The notes under the pieces are model-generated. The model was given only the letters and a program-made list of their open reading frames with translations. It ran no database searches and was not told where the DNA came from. The position numbers and the translations under genes were made by a program. Positions 1 through 64,000 of a stretch of 64,000 nucleotides of DNA are shown piece after piece (positions within the stretch are counted from its first letter, which is position 1; every line of letters begins with the position of its first letter). Origin of the DNA: Scenedesmus sp. PABB004 (lineage: Eukaryota); assembly GCA_014905635.1 (NCBI GenBank), contig JABVCE010000029.1:1-64000 (forward strand), written 5' to 3'.

Positions 1-1478
1 GGCGGGCGGCGCTCGCGCCGCGCGGCAATCGCCGCGCGCCGCCGCCCGCGCCAGCCCCGCGCGCCGCGCCCGGCGTGGCCGGGCAGGCCGGCGCAGGCCG
101 GCGCTGCGCGCCGCCGCTCGCACCGTTTTGTGTCGCAGCTCCATGCCCACGAGGGGCCCGAGCGAGTAGTTGCCGGCCATCACGCGCGTGTAGGCGATGT
201 TTAGGTGCCTGCCGTGTGTGAGGGGTGCGTGTGTGTGTGCGTGTGGGTGAGGAGGGCGTGCGCACCCAGCACGCGCAGCGCCCGCAGCGCGCCCAGCGCG
301 CGCAGCAGCCCACATCACACCCAAACACCCCCCCCCCCCTCACCCTCACCCCTCTCACCACCCATCACCCTCAGCCTCACCCTCACCACCCATCACCTGT
401 TAAGGGCCAGCATGAGCGCGACAGCGTGCTCCGCGACGCTCGTGGGGCTGTAGGTCGGCACGCGCGCGACCTTGATGCCCGCCGCCGCGCAGGCGCCCAG
501 GTCGACGCGCTCGTAGCCCGCACAGCGCATGGCCACCATCTTCACGCCCCCCGCGGCGAGGCGCTTGACCGCCTGGCGAGTCGGCCGCGGCGGACGACGC
601 GGCGTGGTAGGCGCGCGGGAGCGGCGGGGGTGAGCCGGCCTGTGCGGCGCGGCGCGGCGGCGCCCCGCGCAGGCACGCGTGCGCTGCGCCCCCCCCCCCC
701 CCCCCCCCCCCGCTGCGCCGCGCGCGCGCTTGGCGCCGCAGTCGTCGTTCACAAACAGGCACACCACGTCCGCGCCCGCCGCGAGCTCCGCGGTGTACCG
801 GTCCAGGCGGGCCTGGGGGCGGCGGCGGGGCGGCGGCAGGCGCGGCGCTGCTCGTGGGGCGCCCGCGCCGGCGCGGCGCGGCGCCGCCGCGGAGCCGCGC
901 CAGCCCCCGCCTGTCCGGCCGCGGCGCCGCGCGGCGCCGCACCTCCACAAACTCCACGTTGTCAAAGCCCGCCGCGGTGAGGGGCGGCCCCAGGAAGCTC
1001 TCCACGTACTGCGGCCGGCGGCAGCGGCGGCGGGCGTGGGGCGTGCGCGGGCGCTGGCGACGCAAGGCGGTGGCCACGCCCGCGCCGCGCCCCGCGCGCC
1101 GCGCCGCGCGCCGCGCCGCGCCTGCTGCGCGCTGTAAACGACGATCTTTGACTGCGGCGGCGCGGGCGGGCGGGCGGGCGCGGCGGCGTGGGCATGGCTG
1201 CAGCTCAGGCGGCCGGAAGGAGGCCGCGCGGGGCGCGGCGGGGGCGCGGGGCGAACCTGCGCCTTGCGCCACACCGCCTCCTCGCTGTCGGAGCTCGCCG
1301 CCGCGGGCACGGCGCCGTCCGTGGCGCCCGTCTGCGTGCCCGCGTCCGCGGCGGCGGCGACGCCGCGCCGCCGCGCCACGGCGGCCCGCCGCCCGGCCGC
1401 TGCAGCCGCTGCTGCGCTGCCGCTGCCGCCGCGCCGGGCGCCGGCCGCGCGCTGGCGCGTGGCGAGGGAGTGCAGCAT
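1..1478 (-). CDS. D-lactate dehydrogenase (D-2-hydroxyacid dehydrogenase family), spliced, 3' part runs off the window
   Basis: Joined exons read KIVVYSAQQ/YVESFL.../ARLDRYTAELAAGADVVCLFVNDDC/AVKRLAAGGVKMVAMRCAGYERVDL...ARVPTYSPTSVAEHAVALMLALNR/HLNIAYTRVMAGNYSLGPLVGMELRHKT, typical of LdhA-type enzymes. N-terminus is Ala/Arg-rich like a transit peptide. Confidence 0.92.
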
Positions 1479-1862
1479 CCTGGCCGGCCGCCGATGCGAC
1501 GATCTGGGGCGCCGGGAGGGCCGCTAGGGTGGCCGAGCTGCGGGGTGCCGAGCCGGGCCGATCGAGCGGAGCGCGCGGCACCTCTGGAGAACGGCCTGCC
1601 GAGCGTTGAGTGACGGGGAGCTGCGGGGACGCCAGCCGAGCAGCTCGCGCGGGCGCAGGGTCCAAGCGGCGGCATCTTCTTCGGAGCCCCGCGGCGGCGC
1701 GGCAGCGACGCCCCGCCGGCGCTGCGGCGCGAGGAGACGGCGATCGCGCGGAGCCGTGTGCAGAATCGAGCAGTTTCAGGGACGACGCGGCGCTTCGCAG
1801 CGCCTGCTAGCCCTCCCGCCGCCGCGGCCGCCGCCGGGTCAACGCGCACGCTACTGCGCGTG

Positions 1863-3461
1863 CTAGCCCTGGCCGCCGCCGCCGGGGTCGAACAGCGCCA
1901 GCGCGTCGTCGAGCGGCAGCAGCGCCACGCGCGGCTGCTGGTCGCCCGAGCCGTAGCCGATGAGGAGTTGGCGCGACTCCTCCAGCAGCTGCAGGCTCGC
2001 GGGGAACGCGATGTGCCGCCACTCCCGTATGCGCGGGTGCGGCCCGTACACGAGCGGCAGCGGCGCGCTGACTTGCAGGATCTCAAACGGCGGCGCGGCG
2101 GCCATCTTGTAGAGGTAGTTGGTGTAGGAGCGGTTGACCTCGACGTGGAAGATGCCCAGGTACACGTCAGCGTCACCCTGGCGGCCGCCCGACAGCAGCG
2201 CGGCCGGCAGCAGCACCGCCTGCGTGTTGCCGCGCGGCGGCGCCGCGAGGCGTCCCAGCACGGCGCGGCTGTCGGTCTCGTGCGCCACGACGCACGCGCC
2301 GTCGGGGCCGGGCGCGATGACGACGTGCGGCAGGAAGCTCTGCGCGGGCGGGGCGCGGGCGTCGTCGCGGGCGCCGGCGCGCGGGCCCAGCCGCCCGGCG
2401 GCGCCGCCCCCTCCCAGGGGGCGCGCACTGCACGCGCGCTGCGCCCCCCGTGCCTGTGAGAAGAGGAGGCGGTCACCGTGGAAGAAGGCGTTCCAGTTCT
2501 TCTCCTTGCGCAGGTGGTGGTGCGGCGCAGTAGACGCGTTGCGCGCGCCGCCAGCCCGCGCGCCGCCCGCGCGGCGCGGCGTGTAGCGCAGCCGCAGCGG
2601 CCACGCCGCGCGCGCCCACGCGTCGCCAGCGTCGCGCGGCGCGTGCGACAGCAGCGGCACGAGCCAGGGCTGCTGCACCCACGGCCCCGTGCACTGCGCG
2701 CCGGCGAGGCCGCCGCCGCGCGGGCTGGGCGCGGGGGGCTTGGCAATGAACATCAGCCACAGCCCCCGCCCCGGCCAGACCAGCAGGCGCGGGTCCTCGG
2801 GGCCTGCGCGCGCGGCGCGGCGCGGCGCGGCGGCGGCGTCAGCTGCTGGCAGCGGCTCGGCCGACCGGCGGGCGGCGCGCTGGCCCGGCGCGCCGGCCGC
2901 CTGCGCGCCGGGCGGCCGCCGCGACACACCAATCGACTCGAACCCGGCGCCCAGCAGGCAGTCCTCCGCCCAGCTGCGCGGGTCGTGGTCCGCGCACGCC
3001 GTCGGCTGCAGCGTCGCCTCGTCGAGCGTGCAGAGGCTGATGCCGCTCGACCACCAGCTCACCCACTTCTTCGCCGCGTCGCGGTCGGCCGGGTAGTCGA
3101 GCGTCTCGACGCGCAGGCTCAGGTAAAACTGCGTCCGCCGCACCGCGGCGTAGAAGCGGCCCCCGAAGCGCAGCACCGCGACGTTGCCGTGGTAGCTCCG
3201 CGTGCGGTGGTGCACGGGGAGCGCCTGCCCGCGCAGCGTGACGCCGGGGCCGTCGGCGGCCGACACGGCGGCGGCGTCGGCCGCCGAGAAATTGAGCGCG
3301 ACGTCGCTCGCGTGCTGCTGCGCCGTCCAGGCGGGCAGCGGCGCCAGGAGGCCGGGCGGCGGGGCTGCAGGCGCGCTCTCCGCCCCCGGCGGGGGCGCCG
3401 CTGCTGCTGCTGCCGCGAGCGCCGCCGCCGCGAGCAGCAGGCACGCTAGGCGGCGGCGCAT
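1863..3461 (-). CDS. Secreted predicted 5-bladed beta-propeller glyco-enzyme (beta-mannosyltransferase GT91 / GH130-like motifs), 3 exons
   Basis: Signal peptide [21 protein letters not shown]; spliced motifs G-PEDPRL, KEKNWNAF, PPRGNT and LLIGYGSGD. One GT-AG and one GC-AG intron (donor at 2453). Confidence 0.6.
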   Translation of the reverse strand: MRRRLACLLLAAAALAAAAAAAPPPGAESAPAAPPPGLLAPLPAWTAQQHASDVALNFSAADAAAVSAADGPGVTLRGQALPVHHRTRSYHGNVAVLRFGGRFYAAVRRTQFYLSLRVETLDYPADRDAAKKWVSWWSSGISLCTLDEATLQPTACADHDPRSWAEDCLLGAGFESIGVSRRPPGAQAAGAPGQRAARRSAEPLPAADAAAAPRRAARAGPEDPRLLVWPGRGLWLMFIAKPPAPSPRGGGLAGAQCTGPWVQQPWLVPLLSHAPRDAGDAWARAAWPLRLRYTPRRAGGARAGGARNASTAPHHHLRKEKNWNAFFHGDRLLFSQARGAQRACSARPLGGGGAAGRLGPRAGARDDARAPPAQSFLPHVVIAPGPDGACVVAHETDSRAVLGRLAAPPRGNTQAVLLPAALLSGGRQGDADVYLGIFHVEVNRSYTNYLYKMAAAPPFEILQVSAPLPLVYGPHPRIREWRHIAFPASLQLLEESRQLLIGYGSGDQQPRVALLPLDDALALFDPGGGGQG

Positions 3462-3688
3462 CTTACTCGAGGAATCGGTGGCATGCTGCCGACGCGCCGG
3501 GGGCGGGCGCCGTGTGTTGTGCTGCGCAGGCGTGCGCTCCGCGGCATTCCTGGGCCGGCCAACTGTCATCCTGGCGCCGCGCTAAACCTTCGCAGCACCG
3601 CGATTAAGTCTCTCGAGGTACGCGTGCAGCTCGTGCGCCCCACGCCGCCGACGAACGCGCGCGAGGCTGCGCGCGGCAGGGGCGCGAG

Positions 3689-6600
3689 ATGCTGTGCCGG
3701 GCTGCGCGCCTCCGCGCCCTGGCCGCGCTGCAGCTGGGCGCCGCTGGCCACGGTGATGTGCAGCATCCTCAGGCCCTCCCGGCGGCCTGGTGGGCGCTGA
3801 CCGCCAGCCTGCGATCCTGCGCCGCCGCCGCCGCCGCCGCCGGCGGCAGCAGCTGCGCGCTCGACGGCGGTGCCGGCCTCCGCCGGCGAGCCGGCGGAGC
3901 TGGATGCGCCGGCCAGCAGCTGCAGCTGCAGCAGTCAGCCTGGAGCGCGCCGTCGGGCCGCGGCTTCGCGGCAGCCGGCGCGGCGGCGCCGCCGCCGCCC
4001 GGCGGCGCGCCCGGCGACGCGGCGAGGCGGGCGGCCGGGAGCAGCGGCGCCGCGCCCGACGTGGCGCTCGGCTTTGCGCGCGGCGGGTTTGACCCCGGCA
4101 TGTTCCCGCCCGAGCGCGTGCGCAACTTTTGCATCATCGCGCACATCGACCACGGCAAGAGCACGCTCGCGGACCGGCTGATGCAGGCCACGGGCGCAGT
4201 GCCGCCCGGGTCGCGGGCGCAGTACCTGGACCGGCTTGACGTCGAGCGCGACCGCGGCATCACGGTCAAGGCCCAGACCGCGTCGCTCGTGTGGGCGCCG
4301 CCGGGCGGCGGGGCGCCGTACCTGCTGAACCTCATCGACACCCCCGGCCACGTGGACTTCAGCTACGAAGTAAGTGCGGCGGCAGGGGCGGGGGGGGGGG
4401 GGCGGCAGAGGCGGCAGCGGCGGCAGCGGCGGCAGGGGCGGCAGAGGCGGCGGGGCGGCGGGGCGGCGGGGCGGCTGCAGCGCACACGCAGCGCACGCGC
4501 GCGGCGCGCAGCACGCGGCGCGCGGCGGCGGCTCGGCCAACGCGACGGCGGCCGCGCCCGCCGCGCCGCAGGTGTCGCGCAGCCTCGCGGCGTGCCAGGG
4601 CGCGCTGCTGCTGGTGGACGCGAGCCAGGGCGTGCAGGCGCAGGTGCGGCGCCCGCAGCGGGCGCCGGGCGGGCGCCGGGCGGCGCGCCGCGCCGCGCCG
4701 CGCCGAGCCGCGCCGCGCCGAGCCGCCCTCACCCCGCCGGCTGCCCCCGCTGACCGCGCCTGGCTGGCGCCGCCGCGGCCGCACAGACAGTGGTGAGCGG
4801 GCACTGGCGCTGGCCGCCGCGCCGCCGCCCAGCGCCGCGCGCACGGCGGGGCGCCCGCCGCCGAGGCCCGGGCCGCGCGGGCCGTCGCCGGCGCGCCTGA
4901 CTGAGCGCCCCCCCCCCCCCCTCCACGTTTGAAGGCCAACTTTTACCTCGCATTTGAGCAGGAGCTGGCGCTGCTGCCGGTGCTCAACAAAATCGACCTG
5001 CCCTCGGCAGACCCCCAGGGTGCGGGCACCGCCCGCGCGCCGGCGGGCGCCGCCTCGGCGCGTGCGCCCCCCGCACCCGCGCTGTGCCCCCTGACCGCCC
5101 GCCCGCCCGGCCCCCGGGCGCGCCGCGGTGCCAGCCGCGCTGGCGCAGATCGTGGCCACGTTCGACCTCCCCCGGGCGACGTGCTGTCCGTGTCCGCCAA
5201 GACCGGCCTCGGCCTCGACGCCCTGCTGCCGGCGGTCGTCGAGTGAGCGAGGAGGCCGCCGGCGCCGCCGCCGCCACCGCGACCGCCGCCGCCACGCCGC
5301 CCTCTGCGCCCACCGCGCCGCCGTCGCGGCCGCCGCCGCCGCCGCCGCGGCGCAGGCGCGTCCCGCCGCCGCGCGGCGACCCGGGCGCCCCGCTGCGGCT
5401 GCTCGTGTTTGATGCCTTTCACGACGAGTACCGCGGCGTGGTGGTGCTCGCGGCGGTCGTGGACGGGTCGCTGGCGGCGGGCGAGCGCCTCGCCGCGTGC
5501 TCCGACGGCCAGACCTACGAGGCGCTCGAGGTGCGCGCGGGCCTGTGCGCTGCGTGTGTGGGTGGGTGGGGGTGGGTGGGGGGGGGGGTGTGGGGGGTGG
5601 GGGTGGGGTGGGGGGGGGGGGGTGGCAGGCAGGTGCCGGCGCCGCGCGCGCGGGCGGCGCACACGCGCGGGCGGGCGCCAACGGCGCCGCCGGCGCCCGC
5701 AGGTCGGCATGCTCACGCCGGAGCCGCACCCGACCGGCAAGCTGCTCACCGGCCAGGCGCGCCGCGCGCGCCGCGCGCCGCCCGCGCCGCTGCGCCCCGC
5801 CCGCCCTGGCAGGGCGTTGCGCGTCCCTGACGCCCTGGCCCCCTCGCCGCCGCCCTCGCGGGGCCACCCACCTCAACAGGTGGGCTACATCATCCCGGGG
5901 GTGAAGGACGTCCGCGCCGCGCGCGTCGGCGACACCTGGCACGCGGCGCGCGCGCCCGTCGCGCCGCTGCCGGGGTTCAAGCCCGCCAAGCCCATGGTCT
6001 TTGCCGGTGCGCGGCGCCGCCCGCGCGGGGCACCGCTGCGGGGGAGGGCCGCCGCCGCGGGCGGCCTGTCGGGGTGCTGCTGCCTCGGGCCTCAGCCCCC
6101 GCCGCCGCCGCCGCGTGCGTGTGTGCGCAGGCCTGTACCCCGCGTCGGCGGACGAGTACGAGGGCCTGGCCGCCGCGATTGAGCGCCTGGGCCTCAACGA
6201 CGCCAGCGTCAGCGTGCGCAAGGAGACGAGCGACGCGCTCGGCGCGGGCTTCAGGCGCGCGCCGCGCGGCCACGCGGCCGCGCAGCGCAGCGCGGCGCGG
6301 CTCCACGGCGCGGCGCATCGCGCGCTTTGTCACGCACCGCGCGTCGCCGCCGCGCCGCGCCACCGCGCAGGTGCGGCTTCCTGGGGCCGCTGCACCTGGA
6401 GGTCTTCCTCGCCCGCCTGAGCGCGGAGCACCGCGCCGAGGTCATCTCCACCGCGCCGACGTGCAGCTACGAGCTCGAGCTCGCCGGCGCCGAGGGCGGC
6501 GCGCGGGTGACCATTGAGAGCGCGGCAGAGTTCCCGCGCCGCCACAAGGCGCGGCGGCGCCCGCGGCGGCGCCCGCGGCGGCGGGGCGGCGGGGTCGCTC

Positions 6601-7006
6601 CCGCGCGGCCGCTCCCGCGTCGCCGCTCCCGCGCACACGCGCTGCCCGCCCCGCCAGGTCGTGGCCATCCACGAGCCCACAGTGATTGCCACCATCATCA
6701 CGCCCCAGCAGTGAGCGCGGCGCGCTCGCCCGCGCGCACCGGCCGCGCGCCGCGGGCGCCCCCGGCCCCGCCCGGCCCGGCCTGGCTGCCGCCGCGCCAC
6801 GGACCTGCTGCTGCCCCCGCGCGCGCCCGCCGGCAGGCACTGCGGCGCGGTGATGAAGCTGCTGGCGGCGCGCCGCGGCGACCAGCTGGAATACAACTTC
6901 ATCGGCGGCAGCGGCGGAAGCAGCGGCAGCAGCGGCAGCAGCGGCAGCAGCAGCGGCAGCAGCGGCAGCCCTGGCGGCAGCGGCGGCGGGCTGGGCGCAC
7001 CAGACC

Positions 7007-7043
<37 letters not shown>

Positions 7044-7896
7044 GGCGGCGGCGGCGGCGGGCTGGGCGGGGACCGCGTGCTGCTGCGCTACACGCTGCCC
7101 CTGGCGGAGCTCGCGGGAGACTTTTACTCGCGCCTCAAGTCGGCGACCGCCGGGTGCGCGCGCGGCCGGCGGTCGCCCCGCGCCGCCGGGCGCGGCGCGT
7201 GGGCCGCAGCCCGCGCCCGCCGCGGCGCTGCGACACCCCGCCGCGCCCCGCGCCCCGCCCCGCCGCGCGCCGTGGCCAGGTATGCGTCGTTCGACTACGA
7301 GCCGGGGCCGCAGCGGGTCGCCGACCTGGTGCTGCTGGAGCTGCTGGTCAACGGCAAGCCCGTGGACGCGCTGGGCCGGCTCGTGCCGACAGGTGCGGCG
7401 CGGCGCGGGGCGGCGGCGGCGCCCGCCGCCGGCGCGCTGCCCTGCCAGACCCCGCCTGCCGCCGGCGCCGGCGGCGCCGCAGCCGACGCGACGCGGCTGG
7501 GCCGCGCGCTGGCGGCGCGCATGCGCGAGCTGCTGGACCGGCAGCAGTTTGAGGTGATCATACAGGTGCGTGTGCACACGCGGAACGTGCGCGCGCGCGC
7601 GGCAACGACAGCGGAGCCGCCCGGGCCCCAAGGGCCACTGCGCCCCGCTGCGCGCCGCCGCCGTGCCGCGCGCTGAGCGCGCCCGCCGCGCGCAGGCGTC
7701 GGCGGGCGGGCGCATCGTGGCGCGCGAGACGCTGCGCGCGCTGCGCAAGGACGTGCTGGCCAAGTGCTACGGCGGCGACGTCTCGCGCAAACGCAAGCTG
7801 CTCGCGAAGCAAAAGGAGGGAAAGAAGCGGATGAGACAGCTCGGCGGGCTGAGCGTGCCGTCCGACATCTTCCCCGAGCTCCTGAAGCCCGTGTGA
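3689..7896 (+). CDS. GUF1: Translation factor GUF1/LepA (EF-4), organellar (probably mitochondrial), 15 exons
   Basis: [68 protein letters not shown] and the C-terminal [20 protein letters not shown]. Contains a 6-nt exon at 4787-4792 and two apparent 1-nt frameshifts (near 5170 and 7041). Confidence 0.96.
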
Positions 7897-8193
7897 GGCG
7901 CGGCCTGGTCCGCCGGCGAAGCCTGGTCCGCGGGCGCGCCGCCGCCGCAATGCGGAGGGCGCCGCCGACTACCGTTCCGAGGCGCCTCGGAACGCCGGCG
8001 AGCAGCGGGGCGGCTGGTGACGCCGCGGACCGGCGGCGGGTGACGACGCCCAAAATGCCGCCCCGCCCGCCCCTTATCTCGCGCCCGACGTCCCGCCATT
8101 CGCCAGCTCCGCCGCGCGCCCCGCCGCCGCACGAGGCGCCCAGCAGCAACCGCAGAGCAGCGGCGGCCGCCGCAGTTGTGTCGCCCGGCCGCC

Positions 8194-9534
8194 ATGGGCG
8201 CCTACGAGCTGCCCGCCGCGGCCGTCGCGAGCCTGGCCGACCCTGCAGCTCGCCTGGAGCTGCACGCCATCGTTTTCTCGCACTACTGCGCGCGCGCCGC
8301 CTGGGCGCTGCGGCTGTGTGGGTGCAGCTTTGAGGCCGTCGGCTGCCTGCCCCTGCAGCACATCCCCCACATGCGGAGCCTGCAGGCGAGCGCACTGCCG
8401 CGCGCGAGCCGTGCCGCGCGCGCGAGCTGCTGGCGCGGCGGCTCACCGCGCACCCGCCGCAACCGCCGCGCAGGCGCGCTTCGGCCCCGCCGCCGGCCGC
8501 GCCCGCCCGACCGCGTCGAGCCGCTCGCCCTATGCGACGCCCGCGCTCGCAATCTACGACGCGGCCGGCACGCCGCTCTGGTGAGCCGCGCGCCAAGGGC
8601 GCCCCGCGCGCGCTGTGCGCGCGCACGCCCGGCCGCGCCGGCCGCCGCGCGCCGCCGACGCCTCACCCGGCCGCACCCGCGTGCCGCCTCCCCTCTCAGC
8701 CTGCTGCAGGACAGCGCGCTCATCTCGCGCTATGCCGCGCTGCGCGGCGACGCGCTGGGCCTGCCCGGCGCGGCGCGCACGCTCTACGGCGCGGCGCCCC
8801 TCGCGCTCGCGCCGCCGGGCGGCGGCGCGGCGCTGGTGCCCGGCGAGGCCGCGGCGGCGGCCGCGGCGGCCGCCGGCGCTGGCGCGGGCGCGTGGGCGGT
8901 CGTCGGGCGCGGCGCGTCGTACGACGCGATCGCCGCGGCGGAGCTGCGGCTCGAGGGCCCGGTGGGCGTGGAGGCGCGGCGCGTGGTGTACTTTTACATG
9001 CTGCCCCTGCGCCGCGTCGGCGGCGCGATCTTTGCGCGCAACGCGACCGGCGGCGCCCTCGCGGCGGCGGTCTCATACTGGGTCAGCCGCCTGCTGCTGC
9101 CGCGCCTGCTGCGCGTCAACGCGGCCACCGCCGCGGCGGGCGAGGCGAAGCTGGCGTCCGAGTTTGACTACTTTGACGGCCTGCTGGCGGGCGGCGGCGG
9201 CGCGCCGCACCGCCACCTCTTCGGTGACGCGCTGAGCGCGGCCGACGTGTCGCTCGCGACGCTCACGGGGCCGGTGGTCGCCGTGCCGGCGGAGCTGCAG
9301 GACATTTGGACGCCCGCGCCGGCCGAGCTGCCGCCGGCACTGCGCGAGCTGGTCGAGGTGCGGCCTGCGCGCGCTGCCAGCTGCGGGCCCGCCTGCGCCG
9401 CCCGAGCCCGCAGCCGCTGACCGCCGCCGCCGCCGCCGCCGACGCCGCAGGCGCTGAGCGCGCGCCCGACCGGGCAGCTGGCGCTGGAGCTGTGGCGCAC
9501 GTACGGGCCGCGCGCCGCTACGGCCAAGATCTAG
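8194..9534 (+). CDS. Glutathione S-transferase-like protein, 4 exons
   Basis: N-terminal FSHYCARAAWAL thioredoxin-fold motif, TP...QDSALI and C-terminal HLFGDALSAADVSLA (GST N-capping box). TAG at 9532-9534. Confidence 0.78.
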
Positions 9535-9645
9535 GCTTTGACTGACCGAGCTAGCGCTGCTGATGAACGCAGATCTAGGCTGCTGGCTGACTAGCTAGCG
9601 CTGCTGGCGAACGCAGCGCGGCGGGCGGCGCGCATGCGCGGCGTG

Positions 9646-9650
9646 TGTAA
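9646..9650 (+). promoter_or_regulatory. Chlorophyte-type polyadenylation signal TGTAA for the GST-like gene
   Basis: TGTAA about 110 nt after the stop codon, in DNA where such AT-rich words are rare. Confidence 0.6.
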
Positions 9651-9724
9651 CACATCCGTCGCACGCGCGCAACCACCCGCGCGCTGCGCCGCGCGCGTGC
9701 CGCCGCGCCGCCGCTCGCCGCCGC

Positions 9725-11843
9725 TCACAGCCGGCCGGCGAGCTTCTCGCACTTTTCGGCGAGCAGCGTGAGCGCGTTGGAGAAGAGCGTGGGCGCGGGC
9801 ACGCAGCCGGTGGACTCCACGGTGAAGATGAAGTGGTCCTTGCGCTTGCGCAGCACGACCGCGTCGCCCCACGACTCGTGCTCCAGCAGCCGCCGCACCT
9901 GGAGGGGGCGGGCGGGAAGGGGTCAGGAGAGGGAGGAGGGTCAGGAGAGGGAGGAGGGAGGAGGGAGGGGAGAGGCGTGCGCAGGCAGGCAGGCGGGGCG
10001 GGCGGGCGCCCGCGCGCCGCCGCCGAGGCCGAGCGGGCGCACCCGCTCCAGCTTGTCCTCGTGCTGCCGCGCGTCGCCAGCGACGAGGCGGCCACGCTCG
10101 AGCGTGAACAGGCCCGGCACCGCCGCCGCGATGCCGGCCGCCTCGTCGCCCGCGACCTCGCGCGTGAGCACCACCTCTGGCTGCAGGCGGTACCACGCCG
10201 TCGCGACGGGGCTCCACTTGGCGTGCTGCTGCCCCGTGCCCTTCACCGCGTGCGCCTCGAGCTCGATGCACTGCGCGGGCACCGGCGGGCGTGGGCGTGG
10301 GCGTGAGCGTGGGCGTGGGCGTGGGCGTGGGCGTGGGCGTGGGCCGCGGGCGTGGGCCGCGGGCGCGGGCAAGAGCGCGGGCGTTCGCGGCGCGGCCGGC
10401 TGGCGGCGGCTGCACGCCAGTCCGTGCCTGCCCGGGGCGCATCTTGGCGAGCAGGATGTTCCGCTCCACGTCAGCGGGCGGCGCGTCAAAGCGGCCCTCC
10501 TGCGTCGCGCTGAAGCAGCACCCTGTCTCGTCGGGCAGCTCGCTGCCGTCCGGCAGCCACACCAGGTCGCGCGAGTACACTGGGCGGACCGGCGCGGCGG
10601 CGGGGAGGTGAGCGGGCCGTGGGCGGGCGCCGCGCAGCGTGGCACCGCTGCCGCCCGCCCTGCGCGCGGCGCCGCACCCTTGTCGTTGAGCACGCTGCCG
10701 TCGGCCGCGCGGCGGCAGGCCACGTTGAGCCGGAACACCACCGTGTTGCTCTCGTTCGCCGCGCCGTCGCCGTCGGCGCGCCACTCGAGGCGGGTGGGGT
10801 CGATCGCGAGCGGCACGAGGCCCAGCCGGTGGCTCAGCACCTCGTCCTGCGCGGCGCGGTCGCGCGCGGGCGGGCGGGTGGGCGGGAGTGAGCGGCGCGG
10901 CACAGCGCGGCGGCGGGCGGCCCCCACATCTAACAGGCGACACAACAACACGCGCATCACGCGCGCCACGCGCGGCACGCGCGAGGCTCAGGGAAGCGAT
11001 GGTGTCCACATCCGGGCGCAGCGTTTGATCGGCGCCGGCCCTCGGTATAGCGACGTTGAAACGAGGTTGCTCGTCACCGCCTCGCGCGCGGCTCGCAGCG
11101 CGCCGCAGCACACGCAACAGCACGCAGCACGCACGCAGCTGTGGCGCGCCGCGCACGCACACACCGACACGCGCATCACGCCCGCGCGCGCCTGTATGAT
11201 GGAGGTGTTGTTGACGATGAACACGTGCTCGATTGCGACCGTGGGCACCTCGGCGATGAGGATGCGGCGCAGCGCGTTGGCGAGCGCGGGGTCGGCGCCG
11301 AGCATGTCAAACTCGACGCGCTCAGCGCTCAGCGAGTTGACCTGAGCGCGCCGGCGGCCAGCGGCGGCCGGGGCGGCCGGGGGTGGGCGCGGCGCTGCGG
11401 CGGGCGCGCGGGCGGGCTTCGCGGCACGGCGCGGCGGGCGGACCTTGATCTCGAAGCTGCTGCTCCATGCGTCAAAGTCCCACGCGTTGTCCACGCCCAG
11501 CGGCAGGTACTGCGACGCGCTCGTCGCGGTGGCCGTCTGCGGCGCGAGGCGGCCGCGCGCGGCGGCGGCGGCGGCGGCGGGTGGGCGCCGCGCCGCAGCG
11601 GCGGCCGCAGCGCGCGCGGTGTGCAGGAGCGGGCGCAGGGGCGGCCCACCGCCTGCGTGCGCGCGCGCGCGTGGCCGGGGCGCGGGGCCCCGCGGCGGCT
11701 GGCGAGCAGCGGCGGCGGCTCACGTGCTTGTTCACCGCCGGCCCGCACAGCACGTAGTTGCGCTGCGTCTCCAGCGGCTCCGGCAGCTGCCCCTTGGCCT
11801 TGGTCTTGTCCTTCTTGGGCTTGTTCTTGCCCTCCTTGCCCAT
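9725..11843 (-). CDS. RPAC1: RNA polymerase I/III subunit AC40, 7 exons
   Basis: EFDMLGADPALANALRRILIAEVPTVAIEHVFIVNNTSIIQ/DEVLSHRLGLVPL, LLAKMRPGQ/CIELEAHAVKGTGQQHAKWSPVATAWYRL and DHFIFTVESTG. Confidence 0.96.
10978..11088 (-). ncRNA. Intronic box C/D snoRNA in RPAC1 intron 3
   Basis: Perfect 10-bp terminal stem (CGCGCGAGGC/GCCTCGCGCG), box C GTGACGA (11077-11071), box D' CCGA (11045-11042) and box D CTGA (10991-10988). The D' guide CAACGTCGCTAT is complementary to the conserved LSU rRNA segment ATAGCGACGTTG. Confidence 0.85.
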
Positions 11844-12343
11844 CGCGCCGCCGCCGCCGGCGCGGCCGCCGGCTGCTGCTGCTGCCGCCGCCGCGGCTGC
11901 TGCGCGCCGCGCGAGCCCGCGCGCGCCGCGGCGAGGGCCGGCCTGCGAGAGGGGCCGGTCGCGCGCTGCCGCGGCAACGAAGCGCGTGCGCTGTCGGCCG
12001 CGCTGCGGCGGGCGCTCGGGCTGCTCGCGGGCGGTGGCTGGCTGCGACGGGCGCCGCGTGTTGGCGGTGTGGGATACGCGGTGACGCGCCCAGCGCGCCG
12101 CAGGTCGCGCCGCGCCGCCGGCAGGCGCGCAGCCGCCGCCGCGGGGCTCCGGTGCGGGGCGCAGCGCTCGGCGTCGTCGATTGTGGCTGCTCTCGATGGG
12201 CGCTAGAGATGGACAGTGACGTTCAAGCTCCCGAGGGGCAATGAATGGTTTGCAACCGCAGTGCGTGTGGCGAGTGCGCCGAGGCGATGGGCAGTGCGCG
12301 GCTCGACCCCCGGAGAGCGTGCCCCCGCTGCCCGCCCGCCCGC

Positions 12344-14741
12344 CTAGCTCGCGCCGCCGCCGGCGGCGCAGGCGCCCCACACGCACGCGCCGTCCATGTA
12401 AGTCGCCGTCACGCGCGGCAGCCCGCCGGAGAGGCTGCCGCCGTCGGCAAAGGGGTCCCGGTCCAGCAGTATGAAGTCGCCGCGCCGCCCCACGGTCAGC
12501 GCGCCCGCCCACGCGTCGAGCCGCGCCGCCGCCGCGCCGCCGGCCGTGTGCGCCAGGAGCACCGCCTCCAGCGGCAGCCGCTCCTCGGGCGCCGGCGGCG
12601 GCGCGCCCGCCGGCGGCGTGCCCGGCGGCGCGCGGTGCACGGCGGCGTGCACGCTCAGCCAGGGGTCGATCGGCACGACGGGCCAGTCCGACGCAAACGC
12701 CACGCGCGCGCCGCCGCGCGCCAGCGTGCCGTACGCGTGCGACCGCCCGGCGCCCGCGCGCTCCGCGCCCAGCAGGGGCAGCAGCAGCGCGGCGTCGCTG
12801 AGCAGGTGCTGCGGGTTGGGCACGCCGACGAGGCCCAGCGCGCCGAGCCGCGCCGCCGCGCCGGGGCCGCTGATGTGCTGCACGTGCTCGATGCGGTGCG
12901 CCACGCCCCGCCCGCAGCCGCCGCTGCCGGGCTCGCCGCCGCCGCCGCCCGCCTCGCCGCCACCGCCGCAGTCCTCGCGCAGCGCCTGGAACGCGTCCAG
13001 CACCTCGTCCACCGCGGCGTCGCCGATCGCGTGCACCGCGGCCTGCAGCCCCGCGCCCGCGGCGCCGCGCAGCAGCGCGCGCAGCTCGCCGGCCTCGATC
13101 GACCGCGCGCCGCGCGCGCCCGCGTCGCCGGGGGGCGCGTCGGCGCCCTCCGGCAAGTAGGGCTCCCGCATCAGCGCGCTGCGCGCTCCGAGGGAGCCAT
13201 CGGCAAACTCCTTCACTCCGCCCCATGAGAGGCGGCCCGAGGCCGCGTGGTGGTCGCCGCGCACGGCCACGCGGTGCGCGAGGCGCCGCCACGTGCGCAG
13301 CGGGACGTAGGCCGACACGCTGCGGCGCGGGGCGGCGCGGGCAGCGCGGGCGCGTGCGGCTCGGCGCGCAGCGCCGCGGCCCAGGCGCGCCCGGCCGCGC
13401 GCGCGTGCGGCGCGCACCGCACGGGCATGCCCCCCGCGTCTGCGGCGTCGTCGTACACGCGCTCCAGGTCGGCCCACGTGTTCTCCGCGGCGCCCCAGAG
13501 GCCCCAGCCCATGTCGCCCACGGCCGTCACGCCGCGCGACAGCAGGTGCCGCCCCGCGTCCGCGAGCGCGGCGCGGCGCGCCTCCAGGCTGGGCGGCGGC
13601 ACGTGCGCGAGCACCAGCCCCATGCCGGCCTCCCTGGCGCGCCGGCGGCGGGGCGGCCGGGCGGCCGGGCTCAGCGCCTGAGCTGCGCCGCCCCGCCGCC
13701 GGCCTGCGGGCGCGCGCACCTGAGCAGGCCAGTGGGGCGGCCCGTGTCGGGGTCGGCGTCGACGGTGCCGCCGGCCACGCCGGCGCCCGCGCCGGGCGCG
13801 TCCAGGCCCGCCAGGCGCAACGCCTCACTGCTCACGAGCGCCATGTGGGTGTCCATGCGCGAGAGAAAGGCCGGCCGCCCGCCGGCCGCCTGGCGCGTGC
13901 GGACGCACGCGGCGGGTGAGCGCGGGCGGCCGCAGCGCGCGGCTGGGCGCTGCCGGCGGCGGGTGGGGGCCGCGGCCGCTGGCGCACCTCGTCAATCCAG
14001 CTCGCGTCCGGCAGCACGGCGCCGCCCTCGGCCTCGCTCCAGTCGGCCTCGCTCCACCCCGTGCCCAGCAGCCAGGCGCCCGGCGGCGCGGCCGCCGCGG
14101 CCGCCGCGACGCGTTCTGCGACCTCCCGCCGGCTGGCCGCGCCACGCAGGTCGATCTGCGACAGCGACAGCCCGCCCGGGACGAGGTGCACGTGCGCGTC
14201 GACAAAGCCGGGCATCACAAACGCGCCGCCCAGGTCAATGACCACCGCGCCGCCGGCGTCGCCCGCGCAGCCGCCCGCGCCGCCGCCGCCCGCGCAGGCG
14301 CCGCCGCGCCCGAGCGAGACGACGCGCCCGCTGGCCAGGTCCACGGTGAGGCTGCTCGCCCAGCGCGCGTCGGGGTCGGGGTCGGCCGTCCAGATGCGCG
14401 CGTTGGCGTACGTGGCCAGCCGCGCCGCCGGCGCCGGCGCCCGCGGGGCGGCACCGCCGCCGGCGATCGGGGGGTGGTCCGCCGGCCCGCCCGCCTCAAA
14501 GCCCTGCGCCGGCGGCGGGCGGCGCGTCGGCGGCGCAGGGAGCCCGCTCCCTGCGGGCACGCGCGATGCGCAGCGGCGCCGCCAGCCGGCACCGCACCAG
14601 CGGGCAGCGCGTCGTCGCGTTGGCGGCCCCGCCGCCGGGCGGACGGCTGAGCGCCGCCTCCAGCGCCGGCCACCACAGGGCGAGCGCGGCGGCGAGCAGC
14701 GACGCCGACAGCAGCGCCGCGCTGCGGACGTCGACCGCCAT
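12344..14741 (-). CDS. Amidohydrolase 3 family (YtcJ/LAF3-like) metal-dependent hydrolase with N-terminal anchor, about 5 exons
   Basis: NARIWT, IDLGGAFVMPGFVDAHVH, LSRMDTHMALVSS, KEFADGSLGARSA, HAIGDAA, HRIEHVQH, FASDWPV and GALTVGRRGDFILLD. Confidence 0.9.
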
Positions 14742-15025
14742 GGCCAGCGAGGGCGGCGGACGGTGGCAGCGCGCAGTCCGGCGGCGGCGCGGCGTCGAGC
14801 GCGGGCGGCGCGCTGCCCGTTGCGGAGACGACCCCTGGTCCACGTGCATCCTCTGCGGGGATCGGATTCACCGCGGCGAGCTCCCCAGCGCCAGCGTCAC
14901 ACGCGGTTGAACGCGCCGCCGTCGTGCGCCGCGCTTCACTGCCCGCCCGATGCGCGCACCACTCTCCCGTGATGCCAACACCGCCGTTGTGAAGCTGGGG
15001 AGCCGCGCGCGCGCCCACCGTGCAC

Positions 15026-17353
15026 ATGCTGCGCGGCGCGGCGCTGCTGCCGTTGCTGCCGCTGCTGCCGCCACGCGCCGCGCAGCACGCGGCGGCCGCG
15101 CTCGCCTCGCTTCTGGGAGCAGCCGGGAGAGCGGCCGAGCTGGGCGCGGCCGCGCCGGCGGCGGTGCAGCATGGCGCTGGCGCACCGGCGCGGCGCTGCT
15201 CGTCAGCGGCAGCGGCGCACCACGGCGACGCCGCGGCGGCCGCGCCGCACGAAGATGACGTGCCAGGCGTGACGTACGCGGAGCTGGTGCGCCGCGCCGC
15301 GCCGCCGCCCCGCGCGCCCCGCGCGCCGCGGGGCGCCGCCGCCGGAGCCGCGCCGCCGGAGCCGCGCCGCCGCCGCGCCTGCCGCGCTGCAGGCGGCGAG
15401 CGTGTACCGCGCGACGGAGGAGGTCATCGGCCCGCTGAGCCTTGGCGACCTGGTGTTTGGGCTGCAGGCCGTCGCGGCGCAGCACGCCGCGAGCGGCGCG
15501 GGCTACGCCGTCTCGGGCACGTCCGACGCGTCCGCCGACGCGGACCTGCTCGCGTCGCTGCTCGAGGGCGCCGACGTGGCGTACGCGGCCTACAAGGCCA
15601 ACCCGCAGAGCGCGTGCGCGGTCTGCCACCTGCGCCTGCACAACATGCGTCGCTTCGTGCCAACGTCGACGCGGCTGCGCCCGGCCTACTTCATTGCGGT
15701 GGATCACGCGGCGCGGCGCATCACGTGGGCAATCCGCGGGACGAAGCGCGTCGCCGACGTGGTCACCGACATCTGCGGCGCGTCGACGCCGCTCGACGGT
15801 GGCCGGGCCCACTGGGGCATGCTACGCGCCGCGCAGGCGCTGCTGCGGGAGGAGATGCGGCACCTGTCCGCGCTCTCGGCGGCGCACCCGGGCTACGCGG
15901 TGCAGGTCGTGGGGCACAGCATGGGCGGCGGCGTGGCTGGCCTGCTGACCTACCTCATCAACACACGGTGCGCCCCGCCCGCCCCCGCGCCCCCCCCCCC
16001 CCCCCCCCCCCCGCGCCCCTCTGCGCCCCCGCCGCCGCGCGCGGGCCACGGCTCCGCGCGCCGCGCCGAGCCGAACGCCGGCCCCGCCCCGCCACGCGCC
16101 GCGCCGCGCGCAGGCCGCACCTGCGCCGCCAGCTGCGCGCCTGCCCGTCCGTCACCGCGCTCGCGGTCGCGCCGCCGTGCGTGATGAGCGGCGCGCTCGC
16201 GGCGGCGGCGGAGCCGTGGGCGACGTCGCTCATCTACAGCCACGACCCGGTGCCGCGGCTCAGCCCCGCGGCGGTCGCCGCGCTGCGGGCGCAGCTCGCG
16301 CGCGTTGACTGGGCGGGCCAGCTGCGCGCGCGGCTGCTCGACACCGAGTACAGTGCGGCCATCACCGCCGCGATCAGCAGCGCCGGCAGCGGCACTGCGC
16401 AGGCGGCGGCGCAGCTGCAGAAGCTCGCGAGTGAGCTGCTCGCGGGGCGGCAGCTGCAGGACCTCGCGCGTTTCGTGGTCTATGGCCGCCAGGGCGAGCC
16501 CGCCGCCGGCGCCGGCGGCACCGCTGCGGCGGAGCAGGCCGAGGCTGGCGCGCCGCTGAGCGGCGCGGAGGCGTGGGACGACGCGGCGGCGCACGAGGAG
16601 CAGGCGCTGGTCGCGCAGTGGCAGCGCCAGGTCGAGGCGTGGGAGCAGCAGCAGCAGGTCGCGGTCATCCGGCGCTGGGTCGACGACGTGAGCCCCGCGG
16701 CAGCGCGGCCGCGCCGCACGCCGCGCCGCCCTGTGCCCCGCTGACGCTTGGCGCCGCGCCGCCGCCCCGCAGGTCTCGCAAAAGCTGCTGCCCTTCGTCA
16801 AGGGCGTGCCGCTGCCGGACGCCGACATCGCGCGCGTCGCCGACGCGGCGGTGCAATCGCTGGCGCAGAGCCTCAGCGCCGTCGGGAGCAGCCTCGCGGC
16901 CGGCGGCGGCGCGCTCAGCAGCAGCCTGGCGAGCGTGGCCGGCGGCTGGAGCAGCAGCAGCGGCGGCACGAGCGGCGGCGGCGGGACTGCAAGCGCCGTG
17001 GCAGGCGCGGGCGGCACTGCGAGCTGGGAGGCGGCCGCCGAGTCGGCGGCCAGCAGTTTTGTGGAGGGCGTGGCGCAGCTCCGTGGCATGCTGCCGAGCG
17101 GGGATTGCGCTGAGAGCGCCCCGCAGCAGGCTGCGCAGCAGGCGGGGCCCAGCAGCGGCTGGGCGGCAGACCTGCAGGCCGCGGCGGGGCGCGCGATGAC
17201 CGTCCTTGCGCGGCCGGGGCAGCTGCTGGTGAGCTGCAGCAGCGCCGGCGGCGGCAGTGGCGGCAGCAGCGCTGGCAGCAGTTGGGGCTCGAGTGACGGC
17301 CTCCTGGGCCTGACGGCCGAGAGCATGCTGCAGTATTGGCGGGGGCGGGACAC

Positions 17354-17393
<40 letters not shown>

Positions 17394-18131
17394 CACCAGC
17401 AGGGGGGCGGCGGCGGCGGGCCGGGCGCGGCCAGCGAGCCAGCACCCGCCGGGGAGCCCAGCCTGCGCGACCGCGCCGAGGAGGCGGCGGTGGCGACCGC
17501 CGGCGCGGCGGCCAAGGCAGTGGCCGTGCCAGCGCCGGAGGCGGCCGCGGCCGCCACCGCCGCGGCCGCGGCCGGCGAGGCGTCTGGTGGCGAGGAGGCG
17601 CCGCTGGTCAACCTGTACCCGCCGGGGCGGCTCTACTTCCTTATGCGCGCCGAGGACCTCACCCCGGCGACGCAGCGGCGTGGCCAGCAGCAGGAGCAGC
17701 AGGGGCAGCAGCAGGAGCAGCAGGAGCACGGCCAGCAGCCGGACGACGGGCGGGACGGCGAGCGCGGCGAGGAGGGCGCCGGCGGCGGCGCCGACCAGCC
17801 GCTGCGCGACCCCGCGCTGGGCCGGCGCCACCCGCCGCTCGCTCTGCGCGCCGGCCCGCCGCCGGCGCCGGGCGGCAGGCTCGCGAGCGCGACGTCGGCG
17901 GCGGCGTCGGCGGTGGCGTCGCTCGCGGAGCGCGTGCGCCCGGGCGGCGGCGCGCCGCGCCTGGTGCCCGACCCGGCGGTGGCGGCGGCGGGGCAGCACG
18001 TGCTGCTGGCGGCGGGGCGCGAGGACAACTTCAGCGAGCTGGTCCTGCACCCCCGCATGTTTGAGGACCACCGCACGCGCAGCTACCGCGCCGCGCTGCT
18101 GGACCTGCTCAAGCGCGCCCATCAGGCGTGA
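15026..18131 (+). CDS. Class 3 lipase (DAG-lipase-like alpha/beta hydrolase) with long low-complexity insert, about 4 exons
   Basis: PAYFIAVDH...AIRGT, AHWGM, nucleophile GHSMGGG, HDPVPRLS, LYPPGRLY and MFEDHRTRSY (catalytic His). Poly-Q near 17355-17390. Confidence 0.88.
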
Positions 18132-18431
18132 AGCTGCCGGCCGGCGCGCGCCGAGGCGTGCTGGAGCTGGAGCTGCCGCGCCGGCCTCGCCTACCGGCTG
18201 CCCGCCGACGGCGCTGGAGGAGTTTATCCGGCGCATGTCGGCCATCGCGCCCGGCTGCGTGCTGCAGCGGTGGTGCGCCTGCGCCGCGCGCCCACGGCCG
18301 CGCGCGCGCCCGGCGCGCGCCGGGCCGCGGCCGCGGCTGCCGCCGCCGCGCCGTCGCCGCCGCTCAGTCGCGCCGCGGCCACCGCGCGCGCCCTGCCGCC
18401 AGCTCAAGCAGGAGGTGGCTTGCGGCAAGGT

Positions 18432-18515
18432 GGCGCGGCTCTCCGACGAGTTCTTGTCGTTGGGGGCAAGGAGGTGGCTTGCCCCAACGACAAGAACTCG
18501 TCGGAGAGCCGCGCC
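18432..18515. repeat. Near-perfect inverted repeat (38-bp stem, 7-nt loop)
   Basis: GGCGCGGCTCTCCGACGAGTTCTTGTCGTTGGGGGCAAG-GAGGTGG-CTTGCCCCAACGACAAGAACTCGTCGGAGAGCCGCGCC; the only defect is G5 versus C4. Confidence 0.95.
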
Positions 18516-19007
18516 GACAAGGATACGGGCGCAGAACGACGAGCACGCTCACGGTGGTGCGCGCCGAGGCCTGCTGGAGCTGGAGCTGCGGCGCCGGCAG
18601 CAGCAGCGGGCGCCGCCGCCGCGCGGCGACCGGGGCACTGCTGGCCTGGGCGGCCCGGATTGTGGCCTCCTGGCACGGAGCGCGTCTTTTTGAGCGCGCG
18701 CCGCGTGGCGCTGGCCGCTCCTGGCGCGGTGAGGAAGGCCACCGCGGTGCTGCGATGCAACTCTACGATCGTAGAATTGCCGTGCGCGCCTTCAGGCGAG
18801 CGTACGGGCCGCTCCCTTGCACCTGTCAGCGCACGCACCCGCGTCCGCAGCGCCAGCGAGCGCCAGCCCCAGCGCCCGTCGCCAAAAAAAAAGCGCCCGG
18901 GCCGACCGCGCCGCAAAGCAAGGCGCGCGCCGTCCGGGCCGCGTGAAACGGGGCGTGAGCAGCCCCTGGGCGCGTCGCCGCGGAGCTTGGCGGCCGCCGC
19001 GAGCAGC

Positions 19008-22000
19008 ATGGACGCCTCCTTCGGCCTCTCGCCGGAGGAGCTGCTCGCCCTGAACTCTGTGCGTGCCCGCGGCCGCTTCCCGCCCCTATCTCACCTCCAT
19101 GCGTGTCCACGCGGCGCGGCGAGGCCGATCTGCGCCGCCACGTGGGCGTTCCCTCGTGCCCACGGAACGCCACCGCTCGCCGCCGCTGCCGCCGCCGCGC
19201 AGGACAAGGACACCGCCGCGCTCAAGGGCAAGCATGGCGGCGTGCCGGGCCTGGCCTCCGCGCTGGGCGTGGACCTGAAGGCGGGCCTGGACGGCGACGG
19301 CGCCGCGGCGCGGCGGGCCGCGTTTGGGGCCAACACCTACCGCCAGGTCCCTCCCAAGAGCTTCTTCCGCATCCTCGCTGAAGGCTTCAAGGACCCCGTC
19401 ATCCTCCTGCTCTGCGCCGCCGCCACGGTGCGGCGCGCCGGGCGCGGCGCGCGCAGCCGGGCGTGCCGCGCGTGCGCGTGCGCGCAGGGGCATCCGGGCG
19501 CGCCGCCCACACGCCGCCCGCGCGCAGCTGTCGACGGTGCTGGGCGTCGCGATCGAGGAGGAGCGGCACGAGCGCAAGTGGATCGAGGGCATCGCCATCT
19601 GGGTCGCCATCTTCCTCGTCACCACCGTCAGTGCGTGCCGCGCGAGCCACGCGCCGCCACGCGCCGCCGCTGCCGGCCGCACGCCCCTCTCCCTCACCTC
19701 TTCCCCTGCCCGCGCCCTCTACCTCGCCCGCGCGCCGTCTCATCGCGCCCGCCCCTCCCTCCACCCCTCTCTCAACTCCCGCCAGGCGCGCTGAACGACT
19801 ACCAGAAGGACCTCCAGTTCCGCAAGCTCAACGCCCAAAAGGACGTCATCCAGGTCAAGGCCGTGCGGGGCGGCGCCACGGCGCTGCTCAACAACAGCGA
19901 CGTCGTCGTGGGGGACCTGCTGCTGCTCGACACCGGTGCGCGCCCCGCCGGGGCTGGGCCGGGCGGGGCAGGGGGCGGACGCGCTGGCGCGGCGGAGCGC
20001 GGGGCAGCGGGGCTGCCGGCGCAGCGGGGCTGCCGGCGCAGCGCGGGGCGCCCGGCGCGCGCGCCCACTCACCGTGCGCGCGCGCGCGCGCGGCCGCCGC
20101 CGCCAGGCGACAAGGTCGTGGCCGACGGCGTCGTGGTGGACAGCTTCGGCCTGGTCCTGGACGAGGCCTCGCTCACGGGTGGGCGACGCCCCGCGCGCAC
20201 GCGCCGCACGCGCCGCCCCGCCCGCCGCCCCCTGCCCCGCCCCGCCCCACACGCCTCCACGGCCTCCACGGCGCTCACCCGCCCTCCTCACCCCCCCCCC
20301 CACACACACACACCGCCCCGCCAGGCGAGAGTGACCCGATCAAGAAGAACGACGACGACCCCTGGTGCCGCTCCGGCACGCAGGCGCGCGCTGACGAGGC
20401 GCCGCACGCCGCCGGCCGCGCAGCGCGTCGCGCTCGGCCCCCCGCCTGCCGCGCGAGCCCGCCGGCGCTGCTCCCGTCGCCGACTCTGCACTCTCCCGCC
20501 CCCGCCCGCGCCCACGCGGCGCGCGCGCAGGTCAGCGAGGGCAGCGGCAAGATCCTGGTCACCGCCGTGGGCGAGGCGAGCGAGTGGGGCAAGACCATCA
20601 GCCTCGTCACGAGCTCGGGCGACGAGCAGACGCCGCTGCAGGAGAAGCTCAGCCACGTCGCCGCGACGGTCGGCAAGATCGGCGCCACCGTCGCCGCGAC
20701 CTGCTTCGTCGCGCTGCTCATCAAGTGGTGCGGCCCGCGCAGCGCCGAGCGCCGCACGCCCGCCGCGCGCCACGCGCCGCGCGCCGGTGGCCGCCGCGCG
20801 CGCGCCCGGCCTGCCTGGGCCGCCGACCGACCGACCTGCCGCCGCGCCCTGCCGCGCCGCCAGGTGCGTGGTGAACCGCGGCTTCCCTCTGAGCAAGATC
20901 AACCAGAACGGCCCCGTGCAGTTCTTCCTCTACAGCGTGGTGCGGCACACGGGGCGGCTGGCGCGGGCGACGACACGGGGCGAGGGCGGGGCCTGCGCGC
21001 TGGCCGTGCTGCGCGCGCGCGCGGCGCGCGCCCATCATGACCCCGTCCGCGTCCGCGTCGTGCGCGTGCGCCGCGTGCCCTCGCCAGACGATCATCGTCG
21101 TGGCCATCCCGGAGGGCCTGCCGCTCGCTGTCACGATGGCGCTGGCGTACAGCATGAAGAAGATGATGGCCGACCAGAACTTTGTCAGGTGCGTGGGGTG
21201 TCGGCGGATGGGTGTGGGCGGATGGGTGTGGGCGTGTGGGCGCGCGCGTGCGCGCCAGGAGAGGACGGCGTCCCCTGCTGCTGTGACACAGCAGCAGGGG
21301 GTCGGCCGCGGGCCCCGAGCGAACGACGCGCTGACCCGAGCGCCGCCGCGCACGCCGCGTGCCGCCGTGTGCAAAAAAAGGGTGCTCGCGGCGTGCGAGA
21401 CGATGGGCGGCTCGACCGCCATCTGCAGCGACAAGACCGGCACGCTGACCGAGAACCGCATGACGGTCACGGAGGGCTGGTTTGCGGGCGTGGCCCTCGA
21501 CCACGCGCCGGCAGCGGACGAGGTCCCCGCCGAGGCGCGGCGCCTGCTGGAGCTCAACTTTGCGCTGAACAGCAAGGCCTTCCTCATTGAGCACGGCGCT
21601 GACCTGGTCGAGTTTGTGGGCAACCGCACCGAGTGCGCGCTGCTCATGCTCGGGCGGCGCTGGGGCGCAGACTACAGGGCCGACCGCGACGCGCACCAGC
21701 CAGACATCGCGCAGGCGCGCGGCGCGGCGCGGCGCGCACGGCGGCGGCGCGCTCTCGCCCTCTCCCCGCGCGCGCGTGCACCCTCCCTGCCCCGCTCCTG
21801 CGCCCGCCCACCCGCCCGCCGCCCACCTCTCTCACACCCACGCACGCAGATGTACCAGTTCACGTCCGCCAAGAAGATGGCCAGCGTGCTGCTGCGCACG
21901 CCGGAGGACCTCCTCCTGCTCAACAAGGGCGCGGCCGAGTGGGTGCTGCAGCGCTGCGACAGCGTGCTCGTCACGCGCCCCGACGGCAGCACCGCGGCGC

Positions 22001-25000
22001 AGCCCCTCGACGACGACTCACGCGCGGCGCTCGGCGAGACCGTCGTCGGCATGGCCTCGCGCGGCCTGCGCTGCATCTGCCTCGCCGTGCGCCGCCTGCC
22101 GCACGACGACGCGAGCCGGCCGGCCGACTTCTTTGACGACGCCGACAACCTCGACACCGGCCTGACCGCGGTCGCGATCGTGGGAATCAAGGACCCGGTC
22201 AGGTGGGGAGGCCGCGCGCGGCGGCGGGGCGGGCGCACCGCCGGGGGCCGAGAGGAGGAGAGGGGGCGGCGGCGGAGGGCGGCAGGGCAGCCGGCCGTGC
22301 GGCGGCGCGCGCCCGACGACGCCCCCGACCCGCGCGTGTGCCCCGACCCTGCGCGCCGCCGCCGCCGCGCCGCCGCGCCGCGCCGCGCCGCAGGGCGGAG
22401 GTGCCCGCGGCGGTGGCCAAGTGCCAGCGGGCGGGCATCACGGTGCGCATGGTGACGGGCGACAACATCCACACCGCGCGCCACATCGCGCGCGAGTGCG
22501 GCATCCTCACCGACGGCGGCCTCGCGCTCGAGGGGCCGACATTCCGGGCCATGCCCATCGTGGAGCTGCTGCCCATGCTGCCCAAGCTCCAGGTGCAGCG
22601 GGGCGTGTGTGGCCGGGCGGGGCTGCCGCGGCGGGCTGCCGGCCGGCTGGCCCCGTGTGCTGCGCGCGCCGCGCGTGCGTGCGCGAGCCCACCCGCCGCC
22701 GCGCTCGCCGCCGCGCCCGCCGCGCAGGTGCTGGCGCGGTCGAGCCCCGAGGACAAGCTCACGCTGGTGAGCCTGCTGAAGCACCACGGCGAGGTCGTCG
22801 CGGTCACCGGCGACGGCACCAACGACGCGCCCGCGCTCAAGGAGAGCGACGTCGGCCTCGCCATGGGCATCGCCGGCACAGAGGTGCGCGGCTGCCTGGC
22901 CCCCGCCGCCGCCGCCGCACGCCCTCCCACCGCGCCGCACTCCCTCTCTCTGCCACCGCGCCGCACCGCCGCACACGCCGTCCCTCACGCCGCCGTCGCG
23001 CGCCGCTGCGCACTGCCTCGCGCCCGCCAGGTGGCCAAGGAGGCGGCAGACATCGTAATCCTGGACGACAACTTCAGGTGCACCCCCGCCCGGCATTGCG
23101 CTGCGCTGCGCTCGCCGCGCCGACGCGCGGGATGGCGCTGCGCTGCGCTTGCCGCGCCGCCGCGCCGCTCAGCCGCCGCCGCGCCGCCGCCGCCGCCGCC
23201 GCCTCGCCCGCAGCTCCATCGTGAAGTGAGGGGGTGGTCGAGCGCCGCGCTGCGCGCGCCGCCCGCGCCGCCCGGCGCGCCGCACCGCCGCCGCTGCGCC
23301 GCCCGGTTCGCCGGCGCGGCCGCACCGCGCGCCCGCCTGACGTCACCCCGCACCCCGCGCCCCACGCCCCGCGCCCATCCCCCATCCGCGCAGGAGCGTG
23401 CTGTGGGGGCGCAGCGTGTTTGCGTCGATCCGCAAGTTCCTGCAGTTCCAGCTGACCGTCAACTTTGTCGCGCTCGTCGTCTCGTTCGTCGGCGCGCTGG
23501 TGGGCGGCCGCATGCCGCTCAACGTGCTGCAGCTGCTCTGGGTCAACCTCATCATGGACACCATGGGCGCGCTCGCGCTCGCGACGGAGACGCCCAGCCC
23601 CAAGCTCCTGAACGACAAGCCCGCCGGGCGCTCGGTGCGCTGCGCGCAGCCCCTCCCGCGCCCCCGGGCCCCCGCGCCGCGCGCCCGCCTCGAGCCACCG
23701 CGCGCTCGTGACGCGTCCCCCTGTCTCCCCTGGCCGCCGCCTACCTCACCTCCGCGCGCGCCCCTGCCCGACCGCCGCCGCCGTCGCCGCCGCCGCGGCC
23801 TGGTCGGTGCAGGAGCCGCTGATCAACGGCAAGATGTTCAAGCACATCGTGGCGCAGGGCTTCTACCAGGTGCGGCGCCGGGGGCACGCGCGCGCTCGAG
23901 CGCAGCGGCCGCGGCCGGCCAGCGCGCTGAGCACCGCTAAAACCTGGTCCCGCCTAAATCCCTCAACCCCTGCACCCAAACCCCCTAAACCCCGCCGCCG
24001 TCGCCCTGCTGCTGAACCCCCGCAGCTGTTCTGGATGTTCCTCTTCCTCTACGGCCTCCCCGCCTTCCTGCCCGCCCGCTACGCCCTCACGCCCGCCTGC
24101 ACGCTCTACGCCAGGCCCGGCCTCTGCGACAGCGTCGCCACGGCCAAGGCCGGCCTCTCGCCGCCCGACGCCGCCGCGGCGTGCGGCGCAGTGCTCGGCT
24201 GCGGCCTGCCGTGCGCGGCGCTGGGGTCGACGTGCGCGCTCGGCGCGCCGGGCACCGTCGCGGCCGACCCACGCGCCGCGATGTGCGGCGGCGCCGGCTC
24301 GTGCCCCGCGTACGACAACTACAGGTGCGCCTCGCCGCGCCGCGCTGCGCCTCGCCAGCCGCGCTGCGCCGTGCCTGCTGCGACTGCCGCGGCCGCCCCG
24401 CCGCTCAGCCACCACTCCGCCGCCGCCGCCGCCGCTGCCGCCGCGCCCGCAGCGCGCTGAGCTCTGCGCTCGGCCGCGAGCTGGCCCACACGCACGACGC
24501 CGACTTCCTGCGCCTCGCGAGCGTGCTGTTCAACACCTTCATCTTTGCTCAGGCGCGCGCGCGCGGTTTTAGACTTCACGCCTAAACCCTGCCGCGCTGC
24601 GTGCGCTGCGCGCGCAGCACGCTGGTCGCGCCGTCCTCTGTGTGGCTGCGCGCTGCGCGCCGCCCTCGCCCGTGTGCACCCACCCGCGCTCACCAACGCT
24701 CCGCTCTCTCCCGCACGCCCACGCGCCCGCCTGCGCCGTCCGCCCTCCTCCTCTCTTCATCGCCCTCCCCTCCCCCTGCCCAGATCTTCAACCTCGTCAA
24801 CAGCCGCCGCATCAACGACGAGTACAACGTCTTTGAGGGCCTCGCCACCAGCCGCCTCTTCCTCGCCATACTCGGCGTCATCGTGCTCTGCCAGGCGCGC
24901 CCGCCGCCCGCCTGCCTGCGCGCGGCGGCCCGGCGCCCGCACGCCCGCGCCCCCTCCCCTCCTCCCTCCGCGCACCCCTCCGCCCTCCGCCCGTCCCTGC

Positions 25001-25508
25001 CTGGCCCCCCTCCACCGCCCATCCCCCCCCCCCCACACACACACACACGCACGCACGCACACAGGTGCTGATCATGAGCTTCCTGGGCATGTTCTTCAAG
25101 GTCCAGCAGCTCCGCTACGACGAGTGGCTCGTCACGGTCGCCATCGGCGCGGGCGCCATGCTCTGGTCCCTCGCCGTGCGCGCGCTGAGCCGCACGGTCG
25201 GGTGCGGCTGCGGCGCGCTCGGCGCGGCGGTCAGCGGCCGGCTGGCGCGCATGAACCAGGTCCGCACCAAGGCCATGGCCGCGGCGGACCGCGTGTACAG
25301 CAGCGCGGAGGGCCGCGAGCTCAGCGTGGCGCAGGCGGTCGGCCTCGCGCGCGGCAGCGCGGCGGCGCAGGCCGAGGCCGAGGCGGCCGCGGCGGAGGGG
25401 AAAAAGGAAAAGAAGGAGAAGCGCCGCGCAGAGCGCAAGGGCAGGGCGGGCACCCGCGAGGAGCGCACGCTCAGCGGCCGCTCCGACAGCGCGGGGTCCA
25501 TGCTGTGA
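19008..25508 (+). CDS. P-type IIB Ca2+-transporting ATPase (PMCA/ACA/PMC1-like), about 21 exons
   Basis: [83 protein letters not shown] and [11 protein letters not shown]. Confidence 0.97.
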
Positions 25509-26028
25509 TCCACAGGAGGGACGGGCCAGGGATGGGGCGTGGCGGGGAGCGGCGGGGGCGCACTCAAATCACCCAATCACCCAACCCCATGTGCGGGGCC
25601 GGCTCCAGGGTCCAAATCCAACCGCGGCGACGCATCATTGGAGCGCATTGCATGCCGCCAGGCATGTCGCCCGGCGCGGCAGTGGCGCCGCCGGCGCCAC
25701 ATCGGCGCGCGCGCGCGCGCGCGCGATATCCGGGACTTGACTTGGGGCGGCGGCGATGGCGCGTGGCCTCTGCCGTCCCTCGTGCTGTGCGTGCACAGCC
25801 TGTGCCTGCCCGTGTGGGGCGGCCGCTCCATAAACACCAACCACCACCAAGACGGAAACCCAACGGCAACGGAAACACAACCTGGCCGCGGAGAGGGAGA
25901 TGTGTGCGCGCGCCGAGCATGCGCGGGCCTCGTGCCAACGAGCGGCCGCTGTGCATCTAGTCTGGGCCGAGCGGGGGGCGAGCGGGGGTAACCTCAAGTT
26001 GTTCACCAGCAGCCACGCGCCCGCAGCG

Positions 26029-29000
26029 TCACTTGCCGCCGCCGGCCGCCTTCTTCTTCTTGGCCGCCCCCGCACCCGCGCTGGCCTTGGGGGCCTTGCC
26101 TTTTTTGCCGGGGCTGCCGCCGCCGGGCTTGCCGCCCGCCTCGCCCTTGATGGCCGCCAGCGCGGGCGTCTTGTCCGCCCAGCGGTGCAGCGCGTCGTCC
26201 ACGCCCGGCGCGACCGGCTGCACCTGCGCGGCCCGGCGGGCGGCCCCCGCCCTCTCGGTGCGCCGCGCGACGCGCGGCCCGTGCGCCCCGCGCGTGCCAC
26301 CGCCCGTGCGCCCGCCCCGCCGGCTGCGCCAGCACAACCGCCGCACCCGGCTCAGCCACTCCAGCACCTCCGCCACGTCGACCGGGCAGTCGCGCAGGCG
26401 CTCGCGCCGCGCGGGCGTGAGCATGCCGCCCACGACCGCCGCGAGGCCGCCGCCGGCGTAGCCCTCGCTGAGCTGGGCGAGCGTGGAGAGGTCAAAGTCG
26501 TACGGCAGCCGCGCGCCGGCGCGCGCAAACAGGCCCGGCCAGATGAGCTGCGCGCGCGCGAGCGTCGCGCGTGGGCCCGGGGCGGCGGGCGACCTTACGT
26601 TGGGGGCGGCGGGCGGGGGCGGCCGGGCGCCACACACGCCACGCACACCCCGCACACCCCGCACACCCCACAGCCGCGCACCCGGCGCGCCGCGTAGTCT
26701 GGCAGCGGCAGCAGCAGCGCCTTGCTCCAGAAGCCCCGGAACGCGCGCTCGTCGCGCTTGGCCGGCAGCCAGGGCGCGCCGCTCGCGCCGACGACGAGCA
26801 CGCGGTCCCCAGGGGCCAGGCCCTTCACCTCGCGCAGCAGGTCCTTGCGCAGTCGGCTGAACGGCTCCTGCGCGGTCCGCCGCCGCAGAGAGAGCTCAGA
26901 CGCGCGGCGGCCCGGGGCGCGCGGCTCGCGGCGCGAGTCCCGCGCGCCGCCGCCTGCGCGCGCGCGGCTCGCGGCGCTGTTGAGACCCGCGCTGTGCCCC
27001 TCGCACCGTGCCGGCGGCCTCCCTGGCACGGCGCTTGTCGGCGTCAAAAACCTTCTCCACCTCGTCGATGAACACCACCGCCGGCGCCATCGTGCGCGCG
27101 ACCTTGAACACCTGTGCGCCGCGTGCGGGGGCGCCGGCGCGCGGCGGCGGGCGGTGAGGGTTAGGCCCACCTAAACCCTGCGGCGGCAGGCGCCGCAGGG
27201 TTTTCTCTCCGCGCGCAGCGGCGCGGGCGATGCATGCCGCAGCGCCGGCGGGCGAGGCGCTGCGAGTGCACGCGCGCGGCTAGTCAGTCTTGTGCAGCGC
27301 GCGAATGAGAGCTCGGGCGCACCATGTGGGCGAGCATGGCGACCGCCTTGCCCGGGTAGTGCCCGTCCGTCACGCGGGGGGAGAGGTCGAGGAAGATCGA
27401 CCCGCTCAGGTGCGCGATGGCCTGTGGCCCGAGCGGCGCGGGCGGCGGCGCGGGCGGCGCGGCGGCGGCGGTGGGGCTGGCTGGCTGGCGCGTGCTGGGC
27501 GTCGAGGGCATGCGCCGCGGCCAGGCTGTGGCGGCCGCGGCGCGGCGCGGCGCCCCGCGGGCGCGCGCGCGCCTGCGCGAGGGTCGTCTTGGCCGTGCCC
27601 GGCGCGCCGTAGAGCAGCAGGGTCTTGACGTGCGGCAGCCGCTCGTGCGCGAGCGCGCTACCGAGCGGCAGGATGCCAAACTCGGTCACCGCGCCGCGCA
27701 CCTGCCGGCACAGCGTGCGGCGCGCGCGTGATGGGCGTGCTGTGACGCCCTGGGCACGGGGCAGGCAGGCAGCTCGCGGGCTGCGGCCGCACCTGCGCGA
27801 GCGAGGGGTCGGGCAGGATCCCCGCCTTCTCAAGCGTCGCGCCTGCGGTGAGCATCGACGCGGCGGCGCACCCCGGCGGCTCAGCTCGGCTGCGGGCCAG
27901 CCCGCGCCTACGCCTGCGCACGGCCCCGCGCGCTGACAGCACACACAGCACACACTCACCCATGTAGCTGCCGCAGCCCAGATAGTCTGCCAGCTCGGCG
28001 CGCGGGCAGGGGCGCAGCACGCCGTGGCCGGCCAGCTCCGCGCACAGCGACTCCATGGACCGGTCCGCCTGCGCGGCCAGGGCGCCGGCGCGAGAGAGTG
28101 AAATGGAGGGGTGGGCTCGCGGGACGGCTAGCGGCCGCGAGCCCCCCTGGCCACGCCGCAGCGGGCCAGCGCCCGCTCTGGCCCGCCGCTCTGCCCCGCG
28201 CACCGTGGGGTCGGCCTTCCTCTTCTTTTTCTTGCCCCCCTTGGCGCCCTTGGCGCCCTTGGCGCCCTTGGCGCCCTTGGCCGCGCCGTCTGCCGCGGCC
28301 TTCTTCTTTTTCTTGCCCTTCTTGGCGCCGTCGCCCTTGGTGGCCTTGGCCTTCTTGCCCGACCGCGCGGCCGCCTCGGCCGCGACCAGCTCCTTGAGGT
28401 TGGACAGCAGCACCCGCATCTCCTCGTCCACCTTGCAGCGGCGCCGGCGGCGGCGGCGGTGCGCACGCGCGGTGTCAGGGCTGGCGCCAGCACCGGCGCG
28501 CCGGCTACCGGCCCGCCCGCGCCCCAGTGCGCCCGCGCGCCGCGGCCGCGCCTGCAGGCGGATCTCCTCGAACACCAGCGGCCGCAGCTCGTCCTTCAGC
28601 AGCTCCTCGTCGTGCCCGCCCGCCGCCCAGCTGCCGCCGCTCGGCGCGGGGCGCTCCTGCCAGCGCGTTATGTACTCCGCCACGCACGCCTCCAGCAGCG
28701 GGATGAACGCAGACGGCGCGACCTCAACGCACCCGCCGCCGGCGCCGCCGGGGCCGCCGCCCTCCGCGCCACCTGCGCGGCGCGCGGTGAAAGGCGGCGC
28801 GCGGTGAGAGCCCGGCGCGCCGAGGGCGCGAGCGCGCCGCGTGGGCGCGGGCGCACACCCTTGGGGGCGCCGCCTGGCTTCGCCGCGGCGCCCCGCTTGG
28901 CGCTGCCCGGCTTGGCGCTGCCGGCCTTGCCCTTGCCGCCGCTGGCCTTGCCACCGCCGGCCGCCGCCGCCTCGGCTGCGAGCAGCTGCTCGGGCGTGGG

Positions 29001-30354
29001 AGCTGCGGCAGGCGGGCGGCCGGGGACGCGCGTTGGGCGGCGTCCCTGCACGCGGCCGCCAGCCTGGGCCGCACCTCGCCCCGCCGCCCTGCGCGCTCGC
29101 CGTCGCCGTCGCCGCCGCACCCTGCGGGTTGAGGATGGCCCGCGAGCCGCCCGCGTCGGCGCTGGGGAGCTGCGGGTACTCCCCCGTGCTGGGGTCGCGG
29201 TGAGCGATGAACCAGGCGTTGATCTGGCACACACAGCGGCGCAGGCGGGCGGCGCGCGGCGGGCGGCGGGCGGGCGGCGGGCGGTCGCAGCAGTCGGGCA
29301 GGCACTGGAGGGGCGCGCGCTGGTCGCGGCGGCTGCGGCGCGCAGCCGTGCGCGGCGCGCCGAGCGCGCCTTGTCCTGGATCGCCTCCCGCATGTCCTCG
29401 CCCTCGCTCTCCTTGACCTTGGCCCTCACCGCCACAATGGCGTCCTCATACCTGCGGCGCCGCCAGGAGGGCGGCGTGGGGCTTAGGGCGAGGCGCGGCT
29501 GCGCGCCTGCAGGCGGAAGCGGCGGCGGGCGCGCCGGCTGAGCCCCGGCCCCGCCGGCAGCGCGTGGCGGCCGCACCGCCGCAGCGTGCCGTGCTCGGGG
29601 TCCAGCAGCTGCTGCTTGCGCGCGAGCAGGTGCCGCGCCTCGATGGCCTGAGGGTCGGCCCTGGGGTCCACCGGCTGCGCGGCGCGACCGGCGGGGGCCC
29701 CGCCGTCAGCGGCCGCGCAGCAGGAGCTCGGCGACCGCCCGCCGGCTGCTTTGCCGCGCAGGGCTCTGCAGCCACGGCCCCTCCCACCTGCGGCCGCATG
29801 CCCACAAACACCAGCTCCTGCTGCGCCTCCTGCCGCACACGCGCGCGGCACAGGTGCCCGCGCAACGCGGCCTGCGCGGCGCGGCGGGAGCGGCGGCGGC
29901 GGCAGTGTGGCGCTCACCAGGGGTCTGCGGCAGAGCCCACTTGCCTGCTGCTGGCGCCGCCGCCGTGCGCCCGCCGAGGCCACGCCGCGTGCGCACCTGG
30001 ATGCGCGTCGCCGCCTTGTGCCTGCTCAGCGGCACGCCCGCCTGTCGCCGGCGCTCCTCGAGCGCGCGCGCGCGCTTGGCCGACTCCTCCAGCTGCAGCT
30101 GCTCGCGCGCCTGCGCGGACGGCCAGCAGCGGCGGCTCGGCGCGGGGCCGCGCCCGCTGCCGCGGTGCGCCCGGCCGTCGGCGCGGCAGCTGTCTGGGGG
30201 GCGCGGCGCCGCGCCCGCGCCGCCGCACCTGGCGCTCGTTGCCGATGGTGACCGCCACGGCCTCGTCCAGCGGCGGCTCGCCGTTTGATGGCGGCGGCGG
30301 CGGCGGCAGCGGCTGCTGCCCCGCGTCGCCGCCCGCTGGCGCGTCGCCGCCGCC

Positions 30355-30430
<76 letters not shown>

Positions 30431-31286
30431 TGCGGCTGCCTGCTGCTGCTTCTCCAGCAGCACCGCCAGGAACTTGTCGCGGTCGCTCAGCTCCTGCGGC
30501 CGGGCGCGGCAGCTCGGCCGCGCCGCGCCGTGCGCGCCGTGCGTGCCGCGCTGTGCGCGCTGCGCGCGCTGTGCTGCGCGCGCCGCCGCACCCGCGCGCG
30601 GTCCTCTATGAAGTAGCGCGGCACCGGCACCTCCAGCGCGTCGGGCGTGAGCTTGAGGTCCACGAGCAGGTCGTCCAGCTGCACGCAGTCGAGCCCGCGG
30701 TTGAGCTTCACCTGCGGCCCCGCAGCGCGGCGCAGCGAGCTCGCCCGCGGCCTGGCCCGCTGCCGCGCAGCGCCGCGCAACGCCGCGCAGCGTCGCACAG
30801 CGCCGGTCCGGTCCTCGGCCCGCACCATCCAGTGGCGGACCTCGAGCATGCGGCCCATGCACGCCTCGAGCGCGCGGCGCATGTCCTGGCGCTTCTGCGG
30901 CTGCAGCGTCTGGTCGTACGCCGTCTCCAGCTTGCGGAAAATGGACAGGTAGCGCACGTACAGCACCGCCCAGTCGGCCAGGTCCTGCGCGCCGGCGCAG
31001 AGTTCACGCGGCGCGTGCCGCAGCCGCCGGCCGAGCGGGTCGCCGCCGGCCCGCACCTGCGGCGCGAGCGCGGGGTCCTCCGGGCTCTCCGCCTCCACCT
31101 GGTCCAGCAGCTCCATCATCGCCTCCCGCCACATGATGTCAAACGTGCTGCGCGGGCGCGGCCGCGCGCGCTTGACCAGCGCCGCGCGGCGCGCGCTGCA
31201 GCGGCGGCGGCGCCCCGCGCCGCGCGCCGCGCCGCGCCCCGGAGGCCCCGCCATCGCGTGTGTCGCCGCACTCACACGTTGGCCAT
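26029..31286 (-). CDS. DRC11: IQ and AAA domain protein (dynein regulatory complex subunit 11), about 21 exons
   Basis: N-terminus MANV/TFDIMWREAMMELL, YDQTLQPQKRQDMRRALEACMGRMLE, LKLTPDALEVPVPRYFIEDR, IQ motif AATRIQ/AALRGHLCR, Walker A GAPGTAKT and Walker B VFIDEVEK. Matches IQCA1/DRC11 as I recall it. Confidence 0.88.
30356..30430. repeat. (GCC)n trinucleotide run, about 25 units, read as poly-Ala in DRC11
   Basis: Uninterrupted cgccgccgc... run, with an apparent frameshift at its edge. Confidence 0.9.
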
Positions 31287-31626
31287 GGCGGCGGCGCCGC
31301 CGGCGGGGGCGCGCGCCGCGCTTGCCGCTGCGCGCCGCTGCTGCGGGCTTGCGCCGGCGGCGGCGTGGCCTGGCCGGGCTGGGGGGAGGTCAACGTGACG
31401 GCAGTGGCGCGTGGCGGAGCTCGGGTGCTTTGTGGCAGGTCGAGGGGCACTCGAAGCGCCAGAGGCGCGGGCGCCCGTCGAGCAGCCCGCCTGCCCGGCC
31501 CCTGAGCCTCACCAGACGTTTTTCCAGCTGCTGAAGCCGCGGCGCAGCCTGGTTCGGCGCGTGCGCCAAGCACCAACGCGCGAGGTGCCTCCAACAACGC
31601 AAACGAATGGCCTGACCGCGCCCCTG

Positions 31627-32782
31627 ATGACGCCCGAGCGCTACCTCCTGCTGTCAGAGTGGGCGCTCGGTGCCTGCGGCGCAGGCCGCCGCCCCGCGCG
31701 CCTGGCGGCGGCGCCGCACAGCGCCGGCGGCGCCGCGGCCGCCGCGGCGCTGCAGGCCGCGGGCAGCGCCGCCTGGGGGCGTGGGGCCGCGTCCGCAGCG
31801 CCTGCGCCGACCACCGGCGGCTGGCGGCCCTGCTGGCGGCGGCGGCGCAGCTCGCGGTGCGGGCGCCGGCGGGCGGGCGCTCAGGCTGCTGACCGGGCAG
31901 CGACGCGGCGCGCGTGCGGCAGCGCCCCCTCACCCGCGTGCCCGCCCGCCCCGCGCGCAGGCGGTCGCGTACGTCGCGCGGCGGCTCTGGCGCCACGCGG
32001 CGGCGCAGCTGGCGGTGCACCGCGAGCTGCGCGCCGCGAGCGAGCGACTCTGGCGGCTCGCGACGCAGGGCGCCGAGGCGGCGGGCGCGCTGCCGGCGGA
32101 CCTGGGCAGCCCCGACGAGCACGGCGTGTTTGAGCACCGCAGCGGCGGCGCGGCGCTCTTCCTGCGCCAGGGCGCGGGCGGGCGCTGGGAGTGCAGCGCC
32201 GACCGCGCGCTCTGGATCCCGGCCGCGGCGGCCGACAGCCTGTGGACCCACCGCAGCCCCAGCCCCGCCGACCAGGTGCTGCTGCGGCGACTGGTCGTGG
32301 AGTCGACGCTCGCGGGCGGCGGCGGCGGCGGCGCGCCGGGCGGCGGCTGCGCGGGCGCGGGCGCCGCCGCGGCGCTGCCGCCGCTGGAGCTCGAGGCCGA
32401 GGGCGGCGGCGGCGCCGCCGCCGCGCGCGACGCGGCGCACCTCGCGTCGGTGCCGGCAGCCTTCCTGTGCCCGCTGAGCATGGCGGTGATGACGCAGCCG
32501 GTCGTGAGCCCGTCGGGCGGGTCGTTCGACCGCCCCGCGCTCATGGCCTGGATTCGGCGCTTCAACTCCGACCCGCTCACCGGCGCGCCGCTGCGCAGCG
32601 ACCAGGTCGCGCCCAACCTCGCGCTGCGCGACCTCATCCACGCCTGGGCGTCCGGCTGCGAGCTCGGGCGCGGCCTCGCCGCCCGCGGCGCGCCGGCGCC
32701 GCCCGCCGACGGCCACGCCGACGGCCACGCCGCGGCGGGCGGCGGCGCGGCCAAGCACGACGGCGTGCCGCGCGCGGCGTGA
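31627..32782 (+). CDS. U-box domain protein (putative E3 ligase); 5' exon structure uncertain
   Basis: C-terminal VPAAFLCPLSMAVMTQPVVSPSGGSFDRPALMAWI...DPLTGAPLRSDQVAPNLALRDLIHAW. TGTAA at 33156-33160 downstream. Confidence 0.75.
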
Positions 32783-33155
32783 GGCCGCGGGGCGCGGCGC
32801 GGCGCAGGGGGGCATTTGCTTGGCGGGGGCGGCAGCGCCGCAGCAGGAGGCTCGCGCCTGAACTGACTCGCTCACTCACTGACATCCTTGCGGGGCGCGC
32901 GATTGCACGCCCGCCCGAACGGCTGCTTGCGGCGCCCGGGCGCCTCACCACACACACATTGATTGCTTCCTTCTTCAACGCGGGGCGCATCCCCCCGCGC
33001 CGCGATCGTGGCGGCTGGCGATTGTCGCTCATTGCTGCCGCGCGCGCGCGTGCGGCGGGTGGAGGGGGGGGGACGTGTGGGGGTCGTTTCATCGCGCGTG
33101 CGGGCGAGCGGTCTATCGGTCCCGGTTACGAACGCCGCCGACGGCAGCAGGCAAG

Positions 33156-33160
33156 TGTAA
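33156..33160 (+). promoter_or_regulatory. TGTAA polyadenylation signal, probably of the U-box gene
   Basis: First TGTAA downstream of the stop at 32782. Confidence 0.5.
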
Positions 33161-33457
33161 AATCAGCATCACGCGTCATCGTCACGCGCCAGGCAGGCAG
33201 GCAGGAATCAGAGGCCCGCTCCGCGCGCGCAGGCGCCGCCGCTGCTGCGGGGTGGTGTGCGGGCGGCGCCGCGCGCCTCGCGGCGCGGCGGCTGCGCCCC
33301 CCGGAAGGCGCGCGGGACGGCCGCGCGCGGGAGCAGGAGGTCAGGAAGCAGGAGAAGAATGGGTCGGGCACGCGCAGAGACACACCAATACGCCATCGGG
33401 CAGCCCCGACCATCCGTCCAGGCGCGGCGCAAGCAAACCGGCGCGCAGTCCCGGCGG

Positions 33458-33917
33458 TCACGCGCTCATCCAGCAGCTCTCGGCGCTGACGTCCAGGCCG
33501 CTGAACCGCGCGGGGCGGGCCAGGCGCTTGGCCGCGACGCCCGCCGCGTCGGCGGCCTTCTTGGCGGTCCTGCGGCGCGCGGCGGCGGCGGCGGTGGGGG
33601 CGGTGGTCAGGAGCAGGCGCGCTCGTGCTGACAGGGATCCCCGCGCGCAGCCGGGGGGCGCGGCGCGCGGCTGGTGCGCGGGCCGGCGGGCGTCGGGGTG
33701 CTTTCGGAAATCGGCCAGCGACGTGCAGCACGCCCACGACCTCCCTGGCCCCCGTGCCCCGCCAGGGGCCGCGCCGCAGTGTGAGCAGCATGGAACCAGC
33801 GCGGGCGGGGGCGCGCGGGCGCCTGCGCGCGCCAGGAGCGCACCGCTGCATCGCGGGCTCCTTGGCGGCCGCCTGCGCGGCCTTGACCGCCACCTCGGCC
33901 GCGACCTTGCTGGCCAT
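33458..33917 (-). CDS. Two-exon microprotein (61 aa) of unknown function
   Basis: ATG at 33917, donor CG|GTGCGC at 33843, CTGAC branch and CGCAG acceptor near 33570, TGA at 33460-33458. Nearly all codons end in G/C. Product MASKVAAEVAVKAAQAAAKEPAMQRTAKKAADAAGVAAKRLARPARFSGLDVSAESCWMSA. Confidence 0.72.
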
Positions 33918-34719
33918 GTCGTGGGGGAGTGTCGGAGAGCGACGGGGGAGCCTGGGCGCGACGCTTGTCGAGCGAGAGTGCCGGGTCAAAGTCGCGGCCT
34001 GCTGCTTCCGGAGGGCGCGGGGGTGTGCTGGCCAGGTGGCGGGTGGGCTGCTTGTGCTGTGGGCGCGCCGGCGGGGGCGTTTTGAAGCCGCGCGCGGCGC
34101 CGGAACGCGAGCGGGCGCGGCCGTCGCGGCGGCGTAAGCTGGACCGCGGGGCGCAGCGGAGGCCTCTCGCGGCGTGAAAGGTCCGCGTCCGAGATGCGCC
34201 TGCCGAGGCCGCGCCGCACAACGCGGCCCGCCGCACGCCCGGCGCCGCGCGCTCGGGCGGCGCGCGCCGCTGCCGGCCGGGGCGGTCGCGCGCGACGGCG
34301 CGTGCCGCCCGCGGGCCTGACTCATCGACCGGCAGGCCTGGACAGCCGAGTAGCACCAGTGGGAGCAACCCGGGGAACGCCGGCGCGGGGGCCCACCCTC
34401 ACGGGCGTCGGGCGGCGGCGGCGGCGCAGCCCTCTCAACCGCCGGCGCCGCCGCCTGCGCCCCGCGCCCCGCCAGCCCGCTCCCGGCACGTCCGCCACAC
34501 CCCCCTGCACGCTCCGCACGGCACACACCAAGAAAGCTGCTGCCCAACCAAAGGCTGCTGCCCCACGCCGTCCGTCCGCGCCTGCTCGCCTCACGCCCTC
34601 GCACACAGCAGACACACCGCCGGGCGCATGGCCCGGCGAGCCTCGGCGTAGGGGCCGGGCGCGGGGGTCGATGCTGCTGCTGCTCCGCCAGCTGCTCGCA
34701 GCCCAAAGCAGCGGCCCCG

Positions 34720-37700
34720 ATGCGGCGGGCTCGCGCGGCCGCGCTGGCGGCCGTGCTGGCGCTCGGCCTGGCGCTGGCGGCCGTCGCAGCAGCGGCGCCG
34801 GCGCCGGCGGGCGGCGCGGCGTGCGCCACGACGGCGCCGCTGCCGCCGGCGCCGGGCAACCGCAGCACCTGCGGGCCGGCCTGCCGGCAGGAGACCCTGG
34901 CCGCGCTGCGGGGCATCTTTGACGCGCTGGACGGCACGTCCTGGAACTTCACGACCTGGCTGGCGGAGGACAGCGCGGAGGCGCTCGCCGACCCGAACGC
35001 GTTTATGAGCGGCAATTGGAGCGCGACCGCCTGCGTCGCCTGCACCGACGCCGCCGGCCGGACGCAGCCGAGCTACTGCTGCTGGGAGGGCGTGTACTGC
35101 TGCGAGGAGGTGAACGCCTTCACGCTCGCCTCGGCGGCCGGCTGCGCGCGCTACGCGGTGCAGGTCCTCCAGGTGCGCGGGGGACCGGATCGCGCGGGCG
35201 CGCGCCGCGGGCGCCGCGGGCGCCGCCTGCCGCCGCGCGCGCGGCGCGGCGCTGACGCTGACACCGCCTGCCGCCTGCCGCCCGCACGCCCCCAGATGCG
35301 CTCCGGCGCGATCACGGGTCCGCTGGAGTCCATCATGGGCCACCTGGCCGCGCTGCACCGCAACGGGCTCACGCACGTCGACATGTCGCGCAACTTCCTC
35401 ACCGGCACCATCCCGCCGCGCCTCGGCGACCTCGCCCGCCTGCGCGTGCTGCTGCTCGGCTCCAACAGTGCGCGCCGCCGCGCCGCGGCGCCGCGCCGGC
35501 GGCCGACACCACGCGTGCGCGCTGCCGACCGCGCGCGCGCCCGCCGCCGCCGCCGCCGGCCGGCCGCAGACCTGACGGGCACGGTGCCGCCGTCGCTGGG
35601 GCGGCTGCTGCAGCTGCAGCAGCTCGACCTGGAGTTCAACTTTCTCACGGGCCGCCTCGACGGCGGGCAGGTCTGCGCCGACGAGCGCAGCGACCTGCAG
35701 GCCCTCTACGTGCGCGCCAACAACTTCAGCGGCCCGCTCGACCTGCGGGCCTGCCGCGCGCTCGAGGTGGCAGACGTGCAGGTGCGGCGTGCGCGCGCGG
35801 GGGCGTGCGAGCGCCTCGCGCTCGAGGGCGCGGGAGCGGCAGGGAGCGTGCTCACGCCGCCGCCGGTGCCGGCGCCCGGGCGGCGCTGCTGGTGCGGCGC
35901 AGGAGAACTACTTCAGCGGCACGCTCCCCATCGGCGCGCCCAACCGCCAGCTGAGCGTGCTGCGCGCGCGGCTGAACAACTTCAGCGGCCCGCTCGCGCC
36001 CGACGTGTGGGAGCTGCCCAACCTCATGACCCTCGACGCGACCAACAACTCCCTCACCGGCGGCCTGCCCCCGGGGTCGCCGAGCATCTTCCTCACCAAC
36101 CTCTACCTCGGCAGCAACAACCTCAGCGGACCCCTGCCCGCGGGGCTCGCGCACAGCAGCCAGCTGTCCAAGCTCGACCTCAGCGACAACGCATGGATCA
36201 CCGGCACGCTGCCAGACATGACGTGCGGCGCCGGCCGCGGCGGCCGCGGGGGCGGCGCCTGGCTGCGCGCGCCTGCAGCCAGCCAGTGCCCGCGCGCCGA
36301 GCGCGGCGCCCCGCCGGCCGCCGGCGCAGGTGGATGCTGGGCCTGCAGACGCTGATGATCGGCAACACGCGCCTCACGGGCCCCATCCCCGAGAACATGG
36401 CCGCGCTGCCCTACCTCGAGGCGCGCGCCGCGCGCGCTGTGCCGCGCCCGGCGCGCTGCGCGCCCGGCGCGCTGCAGGCGCCGCGCGGCGCGCGCCGCGC
36501 CCGTGCGCGGCGCCAGCCCGCGCCCACGCGCCCCCCGGCGCGCGCGCAGACGGTGGACATCCACAACACGCTGATGACGTGTTGCTCGAACGAGAGCGAG
36601 GCCGAGGCGCGCGCGGCGGATGGCACGCTGCTGCCGAGCTTCCTCACCTTCACCAGCCGCGTGCGCTGGCTGCCGGCCGAGGAGGTGCTCGGCCGCGACG
36701 CGACGCTCAACCGATACCTCTCCAGCGGCGCAAACATGATGTGCGCCCGGCGCCGCCGCCGCCGCCGACGGCGCCGCTGCGCATGCCGATGCTGACGCCG
36801 CCGCGCGCCGCCGCGCCGCGCCGCGCCGCCGCAGCTGCAACATGGTGCAGCGCAACCGCAGCCACCACGTGTTGAGCCACCAGGTGATGCGGCCCGCCAA
36901 CCTCTCGCGCCAGATCTGGGCGGTGTCGCCCGAATACAGCTGGTTCCGGGAGTGCGAGTGCGCGCCGGTGCGGCGGCGGCGCGCAGCGGCGGCGGCGCGC
37001 GGCGGCGGCGTGCACCGCCCCCGGCGCGGCGCGCAGCGGCGGCGGCGCGCGGCGGCGGCGTGCACCGCCCCCGGCGCGGCGCGCGGGCGCGCGGCGTGCC
37101 CACCCCGCGGCCGCGGCGCGGCGCAGGGCTTTGCTGCGAGCTGGGACGCCGACGTCGAGCGCGAGGTGTGGTGCCACAACCGGTCGAGCAGCATAGCCGA
37201 CCACTGGCGCTGCGTCAACATGAGCGTCATGGCCTGCCGGCCCAAGCCCGCGCTCACGCAGAGCGAGCTCGCGGCGATCGTGAGCGTGGTGAGCGTGGTC
37301 GTCATCCTCAGCCTCCTCATGCTCACGAGCGTGAGCCTCAACATGTGCATCGCCCGCACCGGCAAGCTGCGCCGCCAGATGGCGTGGTGGCACAAGCACC
37401 TCACCGGCATGCCAAAGGCGGGGCGCATGTCCATCGTGGTCACAGACATCGAGGGTGCGCGCGCGCGCGGGAGGTCACGCCCGCGGCCCCGCCCGCCGCG
37501 CGGCGCCCCCGCCGCCGCCGCCGCCCGCGCGCGCCTTTCGCGCTCACGCCCAGTCTCTCGCCTGCCTCTGCGCTCACGCCCGCGCGCACGCCGCGCCGCC
37601 ACGCGCGCGCCTGTGCAGGCTACTCGGACCTGTTCAAGCGCTGCCCAGAGCTCATGTACAAGGCGCTCACGCTGCACAACAACGTCATCCGAAAGGCCAA

Positions 37701-39186
37701 GTACACCAACGCCGGCAGCACCGTGCAGCAGGAGGGCGACTCATACACGTGCGCGCGGCGCGGCGCGACGCGGCGCGGGGGCGCCAGCGCGCGGGGGCCA
37801 GCGTGCGGGGGCCAGCGCGCGGCCCCGCCGGCACCGCCGCCGCCCACACGCCCGTGGCCCCGCCCACGCGCTCGCAGCCTCGTGTTCCACGACGCGTTTG
37901 ACGCCGTGAGCTTCTGCCTGCAGGTGCGCCGCGCGCGCAGCGCGCGCGGCCGCGCCGGCGGGGCGCGCGCCGCGCTCCGCGCGTTGCGTCCGCCGCGCCC
38001 GCCCACGCCCGCCCGCCCGCGCGCCCGCCGCCCCCCCCCCCCCCCGCCCCGCCCCAGGCCCAGCTCGCGCTCATGGAGGTGGCCTGGCCGGAGGGGCTGA
38101 TGGAGGGCGAGAGCGCGCCGACCAACCACAACGGCGGTGCCGGCAGCCACAGGGCCCGCAGCACGCGGCGCAAGCGTGCGTGTGGGGCGCGCCGGGGCGC
38201 GCCGGGGCGCGCCGGGGCGCGCAGGGCGCGGGGGCGCGGGGGGCGCGAGCGCGCGCGGTGCCGCGTCGCCGGCCGCGCCCCACGCGCCGCGCCGCCGCCG
38301 CCGCGCTGCGCTCGCGTCCGCAGTGGGGCAGCTGGACTCGCTGCTCGTCAACAGCGCCTGGCTGCGCAAGAGCCGGGCCGGCACGATCAAGCACAGCGGT
38401 GCGCGGCGCGCCGGCCGCGCCGGGCGCGCGCCTGGCCGCCCCGCCGCGCGGGGCCGGCGTCGCCTACCCGCCGCGCCCGCGCCCCGCGCCCGCAGGCAGC
38501 GGCAGCGCGCTCCCCGCGGGCGTTTCGTGCGAAAGCCTCGTCGGCGGCCCCGGCGCGTCGCCGCCGCCGCCCGCGGCGCGCGGCGCGGGGCTGAGCCGCG
38601 CGCGCATGCTGGACCTGTTCCGCTCCACGCCCGGCGCCGGCAGCGCGGCGGGCGTGTTCAACGGCCTGCGCGTGCGCATGGGCGTCGCCACGGGCGACGT
38701 CGAGGGGCCGCCCGAGGGTGGGGACGCGATCGCGGCCATCATGAACTCACCCCTCTACAAGCGCGCGCTCGGTGCGGGCCTACCCAGCGCCGCGCGCCGC
38801 GCGCTCGCGCCGGCCCGCGCGGGCGGCGCGCGCGCGCGTGCCGGCGCCGACGCGCGCCGCCGCCGACGCGCGCGCGCGCCGGCCACCGCGCGCGCGCGGC
38901 GCAGACGTGAGCGACGCGGGCAACGGCGGCCAGGTGCTGCTCGACGGCGCGACGTTTGTGCGCGTGAAGGAGGAGCTGCACCCGCTCGGTGCGGTCGACG
39001 CCAACGGGCTGAACTACAACAAGCTCGCCGCGCGGACGAGCCTCTGGCACCTGCTCTGCCTCGGCTCGCTCTGCGCGCGGTGCGCGCGCCGTCGCCTGCG
39101 CCCCGCGCGCGCCGCGCGCGCCGTGCCCCGCAGGCGCCGCCGCCCGTGGCCCACACCGTGCGCCGCGCCGCGCCTGCCCCCCCCCC

Positions 39187-39219
<33 letters not shown>

Positions 39220-42200
39220 GCCGCCGCAGGCGCGAGGAGCTGGGCGACAGCGACGAGGCGGTGGTGCTTGACATGGGAGAGTATCAGCCGCCAGAGGGGC
39301 GGCCGGCCAAGGCGCCGAGCCTCAACAGCCGCCGGCTCAACACGATGCTGCGGGCCAGCATGAAGATGGTTGCCTGGCACCACCCCGCGCAGCAGCTCGG
39401 CGGAAGCGGCGGCGGCGCGGCGCCCGAGCCCCCCGCGGGGCGGCCCGGCGCGGCGCCGAGCCCGAGCCCGCTGCCGCCGCCGAGCCCGCGCAGCGCGGGC
39501 AGCAGCCCGCCCGCGAGCCCCGCGGGCTGGGCCGCGCCGCCGGCGGGCGGCGGCTGGGGCGGCGGCGGCGAGGCGCTCGAGCCGACGAGCGCGCTGCCGG
39601 GCGCGATGCCAGAGCCGTGGCACCGCCCGCCCGCGGGCACCAGCAGCGGCGGCGGCGCGCCGGCCGGCGGGGAGCGCGAGCGCGTGCGGCTGGTGCAGAT
39701 CCTGTCGCCCTCCCTCGTGGGGCGCGCCCAGGTGTGGGGCAACGCGCTCAGCCTCAAGCCCAGCTGGGTCTGCACCGACGCGCCCTACTTTGACGCACCG
39801 GGTGCGGACCGCGGCGCCCGCCCGCGCGCCGCGCGGTGGGACGCCGCAGGACGCAGGCCCCCGCCCGTGCGCCGCCGACGCCCAACGCCCCGCCGCCGCC
39901 GCCGCCGTGCCTCGCCGCGCCGTGCAGGCGCGCGCGAGGCGCTGCTGGCCAACGTGCGCGTGACGCGGTCGATCAGCATGGCCAACTCGGTCACCTCGCC
40001 CCAGCCCGCGGACGGCGGCGGCGGCTCCGGCGCCAGCGACACCGACTCGGCGCACCCGCCGGGCGAGGCGAGCGCCCGCGGCCGCGGCGGCGGCGCCGAC
40101 GCGAGCACGCACGGGTGCGCTTGCGCCGCGCCGTTCGACGTCGAGGCCCCGCCCCCCACGTCGCCGCCGGCGGCGGGCGCGCCGGCGCGCGGCGGTGGCG
40201 GCGGCGGCGGCGGCGGGCTGGTCGTGGTCGGCTCGCCGCTGTCGCCGCTCGTGCCGCCGGTGACCATGGTCTTTGCGACGGTCGAGGGCGCCAAGGCGCT
40301 CGGCGGGCGGCGCAAGGCGGTGCTCAAGGAGATCCACGCCGCCCTCGCGCCGCTGCTGCTCGAGGCGCTGCGCCACGTGCGCGGCGGGTACCTCTGCCGC
40401 ATGCAGGCGCGTGGGCCCCGGCGGGGGTGGCCTGGGGCTGGAGCGGCCCGCCGCGGGCAGGGGCCGGCGGCGCGCCGCCCGAGCACGCAGCCGCGCCGCC
40501 CAAGCGTGCCCCCCCCCTCCCTCACACAGACACTCACTTGCTCACTCACTCACTCACACACTCACTCGCTCCCACCCTCACGCACTCGCTCACTCACTCA
40601 CTCACTCACGCTCCCCCCAGGAGGGTGACCTCAAGTACATGCTCGCCTTTGCATCGCCCCGCGCCGCGCTGGAGTGGGCGCTCACGGTGCAGGAGGCGGG
40701 TGCGTGCCGCGCCGCCGCCGCCGCTGCTGCCGCGCAGCCCTGCCGCGCTGCCGCGCACGGCCGCCTCCCACCGACGGGGCGCCGCTGCCCCCACTCACCC
40801 CCCCCCCCACACACACACACACACACAAACACACGCGCGCGCGCAGCGATGTACCTCAACTGGCCGGAGGACGACCGCTGGGCGCGCACCGCGCAGCTGC
40901 GCGCCGCGTACGACGCGGGGCGCCCCCGCGCGCTCGTGTTCCGCGGCCCCCGCCTCAAGATGGGCGTCTGCGAGGGCGTGCCGCGCACAGTCATCCCAGA
41001 CCACCTCGGGCGGTGCGGCGCGGGGGCTGCCGCGCGCGCGGCGCGGGGGCTGCCGCTGGCGCCGCCGCCGCGGGGGCTGCGCGGCGCGCGTCGCCCGCCC
41101 GGCCCTGCTCACGCCGCCGCCGCCGCCGCGCCGCCGCCGCCCCCTCGCGCCGCCGCGCCTGTGCGCGCCGCCGCCGCCGCCGCCAGGGCCGACTACCATG
41201 GCTCCTCGGTGCGCGCGGCGCAGCCGTCGCTGCGCAGCCGTCGCTGCGCGGCCGTCGCTGCGTGGCCGCGGTCGCCGCCCGCTCACGCGCCCGCGCTCAG
41301 GCCGCCGTCGCCGCCCGCTCACACGCCCGTGCGCGCGCCCGCCTGCGCACCCGCCCCGCAGGTCAACCAGGCTGCGCGCTACATGGACGCCGCGGCGCAC
41401 GGCGGGCAGATCGCGTGCGAGGCGTCGCTCGCGGCGGCGGTGCTGGCCGAGTGGGCGGCCGACGCGGCGCGCGCCGACAGCTGCGCCGCCGACTCGGACG
41501 CGGCGGGCTCGCCGGAGCAGCTGCGCGTGCTGTCGGCGCCGCCGGCGCCGCGCGCGGGCACGGCCGGCGCGGCGGCCGGCGGCGAGGCGGCGGCCGGCGG
41601 CGACGATGGCCCGGGCGCCGCGTGCCCGGTGTGCGGGCTGCCGCTGGACGACGACCTCGCGCAGCGCACCGGCACGAGCCGCTCCCTCGACAGCGCGATC
41701 GCGCAGCTGGGCGGCTGCGAGGCGCTGCTGCTCGCGACGCAGCCGTCGCTCACGGAGCAGGCGGGCGCGGCGGCGACGGCGACGCTGCGGCCGCGGGCGG
41801 CGGCGTCTGCCGCTGCGGCCTCGCCGCCAGGGACGACAGCATGGTCTCGGCCTTTGCGTCGGCCCCCGCGCTCGCCGCGCTGGACAGCGTCGCCGACAGC
41901 GCCCCCGCCGGCGACGGCGCGGCGCCGGTCGCGGTGCCGGCGCGCGCGGCGCGCACGGCGCCGCCGGCGGCGGCAGCAGCGCGTCGCTGGCCATCGGCAG
42001 CGCGCCCGCCGCGGGCGGCAGCAGCTTTGGCGCCACGCCGCCACGCAGCAAGCTCTTCCCTCGCTTCTTCAGCCGCGGCAACGGCAGCGGCGCGCAGCGC
42101 CCGGGCAGCGTGCTCCGGCCCGCCGGCAGCGTGCTGCACGCGGAGCGCGCGCAGCTGAGCGTCGCCGCGGCCGCGGCCGTCGCCGCAGCCGCGCCGGCGC

Positions 42201-43029
42201 CGCCGCCGCCACCGCCGCCGCCGCCGGCGCCGCCGGCACTCGTGTTTGGGCTGGCCGACCCGCCGACGCTGCCCGTGGTGGTGCAGGCGCACCACCTGGG
42301 CCTGTTCAGGTTCAAGGGCAACCCCGCGGCGCTGGAGATGGTCAACGTCATGGCGGCCGCCCTCGCCGGCCGCGCCGGCCACTTCCCGGCGGAGCCGCCC
42401 AAGGGCAAGGGCGGCCGCGTCGCGGCGCGCGACGGCCTCGCCGGCGAGGCGACCGCGGCGCTGCCCACGCTCGCCGCGCAGTACCGTGCGCGCGTGCCGG
42501 CCGCGCTGCTCGTGTCGACGCCGCCGCCCGACGCGCGCGCGGCGCTGCGGGGCGCGCTGCGCGTGAGCAGCATGCCCGCGCACTCGCGCGGCGGCCTCGC
42601 CGACGGCGGCGGCGGCGGCTCCGGCTCCGGCAGCCGCCTCGGCAGCGGCTCGCGCGCGCTCAGCTTCCTGGCCGGCCCCGCTCGCCGAGCATCCCGGAGG
42701 ACGGCGGCCTGCCGCCGGTGCTCGGCGGCGCCGGCACGCCCGGCGGCCGCGCGCGGGGCGGCAGCTGGAGCAGCGGCGGCGCGCCGGCGGGCTCTGCCAA
42801 CGCCAACGGCGACGCGCCGGCCGGCCGGGCCTGGGGCCGCGCGCACAGCGCGGTGACCGCCGACGCCGGCGGCGTCGCCGGCTGGCACGCGGCGCCGCCG
42901 GGGACGGCCCCGCCGTCGCTGCTGCCGCTCCCGCCGTTTGGCCGCCGCCGCGGCAGCAGCGACGGCGGCAGCCGGGCCAAGGCGCCGGGGCTCGAGTCGC
43001 TGCCGGACACGCGGGAGCACGCGGCGTGA
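34720..43029 (+). CDS. Single-pass receptor: signal peptide - LRR ectodomain - TM - two class III nucleotidyl cyclase domains, about 20 exons
   Basis: Signal peptide; SYCCWEGVYC cap; plant-type LRRs (VDMSRNFLTGTIP, LDLEFNFLTG, LYLGSNNLSGPLP); TM LAAIVSVVSVVVILSLLML; domain 1 SIVVTDIEG/YS...QQEGDSY...GLRVRMGVATG...GNGGQVL; domain 2 VTMVFATVEG...GGYLCRMQ/EGDLKY...FRGPRLKMGVCEG...R/ADYHGSS/VNQAARY...HGGQI...HLGLFRFKG. Frameshifts in the low-complexity 3' exon make the end approximate. Confidence 0.88.
36981..37084. repeat. Perfect 50-bp tandem duplication within an intron of the LRR-cyclase gene
   Basis: GCGCAGCGGCGGCGGCGCGCGGCGGCGGCGTGCACCGCCCCCGGCGCGGC occurs at 36981-37030 and again at 37031-37080. 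Confidence 0.92.
40531..40609. repeat. Degenerate (CTCA)n microsatellite at the 3' end of an intron
   Basis: ctcactcactcactcacacactcactcg...cactcactcactcactcacg immediately before the CCCCAG acceptor. Confidence 0.8.
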
Positions 43030-43482
43030 CGGGATCGAAACTGCAGGCTTCGCAAACCAAATTTGGAGGCCCACCCCCTCTGTGCGGGGCGCGGGCGCGC
43101 GCGCCGGCGCGCTGTGTTGCTGTGTGCTGCTGCGAGGTGTTGCCACGCCGCCTGGCCGCACCTGCGGCCCCATCGGACGAACGGCGCGGACCGAAACTCT
43201 GTACAGAATCGCACGGGGGCACACTCTTTGTGTGTGGTGTGGTGGGCAGGCCGGTCTGCGACGGGCGCGCCTGCGTATCTGTCTGCGCGCCGCCCGCGGG
43301 CGGCGCGCAGAGTGTTTATGCCAAGACGCTGCCAACGGTTGGGGCCGTTGCCGCGAGCAGCAGCATTGACTTGACGCGCGCGGCGGTGCGGCCGGACCGG
43401 CGCCCGCCCGCGCCGCGCCCAGCTGCGTTGCTCGCCGGGGCGGCGGCGGCCGCGGGGCCGCCGCCTGTGCGACCACAAGCGC

Positions 43483-44410
43483 TCACACCACGTCGCTGAT
43501 CCGCCCGCCCAGCAGCGGGCGCCGCTCGGTGCCCACCTCGTCCTGGGCCGCCGCCGCTGCGTCGGCCGCCTCGACGTCGGCCGCCACGCGCGCAGCCTCG
43601 GCCTCCGGCACGCCCGGCAGCGGGCCCAGCAGCGCCTCGGCCGGCGCCCCGCCCCCGCCCGTCCCCGGCCTCGGCCCCGGCCCGCCGCCAAAGTGCCGCG
43701 CCGCAAAGGCCCGCACCCCCGCGACGCTGTCCGGCCACGCGCGGTGCAGCGCGACCAGCGCCTCCGCGCCAGGCCGCAGCTGCAGCGCGGCGCCGCTGGC
43801 GGGGCGGCCCGGCGTCGGGCGCCACTCAAAGAGGCCGAACGCCTGGTTGAAGCCGTGGTGCCTGCGGCGCGGCGGCGGGGCGGGCGCGGGCGCGGTCGGC
43901 GACGAGCCTCCTCCCTGCCGCGCCGCGCCGCGCGTGCTGTGCGCGCCAGGCCGACGCCGGCAGGCCGCGCGCGTGGTGCGTGCGCGCGGGCGTGGCGGGG
44001 CGCCCCACCACTCGATGTTGTCCAGCAGCGTCCTGCAAGCAGCGGCGGGGCGCGCCAGGGGCGGGTGGCAGGCGCCGCGCCGCGCCGCGTGCGGCCGCGC
44101 CGCCGCCGCGGACCAGTAATAGGCGCCGCGCACGTCGACGCCGTCGGCGATGGCGCGCAGGATCTGCGGGCGGCGCCCGGGCGGCCGTGCGCACCCCGCC
44201 CCGCCGTGCCCCGCCGTGCCGCGCCACGCGGCGCGCGCGGCACCTCGTTGTAATAGGTCGCGATGCACCGCTCGCGCATCACGTGGCGCGCGTCGCTCAC
44301 GCCCGTCTCGGTCACGAGCAGCGGCACGCGCAGCGCGGCGTGCGCGGCCAGCAGGTGCGCGTGCAGGTCGGAGGCGACCAGCGGCATGCCCATGTCTGCC
44401 CAAGGCCGGC

Positions 44411-44444
<34 letters not shown>

Positions 44445-46599
44445 GGCGCGCGCTGCGCCGTCAGCATGCCGCGCGCCGGCGAGGGGAGGGGGGGGGGGCG
44501 CTCGTGCGCCGCACACCCACCCGTGAGCGGCTCGGCGGGGCCCGTGCCGGTCAGGCGGAAGCGGCCGTCGATTGCGGGCCTGGCGGGGGAGGGCGGGGCG
44601 TGGGCGCGCGCGCGCGCGCGCCCGGCTGCCTGCGCCCGCCCCTGCACGCGCGCGTGTGCGGGGCGGCAGCCCCCACCGTGAGTAGTAGTTCACACCCAGG
44701 AAGTCCAGCGCGCCCGCGGTGTCCGGCAGCGCGACGCGCAGCACCTCGCCGCGCAGCGGCGCGCGCCACGCAAACTCGCCCGTGGACAGGGCGGCCAGCG
44801 TGGCGTCGGTGGCAAACCAATAGGTCATCCACCGGCACAGCGGCCTGGGTTCGCGGGGCGGGAAGAGTTGAGTGCCGTGCCGCTGCTGGCGCGCGGGCAC
44901 AGGCCACGAGTGGCGCCGCGGCCGGCGGGCGCGGCGACGGCTGGGGCGTGCGGCGCGCGGCGCGGGCGTGGCGGCATGCGGGGGGCGGCATGTGTGGCGG
45001 CGGCGGGCGCGCACGCGACGAGCAGGCGCGACAGGGGGTTGCAGTCGGGCGTCGGCACGAAGCGGATGAACTGGTGCACCAGCCCCACCTGGCCGCGCGC
45101 GCAGGCGCGGCGCACGGGGTCGGCAAGGGTCGACAGGGCGCAGCTGGCCGCGGCGGGGCGCGCGGCGCGCCCCCGCCGCGGCCGCGGCCGCGCCTGCGCG
45201 GCGTCGCCGCCGGGCATGGCCTTGATGGCTCGGTACGCGGCGCCGTGCGCGGCGAGCATGTGGGCCAGCACGCGCCCCGCCTTGGCAAAGCGGCAGCGCT
45301 GCCCCGGCGCCCAGAGGCCCCTGGCCGGGGCGGGGCGCGCAACGCGCAGCGCGCGGGCTCGTGTGGGCTCGCGCGCCGCGGCGGCGACCGCGCGCGCGCG
45401 CGCCCACGTGGCGCCCCCCCCCCCCCCCGCGCACATGATGTGCCCGCACAGCGCGTAGCAGGAGGGCTCGTTGAAGGTCGCCCACGTGGGCACGCGGGCG
45501 CCAAAGTGCGTGAACGCGAGCGCCGCGTAGCTCACAAACTCGGCCACGCTCCCCGGCGCGTCCCAGCCGCCGACTTCCTCCTCGAACCAGGTCGGGTGCG
45601 TGAAATGGTGCAGCGTGACAAACGGCGCGAGCCCCGCTGCATCGCAGGCGTCCAGGATCGCGTGATACCTGTGCCGCGGGCGGGGGCGGGCCCGGCGGAA
45701 AGCGGGCCCCACCGGTGAGGCCTCGGGGGCGGAGGCTGAGCTGCCGCCGGCGCCGCGGCCGGCAGGCGGTGCGCGCTGCGCGCCGCGCTCGCCAGCAGCT
45801 CGGGCGGCGGGCGCCGCGCGCGCGCGCGCGCCTGGCAATCGCGGCCGCGTCGACCTGCCCGCGGCGCGGCACGATGCGCGCCCACTCGAGCGAGAGGCGC
45901 AGCGCATTGCAGCCGAGCGAGGCCGCCAGCTGCACGTCGGCCTCGTAGTGCGTCCAAAAGTCGTTGGAGCTGCGCGGCGACGCGCAGGGAGAGGAGGGTT
46001 GAGAGCGGTGAGCAGCGCGCGGCCGCGCGCCGAGGCTGCGGCGCGCCCGGCGCGCGCAGCGAGGCTGCGACGCACGTCTCGAACGCGTCCGGCGGCTGGC
46101 CGAAGAAGCGGCGGCGGCGCATGAAGGCCGTCCAGTTGCTGCCCTCGTCCGGCGACGACTGCCACACTGGCACGCGCGGCCGCGGCGCGGCGGCGTCGCT
46201 GGCGGGCGCACCGAGGGGCGAGCGAGCGGCGCGGCCGCCGCCCCGGCCGCCACGCCCACCAGAGATCGCCACGCCCTTGTGGAACAGGTCGCCTCGGTCG
46301 GGCGGCGCCGGCGCGGGCGCAGCAGCGGCGGCGCCCGTGCCGGTGCCGGCGGCGCCGCCGCCGCTCCCCGGCATCGCTGCTGCTGCTGCTGCTGCTGCTG
46401 CCGAGCGCAGGCGCTGGGGTCCGCGGGGGCGCGCTGATGCCGCTGCCAGCGCAGCACGCGCGGGCGGCGGCGCGCGGGCGAGCAGCGGGCGCATGAACGG
46501 CGCGCGCTGGGCGGCGGCGGGGACGGCGCTGCGGTTGGCGGTTGCGGCGGTTGTGATCGCGCGCGTCACCGGCGCTGGAGTGAGCCGCGCCGCCGCCAT
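43483..46599 (-). CDS. Glycoside hydrolase family 1 beta-glucosidase, about 12 exons; start codon uncertain
   Basis: NDFWTHYEADV, RLSLEWARI, VTLHHFTHP, acid/base TFNEP, LDFLGVNYY, nucleophile VTETG and GAYYW/TLLDNIEW. Confidence 0.93.
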
Positions 46600-47476
46600 G
46601 TTACAGGTCTCTGCGCCGCGCCGTCGTCGTCGTGTTGTACATGGGCGGAATCACTCGCCTTGCTCCTCTTCGTCTCGTGCGTCTGCAGCCGCTGTGCACG
46701 CGCGCGCCCGCGGTATCGTACACAGGCGCGGCCGCCGCTACAGGGGCCGGCCGGCCGTCGGCGCCGCGGGGCGCCCCACACGGATGCGTCTGATCGGCGC
46801 CACGCGCGGCGCGTCCTGCTCTGCGGCGCCCTCACCCGCACCCGCACCCGCATACCCCCCTCGACAGCAACACCAGACAGCAGCAGACGGCCACCAGCGC
46901 CCCCCGCCCACCAACACCCTACACAACGCGCGGGCCGTGTCGCAGGCCCCCCGGGCCGGCGCGCGGCGCGGCCGAGGCAGTGCTGGCGGGGGCCGAGGGA
47001 GCCCCACACGACGGCAAGCAAGCAAATGCCATGCGACAGCGACAACGGCTGCCCTGGCAGCCCAAGAAGTACAGCGAACAACAACGACGACAACAAGGAG
47101 CGCCGGCCGCCGGGGGCTGCTTCCCCAGCAGCCCCCGCGCCGGCGCGCCGGCGCGCGGCAGTGCGTTGCCCGCAGCAGCTGGCGTGCAGGTGGGTGTGGT
47201 GGTCTAGGATACACGCGGCGCACACGCGCCGCCGCCACCCCGCCCCAGCGCGCCGATCCCGCGCCCTCCTCGCCAGCGGCCCTGTGCGCCCCCCGTGCCC
47301 GCGCGCGGCGCGCAGGCCGCGCGCCGCCGCAGGCCGCGCGTCCCTCACGCCCTCGCAGGCGCGCCCTCCCTCCCTCCCTCCGCCGTCTGTCCCGCCGCCC
47401 CGCCCCTCCCTCAACCCTCGACCCTGGAAACCACCCTCGCCCGCTGCCCCCCCCCCCCGCCACCTCACGCGCCACC

Positions 47477-49504
47477 TCATGCGCCCTCGTAGATGCCCAG
47501 CTTGCGCAGCTCGTCCCTGAACTCTGCCGCCGCGGCCGCGCTCAGCGCCTCGGCATACTCCTCCTCCCACGCGGCGCGGAAGCCGGCGTACTCGTTCACG
47601 CTCCCCCCGCCGCCCAGGCGGTCCACCCACTCGTGGTCCTCGCCCGACACGAGCGCCGTGAGGTCCCACGCCCACGCGCCGCCCGCGTCGCGCACGCGCG
47701 CGCTGCCGCACGCGCCGCCAGCCGCGCGCAGCGGCGCCTCGAGGCCGCGCGACACCGCAAACGCGTGCCGCGGGCCGATGACCTGCGCGGCGGGGGCGCC
47801 AGCGGCGCGGCGCGGCGCGGCGCCCGTCGGCGGCGGCGCCGGCATCGGCGGCGGCGCAGCGCAGCGCTGCGCGCAGCCGCGCCGGCGCTCTCAGCAGTTC
47901 GCCGGCCGCCGCGCCCCCGGCGGCCACACCTGCATGAGGCTCGCGCCGAGGAAGGTCGGGTGGGCCAGCACGTCCGCCGGCTCCATGTCTAGGTGGGAGG
48001 TGAGGTAGGCCAGCTTGCGCTGCAGCTCCAGCGGCTTCTCCGCCAGCACCGCGGGGCAGGCCGTCACGACGCCCCGCACCTGCGCGCGGCGGCGGCCGCG
48101 GCGCCGCGCGTCGGCAGGGCGGCGCGAGCGCGCGCGCGCCTGGCCGCGGCGCGCGGCGCGCGGCGCGCGGCGTGCCAGGCGGCGAGGCGAGGCCGCCGGC
48201 GAGCCGCCGTCCTCCCCGCGTGTGCCCTGTCCCCGCGCGCGCGCGCCTGCTCTGGCGTCAGGCGCAGCTCGTCGGCGAGGAAGGCGAGCTGCTCGTGGGG
48301 GGCGTCCTTGGTGGTCAGGAAGAGGGCGCTGCTGCGCACCACGCCCGCGAGGCCCTCCGCGCTCAGGCCGAGCCCGTCGGTCAGCGCCGACACGCGGCCG
48401 CCAAAGACCTCGCCCGGCGGCGCGCGCAGCGCCTGCGGCGCCTCGGACAGCAGCGTCGCGGCCTGGCCGGGCGTTGCGCCGAGCGCGGTGAGGTAGGCGA
48501 CAAACGGCGCGACGCGCTCCTCCAGGCCGACGGTGAGGAGCTCGGGGAACACGCAGGCCATGCGGCCGACGTGGGCGGGTTCGAGTCCGAGGCCGCCCAG
48601 GAAGGAGAGCAGCGGCGCGAGCCGGCCGCCCACGTCCTCGGCCAGCACAGCGGGGCACGCGCAGATGACGCGCGGCCAGAGGTGCTCCGGCTTGATGCCG
48701 AGGCCCTTCAGGAACGCCACGACCTGGGCGGGGCGCGGGGCAGCGGGACGGACGCGGGGCGGGCGCGTGGGCGTGGGCGGCAGCGGCGGCGGCCGCGCGG
48801 GCGGGCGGGCGGCGCGCGCGGCGCGCGCGGGGCCGCGGCGCCGGCGGCGCCCCGCGCGGGAGGCGCGCGCCTGCAGCGCCTGCGCCTGCGTGGTGCCGGT
48901 GAGCAGCGCCGGCGGCGCGCGGAGCAGGAAGTCGGCGACGAGGCGCGACGGCAGCGCCGCGACGCCGAGCAGGTCGAGCCAGCGCTGCAGCGGCACCGGG
49001 TGCGCGAGGAGGTCGCGGTTGCGGCCGAGCAGGAACCAGATGTCTGCCACGTCGACGTTGGCGGCCTTGAGGCTGCGCACCGCGGGGCGGACCTGGGCGT
49101 CGAGCTCCAGCCCCGGCGGCAGCCCCGGCGGCGCGACCGCCCAGAGCATGACCGCGTGCCCGCCCACGCCGAGCTCGGCCGCGAGGAAGGCCTCCACGTC
49201 GGTCGGCACGTAGCGCGCGCTGTAGTGGGACATCGCGCCGCCGCTCAGCAGGCGCGACATCAGCGCGGCGCGCGCGCGCACGTCGCGCGTCACGCGCAGC
49301 GCCTCCAGCGGGTTGCTGCCCTCGTCACTGAAGCCGCCCGCGTCGCCGCCGCCGAGGCCCGCGACGTCGGTCAGGCTCGTGCGCGGCGGCGGCGGCGACC
49401 GGCGCAACCGCCGCGCGCCGCTGCTGCTGCTCGCGGCGCGCGCGCGTTCCGCGCGGCGCCGCGCACGCGCCGCCGCCGGCCCGCGGGCCCGTGAGCGAGC
49501 GCAT
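47477..49504 (-). CDS. mTERF family organellar protein, 4 exons
   Basis: Repeated mTERF-like units: VVAFLKGLGIKPEHLWPRVICACPAVL, LAPLLSFLGGLGL...FPELL, VAPFVAYLTALG, and HPTFLGASLMQ/VIGPRHAF. Apparent frameshift in the transit-peptide region. Confidence 0.85.
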
Positions 49505-49862
49505 GGCGCCGGGACGCCCGGGAGGACGGGGCGGGGCTGCTGCGGGCGCCGGGAGGGCTCCGACTGGCGTGGCGCGGGAGCAGCCCGTCGCAGCTTCCGC
49601 AGGCGCTGAGCGCGGGCTCGAGAGCTCCCCCGCGAGGGCGCTAGGCGATCAGAACGGGCGCTGCGGCGCTGCGGGGCTGCTTTCGTGGTGCTGGGCGCCG
49701 AGCAGCAGGGGCCGGTCACAACGGAGGGCGGGGCTGCGCTGGGCGGTGTGGTGTGGGTGTGGCGTGTGGGTGGGCCAGGCGCGGGGGCAGCAGCCGCGGC
49801 GGCGCGGTTGGGCGCGGCGGCTTGAAAAACCGCTCCGCCCGCGCGCACCGCGGCGGCCCTGA

Positions 49863-52452
49863 TCAGTCCTCCTCGCCCTCCTGCCCCTCGCCCTCCGCCT
49901 CAGCCTCCTCCTCAGCCTCCGCCTCCGCAGCCGCGGCGGCAGCCTCGGCCGCGGCGTCGGCGTCGGCGTCGGCCTTGGCGCCTCGCGCCGCCGCGAGCGC
50001 CGCCTCCGCCGCGAGCGCCGCCTCCGCCGCGGCGCGGGCCGACGCCGACGCCGCCACGCCGGCCTCCGCGCTCCGAGCCGCCGCCGCGACGCGCGCGACG
50101 CGCCGCACCTGCGCGAGGGCGGTCGGGGCGGGTCGCTCGCTGCCAGGCTGGTGCCCCCCCCCTCCTTCGGCGCCGCACCTGCTTGACCCACTGCAGCAGC
50201 ATCGCGCCCAGGCCGCACTGCGGCAGCTCGCGCTCCAGCTCGCGCGCGGACGCGACCTTGTAGGCGGCGCGCACCCTGCGGCGGGCGCGCGATGAGCGGT
50301 GGGCGGCCGCGACCGCTGCCCACCCGCGTTTCGGCACGCCTCGCGGCGCCGCGCGACCGCGCCCCGCGGCCGCGCACCTGCCCCACAGCGCCGCGTCGCG
50401 GTCCTGCGTGGCGTCAAAGGCGCCGAGCTCGTCGAAGAGGCCCGCCGTGAGCGCGGCGCTGAGCTCGCGCCAGCTCGCGAGCGCCGACGGCGCGCGGCCG
50501 AGCAGCAGCAGCGCGCCGCGCAGCACCGCCGCGGTCGACGGCGGGCTGGACGGCGCGAGCCTGAGCGCGCGGATCGCGGCGCCGCGCACGGACGCCATGG
50601 CCGCCGCGATGGCGGCCAGCACGCGCTGCTCCAGCTCGAGCGCCGCCGACGCGCGCGCGCGGCGGCCGCCGCGCCCGCCTCGGCGCGGCGCTCGGCGGCC
50701 GCGAGCTGGGCCTCGGCGCGCGACACCAGCTCTTCCGGCGCCAGCGGTTCGCCGCCCTCGCCGCCGCCCTCTTCCTCGCCGGGCGCCGCGTCTTCCTCGT
50801 CTGCGGCCGGCGGGCGGGCGGGCGCGGGCGGTGAGCGAGCAGCGCGCGCACAGGCTGCCCGGCCGCCAGCACAGCGCAGCAGCTGCAGGCCGGCGCGCGC
50901 GCGCACCCTCGGGCACGGGCGCGAACGGCGGCGCCGCCGCGCGCAGCTCGGCCACCGCAGCCGCCAGCGCCGCGAGCGCCTCGGCGCCGCCGCCGCGCGC
51001 CGCGTCGGCCTTGCGAGCCGCGGCCGCGCCGTCCAGCGCCTGGCCCAGCGCCTGCGCCACCTGCGCGTGCGGCGGTCGCGCCAGCAGCGGTGGCGGTCTC
51101 GGCCGCCGCGCCCACTGCACGCCCCACGCGCCGGGCGCCCGGCACGGCAGCTGCACCACGCGCGCGCGCCGGCCAGGCCACGCCGCGCGCCCACCTGCCA
51201 GATGAACGCCACGTCCTCCTCGCCCAGCGGCTGGCCGCTGCCGTCCGGGAGCAGCGTGTCGGCCGCCAGCACCGCGTGGAACTCGCCGCCCGCGGGCCGC
51301 CCCGCCCCGCCGGCACCGCCGCCGCAACGTAGCCGCCGATGCGCGGCGGGCCGCGCAGGAAGGTCACGCGCGGCTCGTCCGCGACGTGCGGCACCTGGAC
51401 ACGGCGCGCGGGTGAGCGGGTGAGCGGGTGAGCTGCCGCGCTGGCCGCCCGCAGGCCGCCCCTTCGCGCCAGCCGCCCTGCGCCGGCGCGCGCCTGCAGC
51501 AGCGGGACGTGCTCGTCGAGCAGCCGGAACGTCACCGGCCCCGCCTCGGGCCGCGCGGCGCCGCCGGCGTCGCCGTCTTCCGGTGCCGGGCGGCGCAGCG
51601 TGAGGGTAGTCATGAACTCCTGGCCCGCGCTGGCCGCCACGTAGCGCAGGAGCTTGCCAGCATAGTCGGGCGGCGGCGGCAGGCCAGGCGGGCCGCCGCC
51701 CTCCCCGCCCTCCCCGGCCCCGCCGCCGCCACCGTCCGCCTCATCACGCTCGCCGTCGCCGCCGCCGTCGTCGCCGTCGCCGCCGGCGCCCGGCTCTGCG
51801 GTCGGGCTCAGCAGTCGGGGGCCGCCGCGTGGCGCACGCCGGCGCGGCGCGTGGCCGCAGCGCACGCGTGCGGCGTGCACGCACCCGCGCCGCCAGCCTC
51901 GTCCTCGCTCTCCGCGTCGGCCTCGCCCTCGCCGGGCGGCGCCCAGTCGGGCCGCTCCTCGTCCACGATGGCCGCGACGTACGCCGCGCCCGCGGACGTG
52001 TGGCGCTTGACCAGCTGCACCGTGGTGGACCACAGCAGCGCCGGCTCCGCGACCAGCGCCGCCAGGCCTGCCACGGCGGTGCGCCGCGCGGCTTCCGCCG
52101 CGGCGGCGGCGGCCGCCGCCTCCGCCGCGCGCGCCGCGCGCCGCTGCTCGGCCGCGGCGGCCGCCTTCTTCTCCTTTGCGCGCGCCGCCGCCTGCTGCTC
52201 CGCCGCCACGAAGCTGCGGAGACGGGAGTGGGTGAGCTCAGGGAGCGGCGGCGGGGCGTGCGGGGGGCGCGGCGCGGCGCGGCGCGCGCGATTGACCGCG
52301 CGCGCAGTCGCCGCTCACCGCAGCAGCCACTCGCCCAGGTGCGCCACGGGATCGTCGGGCGCGGCGCTGACCGTGGCCGCCACGCCACGGGCCAGTGCGT
52401 CGCCCACGGTGGCGACCAGGTAGGCGCTCTCGTCGCCCGCCGGCGTCGCCAT
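49863..52452 (-). CDS. RSP2: Flagellar radial spoke protein 2 homolog (Dpy-30-like N-terminus, GAF-like region)
   Basis: AYLVATVGDALARGVAATVSAAPDDPVAHLGEWLL, VQLVKRHTSAGAAY, PDWAPP, DYAGKLLRYVAASAGQE and LAADTLLPDGSGQPL, colinear with Chlamydomonas RSP2 as I recall it. Acidic C-terminal tail. Confidence 0.85.
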
Positions 52453-52763
52453 GGCGCTCGGACCTGCGCGGGCCGCTGCGGCGCTCGCTGCAGCGCTGCG
52501 CCTGCCTGTAGAGACCACGCAATCTTGCGTGTGTGGTGTTGAGACTGAAAACAGGCCCGAAACCATTGCACGCGCGGCGCGGCGCCGCAACGACGGCGGC
52601 GGGTCGGCCAGCGTGCGGTTCAGGGCTGGCCAGCGCCAGGAGCCCGGGCCCCCCGGTCGGAAGCAGGCCCAGACTCCGCGCGCAGCCCCCGGCATCGGGG
52701 CGTGCCGCCGCCGGCTCGCCACCGCCGCCGCCGTGCAGACGCCCGCTGCTGCTGCCGCACCGC

Positions 52764-54795
52764 ATGTCCTGGCTGCGCCGCGCGCTGGGCCGGCTGCAAC
52801 AGCGCGCCCGCATGTCCACCAGCGCAGCCGCGGGGTCCGGCGCCCCAGCGGCAGCAGCTCAGCAGGTGCCAGCCGCCGCCGCTGCCGCGCGGCTGCGCGC
52901 GCTCGCGGCGCAGCTGGAGGCGCCGCCGCCGGAGGCAGGGGGCTGGCAGCAGCAGCACGTCGCCGTGGCGGAGGCGCTGCAGGGCCTGGCACGCGAGCTG
53001 CTGCGGGGCGGCCAGGCGGCCGCCGCGGACGGTGCGCGGCAGCGCGGCGGCGCGCGGGGCGCGCCCGCCGGCGTCGGCGCGCGCGCCGGCTGAGCCCGCC
53101 GCCGCGCCGCTGCAGACGTGGCGGCGCTGGAGCGCAGCTTTGCCGCGCCACCCGCGCCGCAGCAGCCCCCGACCAAGCGGCAGCGCCGAGGTGCGCGCGC
53201 AGCACGCGGCGTGCCGCGCCACGCCCCCGACCCAGCGGCAGCGCGGCGACCCACGCCGGCCCGTCCCCGCACCACGCGCGGCGCCACCCGCAGGCGACCG
53301 CGTGTTTGACTCGTCGCGCTACGGCACGCGCTACGTGGCGCTGCAGGTGCTGTACGTCGGCGCCGGCTTCCACGGCCTCGCGCGGCAGGAGACGACCGAG
53401 CAGACGATCGAGGCGCGCGCCGGGCGGCGGCGCGCGGCCGCGGCGCGGCGCGCTGCTGCTGGCGGCCGGGGCGCCCGCCCGCATGCCGGCGCGTCAGCCG
53501 TCTTCTCACTTGCGCGCGGTGCACCGCGCAGGGCAAGCTGTTCCCCGCCCTGCGCCGCACGCGGCTCATCCCCGAGGACGCCGACGTCTCCTCGCTCGCC
53601 TACAGCCGCTGCGGGCGCACCGACAAGGGCGTGTCGGCGCTGGGGCAGGTGCTCGCGCTGCGCCTGCGCTCGAGCGCGCCCGCGGGCGGTGCGCCGCCGG
53701 CCGCCGAGGCTGAGCTGGACTACCCTGCCATCATTAACAAGGCCCTCCCAGACACCATCCGCGTGCTCGCCTGGGCCGACGTCGCGCCCGAGTTCAACGC
53801 GCGGTGCGTGGCCGCCGCCTCGCGTGCCTGGCCGCCGCCCGACCGCCCGCTCGCTGTCGCACCTGCCCGCTCGCCCGTCGCACCCGCCCGCCCGCCGTCG
53901 CACCCCCCGCCCCGCCCCGCCGCGGCGCCCTGAACCCCAGGTTTGACGCGGGTCACCGCGAGTACCTCTATTTCATACCCAACGACGGCGCCCTCGACCT
54001 GCCCGCGATGGCGGCCGCCGCGGGGCACCTCGTGGGCGAGCACGACTTCAGGCACTTTTGCAAGGCGGACGTCGCGCAGGCGCGCCGCCGCGGTTGGGGG
54101 GCGCCGCGCCGCGCCGCGGCCTGCGGGGGCGCCACGCGCGGCGCGCCCACGCGGCACACGGCGCGCCCGCGGCGGCGCGCAGGTGAAGAACTTTCGGCGC
54201 GTGGTGCTGTCGGCCGGCATCGAGCCGGCGGGCGTCGCGTGCGCCGGCATGAGCGTCGTCGCGCTGCGCATCCGCGGCACCGCCTTCCTCTGGCACCAGG
54301 CGCGGCCCCGCTGCGATCGCGTCGCCGCCGCGCCGGCCGCGCCCGGTCGGCCGCCGGGGCCGGGGCACGCGGGTTCAGGGTCTCGCGCACGCCGAGCGCG
54401 CGCCCCCGCCGCGCCCGCGCCCGCGCGTGCGCGTGGCGCCGCAGGTGCGCTGCATCGCCGCCGTGCTGCTGATGGTGGGGCGCGGCCAGGAGGCGCCGGG
54501 CGTCGTGGCGCGCCTGCTCGACGTGGGCGCGACGCCGCGCAAGCCGCAATACGGCTACGCCGCGGAGGAGCCGCTGCTGCTGCACGCGTGCAGCTTCCCC
54601 CGCCTCGCCTGGCGCCGCAGCGCGGCCAACCTGGAGCGCTGCCTCGCCGCGGTGGGCGGGCAGCTGCAGCGCCACCTGGTGGCCGCCGCGCTGAGCAGCG
54701 CGATGTACGAGGAGCTGCAGGCCTGCTGGCGTGCGGCGGCGGCGACGGGGCAGCGGCAGGAGACAGAGCAGCAGGTGCAGGAGCAGCAGCATGTT

Positions 54796-54858
<63 letters not shown>

Positions 54859-55098
54859 CAGCAGCAGGAGCAGGAGCGGCAGCAGCATGAGCAGCAGCAG
54901 GAGGGGCCGCGACCGCTGCTGCCCGGGAGCGCGGCCGCCCCCGCGGACGGCGGCCGCTGGCTGCTGCCCAAGCCGGCGCACATCCCGCTGCTGCGTCGGG
55001 CGACGGAGCCGAGCATGGAGGAGCGCTTTGCCAAGGCGGGCATCCCGCTGGAGCTGCTCAACCAGCCGGCCAGCGCGCGCATCGGCGCTGCCGAGTGA
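52764..55098 (+). CDS. PUS3: tRNA pseudouridine(38/39) synthase, TruA family, 7 exons
   Basis: FDSSRYGTRYVALQVLYVG, YSRCGRTDKGVSALGQV, EFNAR/FDAGHREYLY, GEHDFRHFCK, GTAFLWHQ/VRCI and KPQY. Poly-Q near 54797-54853. Confidence 0.93.
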
Positions 55099-55209
55099 CG
55101 GCGGCACGGCGCTGAGTGGCGGCGGGTCTCGTAACTCAGAAGAGGCAGGCCGCCGCGCGCCCGCTCACGCGCCTGCGCGGCGAGCCGCCGCCGTGCGCGC
55201 CGCCGCCGT

Positions 55210-56997
55210 CTAGTGCCGCCGCGTGCCGCTTGCCAGCCCGGCCCGCCGCCTCTCGCGCGTCGTTCGCCTCGCGCGCCTCCAGCTCCGGCTGCCAGCTGCC
55301 GCCGGCCCAGTCGGCCCAGTCGGGCCAGCCCCGCTCGGCCAGCTCGCTGGGCGCGCCGAGGCTGCCCGCCTCGGCCGCCGCGCTCTGCGCGCGCTCGCTG
55401 CCCTCCCCCACCGCCCCCTGGCCCTCCGGCTCCTGCTCCTCCTCGCCTGCGCCGAGGCCGTCGCCGGCCGCGGCGAGCACGGCGGCGGCTGCCGCGGCCC
55501 CCGCCGCCGCTGTGCGCGCCCGGCCGCGCCTGCCGCCGCGCGCCGCCTGCTGCTGCAGCTTGAGCTGCCGCGCGGCCACGACCGACTTTGCGGCCAGCGC
55601 CTGCGCCGCCGCGGCCTCCAGCGCGGCCAGCAGCCCCTCGCGCAGCGCCTGCGGCTCGCAGCCGAGCAGGCTGCACGCCTGCTGCCGTGCGTGCGCGTCC
55701 GCCGCGCGCCTGCGGGGCGGCCGGGGCGGCTGGGCGCCGGGGCGCCGGGGCGGGGCGCGGTCGCGCGCGCTGGGCCTCCGTGACGCACGGCACGGCGCGG
55801 CCGGCGGCCGGGCTCACGTGATGATGCTGGCGAGGCTCGCTGAGATGGGCGGCAGGGCCGCCACGACGGCGCTCTCCAGCTTGCCCGCCAGGTAGCCGCG
55901 AGGCAGGCGGGACTTGAGCGCCAGCAGGCTGGCCTCGCACGCGCCCAGGAACAGCGCCGTGCAGCGCGCGCGCGACAGCACGGGCGGCTTGGGCGGCGCG
56001 CCGCGGCGGCGCGGCGCGGCGTGCCCGCCCTGGCTGGGCAGCGCGGCGGCGTCCTGCGAGGCCGCGGCCGCCGCCGACGCCGGCTGCCCCGCGTCGCCGC
56101 CGCCCTCCGCGTCGGGCTGCGCTCCGTGCGCGTGGGGGCGGGCCAGGCGGTCGGTGCTGCAGACCACCAGCGCCAGCGGGGTGACCATGGCGTCCGGCAG
56201 CACGCCCAGCATGAGCACGCCTGCGCGGCGCACGGCGGCGGCGGCGCTGAGGCCGCGCGCTGCACGGCTGCTGCGCCCGCGCACGCCGCGATGGGCGCGC
56301 ACCGCTCGAGTCGCCGGCGGCGCTGCTGGCCGCAAAGTCCTGGAAAGCCAGCCCAAACTCCGCCCAGCACACTGCGGGCGGCGTGGCAGGGCGTGGCGCG
56401 TCCGGCACGCGGCGCGGCCCCCGAGGGCCGCCGACGCAGCGCCGCGTGCCGCGCACCCTTGCTGAGCGCCTTGGCGAGCCCCGGCGGCGGCGCCGTGGGC
56501 ACGCCGTCGGCGAGCGCCAGCACGCGGCACGACACCTCCAGCGCCGCCAGCCCGCCGCCCGCGCCGGCGGCGGCCGCGGTCGGCAGGCCCTCCGGCACCA
56601 GGCAGGCGGTGGCCACCCAGTCCGTCTCCCGCCCGCCGGCGCCGCCGGCGACGCGGCAGTGTTGGCTGCCGGCCACGACCACGGGCGGCGGCGCGGGCAG
56701 CGGCGGCGCGTCGTCCGGTCCGGCGCGCGTGAGCGCCGCCGCGCCGGATGGCCGGTCGGAGGCAGGGCTGCCGGGGCTGCCGGGGCTGCTGGGCGGCTGG
56801 GCCGGCGCCTGGGCGCCCGGCTGCGCCGCCGTGAGGCCGTCCGCGACCGCCGCACGCACGAACGCGGGGACCGTCTCCACGACCCACGACACGCTATCGC
56901 TGGCGGCCTTGGCGGCCGAGAGCGCTTCCACGATCGCCGCGAGCTGCCGCAGGTGCAGCGGCGCGTCGGCGGCAACGCCGCGGGCCGGCGACGACAT
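55210..56997 (-). CDS. Candidate meiotic TOPOVIB-like (MTOPVIB) transducer-domain protein, 4 exons
   Basis: Clean 4-exon ORF. Segments RVLALADGVP..LAKALSK/VCWAEFGL, GVLMLGVLP..LALVV and LPPISASLASIIT/RAADAHARQQACSLLG resemble, in order, the WKxYG switch motif and C-terminal helices of plant MTOPVIB (comparison from memory). Confidence 0.5.
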   Translation of the reverse strand: MSSPARGVAADAPLHLRQLAAIVEALSAAKAASDSVSWVVETVPAFVRAAVADGLTAAQPGAQAPAQPPSSPGSPGSPASDRPSGAAALTRAGPDDAPPLPAPPPVVVAGSQHCRVAGGAGGRETDWVATACLVPEGLPTAAAAGAGGGLAALEVSCRVLALADGVPTAPPPGLAKALSKGARHAALRRRPSGAAPRAGRATPCHAARSVLGGVWAGFPGLCGQQRRRRLERCAPIAACAGAAAVQRAASAPPPPCAAQACSCWACCRTPWSPRWRWWSAAPTAWPAPTRTERSPTRRAAATRGSRRRRRPRPRRTPPRCPARAGTPRRAAAARRPSRPCCRARAARRCSWARARPACWRSSPACLAATWRASWRAPSWRPCRPSQRASPASSREPGRRPRRAVRHGGPARATAPRPGAPAPSRPGRPAGARRTRTHGSRRAACSAASRRRCARGCWPRWRPRRRRRWPQSRSWPRGSSSCSSRRRAAAGAAGRAQRRRGPRQPPPCSPRPATASAQARRSRSRRARGRWGRAASARRARRPRRAASARPASWPSGAGPTGPTGPAAAGSRSWRRARRTTRERRRAGLASGTRRH

Positions 56998-57146
56998 GCT
57001 GCGCCGCCGGGCGCGCCTGCGCCTGCCGGCCGAGCGCAGGGAGGCCGCGCGGGATCGGGTGCGGGTCAGGTCCGGCTGTGCGCGGGGTGGATCAGACGCG
57101 CGGCGAAGCTGTCGCAGTCGGGGGTTTAAAGTTGAGCCCCGCGCCC

Positions 57147-58718
57147 TCAGTCGATCGTGATCTTGGGCGGCGCCGCGGCGCCGGCGATGCTGCTGCAGGG
57201 GCTGGCCGTGAGCTTGTCGACCAGCCGCGCCGCGATGCGGTCGTACGCCACGCCCGCGGGGCTCTCCGGCGCGGCGAGCACGACCGGCACGCCCGCGTCC
57301 GACTGCGCGCGCACCGCGCCCGCCAGCGGCACCTGCGGCGCGCCGGGCGGCCCGGGCGCGGGCCCTGGTGAGCGCGCGCCGGCTCGGCGGGCGCCGCGCG
57401 CCCGCGCGCCGCGGCTGCCGCCGCTGCTGCTCCGCCGCCGCCCCTCTGCCCCTCCAGCGCGCGCGCCTGGCCCAGCAGCTCGATGCCCAGCTCCTCGGCC
57501 GCTGCGCCGCCGCCGCCCGCGCCGAAGATATCGTCGCGCGCGCCGCACGCGGGGCAGGCGTAGTGCGACATGTTCTCCACCAGCCCCAGCAGCGGCACGT
57601 GGACCTTGCGGAACATTTGCGCGCCGCGCCTGCGGCCGCGCGGCGCCCGCAGGGCGGCGCCGCGCGCGCCGTGGGCTCGCAGGACGCGCCGCGCAGCGCG
57701 CCCGCGCGTCGGCGCGCGGCGGCCGACCGCTTGCAGGACGCGTGCGCGCGCGCGTCCTGCGAGCGCACCGCGCGTCGAGCAGCGCCACGTCCTGCGGCGT
57801 CGACACGATGACCGCGCCGGAGAGCGGCAGGCGCTGGCCCAGCCCGATCTGCGCGTCGCCCGTGCCGGGCGGCAGGTCGACGAGCAGCACGTCCAGCGCG
57901 CCCCACGCCGTGCCGAGCAGGAAGCGATCGATCGCGCTGTTCACGATCGGCCCCCGCCACACGACCGGCGCGTCGCCCTGCGCGGCGGCGGCGGCGGCGG
58001 TGGCGGGGTCAGCTCTCCGCGCGATTGCGTCGGCGTCGTGGTTTGACGCCTGCCGCCACTCTCTCGCGTCGCCCCGCTGCCCGGTGGCGCGCCTGCATGA
58101 AGAACCCCATGGACATGCACTTGACGCGGTGGTTCTCCAGCGGCAGCATCAGGCCCTCTGCGCGCCGGCCGCGCCACGGCACGCGCGGCGCGCTCGGCGA
58201 CGGGGCCGGCGCGCAGAGGGCGGCGCGGCGGCGGCGACCGCCCGGCGGTCGGCGCGGCACGGCCCGCGCGCACCTGGTGAGGCCTCGGGCTCGCCGTCCA
58301 GGCCCATCATGGTCGGCAGGCTGGGGCCGTGGATGTCGGCGTCCAGCAGCCCCACGCGCCAGCCGTGCCGCACCGCCAGCGCGACGGCGAGGTTCACTGC
58401 GCAGCGAGGGCGTCAGGGGCCGGCCGGCGCGGCGCGCGCCAGCTCGCTGGCCGGCCGGCGGGCGCGCCGCGGACGGCGCAGCCAGCGCGCCGCGCGCCGC
58501 GCCGCGCCTGCGACGGTCGACTTGCCGACGCCGCCCTTGCCGCTGGCGACCGCCACCACGCGCTCCACCTCCGCCAGGCCCAGCCGCTTGCCGGCCGCGA
58601 CGGTCTTGCCGCCCGGCTTGGCGGCACCGGCAGCGGCGCCGCCGCCCGCCGCTGCCGCTGCGAACGCCCGCAGCGGCGCCGCAGCGAGCTGCAGCGCGCG
58701 CGCGGCAGACGGGCGCAT
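57147..58718 (-). CDS. IND1: Mitochondrial Mrp/NBP35-family Fe-S P-loop NTPase (complex I assembly), 6 exons
   Basis: [62 protein letters not shown] and [13 protein letters not shown]. Mitochondrial-type presequence and no N-terminal Cys cluster. Confidence 0.92.
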
Positions 58719-58941
58719 TGCTGCCGCGCTGATCTGATCGGGCCCGGTCGCGGGCGGGCGCTTTGACGCGGCGCGCTCAGCAGCGGCAGCGGTCGCAGCG
58801 GCGCGGGCGGCGGCGGAGCGCGCGGCGTCTGCAAGGGCCGGTCCAGCGCGCCTGTGCGGGCCGGACGCACGCGGGGCGCGGCGCCCGCCACGTCCAGGGC
58901 CCAGCGCGCTGCGCCGCGCTGGGCCCTCGCGCGTTGCGCCG

Positions 58942-59051
58942 CCGCGGCGCGGGGGTGGGACGAGCCAGCCAGCTTACCCACAGAGAGCCGCCCGCGGCGC
59001 GGGGGTGGACGAGCAGCCAGCCTTACCAACAGAGAGCCGCCCGCGGCGCGG
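58942..59051. repeat. Imperfect tandem duplication (about 50 bp) right after the ISY1 stop
   Basis: ccgcggcgcgggggtgg(g)acgagc(c)agccagc..ttacc.acagagagccgc occurs twice, plus a partial third copy. Confidence 0.85.
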
Positions 59052-60270
59052 CTACTGCTTGTTCAGCAGCGCCTTGGCCTCCGCCTGCTGCGCGGCGAGC
59101 GCCTCGCTCGTGTACTTGGCCAGCAGCTCCTGCTTCTTCTTCGCCAGCACCAGCTGCTCGATCGCCCGCTGGTCCGGCAGCGGCACGTACGCGACAAACT
59201 GCTGCTCGCCGGCCTCGCCGCCGTCGGCGCCGTCGGCGCCGCCGCCGCCGCCCCCCGCCTTGCCGCGGCGCGCCTTGTCCGTCACGCCCGCGAGCGCGGC
59301 GTTGCGCTCGGCCTCCTTCTCGCGCCACTCGGCCTCCGCCTGCGGCCGCAGCGTCGGCGGCGGCGGCGGCGGCAGCGTCGGCGCCGCGCTCCCTGCGCCG
59401 CGCCTGGGCCGCGCGACGGCCTCCCGCCCGCCCTCTCGCTCCCGCCCGCCCCCGCTCACCGCCGCGAGCAGCGCGCCCTGCGCCTCCGCCTCGACGCGCA
59501 GCAGCAGGCCGTCCTCCTCGTCCTTGAAGCCATAGTAGTCGGGCGTGATGGACTTGTGCATCTGCATGCGCGTGCGCACCGCCTGCGCGCACGCAGCACG
59601 GCCGCGGGCGACGGCGGGGGGCCGCGTGAGCGCGGCCGCGCGCGCCGCGGCGCGCGGCAGCGTGCGCGCGGCGGCGTGCGCGCAGCGTGCACGCGCACGC
59701 ACCGGCTTGGGCGGCGCCTTTTCGAAGAGCTCCCGCACGCCCGGCAGCGTCTTGGCGGCGCCGAAGTATCGGTACCCCGGGCCCCGGCTGTCGGCGAGCT
59801 CGTTGCCCTCGCTGTCGGTGATCTTGGGCGCCGATTTTGCATAGTCTGGCCCCCCTAGCGCCACGATGCGCCGCTCCCAGTGGCCCTTCTCGCGGATGAG
59901 CTTGTTGATCTCGTCGTTCAGGTCCCGGATCCTGCGCGCCGCGCGGGCAGCGGTGGGGCGCGGCGGTCAGCTGGGCGGCTGTCTGGTCTTTGTGCGCGCC
60001 GCCGCCGCGCCGCCGGCGCCGCGCCGCTGCCGGCGGGCCCCGTGCGCGCGCGTGCGCGCGCCTGTGCTCGCCGAGGCCGGCGTTCTGGATCTCCATGACC
60101 TTCTTGCCGATCTCCCGCAGGATCTGCTGCCGCCACTTGTCGGCCTCATTGAGGTCGGTGCACTCGGACGCGAGGTACGGCCGCCGCGCCTTCTCGCCGC
60201 GCGCCTCGTCTTTTTTGCCCTGCAGGAAGCGGTTGAGCATAGACTGCGCCTTCTCCTGGTTGCGCGCCAT
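59052..60270 (-). CDS. ISY1: Pre-mRNA splicing factor ISY1, 4 exons
   Basis: MARNQEKAQSMLNRF, RRPYLASEC, EIQNAGLGEHR/IRDLNDEINKLIREKGHWERRI, GYRYFGAAKTLPGVRELFE and YYGFKDEEDG. Confidence 0.97.
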
Positions 60271-60908
60271 GGCTGCTGCTGCGCCGCGCGCCGCGCGCCG
60301 CGCGCTGCTGCTGCTGCTGCTGCCCTCGCCGCTGCTCTCGCCGCCGCCGCCGCTGCCGCGGCTGCCTCGCCGCTGGGGGCGGCGCTGCTAGTCCTGGGGC
60401 CTGACACGCGGCCTCAGGGAGGCGGGGCGCCGGGCGGTGACCGCGCGCGGGGCCCGCAGGCGGCGCAGTCGGCCGGGGATGCAGGCTCTTGCCTCCCGCG
60501 CAGGGGGCGCCTGCTGCCGTGCGCCCGGGCCTTGATCCGTGCAAGGCAGCGCGGGGGCTGTGCCACGGCCGCTGGTCTGGCGCGGTCTGGGCTCGCGAGA
60601 GCTGCTGCTGCTGCAAGAGCTGCTGAGCGAGCTCTCGCTGCTGCGGAGTGTGCGTGAGGACTGCTGGCGTGGGCTGGCGTTGTGAACGAGCGGGCGGGCG
60701 GGCAGCGCAGTTGCCGGCGCCGCGGCATGTGACGGAGCCGGCGGCGCAGCGACGCGTGGCAGCGCAGCCGCGCCTCAGTTGCACAGTTGAGCCCTGGAAC
60801 GCGATCCCCATCCATCCCGCCCGCCCGCTGCGCCCGTCAGTGTCTGTACAACGCGCCGCGGTGGCGCAACGCGCGCCGCCCGGCGCCAACACCCGCTGCC
60901 CGGCGCGG

Positions 60909-62926
60909 CTACGGCTCGAGGCGGGGGCACTTGATGTGCTTCGCCGACAGCTTGGTCTGCCCCAGGTCGGCGCCGCGGTCCCTGCGCGGCGGCGGCGGCG
61001 GCGGCGGCCGCGCTGGGCGCGCGCGCGGGGCGACACGCCACCGAGACCGGCGCGCGCCGCGCAGCGCGCGCGCGTCGGCCGCAGCAGTGTCGGCGGCAGC
61101 GCTTCGCGGCCTCACTTGAGCAGCTGCACCGTGGCCATGAAGCTCTCAAAGTTGGGCCGGTAGTGCCCGCTGTCGGCGGTGAGCTTCAGGATGCGCCCGC
61201 GCTCGACCACGATGCCGCCCGCGCTCAGCACCGCGCCGCCCTGCAGGAAGCTGCGCGCGCCGGCGCGCGCGCCGGCGGCGGCGGCAGCGCGGTCGGCCGC
61301 CGCCACGGGCGCGCGCGCCGCTGCGCCCGCCGCCGCCGCCGCGCAGCACGCGCGCACGCGGGCCGCCGCGTACCTCGAGTGGTGGAACTTGCCCCGGAAC
61401 TTGGCGTGGACAAACAGGCGCCCGCTGGTGTCCAGGACGTAAATCCACTTGCACGGCTTCTCGGCCACCCTCTCGCCCGACGCCTGCGCCACCAGCGGCG
61501 CAAAGGGCTGCTCCAGCTGCGCCGGCGCCGGCGCCGCCGCCGCCGCCAGCTGCTGCGGTTGCTGCTGCTGCGCCGCCGCCGCCGCCGCCGCCGACACCGC
61601 CGGCGGCAGCGACGGCTGGCGCTGGCTGAAGCCGGTCGTGCCGGGCGTGCCGCCGCCGGCGACGGCGCCGTACGCGGCGGCGCTGGGCGTGCCGGGCTCG
61701 CCCGCGGTCGCGGCCGCCGCGCTGCCGCCGGCGCGCGGCGTGAGGCATGCGCCGCCGTCGGGGTCGCGCATGTCAGCGTCCTCCTCCGCCGGCTGCCCCG
61801 CCGGCGCGAGCCCGCCCCGCCCCAGCGCCTGCCACTGCTGCTGCTGCTGCCCCTGCTGCTGCCCCTGCTGCTGCGCCTCGCCCGCCGGCTCCTGGCGGTC
61901 GACCGCCATCGGCTGCTGCCACAGGTCGGCCTGCAGCGCCTGCAGCGCCGCCGCCTGCGCCTGTCGCTGCTCCCGCTGACGCGGCGCTCCGTCTGGCGTC
62001 GGCGCCTCCTCCTCCTCCTCCTCCTCCTCCTCGTCGTCCTCCTCCTCCTCTTCCTGCTCCTCCCCCGCCTCCGCCACCACGGCGGCCTCCGGGATGTCCC
62101 GCAGGCCGCCCTGCGCCGCGGCGCCGGCGTCGCCGCCGCCGCCGCCCGCGCCGCTGACGCGCGGCGCGGCCGGCGCGAGCGAGAGGTCGGGGCCCGTGTG
62201 CACGGTGAGCCCGGAGAGCAGGTACACGAGCACCCCGCTGCTGGGCTCGACCGTGACCTCCAGCTGGTCGCGCTCCGCCTCCGTCAGGTACTGCACGCGC
62301 TCGCACTCCAGCCGGCTGCGCGGCACGCCCGCGTCGCACAGGTCCACGGCGCGCCCCGCGCCCTCGTCCAGCCTGCGCGCGGCGCGGGGGCGCGCGTTGG
62401 GCGCCGCTGCGCGGGCGCCGCCGCTGCGCCAGCCCGCGCCGCGCGTCGCCCAGCACGCAGCAGCGGCCCAGGCCGGCCCGGGACCAGCCCGCCCAAGGAG
62501 CCCTAGACCCCAGCGCCGCGCACCAGTAGAAGAAGCGGTCATCGGTGTGGATGCCCCGCTGCGCCGGCGCGCCCGCCAGCACGCCCAGCGGCGCAGACGC
62601 CGCGGCGTGCAGCGCCGCCGCCCCGCCGTCGCCGCTGCGGCGCGGCTTGGCGGCGCTGCCGGCGGCGGCGGCGCCCGGCTCGCCCGGCTCGCCGCAGTGC
62701 GCGGCGGCGGCGGCGGTGGTGGCGGGGTCGTCGCTCGCCGCTACGTTCGCTGCGGAGCCTGCCACGTCGGCCGCGTCCACCGGCCCGGGCGCCGACATGC
62801 TGCGCCGCGGCGTGGCGGGCGGCGCCGAGGCGCCTGCTGCGCCCCCGCCGTCCACGGCACCCTCCTGCTGCTGCTGCCCCTGCTGCTGCTCCGGCTGCTG
62901 CTGCTGTTCCTGCTGCTGCCGCTGCC

Positions 62927-62969
<43 letters not shown>

Positions 62970-63720
62970 GTGCGGTGCCACCACCGCCGCCACGGCTGCC
63001 GCCTCTGCCGCCGCGAGCGCCGCGATCTCTGGCACGGCGCTGTAGGCGATGGGCGGCGCCGCCTGCTGCGGCGCGGCGGGCGCGCGCTGGCCCTTGGCCT
63101 GCTGCGCGAGCCAGTGGTCAAAGTAGGGGCGCAGGTTTGTGCCGTAGCGGTGCTTCGGGTCGGCGGCCTCGAGCCAGTGCTCGCACTGCAGGATGAGCGC
63201 GGTGCTGTTGGCGGCGAGGCCCTGCGCCGCGCGGGAGGCCGGCGCACGGGGGCGGGCGGCGGCGCCGCGTGTGAGCGGCCGGCCGGCGCGGCGCGGCGTC
63301 GCGGCGGGCGTCGCGCGGCGCGGCGCGGCGCGGCAGCCCTCGCAGCTGCCGCGAGCGCGCGCGCCTCACCTTGCCGACGCGCGCGGCCGCCTTTTGGCCG
63401 CGCACCCAGCGCCAGTAGAGGCTGATGGAGCGCGTGAAGCCCTCCTCCACCTCGTCAGCCTCCTCCGGCGGCGGCGCGGCGCCCGGGAGCGGCGGCGGCA
63501 CCGCCGGCGCGCCAGGCTGCTGCTGCTCCCGCGCCGCCGCCGGCGGCGCGGCGGCGCTGCGGGCTTGGGCGGCCGCCAGCGCCACGGCCGCGCTGCGCGC
63601 GAGGGCGGCGCAGCCAAAGCTCTGCGGCGGCGCCTCCGCCGCTGCCGCCGCGCCCGGCGCCGCCGCCGGCTGCAGCGGGGGCTCTGCCGCCGCGGGCGCG
63701 CGGCCCGCCGGCCCCGGCAT
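60909..63720 (-). CDS. IQM-family protein, 5 exons
   Basis: AARVGK/GL, HWLEAADPKHRYGTNL, FFYW/LDEGAG, VQYLTEAER, KWIYVLD, GKFHHSS/FLQGG and SGHYRP. Confidence 0.88.
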
Positions 63721-64000
63721 GTGCCCGGCGGGTGTGTGCCCCTGCGTGGCGCGTGTTGGCGCTGCCAGATTCGGGCCGGGGCGCGCTCGATGCGGTGAGG
63801 GGTGTGCCCTGCGCGCGGGAGCACTGTCTTCTGTCTCAAGTGTCACCGGAGGAGCGCGCGGCTGTGTGGGCGCCGGGGCGCGCCGCGCGCTTCAAGCGCG
63901 ATCAATGTCACTGCGCCTGTGACGCGCGCGCTGGCCTGCGGTTCCCTGTCCTCTGCCATCGGTCAGACACGCCGCTGCCCCACTGACCCGTGACCGCGCC

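Follow-up and report, generated by a model that had tools for sequence, protein, structure and literature searches.

GC-AG introns and their donor context in a 64,000-nucleotide window of the GC-rich alga Scenedesmus sp. PABB004

The stretch of DNA analysed here (the window, 64,000 nucleotides long) contains GC-AG introns in high proportion. Judged from the sequence, the high share of GC donors is confirmed: roughly 20-30% of the introns in the window, about one in four or five, appear to start with GC, and these donors are limited to the strongest donor context. The explanation that we favour, with a probability of about 0.75, is that they are genuine introns of the major-spliceosome type, which would have been derived from GT-AG introns under GC pressure and kept at strong donors.

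The GenBank protein ACA11 of Scenedesmus sp. PABB004 (P0001) matched the window at 100% identity across 20 introns, four of which are GC-AG introns claimed in an earlier note on this DNA; the DNA thus belongs to this alga or to a nearly identical strain. The GC content of 78.5% is the value tabulated for this alga (PMC12571836), which agrees with the note's description of an extreme-GC chlorophyte. Within introns, GC reaches about 85%, with C at 0.465 and T at 0.080 (C over T about 6:1).

GC donors in the window and their support

The earlier note had listed about 29 GC donors, all following exonic AG and mostly reading GCGCG, among about 140 introns. Direct inspection found AG/GC (the slash marks the exon-intron boundary) on the assigned strand at all 29 coordinates, with CAG (25), AAG (2) or GAG (2) on the exon side and GCGCG (26), GCACG (2) or GCGAG (1) at the intron start. 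When proteins from other organisms, or chains of solved structures, were aligned with splicing allowed, 18 of the 29 were confirmed at residue resolution and none was refuted. For five genes the alignment was repeated with all 16 donor dinucleotides at equal cost ("unconstrained" below). The 18 confirmed introns are as follows; the donor lies at the first coordinate on the plus strand and at the last on the minus strand.

5757..5879, plus strand: LepA/GUF1, CAG/GCGCGC, phase 0; three of three bacterial LepA homologues, also unconstrained
6255..6370, plus strand: LepA, CAG/GCGCGC, phase 2, within the conserved GFR/CGFLG; bacterial LepA homologues, unconstrained
6549..6657, plus strand: LepA, AAG/GCGCGG, phase 0; bacterial LepA homologues, unconstrained
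10847..11191, minus strand: RPAC1 (RNA polymerase I/III AC40), CAG/GCGCGC, phase 0; PDB chain 7a6h_C, the boundary of exons 1 and 2 falling between chain residues 102 and 103
20384..20530, plus strand: P-type Ca-ATPase (ACA11), phase 0; P0001 at 100% identity, three orthologues agreeing
21715..21849, plus strand: Ca-ATPase, phase 0; P0001, with P0003 and P0004 giving 21715
24553..24783, plus strand: Ca-ATPase, phase 0; P0001 and orthologues, unconstrained
24895..25064, plus strand: Ca-ATPase, phase 0; P0001, with P0002 and P0004 agreeing and P0003 off in its divergent tail
27422..27572, minus strand: DRC11/IQCA1-like AAA gene, phase 0; four of four homologues, unconstrained
28432..28551, minus strand: DRC11/IQCA1-like, phase 0, acceptor AAG; four of four homologues, unconstrained
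29224..29369, minus strand: DRC11/IQCA1-like, AAG/GCGCGC, phase 0; four of four homologues, unconstrained
53413..53531, plus strand: PUS3-type tRNA pseudouridine synthase, GAG/GCGCGC, phase 0; four of five orthologues (P0011 6 nt off), unconstrained
54080..54182, plus strand: PUS3, phase 0; four of five orthologues (Chlamydomonas P0024 misaligned), unconstrained
54300..54444, plus strand: PUS3, phase 0; five of five orthologues, unconstrained
57333..57466, minus strand: Mrp/NUBPL-type P-loop NTPase, phase 0; three of three bacterial Mrp homologues, unconstrained
57978..58092, minus strand: Mrp/NUBPL-type, phase 0; bacterial Mrp homologues, unconstrained
58397..58507, minus strand: Mrp/NUBPL-type, phase 1, directly past the P-loop; bacterial Mrp homologues, unconstrained
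59932..60061, minus strand: Isy1 splicing-factor gene, phase 2; Pfam Isy1 profile on both flanks (positions 1-72 and 71-253, in two reading frames)

The other 11 sites lie outside residue-level homology support: two have weak homology, seven have the gene finder and the consensus context, and two were not recovered by the gene finder.

45669..45831, minus strand: probable, glycoside hydrolase family 1 (GH1) gene; the 45831 junction agrees with the Pfam profile (positions 54-91 before it, 100-182 after it), one of three bacterial homologues, gene finder
10271..10427, minus strand: probable, RPAC1, CAG/GCACGG; the junction agrees with a weak match in the PDB (7aoc_C, E = 0.92), gene finder
1009..1121, minus strand: candidate, 2-hydroxyacid dehydrogenase gene; gene finder only, lost at some settings
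36421..36549, plus strand: candidate, LRR-protein gene, GAG/GCGCGC; coding potential ends at 36420, gene finder
40407..40620, plus strand: candidate, gene without assigned family; coding potential ends at 40406, gene finder
45089..45193, minus strand: candidate, GH1 gene; gene finder only, bacterial homologues too distant
48080..48246, minus strand: candidate, mTERF gene; gene finder
48724..48870, minus strand: candidate, mTERF gene; coding potential ends at 48871, gene finder
51282..51493, minus strand: candidate, gene without assigned family; coding potential ends at 51494, gene finder, acceptor uncertain
8386..8473, plus strand: candidate, GST-like gene, CAG/GCGAGC; plausible on visual inspection of sequence and frames, with a short exon (8474-8580) and a GT donor (8581) downstream; no PDB homologue, site not recovered by the gene finder
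2340..2453, minus strand: candidate, intron or coding, a 114-nt in-frame stretch starting CAG/GCACGG; no homologue, not recovered as an intron by the gene finder

When donors were restricted to GT, the spliced-alignment score dropped in 18 of 18 comparisons across the five genes: LepA (1236 to 1079, 1205 to 1086, 1226 to 1070), ATPase (4152 to 3877, 3491 to 3266, 2678 to 2490), DRC11-like (2118 to 1748, 1526 to 1291, 1266 to 1028, 744 to 619), PUS3 (1350 to 1196, 1198 to 1045, 854 to 692, 854 to 674, 697 to 567) and Mrp/NUBPL (683 to 508, 579 to 425, 511 to 366). The GT-only models require contrived double introns or the loss of conserved residues. In the unconstrained alignments, which gave 70 introns (34 GT, 20 GC and 16 other), 15 of the 16 sites that the note had claimed in these genes were again placed exactly on AG/GC.

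Homology alone resolves a boundary only to about one codon, as shown by a decoy control with score gains of 261 for CG donors and 280 for GC donors. Single homologues also misplaced some junctions: P0002 picked 21757 instead of 21715 (21763 with any donor), where its own model looks faulty; P0003 gave 24839/24844; P0011 gave 53419; and P0024 missed 54080. The sense strand of the five genes contains 25 copies of the motif AGGCGCG (16 as donors, five at acceptor junctions) and the antisense strand five; for AGGTGCG the counts are 19 vs 2.

The number of introns claimed was close to that from a self-trained gene finder, which, with the setting adopted, predicted 138 for the window (113-173 across six settings). 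Its count of GC introns depends on the penalty (26 to 90 across the six settings), and without strand resolution it badly over-predicted them. In the five homology-resolved genes GC-AG introns are 16 of 58, a share biased upward by the choice of these genes for their claimed sites.

Donor context and intron positions in relatives

Among 60 verified introns (18 with GC and 42 with GT donors), exonic AG precedes all 18 GC donors and 17 of the 42 GT donors (p = 6e-6), which supports the reliance on the exon side suggested in the earlier note. GCG at +3 to +5 follows 18 of 18 GC donors and 32 of 42 GT donors (p = 0.025). The full context AG/G_GCG holds 18 GC and 13 GT donors, and outside it there are no GC and 29 GT donors. 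GC and GT introns in this set did not differ in length or acceptors. Within the permissive context, C stands at +2 in 18 of 31 donors vs 85% expected from intron composition (p = 2e-4); T is therefore still weakly preferred.

Ordinary GC-AG introns are known to carry a stronger consensus at the remaining donor positions. The GC donors of the window match the species' own GTGCG donor, as the earlier note had observed, but its description of AG/GCGCG as atypical is not quite apt, since the stronger-context rule is a known one and what is particular to this species is just the consensus.

The comparison of orthologous introns in lower-GC relatives, which had been proposed as a check, was run for one gene, the Ca-ATPase, using metagenome contigs of 46-63% GC with homologous ATPase genes, whose products share 51-67% protein identity and may be paralogues. 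Introns starting with GT matched all four Ca-ATPase GC introns in codon boundary and phase. The intron at 20384 (protein position 220) has GT counterparts in L155, L159 and L131, that at 21715 (position 456) in L131, and that at 24895 (position 981) in L155. For 24553 (position 944) they were found in L146, L155, L156, L158 and L161, two of which look like copies (the duplicate loci are L158/L161 and L159/L160). Sequence comparison thus shows these four introns to be old, with GT at the matching positions of the relatives.

Origin of the GC donors and alternative explanations

We infer both the direction of the change and its cause. An ancestral GT-AG intron would most likely have undergone a T-to-C change at +2, driven by the same pressure towards G and C, from mutation bias and/or GC-biased gene conversion, as has raised the genome to 78.5% GC and its introns to about 85%. 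C at +2 would persist only where exonic AG (-2, -1) and GCG (+3 to +5) are already optimal for the species, and at all other donors T would be held by selection. The introns would be removed by the standard U2-type spliceosome. The excess of C over T in introns may alone explain most of the rise in GC donors. By a rough mutation-selection estimate, composition would give about 10-fold over the plant average of 1.2% (PMC6310983) and the observed rise is about 17- to 25-fold, therefore leaving a 2-3-fold remainder, which could be due to relaxed donor recognition.

A change in the splicing machinery of the lineage, in U1 base pairing with +2, in U6 or in a protein factor, could have made C at +2 nearly neutral. 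This reading, which follows the altered 5' splice-site recognition proposed in the earlier note, is compatible with our main explanation and could account for that remainder, for the 18 to 13 majority of GC over GT in the permissive context and for a whole donor consensus, GTGCG, that differs from the textbook GTAAGT; co-variation of snRNAs has been suggested for a similar donor in Ostreococcus by Irimia and Roy (PMC2483917). However, none of the 29 donors outside the best context has GC, and C at +2 is rarer than neutral composition predicts; both observations fit standard machinery that tolerates C and no more. No snRNA gene lies within the 64,000-nt window. We regard changed machinery as unlikely, and altered U1, U6 or recognition is not required by the data: the GC donors sit in the strongest context, the relatives have GT at the old positions and the C/T composition is skewed.

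It is very unlikely that the gene models are wrong, with nearby GT donors used to give slightly different proteins or with stretches that are not introns at all. The one-codon resolution of homology leaves room for this, the in-frame stretch at 2453 may be coding sequence, and stops are rare in GC-rich DNA, so that read-through is possible from sequence alone. Nevertheless, conserved residues are joined exactly at 18 sites, the GT-only alternatives are contrived, AG/GC was chosen freely at 15 of the 16 sites in the five genes, and the 130-nt Isy1 intron has no GT within it. An assembly or base-calling error at +2, the true donor being GT, would be favoured by the GC-repeat-like sequence around the motif, in which some sequencing platforms err. 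It is extremely unlikely, as a random error would not depend on an exonic AG that lies three to four bases upstream, no fewer than 18 independent sites are involved and the window has 38 intact copies of AGGTGCG; GC donors have also been confirmed by RT-PCR in Emiliania huxleyi (PMC4028052). Removal by the minor (U12-type) spliceosome, or C-to-U editing of the pre-mRNA ahead of splicing, is hardly conceivable, and nothing in the window favours either. The donors read GCGCG, unlike the U12-type donor box, and nuclear pre-mRNA editing at splice donors is not known from green algae. Minor introns and minor snRNAs are reported as absent from Chlorophyta (PMC11347168).

Comparison with known systems

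Among GC-rich algae, high GC-AG rates have been described before in Emiliania huxleyi and in pelagophytes; no report of a high rate was found in the literature for a green alga. The haptophyte E. huxleyi (65% GC) likewise has GC donors in very high proportion, paired with canonical AG acceptors, a rate ascribed by the authors to high genome GC, and ab initio models under-called its GC donors (PMC4028052). However, most of its donors are GC (about 60%) and its genome GC is lower, whereas the chlorophyte Scenedesmus uses about 20-30% GC donors at 78.5% GC and in the best context only.

In pelagophytes, high GC-AG rates were also ascribed to genome GC, and Aureococcus anophagefferens and Pelagomonas calceolata contrast with a lower-GC relative, Aureoumbra, at 0.32% (bioRxiv 10.1101/2024.10.30.620910), a contrast like that between Scenedesmus and its lower-GC relatives. 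These algae belong to the stramenopiles and have few introns per gene, and the values come from annotation only. More generally, splice-site GC is reported to correlate with genome GC (PMC7072748). The chlorophyte Ostreococcus lucimarinus shares the atypical GTGCG core, with GTGCGTG donors (Irimia and Roy 2008, PMC2483917; GC-AG is not mentioned in the text of that paper), but its genome is intron-poor with rigid signals and Scenedesmus is intron-dense. Ordinary plant and animal GC-AG introns (about 1%) are similarly U2-type, with GC at +1/+2, an AG acceptor and a stronger donor consensus. The Scenedesmus introns differ from these in a frequency about 15-25 times higher and in a compensating consensus of AG/GCGCG rather than AG/GCAAGT.

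Gene content of the window and homology support for the GC donors

The window is 76-81% GC throughout, and scanning each of its 547 stop-to-stop reading frames of at least 60 aa against Pfam gave an intron-dense, eukaryotic gene set, while tRNA and Rfam scans of the window detected no tRNA genes and no Rfam RNA families. A query with one ATPase exon matched 'ACA11 [Scenedesmus sp. PABB004]', a GenBank protein (P0001) that our spliced aligner placed at 19008-25505 with 100% identity; the window is therefore from Scenedesmus sp. PABB004 or a near-identical strain. The nuclear genome of PABB004 is among the most GC-rich recorded (GCA_014905635.1: 39.8 Mb, 78.5% GC and 7,092 genes, table in PMC12571836).

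Genes of the window identified by Pfam
2-hydroxyacid dehydrogenase; LepA/GUF1; GST-like gene; RPAC1
amidohydrolase; class-3 lipase; P-type Ca-ATPase; AAA protein
U-box protein; LRR protein; glycoside hydrolase family 1 (GH1); mTERF
Dpy-30 protein; TruA-type pseudouridine synthase; Mrp/NUBPL-type NTPase; splicing factor Isy1

The earlier note had claimed GC donors, preceded by exonic AG, at 29 introns. All tests of this claim were based on homology and on the window sequence itself. AG/GC (exon/intron) was present on the stated strand at 29/29 coordinates, with an exon side of CAG in 25, AAG in two and GAG in two, and an intron start of GCGCG in 26, GCACG in two and GCGAG in one. The variant GCACGG is found at the listed donors of 2340-2453 (-) and 10271-10427 (-), and donor 8386 reads GCGAGC, mirroring a minor GTGAGC variant among GT donors.

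The junctions were examined with a self-written protein-to-DNA spliced aligner (BLOSUM62, three intron phases, AG acceptors and selectable donor dinucleotides), using three Ca-ATPase orthologues from other organisms (P0002-P0004), PUS3 orthologues, DRC11/IQCA1-like proteins, bacterial LepA and bacterial Mrp. Spliced alignments, against either homologues or PDB chains, confirmed 18 of the 29 GC-AG junctions as restoring conserved protein and refuted none, which bears out the claim that these donors are real. Restricting the aligner to GT donors lowered the alignment score in 18/18 comparisons.

GC donors confirmed by homology
LepA, sense-strand span 4112-7887 (+): 5757, 6255 and 6549, picked by 3/3 bacterial LepA
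Ca-ATPase, span 19008-25505: 20384, 21715, 24553 and 24895, exactly the four GC-AG introns among the 20 introns of the GenBank ACA11 model
DRC11/IQCA1-like, span 26100-31149 (-): 29369, 28551 and 27572, picked by 4/4 proteins
PUS3, span 53130-54700 (+): 53413 (4/5 orthologues), 54080 (4/5) and 54300 (5/5)
Mrp/NUBPL, span 57150-58619: 58507, 58092 and 57466, picked by 3/3 bacterial Mrp
RPAC1: 11191, fixed by PDB chain 7a6h_C, as exon 1 ends at its residue 102 and exon 2 starts at residue 103
Isy1: 60061, donor of intron 59932-60061 (-), 130 nt, with zero GT dinucleotides inside; the two flanking frames cover Pfam positions 1-72 and 71-253

The ATPase orthologues placed the same GC junctions between conserved residues, with two lapses. 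P0002 put one junction at 21757, where the P0002 model itself looks duplicated, and P0003 misplaced 24895 within its own divergent tail. In P0002, the Tetradesmus obliquus Ca-ATPase, a 16-residue segment is repeated just before the intron position opposite 21715, as if the intron border had been misannotated. The gene for Isy1, itself a splicing factor, bears one of the GC-AG introns. In the LepA G domain, 3/3 bacterial LepA alignments showed a 6-nt micro-exon of two codons at 4787-4792 (+), flanked by GT-AG introns 4644-4786 and 4793-4934. Further along this gene, in 6711-7153 (+), a Gly/Ser-rich low-complexity stretch at about 6844-7041 scores as coding and is without counterpart in bacterial LepA; this stretch could represent either an insertion or intronic sequence.

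For the other eleven sites, 1121, 36421, 40407, 45193, 48246, 48870 and 51493 are candidate donors from a gene finder and a drop in coding potential. Donor 2453 is a candidate (CAG/GCACGG) at the start of an in-frame 114-nt stretch, 2340-2453 (-), which may be intron or coding, and 8386 is plausible by eye, being followed by a small exon (8474-8580) and a GT donor at 8581. Homology support is weak at 45831 and 10427. The in-frame exon preceding 10427 had a best PDB match of E = 0.92, and the GST-like gene had no match in the PDB search. The bacterial GH1 homologues were too distant: L086 scored 324 with or without GC donors and supported neither of the claimed sites, 45831 was chosen with L087 and 45825 with L088, while a PDB search with GH1 confirmed the exon start and nothing further. 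Aligned with bacterial homologues, the amidohydrolase showed two clear GT introns (13987-13890 and 13719-13634) and no consensus GC donor in the rest of the gene.

Controls against chance and the share of GC-AG introns

When a decoy dinucleotide was allowed in place of GC, much of the lost score was also regained (GC 280, CG 261, CC 199, TG 170, CA 156, GG 123, GA 63 and AG 33). Homology therefore proves that there is no usable GT, yet alone it locates the boundary no more precisely than to about one codon. A cleaner control was to allow all 16 donor dinucleotides at equal cost. With free donors, 70 introns were obtained, comprising 34 GT, 20 GC and 16 other donors, the last mostly in poorly aligned stretches or adjoining true GT donors, and 15/16 claimed sites of the five genes for LepA, Ca-ATPase, DRC11-like, PUS3 and Mrp/NUBPL fell exactly on the claimed AG/GC. 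In the sense-strand spans of these genes, AGGCGCG occurs 25 times (16 donors and 5 at acceptor junctions) and 5 times on the antisense strand; the corresponding counts for AGGTGCG are 19 and 2. The GC-AG observation is thus correct and well above chance.

Among the 20 sense AGGCGCG off acceptor junctions, four are not verified donors (21535, 29638, 29506 and one within a DRC11 intron), and two of the four fall in parts of DRC11 without a settled structure. Their rarity may point to exonic cryptic GC donors being selected against.

To count introns across the window, a small gene finder was trained on the confirmed exons and introns, using codon log-odds and donor flank weights from GT donors only; within known genes it recovered 31-36 of 38 confirmed introns. 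A count without strand resolution was dropped, as GC introns were over-called (138 on one strand and 165 on the other). Once strands were resolved, the chosen setting gave 138 introns, 36 of them GC, and recovered 23/29 claimed sites; over six settings the count, which depends on the penalty, ranged over 113-173 for all introns and 26-90 for GC introns. Of the GC donors from the chosen setting, 13 were additional to the claimed sites and were rejected: ten have no AG/GC consensus, and the other three are on the wrong strand (2787 and 55276) or in low-complexity sequence (30439). The list of 29 is therefore taken to be nearly complete, and the proportion that the earlier note proposed, about one intron in five, to be a fair estimate at 29 of about 138-140 introns (95% interval 14-28%). 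The share in the five homology-resolved genes, 16/58, is biased upward since these genes were selected for containing claimed sites. In this one window, GC-AG introns are far above about 1% at very high GC, with the AG acceptor kept.

Donor context and the origin of the GC donors

Donor anatomy was compared in 60 verified introns, 42 GT and 18 GC. The GT donors carry G at +3 in 41/42, C at +4 in 34/42 and G at +5 in 40/42. Exonic AG precedes 18/18 GC donors and 17/42 GT donors (p = 6e-6), and GCG occupies +3 to +5 in 18/18 and 32/42, respectively (p = 0.025). Of the donors in the context AG/G_GCG, 18 are GC and 13 GT, and the remaining 29, all in other contexts, are GT. The consensus at the remaining donor positions is therefore stronger in GC than in GT introns, as in U2-type GC-AG introns, and the suggestion that these donors rely on the exon side holds. 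No difference was found in median intron length (GC 134 nt, GT 136 nt) or in the CAG acceptor (17/18 and 40/42). Phase 0 showed a trend only (15/18 GC and 23/41 GT donors, p = 0.075), which is expected, as A makes up 2% of third codon positions and the only ready source of exonic AG is therefore a CAG, AAG or GAG codon that ends the exon. Enrichment of a following exon starting with GT was not significant (9/18 after GC introns, 11/42 after GT introns, p = 0.13).

The comparison with lower-GC relatives came from one metagenome scan with the ATPase protein, which yielded homologous genes with introns on contigs whose GC content is 46-63%; it covers one gene, the homologues could be paralogous and the loci include some duplicates. 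Introns at the same codon boundary and phase were found for all four GC introns of the window ATPase, and every relative intron at those positions has GT after exonic AG.

GC introns of the window ATPase and metagenome loci with GT at the same intron
P0001 position 220, window GC donor 20384: L155, L159 and L131
P0001 position 456, window GC donor 21715: L131
P0001 position 944, window GC donor 24553: L146, L155, L156, L158 and L161
P0001 position 981, window GC donor 24895: L155

By parsimony, the GC donors of the window would be old GT donors after a T-to-C change, as judged from the sequences of this one gene. In their well-aligned parts the relatives have 0-1 GC donors per locus. One of these is in L155:9500-16500 (56% GC), where a GC donor (CAG/GCACGC) stands at ATPase position 640 and the window has GT; turnover between GT and GC at strong donors therefore also occurs outside the PABB004 genome.

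Intron interiors are 0.465 C and 0.080 T, so C would be expected over T in about 85% of cases at an unconstrained site. At +2 of permissive donors C is found in 18/31, which is below 85% (p = 2e-4) and far commoner than in other genomes. If +2 is treated as a site in mutation-selection balance, the scaled cost of a GC donor would be about 1.4 in the permissive context and about 2.6-3.1 over all donors. Plants average 1.2% GC-AG at 36% genome GC (a figure from a part of PMC6310983), for which the same arithmetic would give a cost of about 3.9 at a C:T ratio of about 0.57, a value we assumed. On this arithmetic, composition alone would lift the GC-AG share about ten-fold and leave a 2-3-fold remainder unexplained, for which relaxed selection, biased gene conversion or truly altered recognition could each account.

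We favour the explanation that these are ordinary spliceosomal GC-AG introns, in which GC-ward pressure would yield GC donors from GT donors and donor strength would then act as a filter, with the T at +2 given up only at donors that compensate by exonic AG and by GCG at +3 to +5. A changed spliceosome is not needed to explain the GC donors. The earlier note, which proposed altered 5' splice-site recognition in an extreme-GC chlorophyte, was half right: the organism and the exon-side reliance hold, and a variant U1 or U6 would not be required. The spliceosome could nevertheless have co-evolved with genome composition, through alteration of the U1 base pairing with +2, of U6 or of an associated protein, leaving C at +2 roughly neutral at AG/G_GCG; the remainder would leave room for this, and we regard it as improbable. 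Sequencing error as the source of C at +2 is unlikely, as this C goes together with particular bases three to four positions before it. Splicing by the minor spliceosome is excluded: 29/29 donors read GCGCG, GCACG or GCGAG, and none has a U12-type donor box. In addition, minor introns and minor snRNAs are reported absent from Chlorophyta in a section of PMC11347168.

Implications for annotation and comparison with known systems

Gene finders that only allow GT will mis-model at least a fifth of introns in PABB004 and in other very GC-rich algae; mis-modelling by GT-assuming gene finders is described for E. huxleyi in a portion of PMC4028052. In PABB004, at least one gene, ACA11, is already annotated publicly with its GC introns. 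Exon queries for the PUS3-type (52600-55400, +) and DRC11/IQCA1-like (25900-32000, -) genes returned no PABB004 protein, only proteins of other algae, so the public set of 7,092 genes may be incomplete, with these two genes missing or mis-modelled. The sole match to the AAA P-loop exon, P0006 (272 aa), was a faulty model with retained introns and was discarded.

PABB004 shows how far compositional pressure moves a near-invariant signal and the exact point at which it stops, and introns that are GT in relatives and GC here offer a clean natural series from which to measure what a GC donor costs in fitness. It is also a direct test case for the co-evolution of snRNAs with genome composition. If recognition were altered, a green alga would be in the course of independently rewriting its 5' splice-site code, with orthologous introns still divided between GT and GC, and with GC-AG heading to become the main donor, as in Emiliania huxleyi.

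In the literature searched, which did not extend to the per-species supplementary tables of PMC6310983 and PMC7072748, where green algae may be included, no green alga was described as having elevated GC-AG. Elevated GC-AG is absent from the titles and abstracts of papers naming PABB004, and 'splice' and 'GC-AG' have zero occurrences in the text of PMC12571836. Across kingdoms, splice-site GC correlates with genome GC, according to a passage of PMC7072748. In E. huxleyi (65% GC), GC is found at about 60% of donors, with RT-PCR confirmation, and the authors attribute this to GC content in an extract of PMC4028052. A part of bioRxiv 10.1101/2024.10.30.620910 gives about 14-17% predicted GC-AG for Aureococcus and Pelagomonas, compared with 0.32% in a lower-GC relative; likewise, the lower-GC relatives of PABB004 keep GT at the same introns of the one gene compared, resembling the enrichment in other GC-rich genomes. 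The GTGCG donor core is shared with Ostreococcus, as given in an excerpt of PMC2483917. PABB004 is therefore an extreme and unusually clean case of a known enrichment of GC donors.

Follow-up and report, generated by a model that had tools for sequence, protein, structure and literature searches.

Gene structure of the LRR receptor-cyclase

The window, the whole 64,000-nucleotide stretch of Scenedesmus sp. PABB004 DNA analyzed here, has a GC content of 74–82% and strong codon periodicity in blocks. On its plus strand lies what reads as an intact gene of green-alga type, coding for a receptor at the cell surface. Our dynamic-programming model places the coding region of this LRR receptor-cyclase at 34720–43029, comprising 23 exons, 22 introns, and about 1631 residues, and introns begin with GTGC in 19 of 22 cases and end with CAG in 21 of 22. 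The start codon (ATG, 34720) and the stop codon (ending at 43029) both agree with the coordinates of the first-pass annotation. The product consists of an LRR ectodomain, a single transmembrane (TM) helix, and two cyclase homology domains (CHD1 and CHD2):

34720..43029, + strand: whole coding region, 23 exons, about 1631 aa (gene model; colinear tblastn of six homologues; BLASTP of the spliced product)
34720..35172, + strand: exon 1, signal peptide (34720–34809) and Cys-rich N-cap, CCWEGVYCC (hydrophobic residues 4–30; family consensus CxWxGVxCC; tblastn)
35296..36438, + strand: exons 2–5 (35296–35467, 35570–35781, 35903–36222, 36330–36438), plant-type LRR solenoid (Pfam; 24-residue LRR pattern; family profile against the PDB)
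36550..37267, + strand: exons 6, 7, and the first part of 8 (36550–36740, 36835–36967, from 37127), Cys-rich membrane-proximal stalk (translation; family consensus; tblastn of P0021)
37268..37333, + strand: single TM helix, residues 578–599, within exon 8 (37127–37454)
37415..39716, + strand: CHD1, C1-like half, residues about 627–960 (CHD HMM, 66.9 + 19.7 bits; hhalign; exon 9/10 junction from relatives)
CHD1 exons, + strand: end of exon 8, 37619–37748, 37878–37923, 38058–38136, 38324–38398, 38496–38771, 38905–39079, 39230–39368, 39675–39801
39928..40406, + strand: exon 17, low-complexity linker followed by the beginning of CHD2, VTMVFATVEG ... GGYLCRMQ (tblastn; direct reading)
40260..42364, + strand: CHD2, C2-like half, residues about 1100–1490 (CHD HMM, 66.8 bits; hhalign; identity to P0031)
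CHD2 exons, + strand: end of exon 17, 40621–40699, 40847–41012, 41187–41208, 41362–41804, first part of 42049–42717
42049..43029, + strand: last exons (42049–42717 and 42957–43029), end of CHD2, PPKGKG motif, low-complexity tail (conserved YRARVP; best-scoring 3′ model)

Six full-length homologues aligned colinearly by tblastn over the LRR, TM, CHD1, and CHD2 exons, from exon 1 to exon 22; with these queries, five of the 23 exons (11, 12, 15, 20, and 23) gave no HSP, and the sole backing of exons 11 and 20 is the family consensus. The exon 9/10 junction was confirmed by relatives, in which both exons are contiguous. Weakly supported within CHD1 are exons 38324–38398 and 39230–39368 and the donor at 39369, one of two weak donors (the other at 41805). 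Exon 17 is closed by a GC-AG intron (40407–40620), and the HSPs of five of the six homologues end exactly at 40406 and restart at 40618.

The gene model is least certain at its 3′ end. The GT at 42486 is read through, as the conserved YRARVP shows, and the conserved PPKGKG motif lies at 42395–42415. The best 3′ model scored 40.1 versus −8.4 for read-through to a stop at 42856; the acceptor at 42049, the intron 42718–42956, and the stop are model-derived only. TGTAA, which we take to be the chlorophycean poly(A) signal, does not occur inside the gene.

Because most relatives are computational gene models and a search for RNA data on this locus listed no run, one could imagine two adjacent genes, one for the LRRs and one for the cyclase, wrongly joined both in our model and in the relatives' annotations. 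However, exon 8 is one open stretch that encodes the end of the Cys-rich ectodomain, the TM helix, and, at its 3′ end, the first strand of CHD1 (MSIVVTDIE), and a separate cyclase part would begin with the TM helix and lack its own start. The Dunaliella tertiolecta homologue P0161, derived from an assembled transcript, also spans the LRRs to CHD2, with two PF00211 stretches on one protein, and in the homologue P0067 the LRRs, a TM helix, and the two CHDs all fit within 1038 residues. We regard a false junction as highly improbable, and the model supports a single gene.

A plant-type LRR ectodomain on a single-pass receptor

The first-pass annotation had described a signal peptide, plant-type LRRs, a Cys-rich segment, one TM helix, and two CHDs, all of which we found on the plus strand. 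Apart from the predicted signal peptide (residues 4–30), the only hydrophobic segment spans residues 572–606. The plant-type 24-residue LRR pattern occurs nine times between residues 176 and 415, and Pfam detected LRR_1, LRR_4, and LRR_8 in the raw ORFs and exons 2–4, LRR_1 reaching 36.5 bits on exon 4. The stalk follows the family consensus MxCP...DPxYYxYxGCxCxxG. The 576-residue ectodomain contains 20 Cys and 13 NxS/T sites, as opposed to one such site in the cytosolic part.

The best PDB matches of the family profile are the ectodomains of plant LRR receptor kinases (GSO1, FLS2, and HAESA; E-values down to 6e-204). As a structural model we used the homologue P0067 (AlphaFold2, pLDDT 76.9), which is only 28–32% identical to the window protein. 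Its modeled ectodomain matches those of TDR, PSKR, and MIK2 at Z-scores of 28–29, superimposing on TDR with Z 29.1 and an r.m.s.d. of 2.1 over 290 residues. We read the LRRs as extracellular because of the signal peptide, the TM helix, the skewed glycosylation sites, and these profile and model matches to plant ectodomains. Pfam revealed no kinase-like domain in the raw ORFs or single exons.

Two cyclase homology domains hidden by small exons

A Pfam search had been expected to return both LRRs and the class III cyclase family PF00211. The LRRs were recovered, whereas PF00211 matched none of the ten raw window ORFs and none of 20 single exons; the division of each CHD into small exons is why Pfam detects only LRRs in the window. 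A CHD profile built from PF00211-verified domains scored 157.5 bits on the spliced protein, with pieces at residues 627–727 (66.9 bits), 802–879 (19.7 bits), and 1100–1263 (66.8 bits). A profile made solely from bacterial CHDs gave 7.4 bits, a score reached by none of 1000 shuffles. With hhalign, the family profiles matched independent bacterial CHDs with a probability of 94.4% (E 9e-8) for CHD1 and 86.7% (E 4e-6) for CHD2. Both domains also matched the CHDs of P0038, P0086, P0143, and P0149 (BLASTP in a small database, E 1e-10 to 1e-17), which themselves score 155–319 bits on PF00211.

Among 21 long homologues, 16 have PF00211 and 12 exceed the curated cut-off, but the closest named relatives (P0165, P0166, and P0171) have no PF00211 match even at E-values up to 1, placing this receptor-cyclase family at the edge of the Pfam model. 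In a language-model search, the cytosolic part of a homologue fell among PF00211 clusters (29 of 30 matches, score 0.96). The CHD1 of the P0067 model superimposes on the Trypanosoma brucei adenylyl cyclase 1FX4 (Z 24.1, r.m.s.d. 3.1, 207 of 231 residues aligned) and its CHD2 on the CHD of Rv1900c (Z 18.7, r.m.s.d. 2.4, 166 residues). Both CHDs of the window protein bear long, low-complexity, non-conserved inserts, that of CHD2 being about 190 residues; the final CHD2 strands, FRFKGNP, are conserved, and CHD2 shares 57% identity with that of P0031.

The catalytic residues are divided between the two domains

The active-site motifs and codons are located as follows (slashes mark splice junctions):

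37436–37620, + strand: VVTDIEG, across a splice site
37445..37447, + strand: Asp637, first metal-binding Asp of CHD1 (HMM position 19; Asp in 45/48 family sequences)
37726–37746, + strand: QQEGDSY
37738..37740, + strand: Asp680, second metal-binding Asp of CHD1 (HMM position 62; Asp in 46/48)
38744–38933, + strand: NSPLYKRAL/DVSDAGNGGQ
40269–40289, + strand: VFATVEG
40278..40280, + strand: Thr1106, replacing the first metal Asp in CHD2 (HMM position 19; Asp in only 1/27 aligned family sequences)
40398..40400, + strand: Arg1146, purine-binding Lys position of CHD2 (HMM position 58; MAFFT alignment)
41008–41382, + strand: GR/ADYHGSS/VNQAARY, the middle part being a micro-exon
41187..41208, + strand: 22-nt micro-exon ADYHGSS with Asp1232 (41191–41193) at the purine-specifying position (gene model; family-consensus spacing; Asp in 41/46)
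41365..41379, + strand: Asn1239 (41365–41367) and Arg1243 (41377–41379), transition-state pair of CHD2 (HMM positions 145 and 149; Asn in 43/46, Arg in 46/46)

As the first-pass annotation had proposed, CHD1 keeps both metal-binding aspartates without the Asn/Arg pair, and CHD2 has lost the first Asp but retains VNQAAR and the Asp in RADYHG. Once joined, the micro-exon fits the spacing of the family consensus PDHxGRADYHGxxVNxAAR. The C1/C2-like division likewise held: the complementary split is conserved across the 48 family sequences, in none of which CHD1 carries the transition-state Asn or Arg. A single composite active site predicts just such a division of labor. CHD1 would supply D637 and D680, whereas CHD2 would contribute Asn1239, Arg1243, the purine-specifying Asp1232, and Arg1146.

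Either CHD by itself is catalytically incomplete, long inserts are present in both, their match to Pfam is marginal, and the Lys position is non-canonical, as might be expected if the tandem CHDs had decayed and now acted below the LRRs only as a scaffold or a sensor of nucleotides. However, the residues kept across Chlamydomonadales and Sphaeropleales are exactly the set of one composite site, while there is free variation among those belonging to the second, symmetric site. Such a pattern would not arise by random decay, and we consider such a pseudo-enzyme distinctly improbable.

The divided residues suggest that CHD1 and CHD2 most likely pack head to tail, like mammalian C1 and C2, in which case one site would be active and the other a degenerate pocket. 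Alternatively, a ligand-induced dimer could pair the CHD1 of one chain with the CHD2 of the other, creating two swapped sites per dimer. Single-pass receptor cyclases such as trypanosome adenylyl cyclases (ACs) and animal receptor guanylyl cyclases (GCs) function as dimers, signaling by plant LRR receptors involves ligand-induced oligomerization, and the CHD1–CHD2 linker of about 140 residues, about 90 of them of low complexity (residues 1001–1090), permits either geometry. On the other hand, the known tandem-CHD enzymes, i.e., membrane ACs and soluble AC, pair within the chain, and a conserved inter-CHD segment (LRLYQILxPxL...YFxAPG) suggests a fixed intramolecular packing. An inter-chain site seems rather unlikely to us, though it is the strongest of the alternatives.

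As for the substrate, the conserved Asp, which reads the N6 amino group of adenine, makes ATP, and hence cAMP, the more likely substrate and product. The choice cannot be read from sequence outright because the purine-binding Lys is replaced in both domains, by Arg with a one-residue insertion in CHD2 and by Gln in CHD1. A guanylyl or dual-specificity cyclase of the same architecture, making cGMP, would accord with this loss of the AC-defining Lys (of 32 aligned CHD2 sequences, 27 have Arg, 3 have Gln, and only 2 have Lys). The modeled homologue CHD2 fits GC and AC structures alike (Cya2, Z 18.6; CyaB, Z 18.7), and relatives are labeled "Guanylate cyclase domain-containing," a label that merely reflects the Pfam family name. 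However, guanylyl cyclases have Cys, Ser, Thr, or Gly at the purine-specificity position, where 41 of the 46 sequences have Asp; Glu occupies the CHD2 Lys position in none of the 32; and, among the matches listed, the closest solved CHD by sequence and fold is an AC, T. brucei GRESAG4. We therefore judge a cGMP-producing receptor unlikely, slightly more so than the inter-chain arrangement.

Comparison with known cyclases and receptors

The receptor-type ACs of T. brucei (GRESAG4.1/4.3, ESAG4; PDB 1FX2, 1FX4) resemble the algal protein in crossing the membrane once with type I topology, the sensor lying outside the cell and the class III CHD inside. Their CHD is the closest solved one among the matches listed, both by sequence (E 2.5e-4 to the homologue P0064) and by the fold of the P0067-model CHD1, and shares the long insertion that follows helix 3, around a W...P motif. 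They carry a single CHD and homodimerize to give two equivalent sites, whereas the algal chain holds two complementary CHDs; their ectodomain resembles a periplasmic binding protein instead of a plant-type LRR solenoid.

Mammalian membrane ACs and soluble ADCY10 share with the algal protein two CHDs per chain in the same C1-like, C2-like order, the first giving the metal aspartates and the second the Asn, Arg, and purine-reading residues. They differ in having two six-helix membrane blocks, or no anchor, in place of one TM helix with an LRR ectodomain, and a purine Lys where the algal protein has Arg. The algal CHD subtype is closer to trypanosome and microbial enzymes, and none of the best 50 fold-search matches listed is a tandem-CHD single chain.

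In animal receptor GCs such as natriuretic peptide receptor GC-A, an extracellular ligand domain likewise directly controls a class III cyclase across a single TM helix, but they combine an ANF-receptor ectodomain, a kinase-homology domain, and a single homodimerizing CHD with Cys, not Asp, at the specificity position. Plant LRR receptor kinases (TDR/PXY, HAESA, PSKR1, FLS2, BRI1, and GSO1) share the ectodomain type, with a protein kinase as output instead of a tandem cyclase; the "moonlighting" GC/AC centers claimed within plant kinase domains are short motifs, unlike the algal CHDs. Fungal AC (Cyr1/CyaA) also joins LRRs and a class III CHD in one chain, and a Trichoderma Cyr1-type protein (P0192) was the weakest match of the family search (E 2.4e-11). 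Its LRRs, however, are cytosolic, sensing Ras or peptidoglycan, and the protein includes a PP2C domain and a single CHD but neither signal peptide nor TM helix; we found no PP2C domain in the algal receptor-cyclase.

A receptor-cyclase family among chlorophycean algae

Searching chlorophyte proteins for this architecture returned full-length LRR-cyclases from Volvox, Gonium, Chlamydomonas, Dunaliella, Tetradesmus, and Monoraphidium, with which the spliced product is colinear. Volvox africanus P0031 matched at E-values of 1.6e-101 and 7e-56, and Tetradesmus P0165 in a single HSP over residues 105–1261 (BLASTP). The novelty suggested at first was only partly borne out: databases already contain proteins of this architecture from at least 11 chlorophycean species, annotated as "hypothetical" or "Guanylate cyclase domain-containing," but our literature searches found no paper describing the family.

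Taken together, the gene likely encodes a receptor cyclase that crosses the membrane once and has one composite site of the C1/C2 kind, which probably uses ATP. As a type I membrane receptor, this member of the class III nucleotidyl-cyclase superfamily would lose its signal peptide by cleavage and expose a Cys-rich cap, about ten LRRs of plant type, and a Cys-rich stalk, and its TM helix would lead through a basic linker of about 27 residues to two CHDs in the same chain. A ligand bound to the LRRs may control the cyclase, probably through a change in oligomeric state or linker geometry. The family is widespread but, as far as the literature searches show, unstudied, and the receptor described here would probably make cAMP directly.

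Gene Structure and Splicing

Because the GC content of 74–82% across the window leaves every frame open over long stretches, raw ORFs are uninformative. Between 34.7 and 42.7 kb, codon-position GC periodicity on the + strand delineated approximately two dozen short blocks of coding sequence. We modeled the gene by dynamic programming with a codon table and splice matrices trained on the window's own sequence, and corrected the model with homologue alignments. The final LRR-cyclase gene consists of 23 exons and 22 introns encoding 1,631 residues, with the ATG at 34720 and the stop codon at 43029. This model has the start and stop given in the first-pass annotation (34720..43029). Introns begin with GTGC in 19 of 22 cases and end with CAG in 21 of 22, and tblastn with six full-length homologues gave colinear matches on 18 of the 23 exons.

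Two features of the model fall within the second cyclase-homology domain (CHD2):

40407-40620, + strand: GC-AG intron, with the donor GCGCGT corresponding to the local GTGCG consensus except for T to C
41187-41208, + strand: micro-exon of 22 nt encoding ADYHGSS, including the purine-specifying Asp

For five of the six homologues, the tblastn match stops precisely at 40406 and restarts at 40618. We preferred the GC donor at 40407 over the GT donor at 40377 of the first model, which would delete strand 2 of CHD2, because the homologue HSPs extend to 40406. The GC-AG intron contains a (CACT)n microsatellite of approximately 20 copies (40531-40609). The micro-exon is too short to produce a BLAST match; in the joined product across it, PDHLGRADYHGSSVNQAARYMDAAAHGGQ, the residues are spaced exactly as in the family consensus PDHxGRADYHGxxVNxAARxMDAAAHGGQ. 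An automatic pipeline could readily overlook this exon, which would give a product seemingly devoid of catalytic activity.

The junction of exons 9 and 10 is confirmed by three of the seven short exon-9 relatives (P0001, P0002, and P0006; 85–97% identity overall), in which both exons form a single contiguous stretch. A strong-looking donor at 42486 was rejected, as the conserved YRARVP spans it, and a 24-nt mini-exon (39134-39157) was dropped for an acceptor at 39675 backed by homologue HSPs. The model is weak at exons 12, 15, and 23, at donors 39369 and 41805, at acceptor 42049, and at the final intron. At the 3′ end, the stop at 43029 is the likelier one, as it scores far better (40.1) than read-through to a stop at 42856 (−8.4). 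No second copy of the gene was found elsewhere in the 64-kb window. The pentamer TGTAA, which we take to be the chlorophycean poly(A) signal, is absent from the gene; on the + strand nearby it occurs only at 33156 (approximately 1.6 kb upstream of the start) and 44249 (approximately 1.2 kb downstream of the stop). The − strand carries a long open frame at 42663-46565, whose match to Glyco_hydro_1 (PF00232) is weak and, with 22.6 bits, just at the cut-off; this frame probably represents a multi-exon GH1 β-glucosidase-like gene in a tail-to-tail arrangement with the cyclase gene.

Protein Architecture

The spliced protein contains the following elements:

Residues 4-30: signal peptide (hydrophobic segment)
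After the signal peptide: Cys-rich cap
Residues 176-415: LRRs, with nine matches to the 24-residue plant-type LRR pattern
Between the LRRs and the TM helix: Cys-rich stalk
Residues 578-599: single TM helix (hydrophobic segment 572-606), followed by a basic stretch
Residues ~627-960: CHD1
Between CHD1 and CHD2: linker including ~90 low-complexity residues (~1001-1090)
Residues ~1100-1490: CHD2
C-terminal end: conserved PPKGKG motif, then a low-complexity tail

Exon 8 by itself encodes the stalk, the TM helix, and strand 1 of CHD1. The spliced protein aligned with the Volvox africanus relative GLI65643.1 (P0031) over residues 46-999 (E = 1.6e-101) and 1097-1268 (57% identity), with the Tetradesmus obliquus relative P0165 in a single HSP over residues 105-1261, and with P0161 over residues 47-998 and 1088-1276. 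The last of these originates from a transcriptome assembly of Dunaliella tertiolecta, and Pfam identifies in it LRRs and two PF00211 stretches.

The plant-type extracellular LRRs behind a signal peptide and the single TM helix, both proposed in the first-pass annotation, are borne out by the Pfam families LRR_1, LRR_4, and LRR_8 on raw ORFs and exons, by the nine pattern matches, and by the hydrophobic segments 4-30 and 572-606. The ectodomain contains 20 Cys residues and 13 NxS/T sites, compared with one such site in the 963-residue cytosolic part. In the AlphaFold2 model of the homologue P0067, the ectodomain matches TDR, PSKR1, MIK2, HAESA, and FLS2 at Z-scores of 27–29. The cytosolic part of the window protein is taken up by the two CHDs; Pfam detected no kinase family in the ORFs and exons of the window, nor in the 21 homologues scanned. 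Following the final CHD2 strands, most relatives in the family alignment retain the PPKGKG motif (window 42395-42415), for which we know of no function.

Identification of the Cyclase-Homology Domains

The expectation that PF00211 would accompany the LRR families held for the LRRs in the window itself, but for PF00211 only in homologues. Pfam found LRR families alone, without PF00211, in 10 raw ORFs and in 20 single exons. A profile built from exon 9 and its relatives matched 328 proteins among 1.84 billion at E ≤ 1e-3. PF00211 is present in 16 of the 21 long matches (12 of them above the curated cut-off), and eight of these PF00211-positive relatives also carry LRR families. Canonical multi-CHD proteins, with scores of 155–319 bits, account for four of the 21. 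The seven short exon-9 relatives showed no PF00211 match by Pfam. Both CHDs of the nearest named relatives, P0165, P0166, and P0171 (Tetradesmus and Monoraphidium), also escape PF00211, even at E ≤ 1, so that domain-based surveys will undercount the LRR-cyclase family.

A rhizobial-only CHD profile gave just 5.5–7.4 bits (7.4 bits for the cytosolic part, a score reached by none of 1,000 shuffles), and it was superseded by a broader HMM combining canonical multi-CHD algal domains with nine bacterial CHDs (PF00211 search, Sinorhizobium pSymA). This CHD HMM matched the spliced window protein with 157.5 bits in three stretches, two in CHD1 (66.9 and 19.7 bits) and one in CHD2 (66.8 bits). Because the canonical algal domains had been retrieved via the window's own exon, we compared the family profiles with the independent bacterial CHDs alone, for which hhalign gave 94.4% for CHD1 (E = 9e-8) and 86.7% for CHD2 (E = 4e-6). 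Three other searches were unproductive: phmmer against the PDB with read-through translations of the CHD1 exons 9-10 and of the CHD2 exons returned low-complexity noise or no match, none of the 200 candidates from a word-based homology search with the TM exon (exon 8) scored, and none of the 141 pattern matches from scanning metagenome contigs with the exon-9 alignment was confirmed.

For the fold, we used the AlphaFold2 model of P0067 (1,038 residues, 28–32% identical to the window protein), predicted from a 26-sequence alignment with a mean pLDDT of 76.9 and a pTM of 0.54. CHD1 of this model superimposes on the Trypanosoma brucei adenylyl cyclase 1FX4 (Z = 24.1, r.m.s.d. 3.1, 207 residues aligned), and CHD2 on Rv1900c (1YBT; Z = 18.7, r.m.s.d. 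2.4, 166 residues aligned), with further matches to CyaB, Cya2, and Chlamydomonas CYG12. The fold-search matches listed for the full-length model are mostly LRR proteins, and no tandem-CHD single chain, soluble or membrane adenylyl cyclase, is among them. By sequence, the closest solved CHD to the homologue P0064 is T. brucei GRESAG4.3/4.1 (E = 2.5e-4).

Complementary Catalytic Residues

We mapped six canonical positions through the CHD HMM, taking their functional roles (metal Asp, Lys, purine Asp, Asn, and Arg) from what we regard as established for class III cyclases. CHD1 of the window protein has both metal-binding aspartates (D637 and D680) and Q676 at the Lys position, with K838 and D842 at the Asn and Arg positions, i.e., the N-x3-R motif is absent. 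In CHD2, T1106 replaces the first Asp and D1151 is kept as the second, R1146 occupies the Lys position, D1232 is the purine Asp, and N1239 and R1243 preserve N-x3-R. Since one complete pair per protein suffices for one site, we regard the metal-binding aspartates as present.

The same positions were counted over 48 sequences, comprising the window protein and every fetched relative of at least 900 residues, except for four canonical multi-CHD proteins, P0137 (RING finger plus CHD), and the fungal P0192.

Table. Residues at the six catalytic positions in 48 family sequences
Position; CHD1; CHD2
First metal Asp; Asp 45/48 (2 unaligned, 1 Ala); Asp 1/27 aligned
Second metal Asp; Asp 46/48; Asp 20/37
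Lys position; Glu 32/48 (window protein Gln); Arg 27/32
Purine Asp; mostly unaligned; Asp 41/46
Transition-state Asn; 0/44 aligned; 43/46
Transition-state Arg; 0/44 aligned; 46/46

The complementary C1/C2-like split noted on first reading is thus not only seen in the window protein but conserved over the 48 sequences. These counts indicate that selection kept exactly one composite site and left the symmetric one to drift. Such one-site conservation is the strongest argument that the protein may be an active enzyme, in which CHD1 would work together with CHD2.

From these residues, the product is probably cAMP, as the Asp that reads adenine is conserved and neither Glu nor Cys of the guanylyl-cyclase type was seen at the purine-specifying positions of CHD2. 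Of the Lys/Asp purine pair of adenylyl cyclases, the Asp is present (D1232) and the Lys position is occupied by Arg (R1146), a change that leaves room for doubt.

Distribution and Divergence of the Family

Relatives occur in Volvox africanus, Gonium pectorale, Chlamydomonas eustigma (at least seven, three of them on one contig), Chlamydomonas sp. UWO 241, Dunaliella salina, D. tertiolecta, Tetradesmus obliquus, Monoraphidium minutum, Raphidocelis subcapitata, Hariotina reticulata, and Scenedesmus sp. PABB004 itself (one with a PAN ectodomain), and more distantly in a pedinophyte. Precomputed domains in 45 relatives of the family search include LRRs in 38, PF00211 in 27, and both in 20, one of the 20 being the fungal P0192. 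Neither Chlamydomonas reinhardtii nor Volvox carteri is among these 45 relatives listed, which does not prove their absence. Source names are nearly all "hypothetical", "unnamed", or "Guanylate cyclase domain-containing", with a few ill-fitting automatic labels, and none indicates a studied function. One Raphidocelis relative is labeled "inactive leucine-rich repeat receptor kinase-like".

Across the entire CHD2, identity reaches up to 58%, and for the second half of the domain it is 79% with P0021. The ectodomains share only ~30–37% identity, much below the catalytic domains. Conserved catalytic domains with divergent ectodomains are what diversifying receptors look like. The CHD2 tree leaves the place of the window protein within the family unresolved; the highest identity, 58%, is with a Monoraphidium protein.

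The PAN-bearing relative from Scenedesmus sp. PABB004 (P0076, KAF8071314.1), annotated as "serine/threonine-protein kinase/receptor", shows the same complementary residues in its tandem-CHD module, while its ectodomain bears PAN domains in place of the LRRs. The cyclase module thus appears to have been joined to different sensors. In C. eustigma, the paralogues g2025, g2027, and g2029 (P0164, P0160, and P0064) reside on one 1.02-Mb contig, and their neighboring gene numbers suggest a tandem array. Four further paralogues lie elsewhere in this species.

Comparison with Known Systems

Known receptor-type class III cyclases have binding-protein ectodomains in trypanosomes and ANF-receptor ectodomains in animals, and the outputs known for plant-type LRR ectodomains are kinases. 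We place the LRR-cyclase family among the receptor-type class III cyclases. With mammalian membrane adenylyl cyclases, the window protein shares complementary degenerate tandem CHDs and, in residue pattern, one composite site through a presumed pairing of the domains, whereas the mammalian enzymes contain two six-TM blocks flanking C1 in place of a signal peptide and one TM helix. It possesses the extracellular plant-type LRRs, signal peptide, and single TM helix of plant LRR receptor-like kinases, but two CHDs instead of a cytosolic kinase domain. Trypanosomatid receptor adenylyl cyclases represent the closest CHD subtype, judged by the sequence of P0064 and the fold of the P0067 model; unlike the window protein with two CHDs per chain and an LRR ectodomain, they carry a single homodimeric CHD and a binding-protein-like ectodomain. 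Fungal Cyr1 combines cytosolic LRRs, PP2C, and one CHD without a signal peptide or TM helix, both of which the window protein has together with two CHDs; Pfam found no PP2C domain in the ORFs or exons of the window.

Discussion

We propose that a ligand bound to the LRR solenoid would shift the oligomeric state of the receptor or rearrange the short linker between the TM helix and CHD1. Either change would alter the fit of CHD1 on CHD2 and thereby the single active site. For the window protein, we infer this whole path from ligand to cAMP. The complementary residues could equally form the active site between chains in a ligand-induced dimer rather than within one chain. In this family, a plant-type sensor and a putative catalytic core of the mammalian-style C1/C2 kind share one single-pass chain.

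The full-text literature, as far as its searchable text extends and with the Chlamydomonas genome paper (PMC2875087) outside that search, yielded no description of an extracellular-LRR tandem-CHD receptor. The word "cyclase" does not occur in a survey of chlorophyte receptor kinases (PMC12757656) or in a study on pattern-recognition receptors of plants (bioRxiv 10.1101/2023.07.04.547604). The novelty claimed on first reading is to be softened, as the proteins are already public in databases: the new element is that the family and its C1/C2 logic are recognized. In one study (PMC5296948), LRR receptor kinases were not found in five green-algal genomes, including those of Chlamydomonas reinhardtii and Volvox carteri.

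A broader interpretation, which we consider possible rather than probable, is that these proteins constitute an undescribed chlorophycean receptor class with plant-type LRR (once PAN) ectodomains wired directly to a C1/C2-type tandem cyclase. Corresponding in algae to the LRR receptor kinases of land plants, such a class might convert peptide, cell-wall, mating, or microbial cues into cAMP within one polypeptide, and the conserved Arg-for-Lys change and the degenerate second pocket might reflect a specificity or mode of regulation that is new among class III cyclases.

Our central claim, that of a receptor cyclase, is directly testable, since the size of the cytosolic module permits complementation of E. 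coli cya; the modular design also lends itself to chimeric receptors.

The assignment of the Chlamydomonas mating cyclase is still tentative (PMC9561859). If the proposed mechanism is true, green algae would gain a one-protein path from an extracellular ligand to a cyclic nucleotide, and the members of this family would be candidates for receptor-controlled cAMP signals, e.g., in mating.
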